This document shows, one piece after another, positions 1-62,197 of a stretch of DNA of 62,197 nt. The notes under the pieces are model-generated. The model was not told the origin of the DNA, did not search any database, and worked only from the letters and a program-made list of their open reading frames with translations. Numbering within the stretch: position 1 is the first letter of the stretch; each line of letters begins with the position of its first letter. Both the position numbers and the translations under genes were made by a program. Source of the stretch: an uncultured Bdellovibrionales bacterium (GTDB lineage Bacteria > Bdellovibrionota_C > UBA2361 > CAZKXU01); contig CAZKXU010000004.1 of NCBI GenBank assembly GCA_964556665.1, positions 1-62,197 on the forward strand, in the 5' to 3' direction.

Positions 1-60
1 GTGTTTTCGGGCATTTTTCGCCTTTTCTTAGTTCGAACTGCTCCTTCTAGGATTAACAAT

Positions 61-211
61 ACTGGGACCGCAGGACGCGCTTGGGCAGTGCATAGCACTG
101 CCACCAGGCAGCGTAAGACATTTAGCTTCCTTAAGTCAGCGCTAAGCGCCGTCCAGCCTGCAAACAAATTAGTTGGCATTTCGTTGCGTGCTGGAAACCC
201 GCAGCCCCAGT
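61..211. repeat. Degenerate REP doublet with expanded left-arm loop
   Basis: ACTGGGACCGCAGG at 61-74, CCAGCCTGC at 153-161, 24-nt spacer, inverted degenerate arm GCGTGCTGGAAACCCGCAGCCCCAGT at 186-211. Confidence 0.5.
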
Positions 212-230
212 AAGACGGTAAGAACTTATA

Positions 231-725
231 TTAAAGTGCGTTAGTATGTTTGCAAGGTAGTAATATTATTGGCTTCTCCTGATATTTCTCGGCCGTAACA
301 ACACTTATAGCCTGGTTCAAGGCATGTATATACTTCGCGATTCGGCTAAATTCCCTTAAAAAGGCCAGTAGATACTCACGCTCATCACAGCCACCAAAAA
401 ACGGATTGTCTAAGCCCATCAAGGTGAGCTGTGTAAGTCTCTTATCGACTAGCCTAGCAATGTCGATCCAGAACTCGAACTGAATGCGTTCTTTTATCGA
501 TAGTCCATGCCGCCAAAGAAAAATATCCCGCTCAGTCTCGGCTAAAAACCAAATACCTCCCTGTGATTCCAATTTAGGCAGTTTGTCTGCCAAAGCACCC
601 TCGATCTTGCTTACTGCAGCGAGCAATAGGCAACTCTGAGACAGCGTTTTCCTGCAAATCTGTAAATTTTGTACACAGCTGTACAAAGATGCACTGGTAC
701 TCGTTTCTGGTGGCGTAATAAACAT
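231..725 (-). CDS. Hypothetical protein (164 aa)
   Basis: Only long ORF in the interval; no recognisable motif. Confidence 0.5.
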   Translation of the reverse strand: MFITPPETSTSASLYSCVQNLQICRKTLSQSCLLLAAVSKIEGALADKLPKLESQGGIWFLAETERDIFLWRHGLSIKERIQFEFWIDIARLVDKRLTQLTLMGLDNPFFGGCDEREYLLAFLREFSRIAKYIHALNQAISVVTAEKYQEKPIILLPCKHTNAL

Positions 726-993
726 TTGAGATTACTATTTATTTTATAAAGCGCTGCGAGGATTGCTGTATATCAGCAAGTTTGAAGCCAATATGGGCAT
801 TGTATCCTATTAAGCAGGGAGCGTTAAGAGCCGATTTTACACATGTGGTGTTGTATAGTCCTTTTCAAACGTAACTTTTAGAAAAGACTATATCCTCCGT
901 AGCTTTAGCGAAGGAGCATTATACTGAGAGTGGTGATATTTATGAATATCTCCATAATATGACGTTTCCGATTAATCAGTAGGTCCCTAAATT

Positions 994-2502
994 ATGACAG
1001 AAACAATCTCGCATAAAGACACGGTCATGATTGTAGATGATGATCGTCTCAATAGGATCTGCATGAAGGCTATGCTGGAAGGTAAGGGGTACAACGTAGT
1101 GCAAGCCACAAACGGTTATCAGTGTATAAAGCTATGCAAAGCAAATCCACCATCGATAATTTTGCTTGATGTGATTATGCCTGGAATTGATGGCTTGGAT
1201 GTTTGTAAAGAACTCCGTAAGCAATATACTCCCGAGGAGTTGCCAATCGTTATTGTCAGCACTAAAGGCAGCGGGCCTGAATTAGCAAATGGACTGAAAG
1301 CAGGTGCTAATGATTATATCACCAAACCTGTTGATCGCTATGCCTTGCTTGCGCGCTTAGAAGTACAGCTCAGAAGTTCACGCCTGTTCATGGCAAATAG
1401 GGAGAATCAGAGGAAGCTTGATCAGACCCTTAAACTTATGTATGCCATGGGCACGGTCCTGCCGGAGGCAGTTGCAATTGCCGGTGAGGGTGGGGAGATC
1501 CTCTATTACAATAAGCTTATCTTCAAGCTTTGTGGTGCGCAGATGCCCGCAAAAATCGAAGATATACATCGAAAGATCTTTGAGGGCTCAATGGATGGCA
1601 TTCACGCCCAGATGCGAGACGTGATCTTAGATAACCAGTTCTTGGTTATCGATCAGGAGTATGAGGCCATGGCTAAGAGGAAGCTACGAATTCAGGTGGT
1701 ATCCGAGCCTCTATTAATCGACAGTAATAATAACTGTAGGCTTTGGCTGTGGCGTGACTTTACCGACATGCGAGAGCTTGAAGGTGCCTTATTGGAGAAA
1801 TCCAAATTGGAAACCATGGGTGTTTTTGCCTCGGGCGTTGCCCATAATTTTAACAATGTCCTTGGCGGCATATCAGGTGCAACAGGCGCACTTTCCAAAC
1901 TTACAAAAGATAATGAGCGTGCACAGAAACTGATCGTTATGATCGAGAAGGGTGTTGACCGCGCCTCAAAACTAACAAATAAAATCTTAGGATTTGGAGA
2001 TACTGCAACTGAGGATGCTAATAAAGCATACGGTGATTTAATCCACGTTATTAAAGATGTACTCCGCATACAGGATGAGCTACACGAGCATCGCATTCTT
2101 GCTAGCGCCAATTACAGCACTGAGTCTTTACTGGTGCGAGTCCCGGCTATTCAGCTATACGATCTTATTAACAATGTTGTCAGTAATGCGTTCGAAGCGA
2201 TTAAAGAACGTGGAGAGGTTTCAATTTCAACAGCTATAAAACCTGGAGACACCCATGTTGAGGTGCATATTGTCGATAACGGCATAGGCATGGATCAGGA
2301 CACCCTGAAACGGCTGCGCGAGCCATTCTTTTCAACAAAAGCCATGGACGTAGAGAACGGTATCAGTATTGAAGGTCACGGCCTTGGTCTTTGGTGGGTA
2401 CACAACGTGCTTAGGATCTGTGGAGGCGAGATCGAATTCAATAGTGAGTTAGAAGAGGGGACTGAGGTAACGATTACACTCCCGTTGCTTAAGGAATGTT
2501 AA
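994..2502 (+). CDS. Hybrid response regulator/sensor histidine kinase (REC-PAS-like-HisKA-HATPase)
   Basis: N-terminal receiver (IVDDD, LLDVIMPG, KP), H-box GVAHNFNN, N box NNVVSNAFEA, G1 DNGIG, F box FFSTK, G2 GHGLGL. Confidence 0.88.
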   Translation: MTETISHKDTVMIVDDDRLNRICMKAMLEGKGYNVVQATNGYQCIKLCKANPPSIILLDVIMPGIDGLDVCKELRKQYTPEELPIVIVSTKGSGPELANGLKAGANDYITKPVDRYALLARLEVQLRSSRLFMANRENQRKLDQTLKLMYAMGTVLPEAVAIAGEGGEILYYNKLIFKLCGAQMPAKIEDIHRKIFEGSMDGIHAQMRDVILDNQFLVIDQEYEAMAKRKLRIQVVSEPLLIDSNNNCRLWLWRDFTDMRELEGALLEKSKLETMGVFASGVAHNFNNVLGGISGATGALSKLTKDNERAQKLIVMIEKGVDRASKLTNKILGFGDTATEDANKAYGDLIHVIKDVLRIQDELHEHRILASANYSTESLLVRVPAIQLYDLINNVVSNAFEAIKERGEVSISTAIKPGDTHVEVHIVDNGIGMDQDTLKRLREPFFSTKAMDVENGISIEGHGLGLWWVHNVLRICGGEIEFNSELEEGTEVTITLPLLKEC

Positions 2503-2529
2503 TATACATTCATAGTTTTTAAGATTACC

Positions 2530-2665
2530 TTTATTTCTAGTCTTAATCTTTGTCCTAGCCTTCGTCTTCTCCCGGATCAGGGCTAGAACGAAGAATCCGG
2601 ACAAGATCAAAGACGAGGACGAAGGCGAGGATTAGGATTAAGATAAGGACTGGGAATAAGAATCA
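2530..2665. repeat. Imperfect inverted repeat built from 6-nt periodic units, between convergent genes
   Basis: Left TCTTAATCTTTGTCCTAGCCTTCGTCTTC (2541-) pairs with right GACGAG-GACGAA-GGCGAG-GATTAG-GATTAA-GA (2612-2643); inner CCGGAT/ATCCGG. Confidence 0.65.
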
Positions 2666-2742
2666 CCAAAATCACTATGATTTTCTGTACTAGTGGGAGG
2701 TATATAGGCTGCCCCTACGATTTTACCCACACTTTTTAACAG

Positions 2743-3138
2743 TTACGGATCCATCTTGTCTCTACAGTGCTCATAAAGCAAAGCCTGTACAACTTTTTTA
2801 CTAAGTGTGTGCTTACTTAAATAAGTCGTTATCCCAACCTCTTGTCCTTCCGCCCAACCTTCTCCAGTAGCATTGGCTGTAAAAGCTATAATAGCACCTT
2901 GATATCCAGCAGATCTGACCTTCTTAGTCAGCACGTGGCCGTTCATCTCAGGCATCCTGATATCTATAATCATCATATCGAAGGGAGTGCCAAGCTGTAG
3001 CTGAGAAAGAGTAGCATCGAGTGCCTGTGCACCGCGACTGACTGCTGTTACAGCAGCTCCAGCGCGCTCAAAAAACTCCTCTAGCATGAGCAAAATAGAT
3101 GGATCGTCATCAACTATTAGTACTCTAGGTCTCGTCAT
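2743..3138 (-). CDS. Single-domain response regulator (CheY-like receiver)
   Basis: VLIVDDD, IIDIRMPEMNG, FTA and YLSK receiver motifs; 131 aa. Confidence 0.9.
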   Translation of the reverse strand: MTRPRVLIVDDDPSILLMLEEFFERAGAAVTAVSRGAQALDATLSQLQLGTPFDMMIIDIRMPEMNGHVLTKKVRSAGYQGAIIAFTANATGEGWAEGQEVGITTYLSKHTLSKKVVQALLYEHCRDKMDP

Positions 3139-3257
3139 TTGATTATTGTAAAATCATTTGCCTCTACTTAGGCCTGCATCAGGCTGATGCAGCAATTTCT
3201 GTTCTATCTTCCAATTTGGTTTATTCCTTGTCAATATCCTGCTATATTTGACAGGAA

Positions 3258-4421
3258 ATGGGCAAGGAAGTTCCTCCTCAATCTCTTCGTATATGTCATC
3301 TAGCTGATATTCACCTTGGATATCGCCGCTATAACAGGATGGCAGGAGGTGGTGCTAATCAGCGAGAGGTCGATATTAATAACGCCTTCCATGAAGCTAT
3401 TGAAAAGGTAATAAAGCTTAAGCCGCATATCGTAATAATAGCCGGAGACCTTTTCCATCATGTACGACCTTCAAATGCGGTTGTGACTTTCTGCTTTCGA
3501 GAGCTTAGACGTTTAGCGATGGCCGTCAGCAGGATAGTAATTATAGGGGGTAATCATGAAACCCCTAAGCGTTCAGATACTGGGTGCGTCCTTAGACTAT
3601 TCTCAGAAATTACAGGTGTACATGTAGCCGATACTAACATTGAGCAATTCAATTTTCCTGAGATAAGCACAAATGTATGTTGTTTGCCTCATGCAGCTTT
3701 GTTTGACAAAACAGATCTGCGGCTTAGGGCAGATGACCGGTGTAAATTCAATATCCTTACAGTGCATGCACAGGTCGATGAGACATGGATGAGTGACTTT
3801 GGCGGCGTAGAACTTGACCTCAAAAAACTAAGTCCACATGAATGGGACTATATCGCATTAGGGCATGTGCATTTATACCGCGGCGTAGCGCTAAATGCTT
3901 TTTATGCCGGATCAATCGAACACACAGCAAGCAATATTTGGGCAGAGGCTGGTCAGTCAAAAGGTTTTCTTGAGATAGAACTGCCTAGCTTAGCCAGAAA
4001 ATTCCACACGCTTACATCTCCTAGAGAGGTCATAGTCGCAGAAACTCTTGATGCCCGCATGTTAACTCCACAGGAGGCATCAGAACAGATCAATCAGAAA
4101 TTGTTAAAGATACCTGGTGGAGTAGATGGAAAGATAGTGCGTCTTGAAATTCTAAATATTCCTCGTGAAGTTGTAAGACTCCTTGATTATAAAGGAATAA
4201 AGCGCTGGAAAAACTTGGCATTAAATCTAACTCTGGAATTCAAAGGGCCAGATCGACAGGATTCACGTCAAGCCTTCTCTAGTACTGCACGCGGCACATT
4301 AGAGGAGCAGCTAGATCAATATACTAAAACCTATACAAGTGAAAGGCATCATAGCGATGAGTTTACAGCGTTGTTTAAGAGTTATTTTCAGAAACTAGAG
4401 ATAAAAGAGGAGCTGCGATGA
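3258..4421 (+). CDS. sbcD: SbcD/Mre11-family nuclease
   Basis: Metallophosphoesterase motifs DIHLG, AGDLFH, GNHE, HA, YIALGHVH; overlaps the downstream SMC ATPase gene. Confidence 0.9.
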   Translation: MGKEVPPQSLRICHLADIHLGYRRYNRMAGGGANQREVDINNAFHEAIEKVIKLKPHIVIIAGDLFHHVRPSNAVVTFCFRELRRLAMAVSRIVIIGGNHETPKRSDTGCVLRLFSEITGVHVADTNIEQFNFPEISTNVCCLPHAALFDKTDLRLRADDRCKFNILTVHAQVDETWMSDFGGVELDLKKLSPHEWDYIALGHVHLYRGVALNAFYAGSIEHTASNIWAEAGQSKGFLEIELPSLARKFHTLTSPREVIVAETLDARMLTPQEASEQINQKLLKIPGGVDGKIVRLEILNIPREVVRLLDYKGIKRWKNLALNLTLEFKGPDRQDSRQAFSSTARGTLEEQLDQYTKTYTSERHHSDEFTALFKSYFQKLEIKEELR

Positions 4422-6511
4422 GGCTAGCTTCTCTCTACCTCTGCAATTTCAGGCAGCATGCATTAACAGAGATTCAATTTGAATCAGGTATCACTGGAAT
4501 ATTCGGGCCAAACGGCGCTGGCAAAAGCAGTTTGGTTGAGGCAATAGCTTTTGCGCTCTATGGCGTCCAGGCAATACGAGGGAATCTTGCTGACTTAAAG
4601 AGACGAGGCTGTAGCGCACGTGATCCATTCGAAGTAAGACTCGTCTTTGAACATGACAACATTGTTTACAGAGTCGAACGCGGCATTAGTGACGGCAAAC
4701 TATTCATCGCTGGAGCTGACAAGCCGATTACCAGTAATAACCGTGAAACTACAGCGGCAATCGAAAGATTATTACGGCTTAACTACGATGAATTTATAGC
4801 TTCATATTATACAGAACAGAAAGGATTACAGTTCCTAAGCGGTCAAAAAGGTGCGACAGAACGTGAAAAATTTATTATGCGGATGATCGGCTATGACCGT
4901 CTCGAAAAGATTCAGGAGTTATTGAGGGAGGATCGTAAATCTAAGCGTAGTGAGTTGCAAGGCATCGAGGCAGGCTTAGGAACTAGACAGGAACTTGAGA
5001 GCTGCCTAAGAGTAGAGATGGAGCATCTAGCATTGGCTGAGGAAAGTTATAAGAACTCAAGCAAAGTATTGAAAAATGCTGACTTAGAGGTATTAAGATT
5101 AAAAGGCGAATATGACAAACTTGAATCACAAAAACTAAAGTTCGATAAGCTTCTGGCAGACATTGAGAGGATAACAATTTTAACGCAGCAGCAGGGCAAG
5201 AGGCGAGAATCTATTCTGCAGGATCTTGATGAGATGCCCAGCCTAGATGCGTTAGAGGAGCTAATCTCTCAGAGCCGTTTAGCGCTCTTAAAGCTGCGTA
5301 CAGAGATACAGCAGCTTGAGACTGAGACACAAGCAGAGCAGTCCTTATGGAGAGAGCGAACGGTTAAAATCGAAGCGGAGCTTGCGACTCTAAGTGAGAA
5401 AAATCATGAACTAACTGAACGCGAGAGAAACTATACGGCATTAAAAGAGAACGCTCCTTGTCCTACCTGCGGTAAGGAATTAGGCGCAGAGTTTCATGAT
5501 GTGAAGGGGCATTTAAGAGTAGAGAGAGAGAGTCTAGCCGAACATATATCTATGCTCTACTCGGAGCTTAAAGTTCTGAGCACTGAACCTGAGATGCTAA
5601 TAGAGAAGAAAGTAAAACTTTCATCGGCAAAGAAATCGCTCGCCGTTCAAGAGTGTGAAAATGCGAGCTTAATTGAACGTCGAGCGAAGCTTGAAGGGGT
5701 AAGACTCCTGCAAGCTGAACTTTCTCGTATTGATGACGAGCAGATAGAGTTAAATAAAAAAAGAGCCGCGCTTGATGATGAGCTTTCTGAGCTTTCATTT
5801 AAGGCGGATCTATACACTAGAACAAAAGCCGGATATGAGGCTGCCATGCGTTTATTGGAGGTCTCACGACTTCAAAATACAAGAGCAGAAGGTGAGCATG
5901 AGATGTACCGCTCTTTAGTGGAAAGAGCGCGGGCAACCTTAGAACAGTATGATCAAAGACGTGCTTCATTACAAAGTCTAAAGACGGAGCTGGTATTACT
6001 TGAGGAAGGGGATGCCTTACTCACTAACTTTAGACGGGACCTTAACTCTACCCTAAGACCCCGGCTTGCTGAACTCTCTGGAGAGTTCCTGGCGGAGCTA
6101 ACTGATGGTCGTTATAACACAGTCGAAGTACAGCCGGATTTTACTCCAACAGTTGTTGAAGATGGGGATCCGAAAGCAATTATTAGTGGAGGTGAGGAGG
6201 ATATTTTGAACCTTTGCGTGCGGCTAGGCTTATCTACATTGGTATCCGAGCGAGCTGGGCACACCGTTTCGCTTCTGGTCCTAGATGAAGTTTTTGGCTC
6301 ACTAGATGAGTTTAGACGTGCTAACGTTCTGGTATTATTAGAGCAGTTGCGGAAACGTTTTGAGCAGATCCTCATTATTACCCATATGGATGATATTCGA
6401 GAGAGCATCCAGAACGCTATCTACGTTGATTACAATCACTCTTTAGATCAGGCGGTCGTAAGAAAGGTTGAGGCTGATTTTCTTATAGAAGGCAGAGTAG
6501 TCAATCTGTAA
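4418..6511 (+). CDS. sbcC: SbcC/Rad50-family SMC ATPase
   Basis: Walker A GPNGAGKS, coiled coils, zinc hook CPTCG, signature ISGGEE, Walker B LVLDEVFGSLD, ITH. Confidence 0.88.
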   Translation: MRLASLYLCNFRQHALTEIQFESGITGIFGPNGAGKSSLVEAIAFALYGVQAIRGNLADLKRRGCSARDPFEVRLVFEHDNIVYRVERGISDGKLFIAGADKPITSNNRETTAAIERLLRLNYDEFIASYYTEQKGLQFLSGQKGATEREKFIMRMIGYDRLEKIQELLREDRKSKRSELQGIEAGLGTRQELESCLRVEMEHLALAEESYKNSSKVLKNADLEVLRLKGEYDKLESQKLKFDKLLADIERITILTQQQGKRRESILQDLDEMPSLDALEELISQSRLALLKLRTEIQQLETETQAEQSLWRERTVKIEAELATLSEKNHELTERERNYTALKENAPCPTCGKELGAEFHDVKGHLRVERESLAEHISMLYSELKVLSTEPEMLIEKKVKLSSAKKSLAVQECENASLIERRAKLEGVRLLQAELSRIDDEQIELNKKRAALDDELSELSFKADLYTRTKAGYEAAMRLLEVSRLQNTRAEGEHEMYRSLVERARATLEQYDQRRASLQSLKTELVLLEEGDALLTNFRRDLNSTLRPRLAELSGEFLAELTDGRYNTVEVQPDFTPTVVEDGDPKAIISGGEEDILNLCVRLGLSTLVSERAGHTVSLLVLDEVFGSLDEFRRANVLVLLEQLRKRFEQILIITHMDDIRESIQNAIYVDYNHSLDQAVVRKVEADFLIEGRVVNL

Positions 6512-6697
6512 TTATTCTTATACTGACGCAGAGCCTTACAATTCAGTATTCGCCCTCGTTTTTAGATGCAACATACTTTTAGATCGTACCATAACTATTA
6601 CTAGATACTAATTTGATTTGCATTCAGACTTGTATTGGCACTCGCCATCGAAGTCTGCAATCAAGGGGTTTATTTTGCTTTTATCAAAGGTTATTTT

Positions 6698-7549
6698 ATG
6701 AAAAGTTTTGCTTTATCGATTCTTACAGCCAGTTCGTTTTTGTTCTCTATAGCATTTGCAGATAACACCACCACGGCGATTATAAAAAAAGAGGTTAAGA
6801 AAGCTGTGGGAAGGGCAATCTCTACAGCTGCTGTTGTTGGTCCGCAAGGTCCAATGGGGCCACAAGGACTTAAGGGAGATGCTGGCCCTACCGGTCCACA
6901 AGGACTACCTGGACCTACGGGGCCAGCCGGTAAGGATGGAGCTCCTGGCAAAGAAGGAGCACCGGGAAATAACGGTGAAGATGGTAAGGATGGAGCTCCT
7001 TGTGATCCTGATCTAAATGTCCGTTGTAGAGGACCTGCTGGACAGGATGGTAAAGATGCCTCCCCAATGCTTGATATCTACGTGCCAGACAAAGACGCCA
7101 ACGGCATATTTTCACCATCTCAATCAGCAAATGCAAAGGACTGTAGTCAATTTAGTATTGAGTCTGTATGTGCCTACAAAGGGTGTGAATTTAGAATATC
7201 TAATACAGACTGGAACTCAGGTAACGATAATACCAGTCTAGCGACAATGACTCTGTTCATGGAGAACAACTACAGTTCATATGGTAAAAAAGGGAATGAA
7301 AGTACTCTTTATACCTATATTATGAGACCGGATGCCGCGGATCGAGGTGTTGAGCTAGGTGCCAATAAAAATGGGCATGTCGATAAAATTGATATTATCA
7401 GTGCGAACGGTGGTGAAGTTTTGATCTCTAACTATATTCCTGCGTCATGTGCCGGTCAAAAAGGAGATAGTGCGCCGTTTGACGATCCTTATCAGATTAA
7501 TGTAATGGTCGATCCTAATCACGTCGCATACATCATTATTAAAGAGTAG
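6698..7549 (+). CDS. Secreted collagen-like protein
   Basis: Signal peptide from ATG 6698 (MKSFALSILTASSFLFSIAFA), about 18 consecutive Gly-X-Y triplets, Cys-containing globular C-terminus. Confidence 0.85.
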   Translation: MKSFALSILTASSFLFSIAFADNTTTAIIKKEVKKAVGRAISTAAVVGPQGPMGPQGLKGDAGPTGPQGLPGPTGPAGKDGAPGKEGAPGNNGEDGKDGAPCDPDLNVRCRGPAGQDGKDASPMLDIYVPDKDANGIFSPSQSANAKDCSQFSIESVCAYKGCEFRISNTDWNSGNDNTSLATMTLFMENNYSSYGKKGNESTLYTYIMRPDAADRGVELGANKNGHVDKIDIISANGGEVLISNYIPASCAGQKGDSAPFDDPYQINVMVDPNHVAYIIIKE

Positions 7550-7578
7550 TCTTATAGCTGAACCACTATAGACTCAGA

Positions 7579-7610
7579 GGAGATGGCCGACAAACGGCCA
7601 TCTCCGTTTA
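7579..7610 (+). terminator. Probable intrinsic terminator
   Basis: 11-bp perfect stem GGAGATGGCCG/CGGCCATCTCC followed by GTTTA, 30 nt after the collagen gene stop. Confidence 0.6.
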
Positions 7611-7655
7611 ACCAAAAAGCTAATAGATATTACCTCTCCATCGTAGTATATAAAG

Positions 7656-10600
7656 ATGATGAATCGAATCATCATCCTTTATGTTTTCTTACTGCCAACC
7701 TTACTTTTAGCACAGGATAGTTTTAAACCATCCTCTGGTGTTCCAATTCCGCTTCAACCTTGGGTTAATTGGGTTGAATCACAACATCCGGAGTGGCGCT
7801 GTGCCCAGGTAGGAAATGAGCCGGTATGTGTCTGGCCTGGAAGTGCCAAACTTGAACTGCGCAATAATGGAGGCTCATTCGAACTAAATGCTGAACTATT
7901 ACGCAAAAGCCAGGTGGCTCTTCCATATCAGAAAGGCATTCAACCGTACGACCTTAAAGTTGTAGATCGGGTGAGAGGCGAGACAACACCTGCCTTAATT
8001 GTAGATAATAATAAGGCCTCCCTTCTATTAGATGCTGGGTCCTATATGATATCAGGGCTGCTCGCCTGGGATACTCTGCCCCCAGAGATTCCTGTGCCTA
8101 TGGAGTATGGGATTCTCTCTGTCTCCCTAGCCTCCGACATAGAAAAGCTTCGGATTGAGAGAACAACAAATACTATAAAATTAGAGCCGGAGATAAATAC
8201 TACCACCTCAGATGGACTTAACATCAATATTTATAGACGGCTTGTTGATGGCTCTCCGTTAAGAATAGATACTAGGATCGTACTGCGTGTATCAGGAGCA
8301 GCCCGCTCTCTTGAACTTGGCTCTGTTCTTCTTCCAGGATCACTCCCTGTAAATGTCCATGCTACACTTTCGTATCAGTTTGATTCAGCAGGTAGGCTCT
8401 CATTGGAGCTTACACCTGGAGAACACACTGTTAGCATCGAAAGCGTGATGGAACAACCTGTATTAAGGCTCACTCGGCCAAACAATTTTATAAAAGAATG
8501 GCCTATAGAAGAGCTCTGGAGCTGGGTGGAAGATGCAGCGTTTCGATCTGTTGAGCTGCGTGGCATTTCGGCTGTACAGGCTGAGTTGACTACAATGCCG
8601 ATCGACTGGCAGGGTGGCGCTGCTTATGCAGTTCCTTCAGGTGCTGAAGCTTCACTATTAGAGATTCGACGAGGTGAGCAATCAACCCAAGCACAGGCTC
8701 TTATACTTAATCGTGAGATGTGGCTAGACCTTGACGGAGGAGGCTTTACCGTACGAGATAAGATTAAAGGACGGATCTCAGGAAGCTACCGCTTGAATGC
8801 ATTAGATGAGCTTAAGATCGGCCGTGCTATTGTAAACGGGGCTCCATGGTTCATATCAAAAGATCCGAACTCTGAACGTAGCGGACTAGATCTTAGAGAA
8901 TCCGATGTCGAGATAGAAGCAGTCTCCATACTTGATGGAACTCGTACATTTTCAGCAGTAGGTTACGACACCGACTTAAGTCAGTTGAATATATCTTTGC
9001 ATCTGCCCCCGCTTGCACGTCTCTTTAATGTTAGTGGTGCACGTGCTCCATCGAGCTGGATAGAGGCATGGACTCTACTTGGTATTTTTGGGTGTCTTTT
9101 ATTAATTGTAGCTACCAACAGAATTTTGGGTCGCAAAGTTGCAATCATAATAGGAGTCCTGATTCCTTTAAGTCATCAGGAGTTCTTAGTTCCACGTATG
9201 CTATTTATACACCTTCTTATAGTAGTGTTGTGGTATACATTAGTAACAGATAAAAACTCTGTCTGGGGCGCAATCAGTCGATCCCTAATCTATGTTACAT
9301 TTATAGCTTGGTGCTTAGAGGCGCTTGCCTTTGCAAAGCTTCAGTTTAGTCAGTTTCTGTACCCTCAACTTGAAGCTGGCTCCAGATACCGTACTGCAAT
9401 TCAGGAGATTGCTATCGCGCTCGAAAGAAGCTTCTTAGCATGGCCGCTTATTCTGTTGTTGCTCGCTCTTGCTATTCTTAGTCTAAGTTGGATTTTTAAT
9501 TACAAATCGACCTGGCAATTAGTAAAACGATCTGCTGCTGTATTGGTGTTGGGTGTGGTAGTTTTTAGCTTCGTAGGCGGGTATCTTTTCTCGATACTTA
9601 TTGAGAACAAAGGGCCTCGGCGCACAGTCGCATCTTCTAAAGCTTACACTCCCGAGGAGGGATTGCAGAGTCGAAAACTTTATAAAGAGTATGAGAGTAA
9701 TAGCATTGGAAAGACTGTAGCTCTAATGGATTTAAATGAGCCTGCAGCGCTACCAACATACGAGCAGAAAAAACTACTTACCGGCCCAGCTATCCCTAGC
9801 TGGAATTGGCGTACACATAATATCTGGTTAAAAGGACCTGTCTTAGCAGACAGCCAAATAGGAGTTTCATTTTTATCACCTGGCTTTGTTAGATTCCTAA
9901 GTGGTCTGCGAGCAGCTCTAACCCTGTATCTTATCATGCTTGTATTTAGGAGAATCGGATTCTCATTTAACCTGCCGCTGCGTGGATTGGCAACGAGCGC
10001 AGCCCTCATTCTCATTCTCATTTTATTACCGCATAACGCAGCAGCCCAGTTTCCAGATCAGGATCTGCTTAAGAGCTTAGAAGCGAGGATGAGTGCTGAG
10101 CGTTGCACGCTTCCTGATTGTGCTGCTATTGAGAGTGCTACGATTTCTATAGTTGACGATCGTATAGAGATATCGATGATTGGATATAGTAATGGCAGAG
10201 CCGCAATTAACATACCTGGCCCTTACTCCTCTTTTGCACCGACAGCAGTAAGAATAAATGGACGACCCTCTGTAGCTTTGAGAAGAAATTCATCCGATTT
10301 TATTCAGGCAAGAACAGAGAATGGTAGAAATACTATCGAAGTTTCAGGTACTGCACCTGCTAATTCATTTACGTTGCAGTTCCCTAGCAAACCTCTACAT
10401 CTTAACGTTGAGGCTAGGAATTGGATTAGCGAAGGGATTTCAGCAGGCGGCACAACAGATGGAACAGTTCGCTTTACCCGTAAGAGAAGTGACAAAGTCG
10501 AGAATCGAAAGGCATCTGCTGCAGTACTTCCAGGCTGGATAATTGCCAAACGCCGCTTCTTAATCGGTGAGGATATTTCAATTTCAACACAGTTAGAACG

Positions 10601-11840
10601 GTTGGGAGATGTTAGTCATAGCAGACAGCTTAGACTTCCCCTGCTTAGAGGAGAGCAGGTTACTTCGGCCGGCTTTAGCGCTGAGAATGGGGAGCTTGTA
10701 GTCAACTTTAAGCCTGCCGAGAAATTCCTGAATTTTAACAGCCTGCTCCCGTATAAGGCAGAGCTGAAACTTGAATCACAAAAGGGTCGTTCACTGAGTG
10801 AGATTTGGGAGGTAGCTTGCAAACCCATAGTTTCCTGCAGCGCTTCTGGCCTGAAGCCAACCTCATCTGCTAGTGAGGGCCAGCGTGAATGGCATTTCGA
10901 TCCGTTTCCTGGTGAGCTGACTACAATTAAGGTGCGCGCGTTGGATAGTGTTGGTGGTGACTTTGTTACTATTGATGAAGTTACGAGTCGTCAGGAGTTT
11001 GGAGCTTATATGAGAAGTGCAGATCTTAGTATCACTGTCAGAGTTTCAGAGCAGGCCCCATTTTGGTTTGAATTACCGGAGGGTGCTGTAGTTAAAGGTG
11101 CTACCTTAGATGGAAAAGGAGCCATTTCGATCGAAGGGAGAAAATTATCCGCCCTCCTGTCACCCGGCTCGCATGAGCTTAAGGCGAGCTATACTGAGGG
11201 GGATAAAGCAGGCATCTTCGATCGTGTCTCTGCCGTAACTTTCAGTCATCCTGCTCATAATGTAAAGGTGCAGATCTCTCCGACAGATGAACGCTGGCTG
11301 CTCTTTACCGGCGGCACAAGCTGGGGACCCTCTGTCGTATTTTGGGGGAAGCTAATCATGGTAATATTGATTGTCCTTGGATTATCTAATGTTGGACTTC
11401 TTACACTTACTCCGCTAGCCTCTCTGTTTTTAGGTATAGGCTTAACGACCCTGCCCATGATCAGGATCTGGATTCCACTCACCTGGTTGGCAGCACTTGC
11501 TCTTTATGCTGCTCAGCGCCAGATTTTTAAATCTATTCCGCGAAATATATTTTTAGTAGGCTTTGCTCTCCTTACTGTTCTCTCGCTTGCCTGTATATAT
11601 GAGGTTATCGAGTATGGACTTGTCTTAACTCCGCCTATGTTAGTAGTAGGTGGCCAGTCAACTGCAGCCTCGTTGAACTGGTATCTTGATCATGGCGGTA
11701 CGGTGCTTTTCAGACCCTGGATAATATGGCTGCCGTTGTGGACCTGGCGCTTACTGATGCTTGTATGGTCGACCTGGATGGTAGTAATGATTATTAAATG
11801 GATTAAACAGTCAATTGAAATTGTAAGGGTAAAAGTATAG
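7656..11840 (+). CDS. Large multi-pass membrane protein of unknown function (1394 aa)
   Basis: Signal peptide, two large extracytoplasmic regions each followed by a TM cluster; apparent internal duplication. Confidence 0.8.
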   Translation: MMNRIIILYVFLLPTLLLAQDSFKPSSGVPIPLQPWVNWVESQHPEWRCAQVGNEPVCVWPGSAKLELRNNGGSFELNAELLRKSQVALPYQKGIQPYDLKVVDRVRGETTPALIVDNNKASLLLDAGSYMISGLLAWDTLPPEIPVPMEYGILSVSLASDIEKLRIERTTNTIKLEPEINTTTSDGLNINIYRRLVDGSPLRIDTRIVLRVSGAARSLELGSVLLPGSLPVNVHATLSYQFDSAGRLSLELTPGEHTVSIESVMEQPVLRLTRPNNFIKEWPIEELWSWVEDAAFRSVELRGISAVQAELTTMPIDWQGGAAYAVPSGAEASLLEIRRGEQSTQAQALILNREMWLDLDGGGFTVRDKIKGRISGSYRLNALDELKIGRAIVNGAPWFISKDPNSERSGLDLRESDVEIEAVSILDGTRTFSAVGYDTDLSQLNISLHLPPLARLFNVSGARAPSSWIEAWTLLGIFGCLLLIVATNRILGRKVAIIIGVLIPLSHQEFLVPRMLFIHLLIVVLWYTLVTDKNSVWGAISRSLIYVTFIAWCLEALAFAKLQFSQFLYPQLEAGSRYRTAIQEIAIALERSFLAWPLILLLLALAILSLSWIFNYKSTWQLVKRSAAVLVLGVVVFSFVGGYLFSILIENKGPRRTVASSKAYTPEEGLQSRKLYKEYESNSIGKTVALMDLNEPAALPTYEQKKLLTGPAIPSWNWRTHNIWLKGPVLADSQIGVSFLSPGFVRFLSGLRAALTLYLIMLVFRRIGFSFNLPLRGLATSAALILILILLPHNAAAQFPDQDLLKSLEARMSAERCTLPDCAAIESATISIVDDRIEISMIGYSNGRAAINIPGPYSSFAPTAVRINGRPSVALRRNSSDFIQARTENGRNTIEVSGTAPANSFTLQFPSKPLHLNVEARNWISEGISAGGTTDGTVRFTRKRSDKVENRKASAAVLPGWIIAKRRFLIGEDISISTQLERLGDVSHSRQLRLPLLRGEQVTSAGFSAENGELVVNFKPAEKFLNFNSLLPYKAELKLESQKGRSLSEIWEVACKPIVSCSASGLKPTSSASEGQREWHFDPFPGELTTIKVRALDSVGGDFVTIDEVTSRQEFGAYMRSADLSITVRVSEQAPFWFELPEGAVVKGATLDGKGAISIEGRKLSALLSPGSHELKASYTEGDKAGIFDRVSAVTFSHPAHNVKVQISPTDERWLLFTGGTSWGPSVVFWGKLIMVILIVLGLSNVGLLTLTPLASLFLGIGLTTLPMIRIWIPLTWLAALALYAAQRQIFKSIPRNIFLVGFALLTVLSLACIYEVIEYGLVLTPPMLVVGGQSTAASLNWYLDHGGTVLFRPWIIWLPLWTWRLLMLVWSTWMVVMIIKWIKQSIEIVRVKV

Positions 11841-11849
11841 ATTTACTAT

Positions 11850-12203
11850 ATGGCAGATTCAAACGACACGGTATTTGGAAAAATTATTAGAAAAGAGATT
11901 CCAGCAGAGATAGTTTATGAAACTGAGACAGTTCTCGCTTTCAAAGATATTACTCCGCGTGCCCCTACACATATTATTGTAATACCGAAGAGATATATTC
12001 CTAAGCTCTCAGATGCCGTACAGTCCGATCGTGATGTGCTGGGTGAACTGATGCTCTCCATCACGTCGATAGTAAAGCAGCTAAATATTCCTGAAGATGG
12101 TTTTAGAGTAGTTATTAATAACGGTGCCAAAGCTGGACAAACAGTTTTTCATCTCCATCTTCATCTAATGGCGGGAAGGCCGTTTAATTGGCCGCCGGGG
12201 TAG
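11850..12203 (+). CDS. hinT: Histidine triad nucleotide-binding protein
   Basis: HLHLH triad and C-terminal WPPG; IFxKII-like N-terminus. Confidence 0.9.
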   Translation: MADSNDTVFGKIIRKEIPAEIVYETETVLAFKDITPRAPTHIIVIPKRYIPKLSDAVQSDRDVLGELMLSITSIVKQLNIPEDGFRVVINNGAKAGQTVFHLHLHLMAGRPFNWPPG

Positions 12204-12210
12204 GGTATAT

Positions 12211-13002
12211 ATGTCAATAATGGAAGAGGAAGTAGTAAAAGTCGAACAGCATGGATCTACCTTAGAGCTAACGATCAATCGCCCAAAGGCACTAAATGCA
12301 CTTAACTTAGATGTCTTAGTAGCACTGTCTCAGGCATTTGAGCGGGCAGGGCGTGATAATCAACTTAGAGCAGTAATAATTACCGGTGCTGGAGAGAAAG
12401 CTTTTGTTGCCGGTGCTGATATAGCAGGCATGGTAGATCTGGGTCCGCGACCGATAGCAGACTATATAGAACTTGGACAGCGCGTAATGCGCCAAATAGA
12501 GAAATTTCAGTTACCGGTAATCGCAGCAGTAAATGGTTTTGCGCTAGGCGGCGGGCTTGAGCTGGCTCTTGCATGTGATATGGTAGTAGCTGCTAGGAAT
12601 GCAAAGCTTGGGACCCCTGAGGTAAGCCTTGCCATTATTCCCGGATTCGGTGGTACGCAACGTTTAATACAACGGTGTGGAATAGGGCAGGCACGCAGGC
12701 TTGTTTTAACAGGTGAGCTAATTGATGCAGATGAGGCTGCTAGGATCGGGGTGATAGAGAAAGTTGTTGAGTCCGCCGATCTATTAACCCAGGCACGTGC
12801 TTGGGGAGATATGGTTAGCAAAAAGGGACCTTTAGCAGTAATGGAAGGGAAGAGTGTTATTGCACGCTCACAGGAGCAGAGCCTCCTTAGCGGCCTACAG
12901 TTAGAGGTTGAGGCGTTTTTAAAGCTCTTCGGTACCTCTGATCGAGAGGAGGGGATGCGAGCTTTTATGCAGAAGCGTGAGGCTAAGTTTGTTGGGAAGT
13001 GA
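12211..13002 (+). CDS. Enoyl-CoA hydratase (crotonase family)
   Basis: KAFVAGADI, GFALGGGLELALACD, PEVSLAIIPGFGGTQRL. Confidence 0.9.
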   Translation: MSIMEEEVVKVEQHGSTLELTINRPKALNALNLDVLVALSQAFERAGRDNQLRAVIITGAGEKAFVAGADIAGMVDLGPRPIADYIELGQRVMRQIEKFQLPVIAAVNGFALGGGLELALACDMVVAARNAKLGTPEVSLAIIPGFGGTQRLIQRCGIGQARRLVLTGELIDADEAARIGVIEKVVESADLLTQARAWGDMVSKKGPLAVMEGKSVIARSQEQSLLSGLQLEVEAFLKLFGTSDREEGMRAFMQKREAKFVGK

Positions 13003-13015
13003 GCTGCGGTTCTTT

Positions 13016-13091
13016 ACTGGAACCTCGGACATATTGCCAACAACTTATCCCCATTCAGCACGTTTGCGGGCAAGATGCCCGCGGTCCCAGT
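13016..13091. repeat. REP doublet (REPIN-like)
   Basis: Degenerate left arm 13016-13041, 24-nt spacer, right arm GCGGGCAAGATGCCCGCGGTCCCAGT 13066-13091. Confidence 0.8.
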
Positions 13092-13121
13092 TAGCAACAG
13101 CTTCTTTACTACAGTATAACT

Positions 13122-14285
13122 ATGACATGGCTTGACGGCTTTAAATTTGATCTGACTGAAGAGGAGCGCATGGCGCAGGAGACGGCGCGCTCATTTGCTG
13201 AGAACGAGGTGTTACCATTAGCAGCAAAAATAGATCATGAACATTATTTCCCAAAAGAGCTGATCCCTAAGATGGGAGCGCTTGGATTTATGGGAGCGAC
13301 TGTGCCAACAGAGTATGATGGCGCAGGTTTTTCACAGAAAGCCTACTGTCTTATCATAGAAGAGCTTGCAGCTGCCTGCGCATCAACTTCTATTATTTGT
13401 AGTGCACATAACTCTCTTTGCATCTCACCTATCGTTGATTACGGAAGTGCTCAGCAAAAAAAAGATTATCTGCCGAAACTTGCCACAGGAAAATGGATCG
13501 GCTGCTTCGCACTATCAGAACCAGGCACTGGCAGTGATGCAGCATCCTTGTCATGTCGTGCAGAGAAGAGAGGCAATAAATATATAATTAATGGCACTAA
13601 GAATTGGATTACAAACGGCCCTGAATCCGATGTTTGTGTCCTCTTTACTACTGAGAACCCGGCTGCTGGTCATAAGGGGGTTACAGCCTTTGTACACTCA
13701 ATGAAGGCGAAAGGTGTAAGCTCTGGCAAGCGTGAGGAGAAGCTTGGCATCTGTGGTTCGCCTACATCCAGCATTACATACGACAATGTTGAGCTTACTG
13801 AGGAGAATGTATTGGGCGGTGCGCTAAACGGCTTTAAAGTTGCAATGTCGACTCTAAATGGCGGCCGCATGGGAGTTGCTTCACAGGCAATAGGAATCGC
13901 TCGCGCTGCATTGCGTGATGCAATGGCTTATGCGAAAACGCGCAAAACTTTCGGCAAAACAATCTCCGAGCATCAAAGTATTCAGAACTATATTGCGGAC
14001 ATGATCGTAGATATTGATGCAGCTCGTTACTTAACTTTAGCGGCGGCAAATTTAAAAGATCATAAGAAGCCCTATATACGTGAAGCCGCTATGGCTAAAT
14101 TATTTGCATCGGAGGCAGCAATGCGAGCAAGTATCAAAGGGGTGCAGATACATGGTGGTTACGGTTATGTAAAGGAGTTCCCAGCAGAGCGTCATCTTCG
14201 GGATGCTAAAATTACAGAGATTTATGAGGGTACAAGTGAGATCCAGCGGCTTGTGATAGCAGGACATCTGTTGAAGGAGGGATAG
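13122..14285 (+). CDS. Short/branched-chain acyl-CoA dehydrogenase
   Basis: CFALSEPGTGSDA, INGTKNWITNG, QIHGGYGY, ITEIYEGTSEIQR. Confidence 0.92.
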   Translation: MTWLDGFKFDLTEEERMAQETARSFAENEVLPLAAKIDHEHYFPKELIPKMGALGFMGATVPTEYDGAGFSQKAYCLIIEELAAACASTSIICSAHNSLCISPIVDYGSAQQKKDYLPKLATGKWIGCFALSEPGTGSDAASLSCRAEKRGNKYIINGTKNWITNGPESDVCVLFTTENPAAGHKGVTAFVHSMKAKGVSSGKREEKLGICGSPTSSITYDNVELTEENVLGGALNGFKVAMSTLNGGRMGVASQAIGIARAALRDAMAYAKTRKTFGKTISEHQSIQNYIADMIVDIDAARYLTLAAANLKDHKKPYIREAAMAKLFASEAAMRASIKGVQIHGGYGYVKEFPAERHLRDAKITEIYEGTSEIQRLVIAGHLLKEG

Positions 14286-14292
14286 TGTTCAC

Positions 14293-14368
14293 ACTGGGAC
14301 CGCGGGCTTCTAGCCCGCAACGCAGCTCCTTCAGGCTCGTTTGCGGGCTAGAAGCCCGCGCTCCCAGT
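14293..14368. repeat. REP doublet (REPIN-like)
   Basis: ACTGGGACCGCGGGCTTCTAGCCCGC 14293-14318, 24-nt spacer, inverted copy 14343-14368. Confidence 0.92.
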
Positions 14369-14420
14369 AGAAAGATTAGTATACAGCGTACTAGCAACTT
14401 AGATTTTAAATAGTATCAAA

Positions 14421-16094
14421 ATGGCAACTAAACCTAAAAAAGCTAAAACAGTGAAATCCGCATCCCTCAAGGAGTGGCAAGATGCACGTTATAAGAAACA
14501 GAAGGAGCGTATTTCAGAATTTCAATCCATAAGTTTTAGAAAGCAGCCTGAGCTAGTAACTCCAGAAAATCAAGGCAAGTCTGATTATCGGGAGAGTTTA
14601 GGATATCCTGGAGAATTCCCCTTTACTCGCGGCGTACAGCCCAGCATGTACCGCGGCCGGCTCTGGACAATGCGCCAATTTGCCGGTTTTGGCACACCTG
14701 AGGATACTAATAAACGGTTTAAATATCTTTTGGAGCATGGCCAGACAGGACTATCTACTGCTTTTGATATGCCTTCTCTTATGGGCTATGACCCAGACCA
14801 TCCTAAATCTCAAGGTGAAGTTGGAAGGGAAGGAGTTTCAGTATCAACTATTGATGACATGGAGCGCTTATTCGCAGGAATAGATCAGGACAAAGTTACC
14901 ACATCTATGACCATTAACTGCAGCGCCACAGTCGCTATGGCGATGTATTTCTGTATGGCGCGACGCCGCGGTCTTAGCTTTGACAAGTTGGGCGGAACCA
15001 TTCAGAACGATATGTTCAAGGAATTTATCGCCCAAAAAGAGTGGATCTGCCCACCGTCGCCAGCCGTAAAACTTGCCTGTGATATTATAGAATTCTGCGC
15101 CAAAGAGGCGCCGCGCTTTAATCCGATCAGCATAAGCGGATATCACATAAGGGAAGCAGGAGCGACTGCGGTGCAGGAGCTTGCATTTACCTTAGCCGAT
15201 GGTATCGGATATGTAGAGCACTGTGTCGCGCGCGGCATGGATATAGATAGCTTTGCTCCGCGTCTATCTTTCTTCTTTGATGTGCATAATGATTTTTTTG
15301 AGGAGATTGCAAAATTTAGAGCAGCGCGAAGAATCTGGGCGCACCTAATGCGGGATCGTTTTGGTGCAGAGGATGAGGCTTCGATGAAGCTAAGAACGCA
15401 TGCCCAAACAGCAGGAGTGAGCCTTACGGCGCAGCAGCCTCTTAACAACGTAGCGCGTGTAGCGTTACAGGCATTGGCAGCTGTCTTAGGCGGAGTTCAA
15501 AGCCTACATACAAACTCAATGGATGAAACCTTATCACTGCCTACTGAGAATGCAGCAAAAGTAGCTTTGCGTACACAACAGATAATAGCAGAGGAAACAG
15601 GGGTGACTCATACAGTCGATCCGTTAGGCGGTTCTTATCATGTAGAACGACTCACTAACGAGATAGAAGCAGAGGCACTGCAATACATCCATAAGATAGA
15701 CGCCATGGGAGGAATGCTTAAAGCGGTTGAGCTTGGCTATCCACAGAAAGAGATAGCTGAATCAGCTTATCAATTCCAGCTCTTAGTTGACGCACAGAAA
15801 TATGGAACAGTTGGCGTAAATGTTTATCAGGATGAACAGGAGCAGGAGATCCCAATACTTCATATCGACTTCGAAAAAGAGGCGCAGCAAATTGAGAGAG
15901 TCAAAGAATTTAAAAAGAAACGGAATAAAACACGATGGCAGGCATCAATGAACGACATTAAACGGGCCTGTGAGGAGAATCGCAATGTTATGCCGGCGCT
16001 TATAGACGGAGTCGATCGAGGGGTGACTTTAGGCGAAATTTCAGATATATATCGTGAAGTTTACGGAGTGTATACCGATCCAGGGTTAATATAG
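14421..16094 (+). CDS. icmA: B12-dependent acyl-CoA mutase large subunit, isobutyryl-CoA mutase type
   Basis: Mutase motifs [20 protein letters not shown]; RQFAGF (F87) and IAQKEW (Q205) at the positions of MCM Y89/R207; no B12-binding domain in the chain. Confidence 0.78.
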
Positions 16095-16134
16095 AACAAA
16101 TTTAAGTAATTGCTCAAAAAGTGTGGGCAAAACT

Positions 16135-16159
16135 GTAGGGGCAGATGGTAATCTGCCCC
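16135..16159 (+). repeat. Single GTAG-type REP-like palindrome
   Basis: GTAG overlapping a perfect 9-bp stem GGGGCAGAT-GGTA-ATCTGCCCC. Confidence 0.5.
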
Positions 16160-16256
16160 AGGTGCGAGCGGCAGCTCGCACAAGCCTGGCCTTAATTGGC
16201 AATTATAAATTTAGGACGGCGAATTTCGACTTTCCCACTGATTGTATTTATATTTT

Positions 16257-16676
16257 ATGGCCAAAAAAACTGCTTCAAAAAAATCACCTCTACGTATCCT
16301 CATAGGTAAACCCGGCCTGGATGGCCACGATCGTGGCGCCAAGGTCATAGCACGCGCGCTACGTGATGCTGGTATGGAGGTAATCTATACAGGACTCCAT
16401 CAAACTCCTGAGATGATCGTACGAAGCGCTATACAGGAAGATGTTCAAGCTATCGGTCTAAGTATCCTCTCCGGTGCGCATATGACCCTCTTTCCAGCTG
16501 TGATTGAGCTACTAAAGAAAGAAGGTGCCCCTGATATTATAGTATTTGGGGGCGGTATAGTTCCTAAACCTGATATAGAAAAATTAAAAAAGATCGGTGT
16601 TAAAGAGATCTTCCTTCCTGGTGCGAATACTCAACACGTTGTTAAGTGGATTGAGGAGAATGTGGTTGGTAGATAG
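16257..16676 (+). CDS. icmB: Cobalamin-binding small subunit of the acyl-CoA mutase
   Basis: DGHDRG B12-binding motif, [12 protein letters not shown]; ATG 16257 chosen as start. Confidence 0.82.
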
Positions 16677-16702
16677 TGTCTGTCCCTCAGGACAGACACT
16701 AT
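16673..16702. terminator. Hairpin at the end of icmB, between convergent units
   Basis: Perfect 13-bp stem ATAGTGTCTGTCC/GGACAGACACTAT overlapping the stop codon; no clear U-tract. Confidence 0.45.
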
Positions 16703-16920
16703 TGAGAACGCTAGCTAAAAGGCCAATTTTGCAATCCGCTACAGGCCTTAATCTTAATCGACTCTTTCGCACAAAATATTAAAAAGATTCGACCGAGTAA
16801 AAAAAATTGATTAATATGTAGTATCGGAGTACCTCCCTAGGCGACCGACAGGGAGCCCCACAGATTCTGCACGGGCCTCCCAGACACTTTTTCTCAAAAA
16901 AAGTAGTTCCCGTACAGAAT

Positions 16921-19221
16921 CTATCTAAATGACTGTGTCTCGCCGCGCGGCTGGAACTTTAGATCACTTAGCTCTCTTGTTCCAAGCGACTCATCCTGAT
17001 GTAAATCGATCTCATCATCGACGTTAAACACTTTAGCCCCTACCAGTCCAAAGAAGGTAAATGCGTATTTAAAATAGACCTGCGTCTTAGGTGCCACAAT
17101 CTGCATGGAGAGGATATCCCCTGTGTCCTCCCTGCATGCTCCAAGATGATCCCCATCATGGTTACGTAGATGAGCATCTACTGCGCTTTCACCCACTTCT
17201 AGAGTTATCCCTATACCTGAACGGCCATTTGGATAATGACAGATTGTCACCTTCTTCTCCTCTACTACTGCTGTTGCTGTTGGAGGAACCGCTGTTGCAG
17301 TTGGTGGGATAGGGGTGTTTGTTGGTCTAGGAGTCGCTGTCGGAGGGACCGGCGTAGCAGTAGCCTCTTTGCCGCCACTCTTGCCACTTTTACCATCCTT
17401 TCCGCTTTTGCCACTATTATCATCCCCTTTCACGCTGGTACTGGTTGGAGGCGGCACGGGCGTATTCGTTGGCTTCGCAGTTGCAGTTGGTGGAATAGGG
17501 GTGTTTGTTGGTTTGGGTGTAGCTGTTGGAGGGAGCGGCGTAGCAGTAGGCGGGACTGTTGTAGGTGTCGCTGTTAGAGGTACGCATGGTCCATAATAGT
17601 CGTTCGGATGATTCGGAATATGACCACTAACCCCACTAGTAGCTATCTCAAGAGTATTCCCGAGATCTGAACTCCCTGTTCTATGACAGATTACGACCTT
17701 GGCAGCAGGCGCAAATCGCACCTTATCCGGATCGAAATACCCTAAATCCGGACTCCCATGTGGCCCTCCGCTCTTACCACTCTTGCCACTTTTCCCATCA
17801 TCTCCTCCATCCTTTCCACTCTTACCATCATCATTGCCTCCACCAGAGTTCCCACTTTTACCGCTCTTACCACTCTTCCCGCTTTTTCCACTCTTGCCAC
17901 TTTTGCCATCATCTTCCTCCCATGGCTTGCGGTAACTCCCTTCATCTCCGATAAAGGTAACGGTATTCTCACCAACAATATTTAGTAAAAACTGCCCTGG
18001 CCTCTCTCCATTGTTTACAAAATTCCCTACCGGAATCGGTCCTGCCTCAATTGTCCCGACATATACTGTTACTTTTCCGTCAGCAGGGCTCGGATTAACT
18101 ACCAACTTTGCAGTATCCTCGATCGTTAGCTTACTAAAATAGTACCCAAATGCTGTAGTCGTAAGTGTCAAAGTCTGTCCACTCTTAATTTTCACCTCTC
18201 CCCAACAACGGTTGGCAGCTGCATTTCCGGTGACAGTTAAGGTCGTGCTTGTGGATATCTCTATGTTCCCCTGATCAGATGGACAGTAAACACTCCAACT
18301 ATCAAATACAGGCAGATCAGGCACTTCGCAGCTTGAGCCGCTACAGCTCTCACCTACAGTTGGACAGCCCTGTATAAAATCATCACAAACTTTTGACTGT
18401 GCTAGTATTTTTAATCTATCCTTACTATTTACCTCGCCGTAAACTGTACTCTTTTTATCAAGAGTTAAAGAAAGATTCGATGCTGCATTACCATATGGCC
18501 GTCTGCTTTGCTGAGTGTAAGGACCTACGGCTGAGTCATAGGAATCATGTATAACATTTGAAAATGTTAGATCATCAACCCCGATCATGGCTCCCATAGA
18601 GTCATATACAAGCTCACTCATGATATAAGCTGTAAGCTGCATGCCGGTGTTAAGATCGGTCATCGCATCAACTCGAAAAACCGGATAAAAATCTGTAGTC
18701 GGAGGCTGCGCTGGAGGGTTGCCATAATCTGCTGCTGCTGTCACAGGAAGAACGTCTACTAATGTGAGGCGCACAAACCCTGGGAAATCTTGTATTTTGA
18801 AATCCGCTGCTGCATCAAATGAGGCACCAGTGCTGGTATTAGAGGTAACAGGGAATGCAGCCGTAGCAAGATCAACAGTGTCTGTAAGAATAGCAGAGTT
18901 ATTACTGTCCTTAATCTTCACCTTTGTGGGCACTGTGAACTTTGTATCGTTAGCACCCACAGAAGGGGCTGTTCTTTCGAAGTTGTTATAAAACTTAGCT
19001 GCTGAAAAGGGGGATACTAAGTTTTTTGAATTTGAGCGCAGCCAATTAAGAACCTGCGAAAGCCCGTTTTCAGAAAGATAGATTCTAGTCGCCTTTTTTT
19101 CACCGAAAAGGGACATGCGTAAATTAGAGGAGGAGAAACTTAAGGCGCTAGCGATGATCACTGAAGCTAACAAGAGAAAGATCAGGTATCCTAGAAGAGT
19201 ATTCCCGTTTTTTTTCATCAT
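16921..19221 (-). CDS. PilX/TadG-like pilus-associated protein with low-complexity insertion
   Basis: N-terminal pilin-like TM helix, last gene of a prepilin cluster, beta-rich C-terminal half, GKS repeats, PT-rich repeats, two ICH...H..H..C mini-domains. Confidence 0.65.
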   Translation of the reverse strand: MMKKNGNTLLGYLIFLLLASVIIASALSFSSSNLRMSLFGEKKATRIYLSENGLSQVLNWLRSNSKNLVSPFSAAKFYNNFERTAPSVGANDTKFTVPTKVKIKDSNNSAILTDTVDLATAAFPVTSNTSTGASFDAAADFKIQDFPGFVRLTLVDVLPVTAAADYGNPPAQPPTTDFYPVFRVDAMTDLNTGMQLTAYIMSELVYDSMGAMIGVDDLTFSNVIHDSYDSAVGPYTQQSRRPYGNAASNLSLTLDKKSTVYGEVNSKDRLKILAQSKVCDDFIQGCPTVGESCSGSSCEVPDLPVFDSWSVYCPSDQGNIEISTSTTLTVTGNAAANRCWGEVKIKSGQTLTLTTTAFGYYFSKLTIEDTAKLVVNPSPADGKVTVYVGTIEAGPIPVGNFVNNGERPGQFLLNIVGENTVTFIGDEGSYRKPWEEDDGKSGKSGKSGKSGKSGKSGNSGGGNDDGKSGKDGGDDGKSGKSGKSGGPHGSPDLGYFDPDKVRFAPAAKVVICHRTGSSDLGNTLEIATSGVSGHIPNHPNDYYGPCVPLTATPTTVPPTATPLPPTATPKPTNTPIPPTATAKPTNTPVPPPTSTSVKGDDNSGKSGKDGKSGKSGGKEATATPVPPTATPRPTNTPIPPTATAVPPTATAVVEEKKVTICHYPNGRSGIGITLEVGESAVDAHLRNHDGDHLGACREDTGDILSMQIVAPKTQVYFKYAFTFFGLVGAKVFNVDDEIDLHQDESLGTRELSDLKFQPRGETQSFR

Positions 19222-27658: not shown

Positions 27659-30268
27659 ATGGATATTAATCGTTTTACCCAGAAAAGCCAGGAAGCAGTA
27701 CAGTCAGCGCAGAGTCTTGCGATTAAGTTAGGGCATGCCGAAGTAGATGTAGAACATCTATTCAGCGCGCTTCTAGATCAGGAGAACGGGGTTATTCCGC
27801 GAATAATGGCGCGTATAGATATTCCGCTAGAGCCTGTACAAAGCGAGGTGCAGTCAGAGCTTCGTAGGCGGCCTAGTATTAGCGGTCCTGGAGCTGAGGC
27901 AGGAAAAGTCTTTGTAACACAAAGACTCAGTAAGCTTTTTGTTAAGGCTGAAGAGGAAGCAAAGCGTCTTAAAGATGAATATGTCTCCGTTGAGCACTTA
28001 CTCCTTGCAATGTTCGAGGATGGAGGTGCGATAGCAAAAATATTTAAGACCTTCTCACTATCAAAAGACCGATTCCTCAAAGCACTTACTGAGATAAGGG
28101 GTTCGCAACGGGTGCAGAGTGCTAATCCGGAAGACACGTATGAAGCATTAGAGCGTTACGGAAGAGATCTAGTAAAAGAGGCTAACCGAGGTAAGGGCGA
28201 TCCGGTAATTGGAAGAGACGAGGAGATTCGTAGAGTAATAAGAATATTATCAAGAAAGACTAAGAATAATCCCGTACTGATCGGTGAGCCTGGAGTCGGA
28301 AAAACCGCTATTGTAGAGGGGTTGGCGCAGCGCATTGTGCGTGGGGATGTTCCTGAAGGATTAAAGGATAAAACCATATTTGCACTTGATATGGGTGCAC
28401 TAGTGGCAGGTGCAAAGTATCGTGGTGAATTTGAGGAGCGCTTAAAGGCAGTATTGCAGGAGGTCAAAAAGTCGGAGGGGCGTATTCTGCTTTTTATAGA
28501 CGAGCTCCATACAATTGTTGGTGCAGGAAAGACAGAAGGGGCGATGGATGCAGGTAATATGTTAAAGCCGATGCTCGCCCGTGGAGAGCTGCACTGTATC
28601 GGCGCCACTACACTAGATGAATATAGAAAGTATATCGAAAAAGATGCGGCTTTAGAGAGACGATTTCAGCCAGTAACTGTAGATCAACCGAATGTCGAAG
28701 ACACTATCTCTATTCTGCGCGGAATAAAAGAACGGTTTGAGGTACACCACGGGGTAAAAATTCAGGATAACGCCTTAGTAGCCGCTGCCACTTTATCACA
28801 TCGGTATATCTCCGATCGTTTCCTTCCAGATAAGGCGATCGATCTTATGGATGAAGCATGTGCTACGATTCGCACCGAGATCGACTCAATGCCTGCGGAG
28901 TTGGATCAAGTTACCCGTCGATCTATGCAGTTAGAGATTGAAGAAGCTGCGCTTAAGAAAGAGAAGGACGAAGGCTCTAAAAAAAGATTGCAGGAATTAG
29001 CTAAAGAGCTGGCTGAGCTGAGGGATCGATCAACAGCGATGCGCGTACAGTGGGATGCTGAGAAGCAGGCAATTCACAAAGTACAAGGGCTGCGAGGCCA
29101 GATAGAGACTCTGCGTAGGGAGATCGAGAAAGCTGAGCGGAGTTATGATCTTAACAAGGCGGCTGAACTAAAGCACGGCACATTACCGGCTTTGGAGAAG
29201 GAGTTAAAGAAAGAGGAGCAGATTCTTACCAAGAAGCAGGGAGCCCATCGCTTACTTCGTGAAGAGGTAACTGAGGATGAGATTGCTCAGATAGTGGCAC
29301 GCTGGACCGGTATTCCTGTAACACGATTAGTAGAAGGAGAGAAAGAGAAACTGCTTAAGTTAGAGGAGATACTCCATCACCGTGTAATTGGTCAGGACGA
29401 AGCGGTTTCGCTTGTATCTGATGCTGTGATACGCGCACGGGCCGGCATTAAAGATCCGAAGCGTCCAATCGGAAGCTTTATATTTTTGGGTCCGACCGGC
29501 GTAGGGAAAACAGAGCTTGCCAGGACATTAGCCGAAACACTTTTTGACAGTGAGGCTAACATGGTGCGCATTGATATGAGTGAGTATATGGAGAAGCACT
29601 CAGTTGCACGGCTAATCGGAGCGCCTCCAGGGTATGTCGGATATGAGGAGGGCGGACAATTAACCGAAGCGGTGCGTCGCAAACCATACTCGGTAGTATT
29701 GTTTGATGAGATTGAAAAAGCTCATCATGATGTTTTTAATGTACTGCTCCAGGTACTTGATGATGGCAGGATTACGGACTCTCAGGGGCGTACTGTAGAT
29801 TTTAAGAATACCGTAATCATCATGACATCTAATATCGGGTCTCCTCATCTGTTAGAAGGTGTTAATTCACAAGGTGAGATAGAAAACAGCGCGCGTGAAG
29901 CCGTGATGAAAGAGCTGCGCAGCAACTTTAGACCTGAGTTTTTGAATCGAATTGATGAGATCATTCTCTTTAAGCCGTTACAGCTAGAGGAGATTAAGAG
30001 AATAGTTGATTTGCAGCTCGATGAACTACGTGCACGGCTTAAAGATCGTAATATTCGGTTTGAAATAAGTGATGAAGCTAAAGATCATATAGCACGCTCT
30101 GCTTATGATCCGATTTTCGGCGCGCGTCCATTAAAGCGCTATCTGCAGCGGGAGCTTGAAACCAAGATAGGGAAAGCGCTGATCGCTAACCGCATCGGTG
30201 AAGGGTCAGTAATCAAAATAGGGTTTGCAAACAATGATCTTGAAATTGAGCAGATGGCGGTGGTCTGA
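27659..30268 (+). CDS. clpB: ATP-dependent disaggregase ClpB
   Basis: Two AAA+ modules ([16 protein letters not shown]), middle coiled-coil domain, GARPLKR; 869 aa. Confidence 0.96.
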
Positions 30269-30504
30269 GGAAAACTAGTGGCACGCAACTTTATATATAA
30301 CATATTCCATCTGTCTATTAACTGAGAGTCAGCTAGTAAATTTGCATGCAATTGCTTAAAGAATAGACTTACAATACTCAATTTTCATAAATATGAGCTT
30401 CAAAAGTGTTTGATTCGAATGAGTTTTACAGATTAATACAAAGAAATACATCAGCGCATACGATGCGCCATCCAAAGCCGTATTATTTAAGGAAATTATT
30501 TTAA

Positions 30505-31497
30505 TTACTGACTAGGGACGAATAGATAATTACTATTTGAAGGGACGGAAGGTTTAAAAACTCCACTTGGCCATTTAACCTTAAAATCGCCCTGCAACCA
30601 TCTCTCATAGCATCTACGACATTCCTTACATATTTCGTAAAATTTCGCGATTATTGCGGTCCGTAATTCAGCCACAGATGATAGAACAAATACTTTGCGA
30701 CTCTTCTTCTTTGGTTGATGCGGCTTCAATATAGGCTGCGAGCGTAGTTTGGAGATCCCCATCACAGGCGTAGTTCGTTTTTGCCTTGCTTCCTCTTCAT
30801 TATGTTTAATTTGCTCTATAATTCGGCGATTAATCCCCTCGACATCATTAGGACTTACAGACCCAAAACACTTCATCCAGAGGTTAGGATTGCGGCGTAA
30901 TATCTGAGTTTCTTTATTAGCCTTTCTAATTAGTCGTAATAAAGCCCTATCTTGATCAAACGTTAGTACGTGAGAAGGTGCCTTAGGTATTGTTGGTAAT
31001 CTAATCCAAGGGACAGTCTCCTTGGTTTCAGCTTCTAAATCACCTATCGAGCACTTAAATCCTCGCCAGCTTGAGTATCCCGGAAACACTTCTATGCTAT
31101 CTACTAAGTTATCCAGCGCTGGATTTGAATATAGATAAGCTATCTGTTCTATTGCCTTATCCAAGTCAGCGATAAGTGCTACATGAGGACGTCCTTCCCA
31201 AATATTAAGGTAATCGAGGCCAAGTAGTCTTTTTAAACTATCTGTAATTTTTTTCTGTACCTCACAGTAAAAGTTTGAACATTGGGCCTTATCTTTTGCT
31301 ACTATTATAATGTGTGGATGAGATCCTTCCCAGATATCGTGACATAATATGACTTTGTCATCACGCTGGGTACGAGCTAAACTAGAGGCAATTATCTCCT
31401 TTATAACATCATAAGCCACTAGTGGCAGTGTAGACCTTGCCCTAAAGCATATGTCATAACACCCACCTGATTGTATAAATCGCCGCATCCTAGCCAT
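30505..31497 (-). CDS. REP-associated tyrosine transposase-like (Y1/HUH, IS200/IS605 TnpA superfamily)
   Basis: HUH motif SHPHII, catalytic Tyr in AYLYSNP, FPGYSSW resembling YPWSS; SD AAGGTGA before ATG 31497. Confidence 0.78.
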   Translation of the reverse strand: MARMRRFIQSGGCYDICFRARSTLPLVAYDVIKEIIASSLARTQRDDKVILCHDIWEGSHPHIIIVAKDKAQCSNFYCEVQKKITDSLKRLLGLDYLNIWEGRPHVALIADLDKAIEQIAYLYSNPALDNLVDSIEVFPGYSSWRGFKCSIGDLEAETKETVPWIRLPTIPKAPSHVLTFDQDRALLRLIRKANKETQILRRNPNLWMKCFGSVSPNDVEGINRRIIEQIKHNEEEARQKRTTPVMGISKLRSQPILKPHQPKKKSRKVFVLSSVAELRTAIIAKFYEICKECRRCYERWLQGDFKVKWPSGVFKPSVPSNSNYLFVPSQ

Positions 31498-31750
31498 AGC
31501 TCTCACCTTAATAATAAATCAACTTAATCTCCCTCTTAATTATTCGGGGAAATTGGCTAAAAGTTTCTTCATAAAGTTGCCATGTACCAGTTCGAGGTAA
31601 AGTTGCCATGTACCAGTTCGAGAGGTGTATAAATCGCCGCATCCTAGCCATAGCTCTCACCTTAATAATAAATCAACTTAATCTCCCTCTTAATTATTCG
31701 GGGAAATTGGCTAAAAGTTTCTTCATAAAGTTGCCATGTACCAGTTCGAG
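31472..31750. repeat. 125-bp direct repeat plus three copies of a 25-mer
   Basis: 31472-31596 identical to 31626-31750; TAAAGTTGCCATGTACCAGTTCGAG at 31572, 31598 and 31726. Confidence 0.92.
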
Positions 31751-31773
31751 AGAGATATGATATAGAGCTTAGT

Positions 31774-33711
31774 ATGAGCGCAACTTATCCTATCCCTGCA
31801 CGATTCGCTTCTGATATTGAAATTAACCCTGAACGGTATCAGGCGTTATATCAGCTTTCTATTGACGACCCTCTCAAGTTCTGGGGCGAACTTGCACATA
31901 AGACTCTGCGCTGGAAGAAAGACTGGAGCTCAGTCTTAGAGTGGGACTACCACAACGGACTCATTAAATGGTTTAAAGATGGAAAACTCAATGTTTCAGA
32001 AAATTGCCTAGACCGACATCTGCCCGAAAGAGGGAACAAGACTGCAATCATATGGGAGGGCAACGAACCAGGTGATACACGCACAGTCTCATATTCTGAG
32101 CTGTATAAGCAGGTAGCAAAGGCATCAAATCTGCTAAAGCGTCTTGGTGTTCAAAAAGGAGATAGAGTTGCTATCTATATGCCCATGCTCCCAGAAGTTG
32201 TAGTAGCAATGCTTGCCTGTGCTCGCATAGGAGCCGTACATTCAGTTGTCTTTGCTGGCTTTTCGGCGCAAGCACTACGGGATCGAATCGTAGATTCGCA
32301 ATGCAAGGTTCTGTTTACGGCGAATGAGGGGCTGCGTGGCTCAAAACGAATTGGACTTAAAGAAATTGTTGATGAGGCGCTGATCGGGTCTCCATCAATT
32401 CAACATGTCGTCGTTTACATGCGCACAGATACTGCGACAGTCATGAAAAAGGGGCGCGACCTATGGTGGCACGAGGAGTTAGAACATGAATCTACCGATA
32501 GTATAGCAGAAACAATGGACTCCGAGGACCCGCTTTTTATTCTATACACCTCAGGTAGCACAGGAAAACCCAAAGGCGTACTTCATACCCAAGCTGGCTA
32601 TCTCTTATACGCCAGCGTCACCCATCGTTATGTCTTTGATTACAGAGAGAATGATATCTATTTCTGCGCAGCCGACGTTGGTTGGGTGACTGGTCATTCC
32701 TATATCGTCTATGGACCACTTTCGAACGGAGCGACAACTGTTATGTTTGAATCTATTCCAACCTACCCGCATGCTGGACGGTACTGGGATGTAATCGAAA
32801 GACACAAAGTGAGTATATTCTATACCGCACCTACCGCAATTCGTGCAGTTCAGAAAGATGGGCCGACGCTGCCACGCAATTATGACTTAACTTCACTTAG
32901 AGTGCTTGGCTCTGTCGGCGAACCAATCAATAAAGATGCCTGGCTCTGGTATTATAATGAGGTTGGAAACAGCCAATGTGCTATTGTCGATACATGGTGG
33001 CAAACCGAGACAGGAGGTGTCCTTATCTCGCCCTTGCCTGGTGCCACCCAGACTAAGCCTGGTTCTGCTACGCTGCCATTATTCGGCATCCAGCCCTGCC
33101 TAGTAGATGATAACGGAAAGGAGCTACAAGGTAACAGTGTTAAAGGGAACCTCTGCATCAAGTTTCCTTGGCCTGGACAGATGCGTACTGTTTACGGCGA
33201 TCATCAGCGCTTTATCGAGACATATTTTACCCGTTTTCCAGGGCTATATTTTAGCGGAGATGGTGCAACACGCGACGAGGATGGTTACTATTGGATTACC
33301 GGTCGCGTAGATGATGTGCTGAACGTCGCGGGACATCGTCTTGGAACGGCTGAGATCGAGAGCGCAATTGTAAGCTCAACTGTCGTAGCAGAGGCGGCTG
33401 TAGTAGGAACTCCTCATCCGATCAAAGGGGTAGGAATCTACGCTTTTTGTATTCTAACTGCTGGCGTAACTGATCAGAATATTGCTGAAGGTAAGATTAA
33501 GGATGCTGTACGGCAAGCTATCGGAGCAATTGCGACCCCAGATATTATCCAATTTGTACCTGGACTCCCAAAGACCCGATCCGGCAAGATCATGCGTAGA
33601 ATCCTTCGTAAAATTGCGGAAGGGGAACGCTCCGAGTTTGGCGATATTACCACCTTAGCAGATCCTGGAGTGGTGCAGGCGATAGTTGCTGGGGCTCCTG
33701 CCTACAAATAA
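31774..33711 (+). CDS. acs: Acetyl-CoA synthetase (AMP-forming)
   Basis: YTSGSTGKPKG, DTWWQTETG, PKTRSGKIMRR; 645 aa. Confidence 0.95.
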   Translation: MSATYPIPARFASDIEINPERYQALYQLSIDDPLKFWGELAHKTLRWKKDWSSVLEWDYHNGLIKWFKDGKLNVSENCLDRHLPERGNKTAIIWEGNEPGDTRTVSYSELYKQVAKASNLLKRLGVQKGDRVAIYMPMLPEVVVAMLACARIGAVHSVVFAGFSAQALRDRIVDSQCKVLFTANEGLRGSKRIGLKEIVDEALIGSPSIQHVVVYMRTDTATVMKKGRDLWWHEELEHESTDSIAETMDSEDPLFILYTSGSTGKPKGVLHTQAGYLLYASVTHRYVFDYRENDIYFCAADVGWVTGHSYIVYGPLSNGATTVMFESIPTYPHAGRYWDVIERHKVSIFYTAPTAIRAVQKDGPTLPRNYDLTSLRVLGSVGEPINKDAWLWYYNEVGNSQCAIVDTWWQTETGGVLISPLPGATQTKPGSATLPLFGIQPCLVDDNGKELQGNSVKGNLCIKFPWPGQMRTVYGDHQRFIETYFTRFPGLYFSGDGATRDEDGYYWITGRVDDVLNVAGHRLGTAEIESAIVSSTVVAEAAVVGTPHPIKGVGIYAFCILTAGVTDQNIAEGKIKDAVRQAIGAIATPDIIQFVPGLPKTRSGKIMRRILRKIAEGERSEFGDITTLADPGVVQAIVAGAPAYK

Positions 33712-33776
33712 CTTTAATGGTACTGCGTACAAGCTCTCATCTTACGATCCTCCTTAGCCAAGGATACGGTAGGCTA

Positions 33777-33958
33777 TAGCAAGTGACAGCATACCGTAGC
33801 GTTATTCTGTCACTTGCTAAAGCATGGCCAGGACGAGCCGTAGGCTCGGAGAACGGCTTGAAATGGGCGCTCGGGGACCCGTTTCAAGACGTTCGAGGAG
33901 GCCTTTGGCCACGGATGGTCAAAGGCCGACAGACAAAATAACGCTACGTTATTTTGAC
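33777..33958. repeat. Structured palindromic element with 17-bp terminal inverted repeats (MITE/REPIN-like or ncRNA)
   Basis: CGTAGCGTTATTCTGTC 33795-33811 inverted to 33932-33948 (16/17); five hairpins. Confidence 0.65.
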
Positions 33959-34010
33959 ATTTAGTATAATACCGCGCAAATTAAGGTAAAAGAACTTTAG
34001 TGGCGCGGCA

Positions 34011-34733
34011 CTAATTCAGATCCTCTTTAGCTTCAATAACTAATTCCTTTATGCATGCCTCTACTGATAAAGAGAGAAGAAAACGTACTGCCTTAACAAT
34101 ATCATCTGACTTAATCATTTTTTCTCTAGGGAAAGGGGCATGTGCTGCCATATCAGTATTGATCCAGCTTGGACAGAGCGCTGTAACTTTTATCCCCAAC
34201 GGTACAAGCTCATGAAAAAGGGAATCATTCAAACCAAGTAGTCCAAACTTAGATGCGCAATATCCACCTGCACCGGCAAACCCTATCTTGCCAGCTATAG
34301 AGGAGATATTTATGATATGTCCGGATTTCTGCCTACGCATCAGAGGTGCGATAGTCTGGGTTAAATTAAATGCACCTCCTAGATTTACCGCAAGCTGTCT
34401 CTGAAAATCAGTCGCACTTAACTCTAGCGTGCCTGGAATATTAATACCGGCATTATTTACAAGCACATCGACTCTTCCAAGATCATGAAAGATCCTGGTT
34501 ACTGAATCAGCTACACTTTTTGCATCAGATACATCTAAGGGCAACACCAAAGGAGCCTGCAGTTTGTACCAAGGAGAGCTCTTTATCTCCTCTGCTAAGG
34601 CTTGTAAAGTTGACTCCGATCGAGCCATTAGGACTGTAACGTATCCATCCTGTGCAAGACTGAGGCTTATCGCTCTTCCGATCCCGCGACTTGCTCCAGT
34701 AATAATAGCAACTCTTGAAGTAGGCAGACTCAT
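34011..34733 (-). CDS. Short-chain dehydrogenase/reductase (candidate sepiapterin reductase)
   Basis: [17 protein letters not shown]; overlaps the folE stop region. Confidence 0.85.
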
Positions 34734-35311
34734 CTTCTCATCTCTCCACTCTTAACGATTGATAGAAACTCCTCGCGAGTCGGTTGGTTTGTCAGGAAAG
34801 AACCGCTCATATAATTTGTTACCATTGTGCCACTCTGCGACTGCACACCACGCATCATCATACACATATGATAAGCTTCGATCATGCAAGCCGAGCCTGC
34901 AGGTCGTACCAATTCATCAACAGCTCTGATAATTTCAAGCCCAAGACGCTCCTGTATCTGTAAGCGACGTGCAAACATATGCACTATACGTGGAATTTTA
35001 GAGAGTCCTAAAATCTTACCATCAGGGATATAGCCGATATGTGCCCGTCCAAAAAACGGCAGGAGATGATGTTCGCATAAAGAGTAAAATTCTATGTTTT
35101 TAACAACAACCATCTGTCTGTCCGGCTGTGTGAAGATTGCACCTCTTACAAGCTCATCTAGGTTTTGAGTATAGCCGACAGTAAGTTCTCGAAAAGCCTT
35201 GCTATAACGCTCAGGTGTTTTTAAAAGACCCTCACGTGACGGATCCTCTCCGATAGTCTCAAGTAGTTCTCGACAGTAACCTTGAAGCTGATCTTCTCCT
35301 GGGGAGCTCAT
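34730..35311 (-). CDS. folE: GTP cyclohydrolase I
   Basis: [34 protein letters not shown]; start placed at ATG 35311. Confidence 0.94.
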
Positions 35312-35312
35312 C

Positions 35313-35729
35313 TCATTCCTCTCGTATGGCGTAAATTTTTGGTGTTTCATGTAAAATAATCTTACTAAGTTTTACTACGGAGGAGTGCTGAGCAATCTGC
35401 GCTGCTAAGCGTTCCCAGATCTGATTAACAAGATTCTCCGTAGTTGGCATTATTCCTTTCAGCCATGCTACATCACTGTTAAGGTTTCTATGATCAAGAT
35501 CCTTTAAAATATAGCACTCAACTATCTCTCCTATTTTGGAGGTATCAATTATCATGCCGGTAATAGGATCGGGAGTGCCTGCTACTACTACTTCTAGACG
35601 GTAGTTATGCCCATGTCCGTTAGGATTAGCACACTTTCCAAAAACCGCTAGATTTTTCTCTGCATCCCACTCAGGTCGGGAGAGAGTATGGCTGGCAGAA
35701 AAATCAAAAGCCTTGCTTATTGAAACCAT
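35313..35729 (-). CDS. 6-pyruvoyl-tetrahydropterin synthase, PTPS-II type
   Basis: FSASH, C-X5-HGH ([11 protein letters not shown]), DHRNLN, PTTEN, ETP. Confidence 0.85.
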
Positions 35730-35790
35730 GCTGCAGAGGCTAGCACAAAAAGTATCGGACTCCAAGGGCATCTGCCAAGACTGGTAGGTA

Positions 35791-36870
35791 CTACACAAAC
35801 TCTAACATACGATCCATCGCCTTCTTGGCCCTATTTCTAATCAGCTCTGGCACATCAATAATAGTTTCATTATTGGTCAAGGCGCGCAGGGTATCCTCAA
35901 GTGTAATCTCATTCATATGTGGACATCTTATACTGCACATACGCACCATCTCCTTAGAGGGGTTATCGGCCATGATGTTGTCGGCCATGCTGCACTCGGT
36001 TAGTAGTAGAAAATGTGGAGCGTTGCTTTCACGCACATATTTACTCATTTGAGATGTGCTTGATGAGAAGTCTGATGCCTTTACAACCTCGGGACTACAT
36101 TCAGGGTGGGCCAGCACCAATACACCAGGAAACTGGGCACGAATATTTTTTATATCGGTTACATTAAACTTTTCATGCACCTCGCAGCGACCATGCCAGC
36201 CGATCATAGCAAAATCGGTGTTATTTGAGCTCTTACCAAGTTGTGGAAAAATTATAGTCTTGCCTGTTTCAGCCGCCACGTTGCGTGCTAAATACTCATC
36301 CGGTAGAAATATTATTTTCTCACTCTTAAGTTCACGAACAATCTTAGCTGCATTACCTGAGGTGCAGCAGATATCACATTCTGCCTTAACGTCAGCATAG
36401 GTATTAATATAGGTAACTATAGGTATGCCTGGAAATCTCTCCCTAAGCGCACGCACATCTGCTGCTGTAATACTTGAAGCTAAGGAGCAGCCTGCTACTT
36501 TAGCAGGTAGTAAAACTGTCTTCGATGGATTTAAAATCTTTGCGCTCTCTGCCATAAAGCGCACTCCGCAGAAAATGATCGGATCTTTATCTGTTTTAGC
36601 TGCTAAACGGGAGAGCTCAAGAGAATCGCCAACAACATCAGGAACAGTATGAAAAAGAGCAGGCTCCATGTAGTTATGACCAAGTATAATGGCACCACGC
36701 TCTTTTTTGCGACGATTTATCTCGAATACCAACTCAGATTTATGCTTCAATTCAAAATCAGGGATAATTGCCCCTAATTTCTGCTGCATGGCACGGTAGG
36801 TCTCCTCTATTGATGAACAGTCAATCGGCATAAGGAAAGTATAGCACTTGTCTTTGTAGAAGAGAATCAA
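35791..36870 (-). CDS. nadA: Quinolinate synthase A
   Basis: ILGHNY, FCGVRFMAE, GCSLA, CEVH, HPEC, CPHM; true start may be downstream (MPIDCSS). Confidence 0.93.
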   Translation of the reverse strand: MILFYKDKCYTFLMPIDCSSIEETYRAMQQKLGAIIPDFELKHKSELVFEINRRKKERGAIILGHNYMEPALFHTVPDVVGDSLELSRLAAKTDKDPIIFCGVRFMAESAKILNPSKTVLLPAKVAGCSLASSITAADVRALRERFPGIPIVTYINTYADVKAECDICCTSGNAAKIVRELKSEKIIFLPDEYLARNVAAETGKTIIFPQLGKSSNNTDFAMIGWHGRCEVHEKFNVTDIKNIRAQFPGVLVLAHPECSPEVVKASDFSSSTSQMSKYVRESNAPHFLLLTECSMADNIMADNPSKEMVRMCSIRCPHMNEITLEDTLRALTNNETIIDVPELIRNRAKKAMDRMLEFV

Positions 36871-36917
36871 TTAAGGGGTAAAAACTAAGACTAGTTGATT
36901 TGGATATATTTGCACGC

Positions 36918-38711
36918 TCACCGAAATAGTATAGACAAAAAAGAGGGGTAGGATGGACGTACTCCCAGCAGATTAACCACACTAGCGATCTCCTCTCTTA
37001 GCCTACAAAACTCCTTATCATCAGCCCTAGTTTGGCCATATAAATATAGCTGCAGCTGATCAATGGCGGTGACAAGCGAAAATTTAAGCGCCTCGTCCGT
37101 CACCTTTTCATGTATCGCGGATCGTGCTGCTCCGACAGAGAGATCCTCCTTAAGATCAAAATTACTTCTCAATATCTCTAAAAATTGTGTATTAAGTTCG
37201 CTGAAGTCCCGTGCCTGCTTTAGGCGTTTAAGAATTTTGAGACGAGCCTGCTTCGCTCTCAATATTATAAATAATACGAGAGAGAACACTAAGGCTATTA
37301 GCAGCGTAAGAACGCCCAGCAACATTACAGAGAAGGAAAACTCTGGAAAATAGCCAGAGGCAGCCACGATAGACTCTCTGATAGGTTCATCATATTCGGG
37401 TATGGCTACGCTGCTTGCTTCAATTTTGCGTGGAATAGGGGTTGGTTCTACAGGGGCGCCTTCCACAGTAAATGATATCGGCGCGCTAGAAGAGGTTTTA
37501 TAACTCTTACTTTCTGTATCAAAATATGGAAGTTCTACTGCTGGAATATTAATCTGATTACCATGCAATGGAATCAGGGAGAGTTTAAACCTCTTATAGA
37601 AAAGAAGCCTTCCATTTCGCTCCGTGATCTCAACTGCAGGACTCTCCTCATAAACTTTAATCTGAGATGAGTCTATTTTTAATGGAATTTTCGTTAATGG
37701 GTTAATATTTCCGAAACTTGAGATCGTAAATTCTAATGTTTTACCTTCCCCATATTTTATCGGCTTGGAATCATAGTTTAGTTTAATATCAGTTGCTCCA
37801 ACTATCGGGGAACTTAGCCCCCATTCATCAATCTCATACAGTGGAGTGGGGGGTGTAAGCACTTTAAGAAGTAATGCACTCGATCGCACATTCAGCTCCT
37901 TTGCAGGGCTTGGAAAGAAGTCATTAAAGATGCCTAACCCAAACGGGTCTCCAGCTCCTCTCCTCCGATTGGAGGGACGATCATCTTGAACTTTAGCTTT
38001 TGCCGCACGCTCAGCCAACTCAAGATTTCCAGCTCTTAGCGGGAAAAGGGCTGTCTTAATCGATGTAACATTGTAGGCTTCGCCTGAGATAATACGTGAA
38101 TTTTTTCTCTGTCGCTCAAACTCTTTATACCAAAATCCATCATATTTTGCTTCATCTAACTCAGCCCCTATAACTTTAAAATTAGAGATAAATTCCACCG
38201 TGTTAACAACCTGCTCCCCCAGATAGGCTTCTGCCTTATCAAGGTGCTGCTCAAGCATTACCGAGTTGTCTGGTGCTGTAGCTGCATTTTTAGAGACAGA
38301 GAGTTTTAGCGCATTTGCTACATACTTCCTCCCATCATAGATCACTGCAGCACCTGGAGTAAGAAGCTCTCCTTCTCTCTTTGCGGTAAGGATAAAATGA
38401 TGAATAACACTCTGCCTCATCTCTCCATTTTCAATTTCGACTCTTGTTTCAGGGCCGCTGTAGGAATAATCAAAATCCTGTCCGGCAGTTAGCTCTGGCA
38501 CTGGAGCTTTTGTCGTACCCTCGATTACTACACCTAGATTGAACCTATCTTCAATAGTTCCGGAGCGTGGTTTAATCTCTAAATAAAAGTTATCAATCTC
38601 CTCGCAAAAAGATGGGGCCACTGGCAAAAGAAATAGGCAAAAAAAGAATACTAGAGAGAATAGAAGATAAGAGCGTAAAGTGATCAACATAGTAAATGAG
38701 TTCAGTAACAT
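36918..38711 (-). CDS. batD: BatD-family protein
   Basis: Signal peptide, repeated beta-rich domains, YLGEQ, LFPLRAG, C-terminal TM helix; position in a Bat operon. Confidence 0.75.
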   Translation of the reverse strand: MLLNSFTMLITLRSYLLFSLVFFFCLFLLPVAPSFCEEIDNFYLEIKPRSGTIEDRFNLGVVIEGTTKAPVPELTAGQDFDYSYSGPETRVEIENGEMRQSVIHHFILTAKREGELLTPGAAVIYDGRKYVANALKLSVSKNAATAPDNSVMLEQHLDKAEAYLGEQVVNTVEFISNFKVIGAELDEAKYDGFWYKEFERQRKNSRIISGEAYNVTSIKTALFPLRAGNLELAERAAKAKVQDDRPSNRRRGAGDPFGLGIFNDFFPSPAKELNVRSSALLLKVLTPPTPLYEIDEWGLSSPIVGATDIKLNYDSKPIKYGEGKTLEFTISSFGNINPLTKIPLKIDSSQIKVYEESPAVEITERNGRLLFYKRFKLSLIPLHGNQINIPAVELPYFDTESKSYKTSSSAPISFTVEGAPVEPTPIPRKIEASSVAIPEYDEPIRESIVAASGYFPEFSFSVMLLGVLTLLIALVFSLVLFIILRAKQARLKILKRLKQARDFSELNTQFLEILRSNFDLKEDLSVGAARSAIHEKVTDEALKFSLVTAIDQLQLYLYGQTRADDKEFCRLREEIASVVNLLGVRPSYPSFLSILFR

Positions 38712-38747
38712 AATCGCAGATCTGCTAAAAATACAAAAGCAGCAGAG

Positions 38748-40502
38748 CTACCAAATCTGTTCGGCATCGCGGTTCTGTGTCCTCCTCTTCTTGTATAGCA
38801 ATACTGGAGCATCAGAGAGTGAATCAATCCATGCTTTTGCTTGATTTTGGGAGAGTGGTTCTGCATCGCTCGCTTCTCCTGCTCCAGATTTTTTTTCGAC
38901 CTCCTGATCGGATTCTTGGTTTGGCTGCTTAGAACTATTCTCTTCACTATTGGACTCCTGATCTGAGGACTCATCCTCAGAGCTCTCAGAGTCATCGGAG
39001 TTTGAGCTCTCTTTATTTTGCTCCTTATCACTTTGCGACTGTTGATCTTGACTCTGATTCTGATTCTGTTTCTGCTGCTGCTCCTGCTGTTCTTTTTTTT
39101 CTTGCTGCTCTTGCAATTTCTTTCTTGCTAATTCCAGATTATGCTTTGCTCGCTCATCTTGAGGAAACAACCTTAATGCCTCCTCATAATTTGTAATAGC
39201 TGAATCAAACTTATCCATCTTGAACTGAGAGTTTCCTAAGTTATAAAGGGTATTAAAGCGCTCTTCATAAGTGAGTGGAGATTTTAATGCTGTAGTGTAC
39301 TGCTTCGAGGCATCTTCATAACGGTTAAGTTTATAAGCAGAGCTTCCCAAGGCCTGATTTATTTTAGGATCTTGAGATCTCTTCTCTCCTGCTTCAAAAC
39401 CCTTATACGCTGTTTCAAAATCACCGGCATTGTAGGCCTTAGATGCTTGGTAAAGATTTGGTACCTCTTCTGCCTGTAACTGGGTGGCACAAGAGAATAA
39501 AACAGCACTAAAAATAATACCTGGCACCTTAAATACCACAGCCACTACTATAGTTATAAGCGCAATTAAAACTAGATAAGATCCGTATTCATTAAACACC
39601 TGGTATTTTTTCTCGGCTCGCCCAGAGACAGTATCTAATAATGCATTGCTAAGATCCCCTTCATCAGCAAGCAAGGCAAGCAGATCCTGGTCACCAAGTG
39701 TAGCACGCGTATAAATACCCGTTCCAGCAGTCGCAATCTCTTGCAGTATATCCTCCTTTAATTTACTAATCACAATATTTCCAAAGCGGTCTTTTACGAA
39801 TACAGAAGGAGCGATCTCAATCGGTCGTCCCTCAACTGTTCCAAATCCGATGCTAGAAATAGTTGCCCCTAATTCTTTAGCTTCAGCCATTGATTCCTGC
39901 AAAGAGCTTTGTGGCTCCTCTCCATCACTTAGCACAATAATTGTAGCATTTTTCGAATTAACCTCTTTAAGACTTTTCACTGCTTCTATAATTGCACTAC
40001 TGAGCGCAGAGCCAGGCTCTGTAATCAGCTCAGGAGAGATGGCGTTGGTAAAAACATGTAAAATCGAGTAATCCGAGGTAAGAGGGCAGTATAGGTAGGC
40101 TGCACCGGCAAACAGTACAATCCCTATACGATCCCCGCGCGAACGTTTGGAGAGTAGCTCGACTAAGTCGTAAATCTTTCTCTTAGCAAGTTCCAGTCGG
40201 GAAGGGGGAGTATCTGAAGCGAGCATGCTGTAGCTAATATCAACTGCCAAGATATAATCCCGCCCATATTCAGAGACAGATATCTCCTTTTTGCCAAAAT
40301 ATGGTCGGAGCAGTGCAATGCCAAGCAGAGTTAAGATTAGCAGATAAAGTATTAAGCGCATGCGCTTACTGCTGTTTCTTAATCTAAAAGCAGATAAAGC
40401 CATCTCCAATCTGCCTTCCAGGCGGAATAAGATAAAGAGCAATGGCACAAGTACAAGCAGAATGTAGGCACCAGAGCTATTTAAAAAACCAAAATCATTC
40501 AT
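38748..40502 (-). CDS. vWA + TPR protein (BatB/BatC fusion)
   Basis: DISYSM MIDAS, PSRLELAK, CPLTSDY, SDGE, TPR YNLGNSQF, Gln/Ser/Glu-rich tail. Confidence 0.82.
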   Translation of the reverse strand: MNDFGFLNSSGAYILLVLVPLLFILFRLEGRLEMALSAFRLRNSSKRMRLILYLLILTLLGIALLRPYFGKKEISVSEYGRDYILAVDISYSMLASDTPPSRLELAKRKIYDLVELLSKRSRGDRIGIVLFAGAAYLYCPLTSDYSILHVFTNAISPELITEPGSALSSAIIEAVKSLKEVNSKNATIIVLSDGEEPQSSLQESMAEAKELGATISSIGFGTVEGRPIEIAPSVFVKDRFGNIVISKLKEDILQEIATAGTGIYTRATLGDQDLLALLADEGDLSNALLDTVSGRAEKKYQVFNEYGSYLVLIALITIVVAVVFKVPGIIFSAVLFSCATQLQAEEVPNLYQASKAYNAGDFETAYKGFEAGEKRSQDPKINQALGSSAYKLNRYEDASKQYTTALKSPLTYEERFNTLYNLGNSQFKMDKFDSAITNYEEALRLFPQDERAKHNLELARKKLQEQQEKKEQQEQQQKQNQNQSQDQQSQSDKEQNKESSNSDDSESSEDESSDQESNSEENSSKQPNQESDQEVEKKSGAGEASDAEPLSQNQAKAWIDSLSDAPVLLYKKRRTQNRDAEQIW

Positions 40503-40508
40503 AGTAAT

Positions 40509-41492
40509 CTATGGAACCTTAAGAAAATACGTGCGCGTCAAAAAGACAAAAAGCAGATAACAGGCAGAGCCCCAGGCGGCAAATTTAAAAAATAGTTCCT
40601 CTGCGATTTTTTTCTCAGGCTCTTTTCCCTCCTGACGTTCTAACTTGTCTATCTCCTCGTAAACCTCCTTTAATTTAGATAGGGTGCCTGCATTGTAAAA
40701 TACTCCTCCTGTAAGTTTTGCAATCTCTTTTAGCATAGGCTCGTCATATTCGACCTGTTGTCGATACTGTTGACCAAAAAAACCGGGGAATGTTTGCACG
40801 ACCGGTTTGCTTGAACCTATACCAATAGTGTGGATTTTTATGCCTAGCTCGGATGCCACCTTGGCGGCCTGAAGCGGATTCACCTCACCAGCATTGTTTG
40901 AGCCATCAGTTAATAGGATTATGGCCTTTGAACTCCCTGCTAAGGGCTCAAGCCTCTTTAGGCTCACTCCTAAGCCATCACCAATTGCAGTACCATCCCC
41001 AGCCATCCCATCCTTAAGCCGATCTATAAACTCCCCCAAAAGCCCATGATCAAGTGTTAACGGGCTTTGTAGATATGCTTTTCCCCCAAATACGACTAAA
41101 CCTATCCTGTCTCCGGAACGTGCTGCTACGAATTCCCTAACAACTGCCTTAACTGCATCAATGCGCCGCAGATTAGCGTTGCTCTCCCCAACATCAGCAC
41201 TGGACATACTTGGAGAGACATCTATTGTAAGCATAATATTTCTGCTGAGTGCAGGTTCATTAAGTACAGTGATATTCTGCGGCCTTGCGGCTGCTATTGA
41301 GAGTAGGATCAAAGAGGCGATACTAAGACTCCAAAGTACAGGAACCCTAAGAAGCAGCCTTAAGGTTGGCTTGATCTGCGAGATACCGTATATAGATGGA
41401 TATGAGATGGCCTGACAATCACGACTACGCAATAGATAAAGCAGGATCGTTAATGGTGGGAGTGCTAATAGGTAAGGATAGGCAAAGGTCAT
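40509..41492 (-). CDS. batA: vWA domain protein BatA
   Basis: AAARPQ, DVSPSM, DRIGLVVFG, SPLTLDH, TAIGDG, LLTDG, IHTIGIG. Confidence 0.85.
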   Translation of the reverse strand: MTFAYPYLLALPPLTILLYLLRSRDCQAISYPSIYGISQIKPTLRLLLRVPVLWSLSIASLILLSIAAARPQNITVLNEPALSRNIMLTIDVSPSMSSADVGESNANLRRIDAVKAVVREFVAARSGDRIGLVVFGGKAYLQSPLTLDHGLLGEFIDRLKDGMAGDGTAIGDGLGVSLKRLEPLAGSSKAIILLTDGSNNAGEVNPLQAAKVASELGIKIHTIGIGSSKPVVQTFPGFFGQQYRQQVEYDEPMLKEIAKLTGGVFYNAGTLSKLKEVYEEIDKLERQEGKEPEKKIAEELFFKFAAWGSACYLLFVFLTRTYFLKVP

Positions 41493-41947
41493 CTTAAAGC
41501 TGTACAGAAATTAGATAATAAGTCTTGTAAATTTCTTATCCGTTCTGAGGGTACAGATTCCTCGCTCGGAGTATACTTTAAATTATCAAGATCGGCCATT
41601 AAGTTAGCTAATGACTCATGCTCATTATTAAGTGAGAGCAGTATCCGCCGAGCTTCGTCCGGTGCCATCTCTGCAAATGGCATATTAAGCTTACTGCCGA
41701 GCAGTCGCTTTACTAGGAGCATGATACGGGCAAGCTCTGTTTTTGTAATATGCTCTTTTGCTGTCACAACTTTAAGCTCGGTCATAACAAGATCAACGGG
41801 ATCAAGAGCTGCAGATCTTCTTCTTTTCCCTATATTAATCACTAGAAGCAGCGCCGCGATGGCAACAGCGAGTAGAACTAACCATTCAGTCATTCCTACT
41901 TCATATGGAAACTCCGGGATCGAAGTTATGTCGTATATATCTTCCAT
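41489..41947 (-). CDS. Small membrane protein of the Bat operon (DUF4381-like)
   Basis: DIYDI start, one TM helix, LKY near C-terminus; overlaps batA. Confidence 0.6.
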   Translation of the reverse strand: MEDIYDITSIPEFPYEVGMTEWLVLLAVAIAALLLVINIGKRRRSAALDPVDLVMTELKVVTAKEHITKTELARIMLLVKRLLGSKLNMPFAEMAPDEARRILLSLNNEHESLANLMADLDNLKYTPSEESVPSERIRNLQDLLSNFCTALR

Positions 41948-41987
41948 TAGACCAGCAATTCAATAATCTACAGTTCTTGGTATCTGC

Positions 41988-42005
41988 ATGTAAAGACGTT
42001 TACAT
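41988..42005. promoter_or_regulatory. Possible operator palindrome
   Basis: ATGTAAA-GACG-TTTACAT about 40 nt upstream of the Bat operon start. Confidence 0.3.
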
Positions 42006-42090
42006 AATAGCTTTTCAGCACTTTGCCTTTTTTGAAACACTCATGTACTCTAGTATTAAGGCGCTAAGTAACATTAGATTCTTCCGATCC

Positions 42091-42166
42091 TCTGGGACCG
42101 CGGGCTTCTAGCCCGCATATGAATTTGCAGATGATCCGTAGCGGGCTGGAAGCCCGCGGTCCCAGT
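42091..42166. repeat. REP doublet (REPIN-like)
   Basis: TCTGGGACCGCGGGCTTCTAGCCCGC 42091-42116, 24-nt spacer, inverted arm 42141-42166. Confidence 0.92.
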
Positions 42167-42221
42167 TAGTCGTAATAAGTTATGTTGCAGCGTACTCGTT
42201 TTGATTTTTTTAATCTAAAAA

Positions 42222-43184
42222 ATGACCGTATCAGACCCTGCTGTAATCATACACGGTGGTGCCGGAGATGAGGAGGAGCACAAACCGGAACGTAAGGAGG
42301 CTCTTGCCGCAGCGTTAGATGCTGCCTGGTCCTCGATTCACAACTCTGAACCAGGAGAGATCGCCGTAGTCAGAGCACTCAAGATTCTTGAAGCTTGTCA
42401 GTACTTCGATGCCGGATACGGCGGATATCCAAATGAAAAGGGACAGGTGCGCCTTGACTGTGCACTTATGCTCGGTTCTGGGGAATTTATCTCTGTCGTA
42501 AATGTAAGACGGATCAAACACCCCTCCGCTTTGGCACTTAAACATCTAAAGACCGGACGTCCTTTAATGCTTGCCTGGACTCAGGATCATGTCTCAGGTA
42601 TCGATCAAGCCTCTCAGGAATATAAAGATGAGATCGGCTGGGTAGCAACTGAAGAGGAGATGGTTAGCCCATATGCCTTGCTACGGGCGGATGAATATAA
42701 AAAAACTTTGCAGGCCAAGAAACAGGGTACAGTAGGATGCGTTGTTCGTGATGAGAGTGGAAAAATATTTGCGGGCACATCTACTGGCGGAACGATGCTT
42801 AAACCGCATGGTCGAGTGGGGGACTCACCTGTCATTGGTGCAGGCGTGTACGCCGATGACAAGATCTGCGGGCTCTCAGCTACTGGCCATGGTGAATCAT
42901 TTCTTGGTGCAATGACCTCAGCCTTTATCATCGCAGAGATGCGAGGGGCGCTTAGATATAATCCTAAAGCATTTATTAATGACAAATCACTCCTAAATAA
43001 TATCATTGATTCAGAGCTTACAAACATGAATGAGAAGTATGCAAAGGGGCAGGGGGGTGTAATTGTAATACCCGCAGTTGGAGAGCCGACCTATCGCTTC
43101 AATACTCCTGAGATGGCGGTGGCGCTACGGATCGGAAATAAGGGGAAAATAAAGAGGGAAGAGGTTGCTGTCCATAATCGGTAA
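42222..43184 (+). CDS. Isoaspartyl peptidase/L-asparaginase (Ntn hydrolase)
   Basis: IIHGGAG, FDAGYG, G|TVGCV autoproteolysis site, GTSTGG, GRVGDSP. Confidence 0.88.
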   Translation: MTVSDPAVIIHGGAGDEEEHKPERKEALAAALDAAWSSIHNSEPGEIAVVRALKILEACQYFDAGYGGYPNEKGQVRLDCALMLGSGEFISVVNVRRIKHPSALALKHLKTGRPLMLAWTQDHVSGIDQASQEYKDEIGWVATEEEMVSPYALLRADEYKKTLQAKKQGTVGCVVRDESGKIFAGTSTGGTMLKPHGRVGDSPVIGAGVYADDKICGLSATGHGESFLGAMTSAFIIAEMRGALRYNPKAFINDKSLLNNIIDSELTNMNEKYAKGQGGVIVIPAVGEPTYRFNTPEMAVALRIGNKGKIKREEVAVHNR

Positions 43185-43211
43185 TTACTGATCAAATTAG
43201 GAAAGACAACC

Positions 43212-44195
43212 TCACCCCTCAGGAGCCGCCATGGCTTCACCTGCCAATGCATTTAGCCTAGATATCCTCCTTATTACAGGAGGATGAGTAGACCAGATTG
43301 AGTCCTTCCCAGAAAAACGGAGCCGCATACTGGGATTTGGGTTAATGATAAACATATGCTCCAAGGCTCGGTTTTGCACCGCCATAACTGACTTATCGGT
43401 CGAAATTTTCTTTAGTGCGCTTGATAATGCAGCTGGATTTCTACAAAACTGCACCGCTGTAGCGTCAGCCAGATACTCCCGTTCCCTAGAAACTGCAAGC
43501 CGCATTAATTTGGCAATTAAAGGAGCGATTAATGAAAGTATAAGCGCCACTCCAATAACTGCAAGATATACACCGATGTTTTTTGGACCTTCAGAGCTAC
43601 TGCGACTACGCCCACTTCCTCGACCGAATCCGCGCCAGAAAAAATCTGCCATCATTACAATTATACCGGCAAATACACCGACTAGCATCATCAGTCGAAT
43701 ATCGTAATTCTTTATATGTGCAAGTTCATGCGCCATAACTGCTTGCAGCTCATCTCGTGTTAGTTTGCTGCGAAGCCCAGTCGTAATCGCTACCATGCTA
43801 TGCGCTGGATCACGCCCGGTAGCAAAAGCATTAGGAGCATCATCAAAAATAGCGTAAATCTTAGGAACTGGGATGCCAGCCGCAATCGCCATCTCTTCAA
43901 CTACATTTACCAGCACAGGATCATCACAGTGCTGTACCTCCTTAGCGCCCATCATCCCCATGACCATCCAGCCGCCAGCATAGTAGGAGAATATAGCACC
44001 AACTGCCGCGCACACTGCACCACCGATCGCCCCTAAGCTGCCAACTTCAAATGCATGCCGCGTGTCACCTCCAGAGATAGCCAGAGCAAAGCTCGCTCCT
44101 AAAACAGCTATGAGAGCCATCATCCCGAGCACCAAAAAAATTGACACCCTTTTGTTATGCTCTATCAGGTTCTCAAATGTAAGCATACGGTACAC
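43212..44195 (-). CDS. htpX: M48 zinc metalloprotease, HtpX-like
   Basis: PNAFATG, HELAH, SREREYLADA, STHPP. Confidence 0.88.
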   Translation of the reverse strand: MYRMLTFENLIEHNKRVSIFLVLGMMALIAVLGASFALAISGGDTRHAFEVGSLGAIGGAVCAAVGAIFSYYAGGWMVMGMMGAKEVQHCDDPVLVNVVEEMAIAAGIPVPKIYAIFDDAPNAFATGRDPAHSMVAITTGLRSKLTRDELQAVMAHELAHIKNYDIRLMMLVGVFAGIIVMMADFFWRGFGRGSGRSRSSSEGPKNIGVYLAVIGVALILSLIAPLIAKLMRLAVSREREYLADATAVQFCRNPAALSSALKKISTDKSVMAVQNRALEHMFIINPNPSMRLRFSGKDSIWSTHPPVIRRISRLNALAGEAMAAPEG

Positions 44196-44234
44196 TTAAA
44201 AACTATGCTTTATCACTGGGAGTAATAGTCTTAA

Positions 44235-44807
44235 CTAGAAGCTCACTTTAGGTGCTGTCCGCACAGCTTGAACCTCTGCTGCATCAAGTTCAAAAAAGGA
44301 TTTTTTGGAAAAATTAAACATTCGCGCTACTATTACTGAGGGAAAAGTTTCAGTAGCCTGATTAAAGGAGGCTACCGAGTCATTAAAATGCTGCCGCGCA
44401 AATCCGATCCTATTCTCTGTTGAGCCGATCTCTTCTTGTAGCTGCAAAAAATTCTGATTCGCTTTTAAATCTGGATAGCTCTCAGATAATGCAAAGAGCT
44501 GCTTTAAGGCGCCGCTTAACATATTTTCAGCTTGCACAAGATCCTTCATATTACTGCCGCTCATAGAGGAGAGGGCATGGTTACGTGCCTGAATTACCTT
44601 CTCAAGTGTTTCTTTTTCATGTGCAGCATATCCCTTAACTGTTTCAACCAAATTTGGAATAAGATCATGCCGGCGCTTGAGTTGCACATCGATCTGTGAC
44701 CATGCATTCTCTGCTCCGATACGACGACTTACAAGTCCGTTGTAAAGCAGAATTCCTATGAACACTAGTGCAAATAGAATCAGAAATACGACTGTTAAAA
44801 TTGCCAT
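44235..44807 (-). CDS. lemA: LemA family protein
   Basis: YNGLV, QLKRRHDLIPNLV, YPDLKANQNF. Confidence 0.92.
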   Translation of the reverse strand: MAILTVVFLILFALVFIGILLYNGLVSRRIGAENAWSQIDVQLKRRHDLIPNLVETVKGYAAHEKETLEKVIQARNHALSSMSGSNMKDLVQAENMLSGALKQLFALSESYPDLKANQNFLQLQEEIGSTENRIGFARQHFNDSVASFNQATETFPSVIVARMFNFSKKSFFELDAAEVQAVRTAPKVSF

Positions 44808-44912
44808 CTGGTTTCTCCTTTAAAAATAGATCCGAGACTGATAAAATCGTAGCGTAATTAAGGGAAGGGTCCAAGTGTTATTATTTTGTTTACCCAATCA
44901 GAAATAGATTAA

Positions 44913-46358
44913 TCAAAGTGGCCCAGTTGTCGGTCCAAACACCGGACTATCGCCAAAAATCTTATCCTTTCCTGAAGGAGCTGGGTTCGAGGTTGTTGCA
45001 GGATCGGTAAGGATAATAGTCTTCTTCTTACTTTTCTTAGCTTTAATAAATGTCTTAGGAGCGTATTTCCCTGCCAATGTAGAGCGTTTGATTAGCTCAT
45101 CCCCTTCACCCTGCAGACGCTGCTCCTCGGTTTCATAGACCTTTGGCGCTGGAGTGACAGGTACTGCCTCCTGTGCTGGTGTCTCGTTAGCCTCAGTAGC
45201 CGCTGGAGCTACTACCTGATTAACAGCCTGTTGTGGAGCTGCATTAGACTGATCAATAGGCACAACTTTTGTAGTTTTAAACTTAATTCGAATTGTAATA
45301 CGACGGTTGGAATAATGTAACGGATCGGGATCCATTTTAAGTTCACGATCCGCTCTACCAACGACTCTTGCAATCTGATCGGCAGGAATACCCTCATTCT
45401 CTAAGATTCTTCGGGCCGCATTGGCTCGGTCTGCGGATAGCTCCCAATTACTATATCCGCCGCGACGGTTAGAAAATGGCTTGGCATCTGTATGTCCCAC
45501 GATGTCAATACGATTCGGAAGCTTCTTGATCACTCTTGCAATCCGAGCAAAGGCGGCCTGCGCATCAGGCAGGATCTGCGCACTGCCAAGAGCAAACATT
45601 GAAGTTCTCTCCGTATCAATCACCTCGATCTTCAGCCCGTCTGCGTCCAGCTTTACATCTACTGCGCCAAGTAGATCCTGCAGCTCTTTCGTAGCGACGA
45701 TCTCCTTTTTTATCTCCTCTCCAACCTGGGCTACAGTTTGCCGCTCTACCTGATCCGCAATTAAAGCAGTACCGCTCTTATCAGTGCCAGCGATGCTCTT
45801 AAACTCCTTTGTTACCCCTTTAAGGGCCTCCTCTTTGGCGCCTCCGACCTGCTCATCTAATTCAGTTCCAGGTTTAAGTATCTTCATCTCCTTAGCAGCA
45901 GTATTTTCATTTGCCACTCCAGGCGATCCTGTCATATCCTTAGTTTCACCTTTTTTTACGATTTTCCCCTCTTGATCACCTTTGGTCGTGGTAATCTCCT
46001 TATCCTTAAGTCTATCTTCCGAACCTGTTTTTTTCTTCATGGGGTCCTGTTTTGAGCCACTCTTAAACTGTTCTTTATTCAGTTTTTGAGGAGGCACATA
46101 GGAATCCTGCAAAATACCGGCCTCACCGACCATTAAGGGAGTACCTGAACCGTGCTCGAACATACCGGGTTTTCTAAAGTAAGAGGCGATACTCTTCTTG
46201 GTCGCCACCTCAGCGGAGTTCACAAGCCACATAACCATGAAAAAGGCCATCATCGCAGTTACGAAGTCAGCGTAGGCAACTTTCCAGGCACCACCGTGGT
46301 GACCGCCATGGCCACCTTTCTTTTTAATTACTATTATCGGCTTACCTGCATCTGCCAT
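44913..46358 (-). CDS. motB: Stator protein MotB with long linker and C-terminal tail
   Basis: WKVAYADFVTAMMAFF, OmpA-like domain GHTD...NWELSADRA...NRRI. Confidence 0.88.
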   Translation of the reverse strand: MADAGKPIIVIKKKGGHGGHHGGAWKVAYADFVTAMMAFFMVMWLVNSAEVATKKSIASYFRKPGMFEHGSGTPLMVGEAGILQDSYVPPQKLNKEQFKSGSKQDPMKKKTGSEDRLKDKEITTTKGDQEGKIVKKGETKDMTGSPGVANENTAAKEMKILKPGTELDEQVGGAKEEALKGVTKEFKSIAGTDKSGTALIADQVERQTVAQVGEEIKKEIVATKELQDLLGAVDVKLDADGLKIEVIDTERTSMFALGSAQILPDAQAAFARIARVIKKLPNRIDIVGHTDAKPFSNRRGGYSNWELSADRANAARRILENEGIPADQIARVVGRADRELKMDPDPLHYSNRRITIRIKFKTTKVVPIDQSNAAPQQAVNQVVAPAATEANETPAQEAVPVTPAPKVYETEEQRLQGEGDELIKRSTLAGKYAPKTFIKAKKSKKKTIILTDPATTSNPAPSGKDKIFGDSPVFGPTTGPL

Positions 46359-46386
46359 TGGGCGTCATCCCGTCTATTACCGGAAA

Positions 46387-47244
46387 TTATTTCTTGGCCT
46401 CTTTTAGAATCTCCTCGAGCTCTTCGGGGGTAGGCCGCACACTAGAGGGGATGTTTTTTCTGGCGAACTCAAGAGCAACTTGGGGAGGAGCGCCACCAGC
46501 AAAGGAGACAAGTCCGGATTGCACAACTTTTAGAATCTGTGTGTTGTCACGCGCAACGTGGTCGAGTTTAGTTCCAATCGGACCTACATAGCCGTAAGAG
46601 AAAAGAATACCCAACATCGTACCAACGAGAGCTGCGGCTACGTGGTGACCGATCTCTTGAGGAGGACCGTCAAGGTGTTGCATGGTCACGATAATACCAA
46701 GTACGGCAGCAACGATACCTAGAGCCGGAAACCCGTCAGCCATGGATTTTACGGTAGCAGGATAGATTAACGCCTCTTCATGATGCACCTCAATCTCAGT
46801 ATCTAACAACCTTTCTAAGTCAAATGCATTAACCACGCCGTCAACAAACAAGCGCAAAGCTCCGCAAAAGGTCTCCATGAGATGGTGGTTATGAGAGGCT
46901 TTTGGATACTTATTAAAACGGGCACTCTCATGTGGATTGCTTAAATCACCTTCAATTCCAAGTACTCCTTCGCGACGCATAGTGTCAAAAAGACTGGCCA
47001 TTAATCCGAGCAGATCTTTATAGGTACTTTTATCTATGCCGCTTCCCTTAATCGCTCCTATTAAGGCGGGAACTAGTCCTTTAATGATTGCGCCAGGTGT
47101 AGCCAGGATAGTACTGAATATGGCAGCACCACCGATTACAACGAACTCGCTTGGTTGATAAAGAACAGGTATCGGACCACCGGCCATAACGAAGCCGCCT
47201 AGTACACTAGCTGTAACACCGATAATTCCAATAATTACACCCAT
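46387..47244 (-). CDS. motA: Stator protein MotA
   Basis: QPSEFVVIGGA, RREG, GFPALGIVAAVLG, AALVGT. Confidence 0.92.
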   Translation of the reverse strand: MGVIIGIIGVTASVLGGFVMAGGPIPVLYQPSEFVVIGGAAIFSTILATPGAIIKGLVPALIGAIKGSGIDKSTYKDLLGLMASLFDTMRREGVLGIEGDLSNPHESARFNKYPKASHNHHLMETFCGALRLFVDGVVNAFDLERLLDTEIEVHHEEALIYPATVKSMADGFPALGIVAAVLGIIVTMQHLDGPPQEIGHHVAAALVGTMLGILFSYGYVGPIGTKLDHVARDNTQILKVVQSGLVSFAGGAPPQVALEFARKNIPSSVRPTPEELEEILKEAKK

Positions 47245-47281
47245 CCCTGCATCCTTGAGGAATAAAACCTTTCAGGATAAT

Positions 47282-47309
47282 TAGTCGACATTGTTGTTGG
47301 ATTTCTTGA
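47282..47309 (-). promoter_or_regulatory. Possible sigma-28 promoter for motAB
   Basis: TCAAG-N15-GTCGACTA, partial match to the FliA consensus (TAAA/TCAAG...GCCGATAA). Confidence 0.3.
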
Positions 47310-47472
47310 AGAGAATTAAGGGGTTATAGACAGAATATAGAACATGGTTATTGTTGCTCTACGCATGCTTCCCGGGGTTGAGAATTCCCTTACTGTAACG
47401 AACTATGTGTAGGCTAGGGGCATTCTGCCGGCTCTATTCTTTAAGAATCAAAGGTCTATTACAATAGACCTA

Positions 47473-48105
47473 ATGGATCATATATTCATACCGCTTCTTA
47501 ATCAGAAAATCAGCGCTGATAGGTTAATACTCGAACAGGTCTTTGAGATCTCCCGTAGTGCTAATTCATTAGAGCAGCTAATTCATTATTGGGTTTCAGA
47601 AAAGCGATCATTAATAGTTTTTCGTTCGGCGGAGTTTAACCCAGAAAGTGTCTCCTTCATTTTTCGTGAGAGGCAACGAGAATTAGCGATAATAAATATC
47701 GGCGCTGAGGAGCTTATCAGTAGATATTCAGAGTACGAGCCGTTAAATGAAACGATCTTGCAGTTCTCAGATCAGCCTGGCTACAGACCGGACGATCTCT
47801 GGTTTGAAGAGCGAAATAAGCGCTTGGGAATTTACAAAAATAAGAAGTTACGGATCAATACTGTTCCTTCTAAATCCTGTGGCGCTCTGATTCTCAACTA
47901 TTCGCTTTCCTCAAAAGGGCAGGCACAGATCTCTTTACTCAATACAACTCAACAGGAGTATCGCTGGCGTTATCTAAAACTTAGCCTTACCTTTATGGAA
48001 GAGGAGAGCTTGCGCGGATGGTCAGAGAGAGTCGCGCTAAGTCGGATGGAGCTGGCTGAAATGGTTGCACCTAAAGTAGCTATGCAGAGAGCTGAAGGGA
48101 CTTAA
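47473..48105 (+). CDS. Hypothetical protein (210 aa)
   Basis: Only long ORF in the interval; no motif recognised. Confidence 0.6.
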   Translation: MDHIFIPLLNQKISADRLILEQVFEISRSANSLEQLIHYWVSEKRSLIVFRSAEFNPESVSFIFRERQRELAIINIGAEELISRYSEYEPLNETILQFSDQPGYRPDDLWFEERNKRLGIYKNKKLRINTVPSKSCGALILNYSLSSKGQAQISLLNTTQQEYRWRYLKLSLTFMEEESLRGWSERVALSRMELAEMVAPKVAMQRAEGT

Positions 48106-48137
48106 GCACCATCGATCCACAGATAGCTATAGATTAT

Positions 48138-48167
48138 ATTGACCGATAAGTAACGTTATCGGTCAAT
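48138..48167. terminator. Hairpin between convergent genes
   Basis: Perfect 12-bp stem ATTGACCGATAA/TTATCGGTCAAT, 6-nt loop. Confidence 0.5.
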
Positions 48168-48218
48168 CTTAATAGTAGCGCACGCACTTGAAGAAGGAAG
48201 TAGCGCTGTTAGATTACT

Positions 48219-50003
48219 CTATTTTGTTGATTCTTTACCCTTGGCTCTTGCTAATCTACGTTTGACTATACGTGGCTGACGGGTTGGGCGAACGTCAACC
48301 GGGTCAAACCTATGAACGTAGGAACCACCAACTTCTTTAATCACTGTCAATAACAACTCTTTGCGGCTCTTAATTTTTGGATGGGACTTCTTACAGCCAA
48401 AGGCGCACTCAATGGCACCAGCCATGCCTCTAGTTTGATAGCGAGTGGCACCGTTTAAAGCATATCGATCTAACCCTTCCTCAAGCAGATCACTATAATT
48501 AGGGTTAGCCTCTAGCCAAATTTTTACATCAGATTCTTTAACCCTCCATGTCAACTGCTCTCCTCGCCAAGTCTGCTGGCCTATACCCAAACTAGATATC
48601 CAAAATGCTGTGGCGTTACGTAATAGACGTGCCCCTCTTACCCCTTCCCACTTTCCATCATACTTTATCTCCCATGGCAAAATTTGGTTCTCTCTGTAAC
48701 CAAACATCTGTGGGTATACCCGGGCTAAAGCAGTTACAGCTGTCATTCCGGTCATACGCAAGCAATCTTCCGCAACTTCATCAAAACTATTTTTCCAACC
48801 ATTAAATTTTGCTGCACAGCGTGGAACGATAGGGCGGCCTGGACCATAGTATAATTCAGGGTGAGTAGATCTGAGATGTGTATCCACTAGATAACCCGTT
48901 ACCTGATCTAATAGCCGTAAACCAGAGCGCCCTAACCACATATACTCCTGACGAATATCCCACGGCTTTAACTGCTGTCTCTCAACTCCGACTAGAAACT
49001 TATTGCCTAAGGCTTCCGCTCCTAGTGCAAGTGCATGTAGCGTACCACGCACCTTTGAGCTACTAGTAACTGAATGACCAATGTGCTCATTTCTAAGCAC
49101 CTGCGGCCAATTCTGTTCTCTAATTTTACCAACGTCTAAAGTGGAATTTACACGGTCATATGCCTGAAGACTAAATTCAATAATCCAGCCCATTACCCTC
49201 CCTACCCGAGCTAAACCTCGATTACCCTTCCATTTACCCTGCATCTTGAATTTCCATTCACGTATTACAGGATCAACACCTTCTACCAATTTACCAAAGG
49301 CGCCTCTAAGCAACGTAGGAAAAGACTCCTCACTTAAAACTCGCGATAGTCCAAGTTGATAAAAGCTACCTTTAACAGACTTAATCTGTTCTATCTGATC
49401 TGCTGTTTGAAATTTAGCAACATCTACAAGTCCATGCCTTACCAATGCACTAATACGTCTTCGCCCAGCTTTTGTTTTATAGGTTATGAGACCACCTGGA
49501 TACGCATCTATAAATCCCTCTGGATTAGAGGGAGTTCGTACACATTTAAAGGCAACTATAGCTACTAATTCATTAGTTAATTTCGTAATCTCAGTGCCGC
49601 TTTTCATAAATTCGAGAGTATCTACAAAGCACTGGAAAGAGCACTCCCTGCATCCTGGCTGCATAACTTTAGGAGAACCAGCCGACCCTTCTGCCTTTAC
49701 TGCTGAATCTAATCCGGAACCAGTTAGATACGCCCTGAGTTTCTCAACTAAAATATCTGCTTTTGAAAGAACTTCTGCATGGATTCCTTCAATCCTTACT
49801 CTAGCTCTGTCAATCGTACAACTTCTATTAAAGACCTGCCCAGCAGGCGCAGGATCCCCTGATTCGGTCAATAAATCATAATTAAATCTTACAGTAGAGA
49901 GGGGGGGTATCTCCGCCGTCGAAGGAGCTACTTGGAATGATCGTTCCAACGGTATGGGCGGCCGTACAACAGATTCTCTACTTACTACTGGCTGATGAGG
50001 CAC
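48219..50003 (-). CDS. Repeat protein, possibly DUF4046-like (PW[E/D]..W.G..G repeats)
   Basis: Three ~97-aa spaced motifs: REWKFKMQGKWKGNRG, KPWDIRQEYMWLGRSG, LPWEIKYDGKWEGVRG. Confidence 0.6.
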   Translation of the reverse strand: MPHQPVVSRESVVRPPIPLERSFQVAPSTAEIPPLSTVRFNYDLLTESGDPAPAGQVFNRSCTIDRARVRIEGIHAEVLSKADILVEKLRAYLTGSGLDSAVKAEGSAGSPKVMQPGCRECSFQCFVDTLEFMKSGTEITKLTNELVAIVAFKCVRTPSNPEGFIDAYPGGLITYKTKAGRRRISALVRHGLVDVAKFQTADQIEQIKSVKGSFYQLGLSRVLSEESFPTLLRGAFGKLVEGVDPVIREWKFKMQGKWKGNRGLARVGRVMGWIIEFSLQAYDRVNSTLDVGKIREQNWPQVLRNEHIGHSVTSSSKVRGTLHALALGAEALGNKFLVGVERQQLKPWDIRQEYMWLGRSGLRLLDQVTGYLVDTHLRSTHPELYYGPGRPIVPRCAAKFNGWKNSFDEVAEDCLRMTGMTAVTALARVYPQMFGYRENQILPWEIKYDGKWEGVRGARLLRNATAFWISSLGIGQQTWRGEQLTWRVKESDVKIWLEANPNYSDLLEEGLDRYALNGATRYQTRGMAGAIECAFGCKKSHPKIKSRKELLLTVIKEVGGSYVHRFDPVDVRPTRQPRIVKRRLARAKGKESTK

Positions 50004-50140
50004 TAACTACTCCTCCGTAAAAATCAAGGCTAATATACCATAAAGTGCATCTCTATCAAAGTTTACAGGACTTTTAATCACTGCCATACCTCATTTAACC
50101 TGTTGAAAAGTATCAACTGTTCGGGGTATTCTCTCCACTT

Positions 50141-53100
50141 ATGTCAGTTAAATTCGAGCCGGTCAGCCCAAACTTTGATTTTGTAGCCAACGATAAGAGC
50201 GTAGCTTCGTTTTGGCGTGACAACAATATTTTCAAAAAGTCGGAGCAGTTAAACAGCAGCAATCCCAGATATTTTGTCTTCTATGACGGTCCGCCTGGAC
50301 CAAACGGCGTGCCGCATATTGGCCACATCATGCAGAGCTCCCTTAAGGATGTCTTCCCGCGCTTTAAGACTATGCAGGGGTTCACCGTATTGCGTAAGGC
50401 CGGATGGGATACGCACGGCTTACCGATAGAGTTAATCGCAGAGAGTGAATTAGGTTTAGCAAAGGGCGGCAAGGCAGCTATCGAACAGTACGGCATCGCC
50501 AAATTTGTCCAGTACTGCCGGGAAACCGTGATGCGCTTTCGCGGCAAGTGGGTTGAGGCCATTACAAAACTCGGTCGTTTTGTCGACTTCGAAGATGACT
50601 ATCTCACCATGAGTAATGACTTTATTCAGACCGACTGGTGGGCAATTAAGCAGGCCTTTGAGAAAGGATTACTTTACAAAGATTACAAGATTGTTCCTTA
50701 CTGCTGCCGCTGCGGCACAGGGCTCTCATCACATGAGCTAGCGCAAGGGTATGAGGATATTACCGATCTGACACTTACAGCTAAATTCCCTCTGCAAGGT
50801 GAACAGAATACATATATCTTAGCTTGGACCACTACCCCTTGGACTCTTATCGGCAACACTGCTCTAGCACTTGGTGCAGAGATAGAGTATTCGAAGGTAA
50901 AAACCACAAATGCAAAAGGAGAAGAGGAGTTTTTAATTCTTGCCACGGCAGCTATCGAACGGAACAGTAAGGCTTTGGGCAAGGACTACAAGACCGTTTC
51001 AACCTTTCTTGGCAAACAATTAGAAGGGAAAACATATACCCCGCTCTGGGATTTCAGCCGCATTAAAGCTCCCGGCAGACAACATGAGATCATCGTTGAC
51101 GACTATGTCACCACCGAGGACGGAACCGGTGTTGTACATCTAGCACTTTACGGTGAGGATGACTTTAGAATTATTAAGCGGCTTGGTTTTGTTCAGAATC
51201 AGCACGTCGGAGCGGATGGAAAGTTCTCTGCAAATAGCGGCCCCTACTCCGGGCGCTGGTTTCGTGAGGAGGGGTTGGATGTAGAAATCGTGAAGGATCT
51301 CGCTGCGCGCGGCCTCCTCTTTGACAAATACAGATACTCTCATAACTATCCGCATTGTTGGCGCTGCAAAACTCCGCTGATGTATTTTGCTAAATCAAGC
51401 TGGTTCCTTAAGACCACAGCGTTTAAGGAGCAGATGATTATAGAAAACGAGAAGATTAACTGGCAGCCGCCGCACATTCGTTCCGGCAGATTCGGCAACT
51501 GGCTTGAAAATAATATCGATTGGGCTATCTCCCGCGATCGGTTCTGGGGCAGCCCGATCCCGATCTGGAGCGCAGGAAAAAACGGGGAGAAAAAAATATG
51601 CGTAGCCTCTGTCAAGGAGCTTCAGAACTTAGGTGCATATTTTAAAAGTAGCGGCGAGCCCGTGCCGGAAAGTTTTGATCTGCACATTCCAGTGATTGAT
51701 GATGTTGTATTTAAGAAAGATGGTGAGGAATACCGCCGTGAGACAGGAGTCCTGGACTGCTGGTTTAATGCCGGAGTAATGCCATGGGGGCAGTTTGGAT
51801 ACCCTGCCAAAGAGGGCTCTCATGAGATTTTTGAAAAGCAGTTCCCGGCAGATTTTATCTGTGAAGCTATTGATCAGACCAGAGGCTGGTTCTATACCTT
51901 GCTGGCAGTAAGCTGCATGCTTACCGGCAAGAGCTCCTTTAAAAATGTTATCTGCACAGAGCTTGTACTAGATGCCCAAGGGAAGAAGATGTCTAAAAGC
52001 CTTGGCAATGTAATAAGCCCTCTGCCGCTGATAGACAAATATGGAGCCGATGCGGTGCGTTGGACATTTTACAGCACCGATCCGTGGATAGTTAAGCGCT
52101 ATTCAGAGGAGCTGCCAAAAGAAGCGCTGCGTAGCATATTCATTCCGATCGTGAACTGTTACAGTTTTTTTGTTACGTACGCTAATCTGGATGGTTGGAC
52201 GCCGCGCACTTTCACACCAAGCCCTGTTGAAATTGACCGCTGGATTTTATCAGCTTTTAGAAGCACGACTCTTGAAGTCAGCGCCGCTCTTGAAAGCTAT
52301 GATATCTCCCGTGCTGCGAATGCGATATATCGCTTCGTAGACTCCTTATCTAACTGGTATATCAGAAGATCAAGAAAGAGGTTTTGGCGCTCCGAGAATG
52401 ATGCAGACAAAGGGTATGCCTATTCAACCCTCTATCAGGTATTAGTCGATCTCTCAAAACTGCTTGCTCCGATGGCCCCATTCTTAGCGGAAAACATCTA
52501 TCAGAATCTTGTACGAAGTTTCAACAAAGATGGAGCTGAGAGCGTTCATCTAACTAGTTGGATTGACCCACAGGTTTATAAATCAGAGGTTGAGCTCGAG
52601 GAGGAGATTGCAGTAATACAGGAGGCGGCCAGCTTAGCACGCTCATTACGCACCGAACATGATCTCAAGGTAAGACAGCCCCTCTCTTTGCTGATGATTA
52701 CCCCTGCCAATCCTCATATCGGAGCACGCCTGACCCGTCATCTCGAGTCACTGTTAGAGGAGATAAACGTAAAGAATATTCAGATTGTTGGAAGCTCGGC
52801 TGAATACGTAACCGTAACTGTAAAACCAAACTGGCGCGCATTAGGACCTCGCTTTGGTAAACAGATGAATGCCCTTAATGCTGCCATACAAAAACTTAAC
52901 GCCGCAGAGCTCTCTCAAATAAGTCAGGACGGCATAATTAGATTTACCTTTGACGGAAACGAGATTGAGCTAAACAAGGAGGAGTTAGAAGTTCAGCATC
53001 TGGCGAAACCTGGGATGGTAGCTCAGGCTGGAAAACTAGTAACCGTGGCACTAAAAACAGAGTTAACTCAGGATCTCATAATCGAAGGGCACGCCAGAGA

Positions 53101-53335
53101 ATTAGTATCTGTAATTCAGCGACAGAGAAAAAATCTAAACTTCGAGATTAGTGATAGAATCAAGGCTAAGATCGTTGGATCTGCTGAACTCAAACACGCC
53201 ATCGAAAAGCACCGTGACTACATAAGTGCGGAGTGCCTCGCCGATCAGTTAGAGTTTGCATCTGAAGCAGCGGAGGGGGCAGAGAATTTTAATATTAATG
53301 GGCACAATACCGGCATACGCTTAGAGCGGGCATGA
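50141..53335 (+). CDS. ileS: Isoleucyl-tRNA synthetase, type 2
   Basis: FYDGPP...PHIGH, GWDTHGLP, WTTTPWTL, KMSKS; 1064 aa; no C-terminal type 1 zinc finger. Confidence 0.94.
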   Translation: MSVKFEPVSPNFDFVANDKSVASFWRDNNIFKKSEQLNSSNPRYFVFYDGPPGPNGVPHIGHIMQSSLKDVFPRFKTMQGFTVLRKAGWDTHGLPIELIAESELGLAKGGKAAIEQYGIAKFVQYCRETVMRFRGKWVEAITKLGRFVDFEDDYLTMSNDFIQTDWWAIKQAFEKGLLYKDYKIVPYCCRCGTGLSSHELAQGYEDITDLTLTAKFPLQGEQNTYILAWTTTPWTLIGNTALALGAEIEYSKVKTTNAKGEEEFLILATAAIERNSKALGKDYKTVSTFLGKQLEGKTYTPLWDFSRIKAPGRQHEIIVDDYVTTEDGTGVVHLALYGEDDFRIIKRLGFVQNQHVGADGKFSANSGPYSGRWFREEGLDVEIVKDLAARGLLFDKYRYSHNYPHCWRCKTPLMYFAKSSWFLKTTAFKEQMIIENEKINWQPPHIRSGRFGNWLENNIDWAISRDRFWGSPIPIWSAGKNGEKKICVASVKELQNLGAYFKSSGEPVPESFDLHIPVIDDVVFKKDGEEYRRETGVLDCWFNAGVMPWGQFGYPAKEGSHEIFEKQFPADFICEAIDQTRGWFYTLLAVSCMLTGKSSFKNVICTELVLDAQGKKMSKSLGNVISPLPLIDKYGADAVRWTFYSTDPWIVKRYSEELPKEALRSIFIPIVNCYSFFVTYANLDGWTPRTFTPSPVEIDRWILSAFRSTTLEVSAALESYDISRAANAIYRFVDSLSNWYIRRSRKRFWRSENDADKGYAYSTLYQVLVDLSKLLAPMAPFLAENIYQNLVRSFNKDGAESVHLTSWIDPQVYKSEVELEEEIAVIQEAASLARSLRTEHDLKVRQPLSLLMITPANPHIGARLTRHLESLLEEINVKNIQIVGSSAEYVTVTVKPNWRALGPRFGKQMNALNAAIQKLNAAELSQISQDGIIRFTFDGNEIELNKEELEVQHLAKPGMVAQAGKLVTVALKTELTQDLIIEGHARELVSVIQRQRKNLNFEISDRIKAKIVGSAELKHAIEKHRDYISAECLADQLEFASEAAEGAENFNINGHNTGIRLERA

Positions 53336-55497
53336 TAAAGGAAGATATGCACACAGAAACTCATAGTTCAGAGAATATCGGTCACAGCAAACTAGAATAC
53401 CTAGACAGCGGCATAGCAGTAGTCCGCCTAGGAGATCCGAAGGAACGTGTCGTTACCTTAACTAAGGATCGCATGGCCTCATTAAGTGCGATTATTAAGC
53501 ATCTTAAGAATGAGAGACCTAAAGGGGTGATTATCTTAGGGCCCGGACCAGAGATGTTCACAGCCGGGGCCGACATTAACATGATCGGCAAAGTTACATC
53601 GATAGAGATTGGTGAGGGACTTGCGCGCGAAGGGCAGATCCTATTCGATGATCTTGAATCCCTTCCCTGCATTACTGTCGCCGCGATCAGCGGCCCATGC
53701 GTAGGAGGCGGCTGCGAACTCGTACTTGCGTGTGACTATAGAATTATAAGTGATCATAAGAATTCAATCATTGGACTGCCAGAGACAAAGCTTGGCATTC
53801 TGCCAGGCTTTGGCGGTACGCAGCGTTTGCCAAGATTAATCGGACTGCCTAAGGCCCTTGATATTATTCTAGCCGGCAAAACGCTTCGTCCTAAGCAGGC
53901 TAAGGCTGCAGGCCTTGTAGATGAAGTGATACCGTTTGAGGCCCTAAAAGATCGCGCCACGAAAATTATTCTTAACGGTGAAAAACGCCGCAGTTCAAAT
54001 ATTAAATTTTTGGACAAACTTCTTACCTTTACAGGGATCGGGAGATCTCTGATCAGATACTCTGCAGGTAAAGCTCTGCATAAGCAGACGCGCGGCTTCT
54101 ACCCTGCCCCGCCAGCGGCTTTAAATGCCTGTATATTCGGGCTAGAGAACGGCATGCAAGCCGGACTCAAGCATGAAGCGCGTGAGCTTGGCAGGATGAT
54201 TGTGACACCTGAATGCAAATCCCTTGTAAAGATCTTCTTTCTTACAGAGGCCTCTAAGGCGGTCGGTAAAGGCGCGCGCGATCTGGTTAAACACTCAAAC
54301 GTTGTGGTCATCGGCGCAGGGGTGATGGGAGCTGGCATAGCACACCTTTTTGCACAGAACGATAGCTCTGTTATTCTTAAGGATACAACAGAGGAGGCAC
54401 TCAGCCGCGGCGTCAAACACATTAAGGATGTCCTTGCTAAGGCTAAATACCTCTCAGATCAGGAGCGGAGCTTCATTCTTAATCGTGTAGAGATTACCAC
54501 CAAGGACTCACCAAACTTCTCTAACTCGCAGTTCGCGATTGAAGCCATCTTCGAGGATATGGATCTTAAAAAGAAGGTGCTGGCCGACGTTGCCTCCAAG
54601 ATGCCTGAAGATTCAATAATTTTAACAAATACAAGCTCACTCTCCGTAACGCAGATCGGTGCTGGCATTCCTAACCCGAGCAGGGTCGCAGGTATGCATT
54701 TCTTTAATCCGGTCGACAAGATGCCGCTTGTTGAGATTATACGCTCCGAGCAGACAACCGACCGGGTTGTGGCGATTGTAGCTGCTCTTACTACAAAACT
54801 TGGGAAATATCCGATCGTTGTAAGTGATGTGCCGGGATTCCTAGTAAATCGAATATTAACACCTTATCTAAACGAAGCTGGGTTTCTCCTGGCAGAGGGA
54901 TTTAGTATTGCTGATATAGATAAGGCTGCTGTCCGTTTCGGTATGCCGATGGGCCCGTTAAGGCTCCTTGATGAGGTAGGGCTGGATGTGGCTGCACATG
55001 TAGCGGAGGTTATGCTGAAAGGATACGGAGAGCGGATGAAAGCGCCTGAGTTTCCTAAGGCACTTAATACTCTCGGCAGAAAAGGGAGGAAAAATAATGC
55101 GGGCTTCTATGATTTTAAGGATAAAGAAGCAACTCCACACGCCGCAATCAGAGAGCTTCTAAAGATAAACACACCGGCTAAAACTGTCACGGACTTAAAG
55201 GAGATAGAGGAACGGCTGGTGATGAGTCTCCTTAACGAAGCGGTGCTCTGCCTTGATGAGGGAGTTGCAGGCTCACCGGGCAATGAAGCTGCTAACCAGA
55301 TCGATCTTGGAACAGTCATGGGGATGGGATTTCCTCCGTTTAGAGGGGGTATTATGCATTATGCCGACACTCTAGGTGCCAAGTCGATCTTGGAGCGGAT
55401 GGAGAGATTAAATAAGAGTTTCGGGCTCCGCTTTGAGTCGGCACCTGGAATTGCAAAACGAGCTGCTAGCGGCAGATCGTTTCATGAACAGGCTTGA
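53332..55497 (+). CDS. fadJ: Multifunctional enoyl-CoA hydratase/3-hydroxyacyl-CoA dehydrogenase (FadJ/FadB family)
   Basis: FTAGADI, GGGCELVLACD, PETKLGILPGFGG, GAGVMGAG, TNTSS, GMHFFNPV; start may be ATG 53347. Confidence 0.85.
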   Translation: MIKEDMHTETHSSENIGHSKLEYLDSGIAVVRLGDPKERVVTLTKDRMASLSAIIKHLKNERPKGVIILGPGPEMFTAGADINMIGKVTSIEIGEGLAREGQILFDDLESLPCITVAAISGPCVGGGCELVLACDYRIISDHKNSIIGLPETKLGILPGFGGTQRLPRLIGLPKALDIILAGKTLRPKQAKAAGLVDEVIPFEALKDRATKIILNGEKRRSSNIKFLDKLLTFTGIGRSLIRYSAGKALHKQTRGFYPAPPAALNACIFGLENGMQAGLKHEARELGRMIVTPECKSLVKIFFLTEASKAVGKGARDLVKHSNVVVIGAGVMGAGIAHLFAQNDSSVILKDTTEEALSRGVKHIKDVLAKAKYLSDQERSFILNRVEITTKDSPNFSNSQFAIEAIFEDMDLKKKVLADVASKMPEDSIILTNTSSLSVTQIGAGIPNPSRVAGMHFFNPVDKMPLVEIIRSEQTTDRVVAIVAALTTKLGKYPIVVSDVPGFLVNRILTPYLNEAGFLLAEGFSIADIDKAAVRFGMPMGPLRLLDEVGLDVAAHVAEVMLKGYGERMKAPEFPKALNTLGRKGRKNNAGFYDFKDKEATPHAAIRELLKINTPAKTVTDLKEIEERLVMSLLNEAVLCLDEGVAGSPGNEAANQIDLGTVMGMGFPPFRGGIMHYADTLGAKSILERMERLNKSFGLRFESAPGIAKRAASGRSFHEQA

Positions 55498-55532
55498 TAA
55501 CTGTATATAGTTAAAATTTTATTTCATTACTT

Positions 55533-55988
55533 ATGCCTCAATCAATTCAGGATCTGATAGGATCTGAAAATCATTGCCACGGTTGTGGCCCAAACAATAA
55601 TAAGGGCCTGAGGCTTAAGAGCTATTTTGAAGGGGATGAAACAACTGCTAGTTTCACTCCGGAGCCGCATCAGTGTGCAGGAGCGGTAACAATTGTTAAC
55701 GGCGGCGTGATCGCTTCCTTAATAGATTGTCACTCTGTTAATACCGCGATGGCTTGGGAGTATAAAAACGCTGGGCGCGCAATAGGATCTGAGCCTAAAA
55801 TTTGGTGCGTCACTGCATCCCTCAATGTTACCTATTTAAAGCCCACACCCATAGACAAGAGGCTTGAATTACGCGCTAAGGTTTCAAAAAGAGAGGGACG
55901 TAAAACCTGGATTGAGTGCACACTCTCTGCTGCCGGTGTAGTATGTGCTAAGGGAGAGGTACTCGCAGTTAGGATTGAACGTAGCTAA
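55533..55988 (+). CDS. PaaI-family thioesterase
   Basis: CHGCGPNNNKGL, NGGVIASLIDC, TASLNVTYLKPTP hotdog-fold motifs. Confidence 0.85.
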   Translation: MPQSIQDLIGSENHCHGCGPNNNKGLRLKSYFEGDETTASFTPEPHQCAGAVTIVNGGVIASLIDCHSVNTAMAWEYKNAGRAIGSEPKIWCVTASLNVTYLKPTPIDKRLELRAKVSKREGRKTWIECTLSAAGVVCAKGEVLAVRIERS

Positions 55989-55993
55989 CTCTT

Positions 55994-56071
55994 ACTGGGA
56001 GCACGGGCTTCTAGCCCGCTTGATCTAACTTGCAACAGAGCTCAAGCGGGATGGAAGCCCGCGATCCCAGT
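55994..56071. repeat. REP doublet (REPIN-like)
   Basis: ACTGGGAGCACGGGCTTCTAGCCCGC 55994-56019 and GCGGGATGGAAGCCCGCGATCCCAGT 56046-56071. Confidence 0.9.
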
Positions 56072-56097
56072 AAGGAAAATTTTTATCTGTTATAACA

Positions 56098-56481
56098 CTA
56101 CGCTGCAGCTCTTACTTTGGATGCCCAGATCTGTCGCATGCGGATTGTAGTGCCGGCATAACTTTTTTCTACATTATCTACGATCTTGGCTAAGGTAAGC
56201 ATCTGCTGCTCATTTAACTTTGAGGGATCAGGGAGAATTGATAAAAAGGTAGAGACAATATCTTTCTCGGAGACTAGATACTTAGCTGCCTTTGAAAAAT
56301 CACGTGAAAGAGAAACGATATCAAAGATTACATTATTTTTTACAGCTTGATCTAACTTATGTGCTAGCTCTCTTATGATATAATGCACTAAATCTGGGTA
56401 GACCTCTCCTGGATAGTGCGCGATGCCGTAGCACCACCCTTCCATTTCAATCTCAAAGATCTCTTTATTCTCGTTTTTCAT
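56098..56481 (-). CDS. Hypothetical protein (127 aa)
   Basis: Start overlaps upstream stop (TAATG). Confidence 0.65.
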   Translation of the reverse strand: MKNENKEIFEIEMEGWCYGIAHYPGEVYPDLVHYIIRELAHKLDQAVKNNVIFDIVSLSRDFSKAAKYLVSEKDIVSTFLSILPDPSKLNEQQMLTLAKIVDNVEKSYAGTTIRMRQIWASKVRAAA

Positions 56482-56678
56482 TACTCCTGACCTCTTAGAC
56501 CAAGAACATCTTTAACACGAGCTGCCGCTATAACACCGATAGTTCCTGCCGCCAGTGCACATTTTGCTGCAGCCATTAGTCTAGCTGGCTCTAATTGATG
56601 TAAGGATTGAGCGGCTGAAGGGGCCGCACCACTCTGCACAACTAAATCTTCCCCCGATGTACGTTCTGCCTTTCCCAT
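56481..56678 (-). CDS. Small hypothetical protein (65 aa)
   Basis: TAATG coupling with the next gene; hydrophobic Ala-rich C-terminal half. Confidence 0.5.
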   Translation of the reverse strand: MGKAERTSGEDLVVQSGAAPSAAQSLHQLEPARLMAAAKCALAAGTIGVIAAARVKDVLGLRGQE

Positions 56679-56809
56679 ATCTACTTTCCGTTATTGTAAC
56701 ACAGTTAGATTTACTACTATTAGGAAACTTTTTGCTTCCTAGAGATAGTTATGCAGAAACAACAAATAATGTGATGTGTTATTAAATGTAATGTTTTTAG
56801 ATAGTTAAC

Positions 56810-56890
56810 ACTGGGACCGCGGGCTTCCAGCCCGCAAACTTATTTAAAGCCATAACCCTGAGCGGGATGGACCATATACTCGGTCCCAGT
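56810..56890. repeat. REP doublet with decayed right arm
   Basis: Consensus left arm 56810-56835; right arm GCGGGATGGACCATATACTCGGTCCCAGT 56862-56890. Confidence 0.82.
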
Positions 56891-56893
56891 CTT

Positions 56894-57700
56894 TTATCCT
56901 CGCAACACCTTCGCCAACTCCACAAACTCCGCTATCGATAATGTTTCAGCTCTGCGGCCTCCATCTATTCCTACCGCGGCAAGAGCAGCTGGGAGCTTCT
57001 CTACCGGGAAGAGTGCGGTTCCTTTAAGACTATTTAGCAATTTGCGGCGGCGCTGCGAGAAGGCAGCTTTTACCACCATCTGGAAATGAAGCATATCATC
57101 AATTTTAAAGCGTGGTTCCTTAAGAAATGTTAACTCCAATAAGCGTGACTGGACTTTTGTCGGCGGATGAAACATCGTCCCTGGAAAAATCGGTCCAAGC
57201 CTCATATCAGCCCAAAGCTGCGCCGAGATTGAGAGCACTCCGTAATCTCTCCCGCCCGGAGGGGCTGCCACACGCTCTGCAAACTCACGCTGCAGCAAAA
57301 TTACGGCTCTCGTAATGGATGCTGCGTTTGCAATCAGATGAAATACAATATCTGTAGAGAATGAATACGGCAGATTACCAAAAACTGTAAGATTCTCCCC
57401 TATCTCCGAAAAATCCACGGCGCGCACATCACCTTCTAAAATATCTATATTAGGAAAGCGCAAATGAAGCGCATCGGCTAATTTCTCATCTATCTCAATG
57501 ACTGTAAGCTTTGGAAATACTGAAAGCCTCTCTGTTAAGGCTCCTAGTCCAGGACCTATCTCGACAAGTGTATCGGAGGACTGCGGTTTGCCGAATTCAA
57601 TAATCTCATCGATCAATCGATTGTCGATTGTGAAATTCTGTCCAAGACCTTTACTAGGTCGAACACCGAGATGGGCCAGTATATCTTTTGAGCGTGCCAT
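56894..57700 (-). CDS. rsmA: 16S rRNA m6,2A dimethyltransferase
   Basis: GQNF, EIGPGLG, EIDE, GNLPY, AFSQRRRKL. Confidence 0.94.
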   Translation of the reverse strand: MARSKDILAHLGVRPSKGLGQNFTIDNRLIDEIIEFGKPQSSDTLVEIGPGLGALTERLSVFPKLTVIEIDEKLADALHLRFPNIDILEGDVRAVDFSEIGENLTVFGNLPYSFSTDIVFHLIANAASITRAVILLQREFAERVAAPPGGRDYGVLSISAQLWADMRLGPIFPGTMFHPPTKVQSRLLELTFLKEPRFKIDDMLHFQMVVKAAFSQRRRKLLNSLKGTALFPVEKLPAALAAVGIDGGRRAETLSIAEFVELAKVLRG

Positions 57701-57732
57701 ATTTATATCACGTAAAGATTAGAGTAGCGGCA

Positions 57733-58743
57733 TTACCTCTCAAGCGGCCAGCGTGCACGCGCAATTAAATCTCCGTCACCGCGCTCACCTGCTTGCCATC
57801 TTAGCGCTGCTGCATATCCTATCATTGCAGCATTATCCACACAGTGCGCCATCGTGGGGAAAAACACAGCTGCCCCTGGAAGCGCCTTTAACCTGGCACG
57901 TAAAGAGAGATTCGCTGAGACTCCTCCACTGACCGCAACCTTTTTTACGCCGGTGCTAGCAATAGCTTTTGACAACTTAAACTGAAGAGCGTCCACAATC
58001 GCCTCCTGCACGGCGTATGCTATCTCACCTCTAAGTGACGGATTTGCTGATATCTCCCCTTTGTTTTTAGAGATTAGAAGCGCTATCGCTGTTTTTAATC
58101 CGGAGAAGCTAAATCCATCTGAATCCCGCATTACTTTAGGGAGAGAAAATCTGCTCTTAGCGGTACTGTCAGCAAGTGCCGCAAGCTTAGCACCGCCTGG
58201 ATAGGTAAAGCCAAGAAGATTTGCAGATTTATCAAAAGCCTCTCCGGCAGCATCATCTTTAGTTCGAGCGATTAATTCATAACTACCGATCTCTTTTACA
58301 AGCTGAATCTCCGTATGTCCGCCCGATACAACTAGCGCCAAAAATGGCGGCTGCAGCTCCTTATTATCCAACATACATGAGAAAATATGCCCTTCGATAT
58401 GGTTTATACCAAGCACCGGGAGATTATAAGCAAGTGCTAATCCTTTTACAAAATTTGTTCCCATTAACAAGCAGCCTTTAAGGCCAGGACCGCAGGTAAC
58501 CGCAAGCGCGGTAAGATCCTTTAACTGTATTTTCCCCTGATTTAATACTGAATCTGTAATCAACGGAAGATTTTTAAGGTGCTCCCGTGCCGCAAGCTCC
58601 GGCACTATACCGCCGTAAGCTTCATGGAGCTTTACCTGTGAGGAGATCTCCTCGGCCAGCACTGTAATCTCCCCCGCTTTAATACTGAGGAGCGCTGCCG
58701 CTGACTCATCACAGCTACTTTCGACCGCTAATAGTGTGACCAT
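57733..58743 (-). CDS. tsaD: tRNA N6-threonylcarbamoyltransferase subunit
   Basis: ESSCDES, PELAAREH, GPGL, HIEGH, SGGHT, DDAAGEAFDK, DNAAMI. Confidence 0.95.
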   Translation of the reverse strand: MVTLLAVESSCDESAAALLSIKAGEITVLAEEISSQVKLHEAYGGIVPELAAREHLKNLPLITDSVLNQGKIQLKDLTALAVTCGPGLKGCLLMGTNFVKGLALAYNLPVLGINHIEGHIFSCMLDNKELQPPFLALVVSGGHTEIQLVKEIGSYELIARTKDDAAGEAFDKSANLLGFTYPGGAKLAALADSTAKSRFSLPKVMRDSDGFSFSGLKTAIALLISKNKGEISANPSLRGEIAYAVQEAIVDALQFKLSKAIASTGVKKVAVSGGVSANLSLRARLKALPGAAVFFPTMAHCVDNAAMIGYAAALRWQAGERGDGDLIARARWPLER

Positions 58744-58772
58744 TTAATTTTTCTTCGGTAAGAATGACACCT

Positions 58773-58807
58773 ACTGGGACCGCGGGCTTCCAGCCCGCCG
58801 TCCCAGT
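58773..58807. repeat. Collapsed REP doublet (single hairpin)
   Basis: ACTGGGACCGCGGGCTTCCAGCCCGC followed directly by CGTCCCAGT. Confidence 0.85.
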
Positions 58808-58850
58808 TAACAGAACTCAGTTTACAGTGTAGTATTAGAGACATTAAGTC

Positions 58851-59711
58851 CTATGGAGTTAGACTCTTAAGATATTTTGCCATCGCAGTGAGATCTCCTT
58901 CTGCAGCTCGCTTATAGAACTCTACCGGACAGAAATGTGGGTCTACTGTAACCTGGTTAGGTGTAACTCCTGTCTTAAGATAGTTAAGAATATCATTCTC
59001 TGTCCAGGATGCGCCGCGAAGATAGTCAGCAAAATTTAGAGCCGGCGCAACCTTCTCTCCGGAATCCCGCCGTATAGCACGTCCTCCGCCTAGATACTTC
59101 TCCGATCCAAAAATGGCTGTGGAGGAGTTGTGGCAGCTGCCGCAACGCGCCACATGATCGACAAGATACTTGCCATGTTCAAGGGTCTCTTTTTCCGATA
59201 CTCTCGCGATAAAGCCGCGCACCTCACGGCGTTTATCAAACAGACCGGTTGTATTTTTAGAGACAAAGCCGACTTCCCTTTTTTCGACAGCATTTGAAAC
59301 CGCAGGTAGGGTACGTAAATATGAAATAATTGAGAGAACATCCTCATCGGCCATCCATTGAAATCCATCATGTGCTTGAGGCGAGATTAGATCATCGTTA
59401 CGATCGATCCCGGCGCGAATCACCCGCACAAGCTCCTTAACAGTATATTCATTTAAACCGCTTCTATCAGGGGTAATATTAGCTGCATGCACTCCACCGA
59501 ACTTATCATAAAAAAGCGCTCCTCCACTAAGCGGTGCATCTGGATAGGCGCTCTCCCCGTGACAGAATCCGCAGGCCGCCATACTTTTGGCAAGATACCG
59601 TCCGCGCGCTACCTGCTCCCCACTAGTTAGATCTAGATTTAGGTCAGTATTCCTTGAGAAACACCCAAGCACTGCCACCACAAGCACCACCATTAATATT
59701 TTTATCTTCAT
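58851..59711 (-). CDS. Diheme cytochrome c lipoprotein
   Basis: Lipobox VLGC; two CxxCH motifs (CGFCH, CGSCH); NITPD. Confidence 0.87.
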   Translation of the reverse strand: MKIKILMVVLVVAVLGCFSRNTDLNLDLTSGEQVARGRYLAKSMAACGFCHGESAYPDAPLSGGALFYDKFGGVHAANITPDRSGLNEYTVKELVRVIRAGIDRNDDLISPQAHDGFQWMADEDVLSIISYLRTLPAVSNAVEKREVGFVSKNTTGLFDKRREVRGFIARVSEKETLEHGKYLVDHVARCGSCHNSSTAIFGSEKYLGGGRAIRRDSGEKVAPALNFADYLRGASWTENDILNYLKTGVTPNQVTVDPHFCPVEFYKRAAEGDLTAMAKYLKSLTP

Positions 59712-59970
59712 AACTGTCTGATATTCCTAAGAATTAATGCATTAGTTATACCGAGTTCTTACATGAATGACAACCGTTCAAAAAATTGAATAGAGGTAGG
59801 TTATGTCATACAATACAAGATCTGTTCTTTTTCATTATTCTTAATACGGGTAGACATTCGACTGCTCCAGTGCTACGCGGGTTCTAGTACAGAATCCGGG
59901 AGGCAACTGGAGAGTCATCTTCATAGGTTTGACTGCTCCGGTTTTGCAAATTCTAAGAAATTCACAACCA

Positions 59971-59996
59971 GAAGCTGCTCCGTATGGAGCAGCTTC
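59971..59996. other. Perfect hairpin at the low-GC/high-GC junction
   Basis: 11-bp stem GAAGCTGCTCC-GTAT-GGAGCAGCTTC. Confidence 0.6.
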
Positions 59997-60016
59997 GCAA
60001 GAAAAAGGAAAAGATC

Positions 60017-62197
60017 GTGAACAAGGGCTACCTGTCATTCCTGCTTGCTCTCGTCACTCTCTTCGTCGCCACGGCTTGCAACCGCGGCGGCGGGGGTGGC
60101 CACAAGCGGGCAGAGCAGAAGTACGACTCGACCGTGGTTTCGTTGAACGCGATCACGATCACGACACCGATCGTGAAGTGGATCAGTGTCGGGTACAACA
60201 ACGGTGATACCGACACAGTTTACGGGTTCAGCGGTCTCGCCTCCACCGAGGAGGTGGGGATGAGATTCGTATTCGAAGACGGCCGGGAATCGTTGGAGTA
60301 CACGCTCCCGGTAGTTAACGGGGGCTGGAACAAGCTCGATGCTCGCTTCCCGGTCGGCATCATGACTGAGGTTCAGGTCTTCAAGACCGATGAGCCGGGC
60401 CTGGTCCTGGATCGGCGATACGTGATCTCCGACAACCGGCTGGCAGGGGACCCGTGGTTCCAGCTCAGCCGGAGCCATGTGGTCGCTGGAGTTGCCACTC
60501 AGATCGTGGCGACCCTGCGCATGCCGCTCGATCCGGATGTTGGTACGGTCGGTATCTCTCTCGAGGAGACGAAGGGTGAGCCGGGCGCGCAAATGAGCGT
60601 CCGCACCACCGACTTCACGAGAGATGCAGGTGATCCAACTGGAGTCACCTACTCTGCACGATTCTTCCTCCTTGAGAGCCCGAATGGAACTTCGGGTGAA
60701 GGAGAGACGGATCCGCAGGTGGTCACATACCGCTTGCGTGTGTTGCTCGACGGGGTGGCGCTCCCGCTACTCCCTCCGGAGTACGTTCGCGTCATCGAGC
60801 CATTCACGAAAGCGTTCGGGAACGACCTCGATCTGCTCATGAGGTCTGCTGTGCAGATCTACGAGAACTCGAACAAGTACGGCGGCTTCGGCCCTCTGCA
60901 TGAGCAGGGGATCTCTGAAGCTGCACAGGAATTGGCCTCGTCAGGCCGCATTGACAAGGTCTACCGCGGCCCAGACGGCAACACCATCTGCTTCCTTGCA
61001 AGCGAGAAGGGAAATCTCGCAAAGGGAGCTCTCTTGCTCTATCCGCGTGCTTCAAAGGGCGGAGGAGCACCTCCAACAAATCTCCTTTCTCCATTCGAAA
61101 ATCCCGGTCTCGGGATCGATACGGAGAAAGTCCGGGCCGAGTTGGACGCTCTTGAAGTTGGATCTTTCTTCAATGAAAACGTCCAGATCTTGACTGGCGA
61201 GGAGGTCACGTTCGGAAGCGTCGGGAACGATGCTCCTTTCGTGTACATCTCTACGCACGGGGAGGTGCTCTCGTTTGGAGACGCGTACGAAACCTCCGTT
61301 GTCGAGACGGGGGAACGCGTCTCCTATGACTACTTCCCATACAACGGGGAGCTCCAGACCGGAGAGGCGATCCTGCTATGCCGGGCCTGGGACCATGAGA
61401 ACTCGGGACCGGTTGTCCGCTACGGCTTCACGGAGAGGTACGCCGTGCGGCAGAACTATTCCGACTCGATCGTATTCGTGGCGAGTTGCCGTTCCGTGGC
61501 AAACGCCAAGCTCCCGCTGGCCTTCTGGCAGGCGGGCGCACGGGCGGTGATCGGATACTTGGACTACGTCGACATCGCGGATGCCAACGTGTACGAGGAG
61601 ACAGTGGTCTCCCAATTGGCGTTCGGATTAAGCGTCGAACAGGCAACTGCTGGCCTTCCCCTCCGCTATCATGGAGACAGGAATGCCACGCTGCCTCTCG
61701 GCGTTGTCGGAGGCGGATTTGAAAGCGCCTCTGAGCGGGGGCGCTGGGGGACGGGCACAGACCTGTCAACTAGCGTGTTCGTCACAAGTGCATTCGGAGG
61801 AGCTCTTCTTCCGGATGGGCCGGGCAACACCTATTTCGCCCTGCTCACTGCGTTGAACGGCGTCCCGCCGATCACTGAGGGTCAGCTCTCCCAAGAGCCC
61901 ATCCAGATCACGGCGGGAGCTAAGCTCGAGTGTCGGGTGGACTTCATCGTCAAGCACCCGAATCCGGATCCGAACGCGCTACTTGAGATCTGGTTCGATG
62001 CCAACAACGGCAACACCTACCTGCTCTACGTGCGGGCGGTGTATCAGATCTCAGGATTCAAGTTCCTCACGAGCGGATTCGATCACACCGGGTGGCAGAC
62101 GCTCGGCCCGTACGACATCGAAATCGGCACACCGCTCCTCGGTCTAACGGGCAAGATCAGGTTCAGGGTCACCTCACCTGACCTTCACGCCGCTGTG
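60017..62197 (+). CDS. Lipoprotein with clan CD (caspase/CHAT/gingipain-like) peptidase domain; partial, runs off the window end
   Basis: Manual translation: GTG 60017 after AAGGA, 727 codons with no stop; MNKGYLSFLLALVTLFVATA-C lipobox; VYISTHG (His414), VFVASCRS (Cys491), LPLAFWQAGARAVIGY. Confidence 0.8.
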   Translation, partial: MNKGYLSFLLALVTLFVATACNRGGGGGHKRAEQKYDSTVVSLNAITITTPIVKWISVGYNNGDTDTVYGFSGLASTEEVGMRFVFEDGRESLEYTLPVVNGGWNKLDARFPVGIMTEVQVFKTDEPGLVLDRRYVISDNRLAGDPWFQLSRSHVVAGVATQIVATLRMPLDPDVGTVGISLEETKGEPGAQMSVRTTDFTRDAGDPTGVTYSARFFLLESPNGTSGEGETDPQVVTYRLRVLLDGVALPLLPPEYVRVIEPFTKAFGNDLDLLMRSAVQIYENSNKYGGFGPLHEQGISEAAQELASSGRIDKVYRGPDGNTICFLASEKGNLAKGALLLYPRASKGGGAPPTNLLSPFENPGLGIDTEKVRAELDALEVGSFFNENVQILTGEEVTFGSVGNDAPFVYISTHGEVLSFGDAYETSVVETGERVSYDYFPYNGELQTGEAILLCRAWDHENSGPVVRYGFTERYAVRQNYSDSIVFVASCRSVANAKLPLAFWQAGARAVIGYLDYVDIADANVYEETVVSQLAFGLSVEQATAGLPLRYHGDRNATLPLGVVGGGFESASERGRWGTGTDLSTSVFVTSAFGGALLPDGPGNTYFALLTALNGVPPITEGQLSQEPIQITAGAKLECRVDFIVKHPNPDPNALLEIWFDANNGNTYLLYVRAVYQISGFKFLTSGFDHTGWQTLGPYDIEIGTPLLGLTGKIRFRVTSPDLHAAV

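Follow-up and report, generated by a model that had tools for sequence, protein, structure and literature searches.

A probable REPIN family with a CTGGGA(G/C)C tag in an uncultured Bdellovibrionales bacterium

Nine palindromic loci in a 62,197-nucleotide stretch of DNA from an uncultured Bdellovibrionales bacterium (hereafter the window) are best explained as copies of a non-autonomous REP-doublet element, or REPIN, a type of element mobilised by RAYT transposases; we put the probability of this reading at about 0.78. Searching both strands with the 26-mer ACTGGGASCGCGGGCTTCYAGCCCGC gave 12 matches at ≤3 mismatches, compared with 0 in 100 dinucleotide-preserving shuffles. A Hamming scan at ≤8 mismatches recovered 16 recognisable half-units across the nine loci reported in an earlier note on this DNA, all of which are present. 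The same scan returned three weak 8-mismatch matches outside these loci (26845, 32170 and 60439; mean of 0.4 in shuffles), which were rejected as element copies. As had also been claimed, the copies are kept to extragenic space, all nine lying between ORFs, and most are located just past stop codons: seven follow a stop at a distance of 4-84 nt, and the other two, at 24641 and 42091, are between divergently transcribed genes.

Each arm consists of an 8-nt tag, CTGGGA(G/C)C, followed by the hairpin GCGGGC-TTCYA-GCCCGC, which has a 6-bp GC stem and a 5-nt loop. Paired inverted arms 24-26 nt apart form a 76-nt unit that folds into a hairpin of ~26 bp, and the intact doublets are near-perfect long hairpins whose folding energies range from -29 to -44.5 kcal/mol, with z between -8.7 and -14.4. 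The doublets thus have the makeup of REPINs, and direct reading of the loci bears out the earlier description of the spacers as mostly 24-26 nt. The proposed REP architecture holds in that a conserved 5′ tag is followed by an imperfect palindrome; the tag itself, CTGGGASC in every window copy, is neither the GGAG/GTAG of the earlier note nor the canonical GT[AG]G tetranucleotide.

Four of the loci are intact inverted doublets. The copy at 26497-26572 is perfect, with both arms matching the consensus and fully complementary to each other (DNA fold -44.5 kcal/mol, z -14.4); a stop codon lies 84 nt before it and a dnaJ-like gene 58 nt after it. At 14293-14368 neither arm has a mismatch (the left one has ACC and the right one AGC), the spacer is 24 nt and the DNA fold is -38.2 kcal/mol (z -9.5). 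This copy is positioned 8 nt after the stop of an acyl-CoA dehydrogenase gene and 53 nt before the start of a methylmalonyl-CoA mutase gene. The copy at 42091-42166 (1 and 0 mismatches) is flanked by divergent gene starts at 41947 and 42222, and that at 55994-56071 (1 and 2 mismatches, 26-nt spacer) has convergent genes on either side, being 6 nt past a thioesterase stop and 27 nt past the stop of ORF 56098-56481 on the minus strand.

Three further doublets have one decayed arm. In 13016-13091 this is the left arm (8 mismatches), and the right arm is a variant hairpin, GCGGGCATCTTGCCCGC; an enoyl-CoA hydratase stop is located 14 nt before this copy and an acyl-CoA dehydrogenase start 31 nt after it. 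The element at 24641-24716, with ends ACAGGG...CCCTGT, has lost 1 nt from its left hairpin and is situated between the divergent starts of an LpxD-like gene (24399) and an ORF (24806). The doublet at 56810-56890 combines a perfect left arm with a decayed right arm, GCGGGATGGACCATATACTCGGTCCCAGT, 4 nt past the stop of an rRNA adenine dimethylase gene on the minus strand. An expanded, degenerate doublet occupies 61-214 (154 nt), 17 nt past the stop of ORF 231-725 on the minus strand. It begins with ACTGGGACCGCAGG and ends with CCCGCAGCCCCAGT; its right arm is GCGTGCTGGAAACCCGCAGCCCCAGT (4 mismatches), and ~100 nt of unrelated hairpin-rich sequence separate this arm from the left end. The locus at 58773-58807, between the stop of a cytochrome c gene and the start of tsaD, is indeed a collapsed form, a single hairpin with a tag on both sides (ACTGGGACC-GCGGGCTTCCAGCCCGC-CGTCCCAGT). 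It is of the 'double foot' type described by Quentin et al. 2018 (PMC6006769) and is consistent with loss of the doublet centre by deletion.

The spacers are homologous between copies. Those at 26497 and 42091 (reverse complement) are identical at 21 of 24 positions, and the pairs 55994 and 24641 (reverse complement), and 14293 and 13016, score above all 300 shuffles. Thus, what is copied is the whole doublet and not an individual REP.

Copies are not confined to the window. At least 45 assemblies, with labels from ~12 phyla, contain the exact 25-mer arm; contrary to the earlier proposal, the family is therefore not lineage-specific. Its hosts range from 39 to 76% GC (45% in the source genome of the window), and its distribution within phyla is patchy. 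Other genomes contain single arms and direct tandem arrays of the unit, including arrays with 51-67 nt spacing in a Verrucomicrobia MAG. Direct arrays in Verrucomicrobia UBA6982 (L035 and L079) were considered as CRISPRs and rejected; their 'spacers' are near-identical, which identifies them as tandem REP-dimer repeats. The 25-mer arm had 0 matches among 2.9 million viral contigs, and a plasmid collection contained no real match to the doublet and two RAYT homologues, both distant. The RAYT clade described below was likewise missing from plasmids and viral contigs.

Three relatives share the gene order HIT-ECH-ACAD-MCM-B12 with the window (MCM identity 79-80%), and they contain 0 units in 65 kb. 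Between ACAD and MCM the window has 135 nt, compared with 5-28 nt in the relatives, which leaves no room for a copy. The element therefore differs in presence at orthologous intergenic sites and is not fixed there. Because these relatives are distant (~80% protein identity), the comparison shows gain or loss rather than recent movement.

The association with RAYT HUH/Y1 transposases suggested in the earlier note is found in other genomes. RAYTs were located by tblastn with E. coli YafM, a narrow RAYT-motif regular expression having matched nothing. In an Acidobacteriota MAG (L009), a REP doublet precedes the RAYT gene at 1138-1743 by 25 nt and a second doublet overlaps the stop of this gene. 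In a Lentisphaeraceae MAG (L076), one unit lies upstream of a RAYT gene and two more are in frame within its ORF. The two score 91.7 and 95.3 bits against NCBIfam NF047646 (REP-associated tyrosine transposase; cut-off 80). Of 80 metagenomic loci from this RAYT family, 40 have a unit of CTGGGASC tag and hairpin ≤300 bp from the gene, usually one in + orientation before the gene and one in - orientation after it. A perfect hairpin directly follows 116 of 477 tag matches, compared with 4 after shuffling, and this control is the unbiased part of the hairpin evidence. The stems vary between loci yet stay complementary (GCGGGC, GCAGGC, GCGGAC, GCACGC, GCGCCAC, GCCGCC and others), a list that is selected because detection required perfect stems.

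With a threshold of E ≤ 1e-10, the RAYT clade numbers at least 7,676 homologues; it is characterised by an N-terminal extension of ~90 residues with the motif WHSRGYLPHFDG, and the RAYTs associated with the shared arm are as little as 44% identical. The tag types GTAGC, GGGAsC, TGGAsC and CGGAsC cluster when the RAYTs are placed on a rough NJ tree, and other members of the clade combine the same hairpins with GTAGC, TGGAGC or CGGAGC as the tag. Two loci of the same family (L153 and L145) carry GTAGC on an identical hairpin, and CTGGGASC is thus a variant within the GTAG-type superfamily. Within the window itself, neither the motif expression nor tblastn found a RAYT of this clade. The sole Y1-like ORF there, at 30505-31506, is unlikely to be the cognate enzyme (a weak match at 23.7 bits, HPH in place of HUH, no flanking element). 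Clustering all ORFs of 86 pattern loci for a recurrent neighbour gene returned spurious frames across the repeats alone, and two inverted REPs 1.1 kb apart (L064) were rejected as a RAYT-bearing pair, as they enclose a VapBC-like pair.

Short REPs of Pseudomonas and relatives, namely the GTAG-1 families (Di Nocera 2013, PMC3733652) and the TnpAY1 subclass 2.5 REPs (Quentin 2018, PMC6006769), e.g. GTAGGAGCGGGCCATGCCCGCGA, resemble these elements in having a tag, unpaired bases and then a 6-bp GC stem (GCGGGC/GCCCGC), and in their inverted doublets (20-100 nt spacers), extragenic location and flanking RAYT gene. Unlike them, the present family has CTGGGA(G/C)C as its tag in place of GT[AG]GGA, a 5-nt TTCYA loop and a RAYT with the N-terminal extension and motif described above, and its arm occurs in many phyla rather than one order. 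The collapsed element at 58773-58807 matches the double-foot REPs of TnpAY1 subclass 2.4, in which REPs also occur in frame inside the tnpA gene, but the tags in that subclass are GT[AG]G (Quentin 2018, PMC6006769). REPs tagged with CTGGGA(G/C)C are not listed in these two published surveys: searching their supplements for CTGGGA, TCCCAG and TTCCAGCC returned no such REP, and a full-text literature search gave no match to the hairpin sequences.

The IS200/IS605 elements (TnpA Y1; ISDra2, IS608) are similar with respect to the Y1 HUH transposase, subterminal hairpins and single-stranded DNA, whereas the element described here carries no transposase, and the RAYTs score 16-26 bits against the IS200 model (cut-off 55). 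The RAYT family profile matched the IS200/IS605 structures 2XM3 and 2FYX weakly. Among solved structures, its top match is to E. coli TnpArep (PDB entry 4ER8; E 1.6e-12), a likeness within the Y1/HUH family to the E. coli REP/BIME-TnpArep system, although identity to YafM over the core is only 29% and E. coli REPs differ in tag and hairpin, their stems being longer and bulged. In the REPtron layout, where REPs lie on both sides of the gene, and in the doublet as the replicating unit, the family resembles both E. coli REP/BIME and the REPINs of Pseudomonas fluorescens SBW25, reportedly described by Bertels and Rainey in 2011.

The nine loci could instead be fossil REPINs, spread by a RAYT that has since been lost, with immobile copies that decay or are kept for host use as 3′-end mRNA stabilisers or attenuators. 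A window without a RAYT, decay or collapse at four of the nine loci and the position of seven just past stop codons all fit such a history. However, the doublet that is perfect in both arms and the two doublets with 21 of 24 spacer bases in common argue for fairly recent copying, and one RAYT gene is not expected by chance inside a 62-kb sample. We therefore regard fossils as unlikely. A structural DNA motif, or a site bound by a host protein, that is under selection for a cellular role and not for mobility would explain an identical 25-mer across phyla and across hosts of such different GC content, as well as its absence from viral contigs and plasmids. Such a motif would not be expected to be patchy within phyla and missing from the syntenic relatives, to bracket RAYT genes with a tag that co-varies with the RAYT clade, or to be accompanied by homologous non-functional spacers, and we consider it very improbable.

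The 76-nt length, the 26-nt terminal inverted repeats and the intergenic location would also suit a MITE derived from a DDE-transposase IS and moved by cut-and-paste. Direct reading of the flanks of the nine copies, however, revealed neither a target-site duplication nor a common direct repeat; moreover, a tag and a hairpin make up each arm on its own, other genomes contain single arms and direct tandem arrays, and the associated gene encodes a Y1 transposase, not a DDE enzyme. The probability of a MITE is accordingly minimal. Strong hairpins mostly past stop codons, together with the direct arrays at 51-67 nt spacing in the Verrucomicrobia MAG, could point to conserved intrinsic terminators, a structured small RNA or a CRISPR-like repeat, yet we give this scarcely any credence. 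Intact doublets have no trailing T-run and so are not scored as intrinsic terminators, the sole match being the decayed 56810 copy, on the strand opposite its flanking genes. Two copies are in divergent promoter regions, the element is missing at orthologous sites, and Rfam yielded no family at threshold, its sole matches being generic long-hairpin ones to eukaryotic miRNA models. The window copies are also dispersed inverted doublets, unlike CRISPR arrays, and the L035/L079 'spacers' argue against CRISPR for the reason given above.

For the favoured reading, REPINs moved by a RAYT, we propose that the unit, when single-stranded (e.g., in the lagging-strand template), would fold either as the ~26-bp hairpin or as two small ones. 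A RAYT (Y1/HUH) encoded elsewhere in the chromosome would recognise hairpin and tag, and would cut and rejoin single-stranded DNA such that the doublet spreads to new intergenic sites. Copies may afterwards decay, as at 13016, 56810 and 61, or collapse, as at 58773. We infer that this genome probably encodes a cognate RAYT and that its copies may still be moving. E. coli REPs have been reported to affect mRNA 3′ ends, and the copies just past stop codons may do the same here.

Under this reading, the nine strong hairpins in the window are explained as mobile-element copies and not as conserved regulators; several lie within operons or at operon ends, such as those flanking ACAD between ECH and MCM. 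What stands out is that the arm is identical across phyla. REPINs are currently pictured as vertically inherited, lineage-specific populations. A RAYT-REPIN partnership that has repeatedly crossed phyla with no known vector, or alternatively an almost universal class of REPs kept constant by very long selection, is a tentative and rather doubtful proposal, and either version, if true, would counter that view. If the sharing does reflect transfer or very long conservation, these loci would make it possible to study how the tag is read by the RAYT, as tag type co-varies with RAYT clade, and would provide a data set for testing the strict verticality of REPIN-RAYT systems.

The degenerate 26-mer ACTGGGASCGCGGGCTTCYAGCCCGC matches the window 12 times with up to three mismatches and never matches in 100 dinucleotide-preserving shuffles; the 17-nt hairpin core taken alone is equally over-represented. 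A Hamming scan allowing up to eight mismatches places 16 half-units in the window, every one at the nine loci reported in the earlier note, together with three further weak matches elsewhere that are at chance level (shuffle mean 0.4). Read from the sequence, the nine comprise four intact inverted doublets (14293–14368, 26497–26572, 42091–42166 and 55994–56071), three doublets with a single decayed arm (13016, 24641 and 56810), a collapsed form with one hairpin and both tags (58773–58807), and an expanded degenerate form of 154 nt (61–214). All nine lie between ORFs. Seven follow a stop codon by 4–84 nt, and the other two fall between divergent gene starts. Thus, the claims of nine palindromic loci, all intergenic and most just past stop codons, hold. 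The neighboring genes are ordinary chromosomal ones: enoyl-CoA hydratase (ECH), acyl-CoA dehydrogenase (ACAD), methylmalonyl-CoA mutase (MCM), LpxD-like, DnaJ-like, asparaginase, thioesterase, KsgA, TsaD and cytochrome c.

Each arm consists of an 8-nt tag, CTGGGA(G/C)C, and a hairpin behind it with a 6-bp GC stem and a 5-nt loop (GCGGGC-TTCYA-GCCCGC); the window copies have an A before the tag. The tag is therefore not the GGAG/GTAG tetranucleotide that had been proposed. Facing arms in the window doublets are separated by 24–26 nt. When folded as single-stranded DNA, intact doublets form near-perfect hairpins of ~26 bp (−29.2 to −44.5 kcal/mol, z −8.7 to −14.4), and the decayed copies fold much more poorly. 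We considered intrinsic terminators as an explanation for such hairpins and rejected it, because the intact doublets in the window lack a trailing T-run and none scored as a terminator. No Rfam family matched the window element at threshold, and a permissive scan returned only generic long-hairpin matches to eukaryotic miRNA models.

The spacers resemble one another across loci. The spacer at 26497 is identical to the reverse complement of that at 42091 at 21 of 24 positions, and the pairs 55994–24641 (reverse complement) and 14293–13016 each score above all 300 shuffles. Because the spacers are non-random relative to each other, the unit that is copied is the whole doublet and not the single arm. 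Copying of the whole doublet is what defines a REPIN. At 58773, the collapsed copy has the form of a 'double-foot' REP, which Quentin et al. (PMC6006769) trace to a central deletion in an inverted dimer.

A REP-associated tyrosine transposase (RAYT) gene flanked by exactly this REP, which the earlier note had proposed to look for, is found in other genomes. Using tblastn with E. coli YafM, we found two RAYT genes among the fetched loci. The first, in an Acidobacteriota MAG (L009), encodes 201 aa (1138–1743) and lies between a REP doublet upstream (1051–1113) and a second that overlaps its stop codon (1715–1777). The second, in a Lentisphaeraceae MAG of 39% GC (L076), encodes 208 aa (5408–6034) and has one unit directly upstream and two more within the unbroken reading frame, where they encode LGARASSPQ (at 5537) and AGRMPALP (at 5855); in-frame REP insertions of the same kind are on record for TnpAY1 subclass 2.4. 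The two proteins each pass Pfam Y1_Tnp and the NCBIfam model NF047646, 'REP-associated tyrosine transposase' (91.7 bits for L009 and 95.3 bits for L076; cut-off 80). They share only 44% identity, and their REP arms are identical.

The family to which these two proteins belong includes at least 7,676 members at E ≤ 1e−10, many already called RayT by their sources, and its profile matches E. coli TnpArep (4ER8) best among solved structures (E = 1.6e−12). An 18-member alignment conserves MPNHxH, Y..xNPV and an N-terminal W..RGY.PH motif, and several of its C-termini are REP-encoded peptides, e.g., AGFQPA and AGRMPALPG. Many RAYTs (P0009, P0013, P0076, P0082, P0094 and P0113 in alignment A1) were also seen to end in peptides of the flanking REP (AGFQPA, AGRMPALPG, SALPG repeats), and the 3′ end of the called RAYT gene is commonly overlapped by a REP.

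To gauge the association, we scored CTGGGASC (≤1 mismatch) followed by a perfect GC hairpin within 300 bp of the RAYT gene in 80 metagenomic loci encoding this family. The unit is present in 40 of the 80, typically with a plus-oriented copy upstream and a minus-oriented copy downstream, as in a REPtron, and nearly all of the closest 30 homologs have one near the gene. A perfect hairpin directly follows 116 of 477 tag matches in these loci, compared with 4 of 477 once the downstream bases are shuffled. Together with the anatomy of the arms and doublets, this association in other genomes makes the REP/REPIN and RAYT reading of the nine loci well supported, as the earlier note had proposed.

The remaining metagenomic RAYT loci carry the same kinds of hairpin behind other tags: xTGGAGC, xCGGAsC, TAGGAGC and canonical GTAGC. 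Two of them, L153 and L145, have a GTAGC tag on exactly GCGGGCTTCCAGCCCGC or GCAGGCTTCCAGCCTGC. In a rough neighbor-joining tree, the RAYTs cluster by tag type, with one group for GTAGC, a large one for GGGAsC and others for TGGAsC/CGGAsC, so that the tag appears to change along with the enzyme. Because other tags occur on the same hairpins and cluster on the tree, CTGGGASC is a variant tag inside the GTAG-type REP superfamily. The tag appears neither in the manual table of REPs in Quentin et al. 2018 (PMC6006769) nor in the supplementary material searched for Di Nocera et al. 2013 (PMC3733652), and a full-text literature search with the literal REP sequences gave no match.

Other features of the window were seen as well. 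The spacer between the mutase and the B12-binding subunit (16135–16181) contains a canonical GTAG-tagged hairpin, GTAGGGGCAGATGGTAATCTGCCCC, directly followed by a second hairpin, GTGCGAGCGGCAGCTCGCAC; this arrangement has a single occurrence in the window and could belong to another REP family in this genome. An ORF of 333 aa (30505–31506, minus strand) occupies a pocket of 40% GC between clpB and acs. It matches the REP-associated tyrosine transposase model weakly over its full length (23.7 bits, E = 3.6e−5) and has YLYSNP (Y...NP), HPH where HUH is expected and a long C-terminal extension, with no Pfam or PDB match and no flanking REP. A direct repeat of ~108 nt, copying its first codons and upstream region, lies about 146 nt upstream; the region 31490–31760 includes a perfect tandem duplication of 26 nt (31572–31622). 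A short tandem repeat of 9/18/27 nt (CCACTCTTA-like, about 5.6 copies, 17849–17908) lies within a 766-aa ORF (16921–19221, minus strand). A reading frame that stays open for at least 747 codons (59957–62197, plus strand) starts with a lipoprotein-like signal (…LVTLFVATACNRGGGGG…) and runs past the window end; its GC content is 54–63%, versus 45% for the contig, and it is overlapped in other frames by several spurious ORFs.

The earlier note had set fixation at orthologous positions against the REPIN reading. The best named relatives of the window MCM are Oligoflexia and Bdellovibrionales MAGs at 75–80% identity, with none closer. The order HIT-ECH-ACAD-MCM-B12 is preserved in three relatives, whose 65 kb contain no unit; their ACAD–MCM spacers are 5–28 nt, versus 135 nt in the window, 76 nt of which is REPIN. 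Since these relatives lack the unit and have short spacers, the copies at 13016 and 14293 are not conserved features of the operon, and no fixation is seen. Because the relatives are distant, the comparison shows gain or loss and not recent movement.

Contrary to what had been supposed, the family is not lineage-specific. The exact 25-mer CTGGGASCGCGGGCTTCYAGCCCGC occurs in at least 86 stretches from at least 45 assemblies of a one-genome-per-species collection, which are labeled with about 12 phyla. By deposited labels, and with nearly all hosts being MAGs, the matches listed include Verrucomicrobia, Kiritimatiellae, Victivallales, Lentisphaeraceae, Planctomycetota, Chloroflexota (Dehalococcoidia, Anaerolineae), Acidobacteriota, Alpha- and Gammaproteobacteria, Flavobacteriaceae, Binatia, Entotheonella, Treponema, Rubrobacteraceae and Armatimonadia; these hosts range from 39% to 76% GC, and the flanks are unrelated. 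The inverted-doublet layout recurs with variable spacers and with partner arms whose hairpins are compensated, e.g., GCGGGCATCTTGCCCGC, GCGGCCATCCTGGCCGC and GCAGGCTTCCAGCCTGC. Verrucomicrobia bacterium UBA6982 alone accounts for 20 of the 86 stretches listed and has direct tandem arrays of 4–5 units with 51–67 nt periods (L035 2913–3226, L079 606–817, L053 2030–2239 and L054 1501–1699). We rejected CRISPR as an interpretation of these arrays because their 'spacers' are near-identical; they are amplified REP dimers in tandem. In a Rhizomicrobium MAG (L064 362–1445), two inverted units 1.1 kb apart enclose an AbrB/MazE-like and PIN (VapC-like) gene pair, a module that has the appearance of being framed by REPs.

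No RAYT of this clade was found within the 62-kb window, and a cognate RAYT is presumably present in this genome. The family may number hundreds of copies genome-wide and may be actively spread, as the earlier note proposed. The window holds a perfect doublet and near-identical spacers alongside badly decayed copies, a mixture that is compatible with a continuing birth-and-death process but does not prove it. By analogy with E. coli REPs, the copies within the ECH-ACAD-MCM cluster could affect mRNA stability or attenuation. What stands out is that a 25-nt arm is exactly common to chromosomes labeled with about a dozen phyla, with RAYTs down to 44% identity, and that neither plasmids nor viruses were found to carry it (no real match among 72,556 plasmids and none in 2.9 million viral contigs). 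This sharing may reflect repeated transfer or long-term constraint on the arm.

Follow-up and report, generated by a model that had tools for sequence, protein, structure and literature searches.

Between clpB on one side and acs on the other, that is, among unrelated housekeeping genes, the stretch of DNA analysed here (the window, 62,197 nt) carries a repeat-bounded unit of ~1.48 kb (30273..31752, (-) strand), which includes a duplicated 5′ end segment. Its core (30273-31598, ~1.33 kb) contains the gene of a predicted Y1 HUH protein of 330 aa and no other gene. In the following, the protein, the repeats and the family to which they belong are described, and the possible functions of the unit are discussed.

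The gene and its predicted product

The gene occupies 30505..31497 on the (-) strand, with the stop codon at 30505-30507, and is the sole open reading frame of the window in which an HUH motif is followed by Y-x3-NP. The ATG at 31497 is taken as the start codon on the basis of the sequence AAGGTGA found just 5′ of it and of the homologues, whose MPRRRR start aligns with it; from the alternative GTG at 31506 the frame (30505..31506, (-)) would encode 333 aa. A promoter-like site, TTAAGA-17-TATTAT (31511..31539, (-)), which is a consensus match only, lies between the innermost 5′ repeat and the start codon, and a second copy is found at 31665-31693 as a result of the duplication described below. 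At the other end of the gene, the small hairpin GCGCAT-ACG-ATGCGC noticed in the original prediction is located at 30454-30468; it belongs to a terminator-like structure on the gene strand (30452..30470, (-); 8-bp stem, 3-nt loop and T-rich tail), ~40 nt past the stop codon. A search of Rfam for known RNAs in the untranslated regions gave no match at E<=1.

The protein consists of a RAYT-like core (residues ~1-145), which carries the motifs HPH (60-62), WE (100-101) and Y121-x3-N125-P126, and of a family-specific, conserved C-terminal extension of ~190 aa (residues 146-330). Every motif listed in the original prediction (SHPH, YSNP, FPGYSSW and the C-terminal CKECRRCYERWLQGDFKVKWPSG) is present. 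Across 92 family sequences H60, H62, W100, Y121 and N125 are invariant and P126 is nearly so (>=90%), while the residue between the two histidines may be P, A, V or C, and the tyrosine motif of the family reads Y121-L-Y-S/A-N125-P126. The HPH of the window protein, with its middle proline, is an atypical HUH motif. The model of the whole protein obtained with AlphaFold (pLDDT 94, pTM 0.90) displays an RRM-like fold in which the HUH motif sits on a predicted beta-strand and Y121, 59 aa away, is the single tyrosine on the C-terminal helix of the core (112-128), as in the HUH superfamily.

In sequence comparisons, the NCBIfam profile REP_Tyr_transpos (NF047646) aligns almost from end to end (positions 1-144 of 146) with residues 6-142 of the window protein (E 3.6e-5), with a score of 23.7 bits that is below the curated cut-off of 80 bits; the same profile matches 15 of 21 family members (best 2.8e-12). 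Pfam returned no match for the window protein (PF01797, Y1_Tnp, has a threshold of 23 bits), and Y1_Tnp detects four of the 21 members, the best at only E 0.0014. Thus, the signatures of class 2 TnpA-REP/RAYT proteins, namely Y-x3-NP and W[EQ] (Table 1 of PMC6006769), are found (Y121..N125-P126 and W100-E101), and the curated thresholds of NF047646 and PF01797 are not reached. When a family profile was compared with the sequences in the PDB, the only match was E. coli TnpA-REP (4er8, E 1e-4). The same structure came first with Foldseek (4er8_A, E 4e-6, TM 0.75), followed by those of the IS608, ISDra2 and IS200 TnpA proteins, the top matches being 4er8, 2a6m, 2vic, 2f4f and 2xma. From sequence and fold, the window gene is therefore predicted to be a distant relative of those of the bacterial RAYT tyrosine nucleases, and its product a RAYT-like Y1 HUH enzyme; the ‘RAYT-like HUH’ identity originally proposed is supported by the profile alignment, the match to 4er8 and the Foldseek result, with the enzymatic activity being a prediction only.

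The C-terminal extension is, according to the models, integrated with the core. When modelled alone it reaches a pLDDT of 78 and a pTM of 0.41, as compared with 0.90 for the whole protein, and no fold in the PDB matches it at E<1; no helix-turn-helix was found at E<1 in the window protein and no such domain in the 21 members. That it is a separate known domain was thus rejected, given the poorer model, the lack of a PDB fold and the lack of a Pfam match. A conserved zinc motif or zinc finger at CKECRRC was also considered and discarded, since its cysteines are not conserved across the family: in 25 close members only C148 and C151 (numbering of alignment A4) are invariant, the second and third cysteines are substituted in several distant members and, across the 92 sequences, only one cysteine is near-invariant.

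Terminal repeats in the window and in the family

The original prediction that the gene is flanked by inverted 21-mers is borne out by two counts. Exact matches to the motif AACTNGTNNNNNGCAACTTTA lie at 30273 (+) and, on the (-) strand, at 31572, 31598 and 31726, i.e. four in the window vs 0.17 expected, and the exact left-hand 21-mer occurs three times in the 62 kb vs 0 expected. As an independent test, a position matrix derived only from sequences flanking the homologues of other genomes, the window being left out, gives these four sites the highest scores of the whole window on both strands, with 24.1 bits for three of them and 16.5 bits for the fourth; the best score of shuffled sequences averages 14.4 bits, with a maximum of 20.7. 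The repeat, which can also be given as CTCTCGAACTGGTACATGGCAACTTTA, reads CTCGAACTGGTACATGGCAACTTTA on the gene strand in the innermost 5′ copy (31572..31598, (-)), ~75-100 nt upstream of the ATG. The second 5′ copy (31598..31624, (-)), 26 nt outside the first, is a bare repeat with nothing attached, and the outermost one (31726..31752, (-)) marks the end of the duplicate and adjoins the acs upstream region. On the opposite side, the inverted 3′ repeat (30273..30293, (+); AACTAGTGGCACGCAACTTTA) starts 5 nt past the stop codon of clpB, at a distance of ~210 nt downstream from that of the RAYT-like gene. It is the copy that scores 16.5 bits and is degenerate, agreeing with the left-hand repeat at 16 of 22 positions, so that the window copy of the unit may be immobile. 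The terminal repeats fold no better than shuffled sequences (z -0.8 to +1.0 in 12 copies), unlike the REP of the window, which folds at -11 kcal/mol. No further copies of the flanking repeat were detected in the 62 kb, and the exact 21-mer had no match in the JGI metagenome contigs; thus, no dispersed copies of the repeat of the window are documented.

The multiplicity of the left-hand repeat is explained in part by an exact direct duplication, 125 nt long and with a spacing of 154, which was overlooked in the original prediction. The segment 31472-31596, containing the first 35 nt of the open reading frame, the 65-nt 5′ untranslated region with the promoter-like site and the repeat, recurs at 31626..31750 (-), and the third left-hand repeat is present because it was copied with it. 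The duplication is not just an artefact of this one assembly, since in a public run an independent Logan unitig reads across the junction between the first repeat, the second repeat and the duplicate (31567-31655); a 125-nt unitig is also present.

The family comprises 373 clusters (at 50% identity and E<=1e-30), and all sources that carry a name are MAGs of the Bdellovibrionota type; tblastn searches for plasmid or phage carriage gave no match. The close relative P0002 is 88% identical to the window protein. Carrier genomes hold several divergent paralogues, with nucleotide identities of 66-94%, mostly 70-80%, which are under purifying selection (dN/dS 0.07-0.10), and their untranslated regions diverge at the pace of the third positions of codons, the repeat core being retained. 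The family-wide repeat measures ~25 nt and is formed by an outer flank followed by CTGGTAC-N4-CAACTTT; it occurs as arrays inverted on both sides of the gene. In most loci an inverted CTGGTAC..CAAC(T)TT pair is found ~50-130 nt upstream and 180-310 nt downstream, the repeat-to-gene spacing is conserved across the family, and 123 matrix matches are located and oriented as expected vs 43 elsewhere. The original prediction had named homologues devoid of the flanking motif as the observation that would speak against it; the homologues carry the same motif, so the prediction is not contradicted, and the distinct RAYT subclass with its own end sequence that it envisaged is supported.

Mobility, possible end processing and alternative functions

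Comparison of loci shows that the repeat-bounded 1.3-kb unit is what is duplicated within genomes. In one MAG the alignment of two copies that are 94% identical (L021 and L022) has CCTTGGTGCCACCCAC and the inverted copy of this sequence as its exact limits, and in other paralogue pairs the similarity likewise stops at the repeats. It also shows that the unit occupies differing intergenic sites around a conserved gene pair: the spacer between geneX and clpB is empty in the window and occupied by the unit in L046. Derivatives of 180 and 340 bp bounded by CTGGTACYGGGT repeats are found in L004, the longer one with a truncated open reading frame, and solo and dimer repeats in L050 and L012. The short gene-less derivatives and the differing insertion sites indicate mobility. 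No near-identical copies within one genome were seen except for the single 94% pair, so that transposition must be rare or ancient. No target-site duplication is visible at the boundaries of L021/L022, of L004 or of the window unit, the termini in all cases being placed approximately and not to the base, and neither excision nor circle junctions were found in the public runs (3-6x coverage, stored as unitigs). Duplications of end segments recur (125/154 nt in the window, 212 nt in L016, 204 nt in L025 and 56 nt in L060), and the end arrays are composed of nested partial repeat copies, 19 of 37 of which end 5-8 nt into the core.

Overall, the locus is probably a TIRtron-like unit, i.e. a Y1 HUH nuclease/transposase of the RAYT lineage (TnpA-REP, class 2 TnpA-Y1) with a single-domain core and a ~190-aa extension, set between its own inverted repeat arrays. 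The competitor that survives best, which we nevertheless regard as unlikely, is that of a domesticated gene in a unit now immobile in this lineage, with the protein acting as a sequence-specific DNA-binding or nicking host factor and the arrays as its operators or legacy sites. Such a role, in agreement with a general argument made on RAYTs (PMC5581495), would fit the divergence of the paralogues under strong purifying selection, the confinement of the family to one phylum with no plasmid or phage copies found, the degenerate right-hand repeat of the window and the lack of joints in the reads; against it, repeat-bounded units have been duplicated as units, short repeat-bounded derivatives and solo repeats are present, the insertion sites vary around a conserved gene pair and many MAG contigs break within the gene.

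Less probable still is that the window protein mobilizes the abundant REPINs of the window, its own flanks being hairpin-less relatives of the REP head. These REPINs are 80 nt long and made of ACTGGGASC plus a GCGGGCTTCYAGCCCGC hairpin; the REP sequence is ACTGGGACCGCGGGCTTCTAGCCCGC, and 12 REP units are found in the window at <=3 mismatches. As originally noted, they do not flank the gene, the closest being at 26497-26576 and 42091-42170. They were weighed as the cognate of the protein because the REP head CTGGGAC resembles the repeat core CTGGTAC (6/7 positions, with the same outer position); besides, no other gene of the window encodes a protein of this type, and L012 contains a single head-plus-hairpin element whose head, CTGGTGC, is canonical. 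However, the position at which the two differ (G for T) is invariable in the core of the family repeats, and head-plus-hairpin elements are not enriched in the loci of other carriers. Furthermore, the identical 25-nt REP is found in at least 120 metagenome loci ranging in GC from 38 to 76%, none of which (0/120) encodes the family, and in L141 and L171 it flanks canonical, Pfam-positive Y1_Tnp genes. The candidacy was downgraded on these grounds, the REP type being widespread, unlinked to the family and linked to canonical RAYTs; the REPINs of the window probably use another enzyme, so that, of the options left by the original prediction, dependence on another RAYT is the most likely.

Finally, that the gene codes for a Rep protein, which would initiate the rolling-circle replication of a small replicon now integrated, with the repeats as iterons, is suggested by the layout of an HUH enzyme beside direct-repeat arrays, but is highly improbable in view of the nearest fold and sequence matches (RAYT and IS200-type TnpA, not Rep), of arrays that lie inverted on both sides of a unit of only 1.3 kb with no other gene, and of the lack of plasmid or phage relatives.

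Relation to known systems and significance

RAYT-like genes with non-REP terminal inverted repeats (TIRs) have already been named TIRYT, or TIRtron (Di Nocera, De Gregorio and Rocco 2013, PMC3733652), and correspond approximately to subclass 2.1 of the TnpA-Y1 family (Quentin et al. 2018, PMC6006769). The rule invoked in the original prediction, by which RAYTs normally have their cognate REPs on either side, thus made the case appear more of an exception than it is. As a RAYT relative whose unit ends in inverted repeats of its own, which form no hairpins, the window gene belongs to a new branch of the described TIRYT/TIRtron group, and is not something wholly new. With this group the family shares a RAYT-homologous Y1 HUH gene, terminal inverted repeats in place of REP hairpins, repeats that sometimes form dimers or clusters and moderately abundant dispersed families, several divergent paralogues per genome, each with its own TIR, a C-terminal extension and the occurrence in former delta-proteobacteria. 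It differs in length (330 aa vs a median of ~238), in the HUH motif ([SN]H[PAVC]H vs NH[VYF]H), in the tyrosine motif (YLYANP vs YIELNP or Y[IV]HLNP) and in the TIR consensus (CTGGTAC..CAACTTT vs GGGGWSAS). Moreover, the C-terminal part has neither an HTH or DnaA_C signal nor a PDB fold match, the family goes undetected by Pfam Y1_Tnp and the end arrays are nested partial copies; the C-terminal HTH (Bac_DnaA_C, HTH_23 or HTH_28) and the mostly GGGGWSAS ends that define subclass 2.1 are therefore missing.

E. coli TnpA-REP/RAYT (4er8; NF047646; subclass 2.2) is the best profile and fold match for residues 1-145 and has in common with the window protein the HUH, W[EQ] and Y-x3-NP motifs, inverted cognate flanks and a low copy number, whereas here the flanks are non-palindromic instead of tagged, hairpin-forming REPs of an abundant genomic family, the profile score stays below the cut-off of 80 bits (23.7 bits) and the 190-aa extension is added. 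The IS200/IS605 TnpA proteins (IS608, ISDra2) share the Y1 HUH fold (Foldseek probability ~1.0, TM 0.5-0.63) and the small one-gene unit with no visible target-site duplication; in contrast to their Y-x3-Q motif, subterminal hairpins, near-identical copies and frequent tnpB, the window unit has Y-x3-NP, inverted-repeat ends, no subterminal hairpins, no tnpB partner and divergent copies within a genome. Subclass 2.3 of TnpA-Y1 (Chromatiales/Alteromonadales, median 325 aa) is similar in length, long C-terminal tail, several copies per genome and absence of REPs, but is characterized by insertions of 10 and 55 aa in the core and by the motifs NHYH and YVDLNP (PMC6006769), while the core described here matches the 146-position RAYT profile end to end, with 59 aa between HUH and Tyr, and has other motifs in another taxon.

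If the unit is TIRtron-like, the protein may bind the repeat via its tag-like CTGGTAC head, and Tyr121 would nick and rejoin one DNA strand, with the metal held by His60, His62 and Asn125. The protein would move or rearrange the unit only infrequently and leave no target-site duplication, the unit being a long-lived resident and not an insertion sequence of the aggressive type; the duplications of end segments, among them the 125 nt of the window, may be footprints of end processing, and another RAYT, of the canonical kind and encoded outside the window, would act on the REPINs. A bolder version, which we put forward tentatively and as doubtful, is that of an unclassified, phylum-restricted Y1 HUH clade, in which the 190-aa extension reads hairpin-less CTGGTAC-tagged ends and the cut is made after CTGGT or CTGGTAC, so that the unit and its miniature derivatives would be moved through an undescribed mode of end recognition, with nested, outer-co-terminal partial copies as its signature.

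RAYT and TIRYT enzymes are widespread. To our knowledge, E. coli TnpA-REP is the only one to have been studied biochemically, those associated with TIRs have never been assayed, how they move DNA in vivo has been described for none of them, and no mechanism has been worked out by which a strand-specific single-stranded DNA enzyme would act on inverted, hairpin-less ends. The family offers a compact, confidently modelled protein whose cognate sequence is short, sharply defined and free of hairpins, and natural footprints that point to the positions of DNA breakage and rejoining, making how a strand-specific HUH enzyme handles inverted, unstructured ends directly testable. It also fills an annotation gap, by accounting for hundreds of protein clusters labelled ‘hypothetical’ and invisible to Pfam.

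Protein and family

The RAYT-like open reading frame of the window (30505..31506, minus strand; 333 aa from a GTG codon) lies between clpB (27659-30268, plus strand) and the acetyl-CoA synthetase gene acs (31774-33711, plus strand). The likely start codon is an ATG at 31497, which makes the protein 330 aa long; AAGGTGA precedes this codon, and homologues begin with MPRRRR at the aligned position. All the peptide motifs quoted in the original prediction are found in this frame. The protein has no match in Pfam; the NCBIfam RAYT model NF047646 aligns over its full length (profile 1-144 of 146, residues 6-142), scoring 23.7 bits (cut-off 80), and matches 15 of 21 members of the family of homologues (best E 2.8e-12), while Pfam Y1_Tnp weakly matches 4 of these 21. 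When PDB sequences were compared with a profile of 92 homologues, the single match was E. coli TnpA-REP (4er8; E 1e-4, residues 4-140). The AlphaFold2 model built from the 92-sequence alignment (pLDDT 94, pTM 0.90) also finds 4er8_A as its best PDB match in Foldseek (E 4e-6, TM 0.75 on the target, rmsd 2.8 Å), followed by the IS608, IS200 and ISDra2 transposases. H60, H62, W100, Y121 and N125 are invariant, and P126 nearly so, in the 92-homologue alignment; as judged from it, they give the HUH motif, usually with an unusual middle proline, a W[EQ] motif and the Y-x3-NP signature, which defines class 2 (TnpA-REP-like), Y-x3-Q being that of IS200 (Quentin et al., PMC6006769). Residues 146-330 are conserved family-wide (e.g. 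PWIRLP, PNAWM and WPPGAFKPP). Since this part has no Pfam match and, modelled alone, is poorly predicted (pLDDT 78, pTM 0.41) and lacks any fold match in the PDB at E<1, we read it as an extension predicted to pack against the core and not as a known domain in its own right. CKECRRC, considered as a conserved metal site, was ruled out by alignments of homologues.

A word-indexed search returned 103 clusters of ~330 aa, every one ‘hypothetical’, those named being from Bdellovibrionota, Oligoflexia or ‘Deltaproteobacteria’ MAGs; in an exhaustive profile search, 373 representatives (50% clusters) passed E<=1e-30 and 913 passed the looser limit of E<=1e-10, with lengths almost always of 320-340 aa. 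GTDB species representatives contain 56 family loci (18 genes being cut by contig ends), all from MAGs of the Bdellovibrionota-type group, with 3-4 paralogues in several MAGs; no relative was found in the plasmids and phages searched. The surrounding genes are unrelated housekeeping genes, tnpB being absent among them. Paralogues within a MAG mostly share 66-80% DNA identity (one pair, 94%), and dN/dS between paralogues (0.07-0.10) indicates that the copies are kept as functional genes. Over window positions 30862-31447, a freshwater metagenome (runs X1 and X2) also contains, at similar depth, a second gene version ~82% identical to that of the window, differing mostly at every third base and with a 3′ flank that departs from 30503 outward; it could belong to a sister species or strain, or be a paralogue.

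RAYT-like genes with non-REP terminal inverted repeats (TIRs) were named TIRYT/TIRtron in 2013, in a report in which TIRs also form dimers, clusters and dispersed families and one genome can have several TIRYT paralogues (PMC3733652); the TIRYT definition covers the present family. Most TIRYTs were later placed in subclass 2.1 (~238 aa, HTH-like C-terminus, NH[VYF]H, TIRs with GGGGWSAS; Quentin et al., PMC6006769), but the family does not match the features of subclasses 2.1 and 2.3. The models underlying TIRYT/TnpA-Y1 surveys miss it, and no description of it turned up in full-text searches (TIRYT; Bdellovibrio with RAYT; TnpAREP with related terms). Overall, what the original prediction observed is confirmed, and its interpretation is partly supported: the family is a distinct RAYT-like subclass with its own end sequence, of a type of arrangement that had been named before.

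Terminal repeats and end arrays

The inverted 21-mers are real: the degenerate pattern occurs in the window only at 30273 (plus strand) and at 31572, 31598 and 31726 (minus strand), four sites versus 0.17 expected. When the upstream and downstream flanks of each family locus were searched blindly for their best inverted pair, most loci yielded this type of sequence: a core CTGGTAC (variants CTGGTGC, TTGGTAC and CTAGTAC), separated by 4-6 variable bases from C(A/C)AC(T)TT. The corresponding position matrix has 123 matches in the expected zones and orientation versus 43 in all remaining sequence and, rebuilt without the window's sites, ranks those four as the window's best. Thus, the proposed refutation, that homologues lack the flanking motif, fails, the motif being present at most homologous loci. 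As single-stranded DNA, 12 repeat copies fold no better than shuffles, the REP of the window folding at -11.1 kcal/mol (z = -3.4) in the same test. The UTRs inside the unit diverge at the rate of third codon positions and the repeat core is retained; the terminal repeat is thus the constrained cis element.

An exact 125-nt repeat (31472-31596 = 31626-31750) was overlooked in the original prediction. Along the gene strand, the order on the left side is T3 (31726..31752), a 65-nt UTR, ORF nt 1-35, C, T2 (31598..31624), C, T1 (31572..31598), the UTR and the full ORF. One Logan unitig from a public freshwater-metagenome run covers 31567-31655, a second is the 125-nt repeat itself and a third joins T3 to acs; therefore, the layout is not peculiar to the window's assembly, at a read depth of only 3-6x. 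The duplication also makes a 50-codon chimeric ORF (31508-31660, minus strand), probably non-functional, which takes its promoter-like site, RBS and 11 initial codons from the gene and then continues into T2 and T1. The small hairpin at 30454-30468 is, on the gene strand, a terminator-like stem with a T-rich tail, ~40 nt past the stop codon.

Many family loci have 2-7 repeat copies per side, arranged not as uniform tandem units but as nested partial copies with the same outer boundary, ~8-10 nt outside CTGG, and varied inner stops (L041 4780-5000; L046 4740-4860; L060 4800-4970 and 6140-6290; L004 7170-7335; L001 7150-7300; family loci outside the window). Nineteen of 37 partial copies break off after the first 5-8 nt of the core, directly behind CTGGT or CTGGTAC(A), and longer ones include part of the gene (L016, 212 nt; L025, 204 nt; window, 125/154 nt). 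From these sequences we infer that the conserved head is a breakage-and-rejoining hot spot, fitting an HUH nick site, and the break after CTGGT/CTGGTAC(A) may mark the site of DNA cleavage or joining; replication slippage could also have generated the arrays. A coding-looking region of the window (17290-17923) has repeats with a 9-nt period (CCACTCTTG / CCGCTTTTG; 10 overlapping copies of 36 nt) as well as a 74-nt sequence present twice, 186 nt apart, which suggests a repetitive, low-complexity protein.

REPs and canonical RAYTs

The window contains at least 12 REP units, ACTGGGA(C/G)C with GCGGGCTTCYAGCCCGC, mostly in inverted pairs of ~80 nt (REP/REPIN sites 14293-14372, 26497-26576, 42091-42170, 24641-24720, 13016-13095, 55988-56074, 56804-56837, 58767-58800 and 167-214). 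They were tested as clients of the protein because their head resembles the repeat core, matching it at 6/7 positions. At least 120 metagenome loci (L061-L180), with a GC content from 38 to 76%, contain the 25-nt REP without any change; no family gene is present in these 548 kb, and two of the contigs carry canonical, RAYT-type ORFs above the Pfam Y1_Tnp threshold (L141, 476-1116; L171, ~83-976, plus a minus-strand ORF), flanked by the window's REP type in inverted orientation, i.e. in a REPtron arrangement. Together, these data indicate that this REP type is part of a widespread superfamily with canonical RAYTs. Between the two options originally offered, namely that the REPINs use another RAYT or are cross-mobilized, the former is the better reading, the REP being linked to canonical RAYTs and not to the family; no canonical RAYT lies in the 62-kb window, which is a small part of the genome. 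The REP resembles the GT(A/G)GGAGCGGGC REPs known from pseudomonads.

These contigs match the REP CTGGGASCGCGGGCTTCYAGCCCGC without a single mismatch, usually in inverted pairs with a variable partner hairpin (GCGGCCAGGATGGCCGC, GCGGGCGGGACGCCCGC and others); for a REP, such identity of a 25-mer between widely different genomes is striking. In L141 and L171, the called ORF overlaps REPs, whose translation gives PGSAG..LPA and GQDGRAPR-like peptides. Contig L081 (1332-1541) has four copies in one orientation with a 61-62-nt period, which resemble a tandem cluster or possibly a CRISPR-like array.

Probable mobility of the unit

Several comparisons are evidence that the repeat-bounded unit moves or has moved. 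Paralogue similarity stops at the repeats: in the 94% pair (L021/L022, same MAG), it begins at CCTTGGTGCCACCCAC, ~97 nt upstream of the ATG, and ends at a perfect inverted copy, GTGGGTGGCACCAAGG, ~210-225 nt past the stop codon, with unrelated flanks and no visible target duplication at these boundaries. Locus L004 has two short repeat-bounded derivatives (~4690-4867 and ~12302-12635), the latter retaining a 50-codon paralogue remnant, and L050 and L012 have scattered solo and paired repeats. In the window, geneX and clpB are adjacent (72-nt spacer); in L046, this spacer is occupied by a repeat-bounded unit, that of the window being on the other side of clpB. Vigorous activity is argued against by the lack of near-identical unit copies, of joints in public reads (depth only 3-6x) and of an intact right-hand repeat in the window, where it is degenerate.

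Pieces of a second unit lie head to tail beside a complete one in L013 (4941-4976 and 6331-6366; a segment resembling the 5′ UTR, located past the 3′ array) and in L025 (3559-3711; upstream of the gene, a fragment coding for residues 265-315), which may reflect insertion beside existing ends or a tandem arrangement.

In the proposed mechanism, the protein would recognize the repeat by tag, Tyr121 would nick in or next to CTGGTAC, and the unit would move rarely, without target duplication.

Follow-up and report, generated by a model that had tools for sequence, protein, structure and literature searches.

The gene at the window end

The stretch of DNA analysed here (the window; 62,197 nucleotides from an uncultured Bdellovibrionales bacterium) ends in a long reading frame on the forward strand, which encodes a predicted lipoprotein. 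From GTG 60017 to position 62197 this frame runs for 727 codons with zero stops, in agreement with an earlier sequence-only reading of the same DNA, and the other five frames contain 11–32 stops. The longest open stretch in 2000 shuffles had a mean of 110 codons and a maximum of 312, and the GC content at the three codon positions of 60017–62197 (0.61/0.45/0.73) follows a typical coding pattern. This strong coding signal confirms that the frame from GTG 60017 is a real gene. Homologues continue for 8–11 residues beyond the last codon in the window, so that the gene is almost complete, with a cut approximately 8–11 codons short of its expected stop; no contig was found that extends beyond 62197. 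The gene was correctly reported to be absent from the list of open reading frames, but only because that list omits frames that run off an end, and the short frames that are listed, for instance 60035–60592 on the reverse strand, are indeed shadow frames in GC-rich coding DNA.

The frame is also open from an alternative in-frame start, ATG 59984, which is used by an ENA gene call. This start codon is contained in the loop and 3′ arm of a perfect hairpin in the 5′ leader (59971–59996, forward strand), identified from sequence and RNA folding, with an 11-bp stem and a 4-nt loop. Folding of 59955–60035 yields a minimum free energy of −25.6 kcal/mol (z = −3.3), a value that is equalled by 0 of 200 shuffles. 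The neighbouring gene encodes a cytochrome c, whose exact protein sequence led only to a 2-kb contig. Shine-Dalgarno sites are few, and a bat operon is present.

Predicted domain architecture and the His–Cys dyad

All features of the protein described below are encoded on the forward strand. The signal peptide and lipobox comprise residues 1–21 (60017–60079; …LFVATA/C21), with the signal peptide appearing as a helix at residues 3–19 in the AlphaFold2 model. From either start the segment ALVTLFVATAC fits a PROSITE PS51257-type rule ([LIVMFWSTAG](2)-[LIVMFYSTAGCQ]-[AGS]-C after six uncharged residues, with the Cys at position 15–35 and a Lys or Arg in the first 7), since counting from GTG 60017 places the lipobox Cys at residue 21 and counting from ATG 59984 at residue 32, and a Lys or Arg is present within the first 7 residues. 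The lipoprotein signal proposed earlier is thereby borne out and Cys21 is the predicted lipidation site; lipid anchoring is predicted, whereas the surface placement that had also been proposed is putative. A Gly-rich, disordered tether follows at residues 22–44 (NRGGGGGHKR…; 60080–60148), with pLDDT values below 50 at residues 21–44. The succession of lipobox and Gly-rich linker recurs in homologues, three of which (P0002, P0003, and P0008) have the same GGGG linker after the lipobox Cys.

The tether leads into tandem Ig/FN3-like β-sandwich domains (residues ~45–260; 60149–60796), which the model predicts as strands across residues 46–260 with pLDDT mostly 70–89. With Foldseek, FN3 pairs, Ig pairs, and complement MG domains match this region over ~210–260 columns (probability 1.0), and the N-terminal β region of relatives matches Glucodextran_B, Big_7, Big_13, and choice_anch_X. 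Two long helices in the model, residues 265–285 and 293–307 (60809–60937; pLDDT 83–96), join this stalk to the catalytic domain and are covered by the family HMM alignment. At the C-terminus lies a second β-sandwich, a jelly-roll (residues ~587–727; 61775–62197) that is cut by the window end and has modelled strands at 587–719. In relatives this domain weakly matches CBM_4_9, MAM, and Laminin_G_3 as well as the NCBIfam models choice_anch_L/J; its top BFVD match with Foldseek is a “Concanavalin A-like lectin/glucanase”, and a weak PDB profile match links it to the carbohydrate-binding module of 2xom. Cysteine pairs are conserved in this domain in most relatives but are lost in the window copy. 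Model and Foldseek thus agree with the β-rich regions that had been proposed on both sides of the catalytic domain. When the full-length model was compared with PDB and BFVD by Foldseek, every match was Ig/FN3/MG/ConA-like and derived from the β-sandwich domains.

Between these β-rich regions, Pfam, the family HMM and the model delimit a CHAT-like (clan CD) α/β domain, predicted to be catalytic, at residues ~312–553 (60950–61675). The motifs from which a clan CD enzyme had been proposed, FVYISTHG, IVFVASCRS, and LPLAFWQAGARAVIGY, are all present at the positions given. Conservation points to His414 (STHGE; codon 61256–61258) as the putative general base and to Cys491 (ASCRS; codon 61487–61489) as the putative nucleophile. 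Conservation of the dyad among homologues, on which the earlier proposal had been staked, is complete: no column other than those of H414 and C491 is invariant in a MAFFT alignment of 82 sequences that are ~20% identical, and in the HMM alignment these two are His in 89 of 89 and Cys in 95 of 95 sequences. The Gly of the His-Gly pair (G415) is found in 78 of 89 sequences, a small residue (A, S, T, or G) occupies position 490 in 95 of 95, and hardly any variation is seen at G507, A508, and G513. Both the His-Gly and the small residue-Cys-Arg-Ser motif are kept in the window copy, as are these last three residues. Enzymes of clan CD have a His-Gly motif and a Cys preceded by a small residue, usually Ala, and a hydrophobic β-strand block leads into each (PMC12445089). 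Likewise, in the window protein a conserved His precedes a conserved Cys, the His is followed by Gly, the Cys is preceded by a small residue, and hydrophobic blocks precede both (VYIST-HG and IVFVAS-C).

The secondary-structure order of the AlphaFold2 model fits a caspase-like fold, with strand–helix alternation and a pLDDT of 72 overall and 72–92 in the core; single-sequence AlphaFold gave a pLDDT of 31.6. On the His side, strand 408–412 and H414 are followed by hairpins and a helix and then helix 469–479; on the Cys side, strand 485–489 and C491 are followed by helix 498–505, strand 510–514, helix 520–535, and strand 549–553. Strands 408–412 and 485–489 end two residues before H414 and C491, respectively. 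A 70-residue insertion (residues 415–484) separates the His strand from the Cys strand. The resulting His–Cys spacing of 77 residues had been called unusually long; it is not anomalous, as it falls at the short end of the family range of 65–125. The CHAT match in this region spans 168 residues against 151 profile positions, approximately 17 residues longer.

Relatives and origin of the gene

Relatives of the window protein are hard to find. Zero matches were obtained for it in a word-indexed set of 5.8 billion proteins, and word-indexed searches with the single protein, 6-sequence and 82-sequence profiles yielded no true relative except P0008. Among 1.84 billion representatives there were 5 real, weak matches, and motif scans retrieved ~88 relatives, mostly from Myxococcota MAGs and all named “hypothetical protein”. 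We assigned membership of this unnamed lipoprotein CHAT-like family (P0002–P0006, L003–L091) by a profile match without the query, a shared domain order and an [ST]HG[DE] … G[AST]CRS … GAxAxxG[YFW] core, and by these features the window protein belongs to it. A leave-one-out family HMM recognizes it with an E-value of 1e-18, with 83.6 bits over aa 238–575, although the copy is very divergent, with ≤34% identity to any relative. Since the family has no name in any curated model and “hypothetical protein” is the label in every source, the description as an unfamiliar subtype was a fair one. Judged by the sequences retrieved, the family is rare, lacks annotation and occurs chiefly in uncultured Myxococcota. 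We rejected P0007 (an M10 metalloprotease) and P0009 as relatives, as they matched shared β-domains only, and P0001 as a spurious repeat protein. A tblastn search against plasmids for annotated CHAT proteins gave chance matches only. The neighbourhoods of the relatives revealed neither a substrate clue nor any neighbour or partner gene conserved across the family; genes of the DAGK-like, FHA, TIG, and GH3 types do recur, but as synteny within one Myxococcales clade.

Among Pfam families, CHAT (PF12770; curated cutoff 24 bits) is the most frequent in the family, with matches in 14 of 82 members, and the only one to reach its cutoff in relatives (27.0 bits in L023 and 25.1 in L015, with L021 and L011 near it at 22.1 and 21.0). 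All these matches align to the catalytic half of the profile, about positions 107–271 of 289. The window protein itself lies below the cutoff, with 15.2 bits at full length and 16.1 when trimmed (aa 376–543 against profile positions 108–258), and its link to CHAT is therefore transitive, via the family. Peptidase_C25 (12–13.2 bits; cutoff 23) and Peptidase_C14 (13.1 bits; cutoff 21.4) are the only other enzyme families matched, both in relatives and below cutoff; neither matched the window protein in Pfam. No NCBIfam model matched it either, including choice-of-anchor L (NF038133; cutoff 27 bits), for which 6 of 10 relatives score 18.5–25.1 bits. A single-sequence PDB search and three profile searches returned nothing related. 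The earlier assignment to clan CD is partly supported, by the conserved dyad and by clan CD families being the only enzyme families matched, while the protease activity that it included is putative.

How did this gene reach a Bdellovibrionales genome? At the gene start the GC content jumps from 0.45 to 0.59, a shift that the sequence-only reading had missed, and the third-position GC content is 0.726, compared with 0.403 ± 0.040 in 40 genes of the window (z = 8). By comparison, the GC content of family genes at 73 other loci is close to that of their flanks (median difference −0.007). An abrupt 0.14 jump that coincides with the gene start and lies in a contig end of low coverage (~3–5x) could also betray an artefact, either a chimeric assembly in which a high-GC gene was joined to a low-GC genome or a non-functional remnant. 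However, three independent per-run Logan contigs (59238–60602, 59700–60259, and 59409–60081) read across the junction, as does the ENA contig L092; at the junction there are no loose ends, and depth does not differ between the two sides. With the junction spanned by four assemblies we reject a chimera, and with the 727-codon frame intact and all family-conserved residues kept, an artefact of either kind is highly improbable. The third-position shift and the four assemblies across the junction argue for horizontal transfer instead: the gene was apparently acquired by a freshwater bacterium of ~45% GC through recent transfer from a high-GC lineage.

Proposed function and known systems

We propose that the protein is probably an extracytoplasmic, lipid-anchored cysteine endopeptidase of the caspase/CHAT type (clan CD), a horizontally acquired member of the rare Myxococcota-centred family. 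Signal peptidase II would cleave the signal peptide and Cys21 would be acylated, tethering the protein to a membrane via the flexible Gly-rich linker, with the two Ig/FN3-like domains and the helical pair acting as a stalk. The α/β domain would then cleave peptide bonds by means of a Cys491 nucleophile and a His414 general base, while the 70-residue insertion probably shapes or gates the substrate cleft and the C-terminal jelly-roll (choice-of-anchor-L/CBM-like) may bind the target, either glycan or protein. The Ig, CBM, and choice-of-anchor-type domains, as seen in profile matches and the model, support an extracytoplasmic setting. Several points count against the peptidase reading: the sub-cutoff CHAT score of the window protein, the lack of PDB relatives in the searches, the neighbourhoods that offer no conserved partner and no hint of a substrate, the loss of the C-terminal cysteine pairs, and the protection that a thiol nucleophile would require if it worked outside the cytoplasm under oxidising conditions.

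The same fold and dyad could serve a different chemistry. Clan CD includes transpeptidases, and PorU (T9SS) and the GPI8/legumain ligases work by sorting or transpeptidation. A “sortase-like” enzyme, which would cut a signal from its cargo and then join that cargo to an acceptor on the cell surface, would agree with the invariant dyad, with a predicted lipid anchor that places the enzyme next to the envelope, and with accessory domains resembling the “choice-of-anchor” domains typical of sorted surface proteins. However, no sorting-system or cargo genes are conserved beside family members, the similarity to PorU/C25 (12–13 bits) is not above noise, and the sequence level cannot tell ligase from hydrolase; we consider transpeptidation unlikely. 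A third reading, quite improbable in our view, is a surface adhesin or binding protein that catalyses nothing; its caspase-like domain would be a pseudo-enzyme serving as a scaffold, and the Ig-like and jelly-roll domains would carry the function. Binding-type β-sandwich does make up most of the protein, the window copy is very divergent from every relative, and DdvA provides the precedent of an extracytoplasmic CHAT domain with an incomplete, resting active site (PMC11506125). Yet the dyad residues are the only invariant ones in the family and the window copy retains them together with their flanking motifs, G507, A508, and G513, not as expected of a scaffold.

Very little credence is due to the idea that the protein, like other CHAT proteases, works in the cytoplasm as an effector of defence or cell death and that its signal peptide is a start-site artefact. 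The horizontal acquisition of the gene speaks for such a role, as does the fact that characterised bacterial CHAT proteases are mostly defence-associated (Craspase Csx29; gasdermin- or CBASS-activating proteases). Nonetheless, the lipobox is found from both starts and in many relatives, TPR, NTPase and sensor domains are lacking, no CRISPR, CBASS, or gasdermin neighbours occur in the window or around relatives, and the accessory domains are of extracellular types.

Returning to the cysteine endopeptidase, we tentatively suggest that this protein and its ~90 relatives form a new clan CD family worth its own MEROPS family, consisting of exported, lipid- or TM-anchored CHAT-like enzymes that are mobile between phyla. 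Just as speculative is the fuller version of this proposal, in which a large His–Cys insertion and a choice-of-anchor-L-like targeting domain would characterize enzymes that may act outside the cytoplasm, for instance in predation or nutrient proteolysis, or as envelope sorting transpeptidases. If the reading is true, about 90 “hypothetical proteins”, concentrated in predatory or social Myxococcota, would gain a name and a testable function. The window copy clearly exemplifies the passage of such a gene between phyla. Its divergence is such that its relatives escape word-indexed searches of 5.8 billion proteins, which is a caution for automated annotation.

To our knowledge, characterised bacterial CHAT or caspase-like proteases are almost all cytoplasmic defence or cell-death effectors, and DdvA, a signalling anti-sigma factor, is the single studied extracytoplasmic example. 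With the CHAT proteases (PF12770: Csx29/TPR-CHAT of type III-E Craspase, HetF, separase-type modules) the family shares a His-then-Cys dyad, each residue following a hydrophobic strand, as well as the His-Gly and a post-Cys …AF..AGA..hhG[YFW]..V.. block, whereas the first ~105 positions of the profile find no match. In contrast to these proteases, family members have no TPR repeats or defence-system context, are fused to Ig-like and jelly-roll domains, and are predicted to be exported and lipid-anchored rather than cytoplasmic. The choice-of-anchor L/J/X models (NF038133, NF038128, NF041940) match relatives at E-values of 1e-5 to 1e-3, in the C-terminal jelly-roll and at a motif in the second N-terminal β domain; all these matches are below curated cutoffs (best 25.1 versus 27), and the window protein, with its conserved cysteines lost, is unmatched.

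The gingipains and PorU (MEROPS C25, Bacteroidota) are likewise envelope-associated clan CD proteins in which β-sandwich domain(s) follow the catalytic domain, and for short family members the best weak Pfam match is Peptidase_C25, in the region after the catalytic Cys, although at scores far below its cutoff. Unlike them, the window protein, of which only ~10 C-terminal residues are missing, has no T9SS C-terminal domain, and compared with gingipains it has a predicted N-terminal lipidation anchor rather than A-LPS and no recognisable N-terminal prodomain. DdvA of M. xanthus, a periplasmic TPR-CHAT anti-sigma factor whose gene pairs with one for an ECF sigma factor, crosses the membrane once, has a zinc-binding domain on the cytoplasmic side and contains a TPR scaffold; its His–Cys spacing is 45 (PMC11506125), against 65–125 in the family. 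The family differs further in using a lipobox or a simple TM anchor and in having neither TPR nor a sigma-factor neighbour. It resembles DdvA in its extracytoplasmic CHAT-type module, the flexible linker to the membrane and the canonical His–Cys dyad, and DdvA comes from Myxococcota, the phylum where the family centres.

In conclusion, the features compared here suggest that the window protein is likely a divergent, extracytoplasmic CHAT-like (clan CD) protein within a known superfamily, with putative protease activity. If so, the caspase superfamily would be represented on the bacterial cell surface by a lineage other than the gingipains as well.

The gene at the contig end and its foreign composition

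The forward frame from GTG 60017 runs to the window end without a stop in all 727 codons, as the sequence-only reading had claimed, whereas the remaining five frames carry 11–32 stops over the gene and the longest open stretch in 2000 same-base shuffles averages 110 codons (maximum 312). GC by codon position is 0.61/0.45/0.73, a pattern typical of genuine coding DNA. The gene is absent from the ORF list only because the listing tool drops ORFs that run off an end, and the short ORFs reported in this stretch are its shadow frames, as had been proposed. Since relatives end 8–11 residues past the point at which the window stops, the gene is almost complete; contig extension was attempted, and no contig was found to reach past the window end.

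Upstream, the frame stays open as far as TAA at 59954, with ATG 59984 as a second in-frame candidate start. The choice of start is ambiguous: AAGGA stands 8 nt ahead of GTG 60017, yet Shine-Dalgarno sites are seldom used in this host (10/40 genes vs 18% background), and on an independent ENA contig (L092, coordinates mapped across) the gene was called from ATG 59984. The PROSITE lipoprotein rule is satisfied from both starts with the same lipobox cysteine, Cys21, upholding the lipoprotein signal read earlier, and lipidation is predicted at this residue. A hairpin with a perfect 11-bp stem and a 4-nt loop (59971–59996; GAAGCTGCTCC-GTAT-GGAGCAGCTTC) harbours ATG 59984 in its loop and 3' arm. It precedes GTG 60017 by 20 nt, at the point from which GC begins rising, and may serve as a leader or regulatory element, or be the relic of an insertion boundary.

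When window positions 59950–62197 are compared with 1–59900, GC steps up where the gene begins, from approximately 0.45 to 0.59. Gene GC is 0.595 vs 0.453 for 40 other window genes (z = 6.3), and GC3 is 0.726 vs 0.403 ± 0.040 (maximum 0.499; z = 8.0). At 73 other family loci gene GC equals flank GC (median difference -0.007, maximum +0.067), and the family median is 0.64. Because those loci match their flanks while the window copy departs from its host, the window copy is best read, on composition, as having been acquired recently and horizontally from a high-GC lineage, with transfer presumably running from that lineage into the present host. No mobile-element gene is visible in the window by the discontinuity, the contig ending inside the gene.

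Upstream lie ordinary housekeeping genes (ileS, fadB-like, thioesterase, ksgA, tsaD, cytochrome c). Brief segments within tsaD and close to the tsaD/cytochrome c spacer also occur in more abundant organisms of the sample, a freshwater metagenome; Logan contig depth peaks at 13–36x vs ~4x background at 58218–58391 and 58740–58913, and Logan loose ends fall at 58229/58263 and 58769/58806. Elsewhere, four large ORFs are sizeable unannotated host proteins: 7656–11840 (+, 1394 aa), 16921–19221 (-, 766 aa) and 24806–26413 (+, 535 aa) have no Pfam family at E <= 1e-5, and 48219–50003 (-, 594 aa) none at E <= 1e-3. The small abutting ORFs 56098–56481 (-) and 56481–56678 (-), the first matching CorA weakly (21 bits, under cutoff), may together represent a corA-like transporter gene that is split or has degenerated. 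Genes of a Bat-type cluster (BatD, VWA, VWA+TPR proteins) occupy 34011–41947 (-) and 21699–24399 (-); taken with the scarcity of Shine-Dalgarno sites and the AT-rich leaders, they hint that the host may be Bacteroidota-like.

A rare family with a conserved His-Cys dyad

Direct searches leave the window protein close to an orphan: a word-indexed search of 5.8 billion clusters gave no match, and exhaustive phmmer over 1.84 billion representatives gave six. P0001 was rejected as a spurious repeat protein; P0002–P0006 are true relatives (E 2e-7 to 9e-4), sharing a lipobox, Gly-rich linker, Ig-like domains, helical segment, core and C-terminal beta domain, with core motifs in the order [ST]HG ... 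G[AST]CRS ... GAxAxxGY. These motifs, back-translated, retrieved 47 loci from metagenomes and 42 from species-representative genomes, the latter overwhelmingly uncultured Myxococcales/Myxococcota MAGs, plus a few Planctomycetota (including Brocadia) and others. In exact look-ups of family members the source name was 'hypothetical protein' in every case. The window protein shares at most 25–34% identity with any relative; against a family HMM from which it had been left out, it nevertheless reaches 83.6 bits over residues 238–575, with E 1.2e-18 when scaled to 1.84 billion sequences. Family loci have no family-wide shared neighbour; recurrent DAGK-like, FHA, TIG and GH3 neighbours are confined to one Myxococcales clade, and the gene for P0012, a close relative, stands alone.

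The proposed dyad withstands the conservation check set for it in the sequence-only reading, with His at position 414 in 89/89 and Cys at 491 in 95/95 sequences of the HMM alignment, in which G415, V486, G507, A508 and G513 are near-invariant. H414 and C491 are also the sole two invariant columns of an independent MAFFT alignment (82 sequences, mean identity ~20%), and the window copy retains the His-Gly, Ser-Cys-Arg-Ser and GA...G block. Their 77-residue spacing, previously called unusually long, in fact sits at the short end of the family range of 65–125. It exceeds the corresponding part of the CHAT profile by only ~17 residues, and the DdvA CHAT dyad, at 45 residues, is more closely spaced (PMC11506125).

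Clan CD profiles bore out the earlier assignment in part: CHAT is the top match, with Peptidase_C25 and Peptidase_C14 weak among relatives (one weak match for the latter), but the window protein's sole Pfam match, CHAT at 15.2 bits, falls under the cutoff of 24, and by Pfam's own criterion it is not a CHAT member. When 82 members were scanned one by one, CHAT was commonest by far (14 members), with Peptidase_C25 the only other enzyme family. Two members exceed the curated CHAT cutoff (L023, 27.0 bits; L015, 25.1 bits), two more come near it (22.1 and 21.0 bits), and every CHAT match falls on the same, catalytic half of that profile. Family membership being firm, the protein can soundly be tied to CHAT and clan CD by transitive inference. 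NCBIfam offers no model for the catalytic domain, and sequence and profile searches of the PDB returned no related chain. Short relatives of 258–357 aa (L030, L031, L033–L035, L038, L045–L047, L049) consist of an N-terminal TM/signal anchor and the catalytic domain alone, and their best weak Pfam match is Peptidase_C25, not CHAT. This pattern suggests that the family links CHAT-like with gingipain-like sequence space.

Predicted fold and domains

A single-sequence AlphaFold model was unusable (pLDDT 31.6); AlphaFold2 with a 40-sequence alignment of relatives gave pLDDT 72 and pTM 0.67. This model places a signal helix at residues 3–19, a disordered tether at 21–44, beta-sandwiches at 46–260 and helices at 265–285 and 293–307. 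The alpha/beta domain comprises, in order, strand 408–412, H414, two hairpins plus a helix, helix 469–479, strand 485–489, C491, helix 498–505, strand 510–514, helix 520–535 and strand 549–553. A flexible linker (562–585) and a beta domain (587–719) follow. The caspase-hemoglobinase fold predicts strands ending just before His and Cys, alternating with helices. In the model, strands finish two residues ahead of H414 and of C491 and alternate with helices, an order that fits what this fold predicts (clan CD motifs are described in PMC12445089).

Foldseek with the full-length model returned FN3, Ig, complement MG and ConA-like matches only, confirming as Ig-like stalk and jelly-roll the Ig-like N-terminal and beta-rich C-terminal regions first read from the sequence. 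In relatives, NCBIfam finds a choice-of-anchor X motif in the second N-terminal domain, and the C-terminal domains weakly match CBM_4_9, MAM, Laminin_G_3 and NCBIfam choice-of-anchor L/J, types that belong to exported surface proteins. Residues 587–727 of the window copy lack the cysteines kept in most relatives' C-terminal domain (Q..C.P ... E.CGS ... LC), the protein's only cysteines being C21, C325, C455, C491 and C639. Because these family-conserved cysteines are missing, the targeting domain has diverged, and it may be stabilised differently from those of relatives.

Function and relation to known systems

The best-supported reading, which we consider probable, makes the protein a CHAT/caspase-superfamily cysteine endopeptidase, exported and anchored by lipid. 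Catalysis would use Cys491 as nucleophile and His414 as general base; the Gly-rich tether and Ig-like stalk would hold the enzyme off the membrane, a jelly-roll binding domain would target it, presumably by binding a ligand, and the insertion at 415–484 presumably plays a role. A transpeptidase or sorting enzyme would employ the same chemistry and is the likeliest of the alternatives, if an improbable one. It is unlikely that the protein is a non-catalytic adhesin: surface-type domains are present, and so is the invariant dyad. A cytoplasmic defence CHAT protease would share the catalytic motifs and is very unlikely beside the lipobox; no sign of a defence island, sigma/anti-sigma pair or secretion/sorting system was found around the window gene or its relatives.

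The compositional step could also be an assembly artefact, for which we see hardly any chance. Separately assembled contigs from three runs span the junction (59238–60602, 59700–60259 and 59409–60081) with equal depth on either side (~3–5x) and no loose ends, and in the ENA assembly the divergent cytochrome c gene stands on one contig with the opening 215 codons of the window gene. The join is therefore real, and a chimeric contig was rejected on these grounds.

The endopeptidase reading does not imply a new mechanism: the protein appears from its sequence to work like other clan CD peptidases and to be most similar to CHAT. What this rare, unnamed and cross-phylum-mobile family would do is extend CHAT-type proteases to the cell envelope. 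In contrast to all characterised CHAT proteins, the window protein is predicted to be exported and lipid-anchored, lacks TPR repeats, carries a long inter-strand insertion and is fused to Ig-like and choice-of-anchor-like domains. Functionally, its closest analogues are DdvA, a TPR-CHAT protein of the M. xanthus periplasm (PMC11506125), and the cell-surface gingipains.
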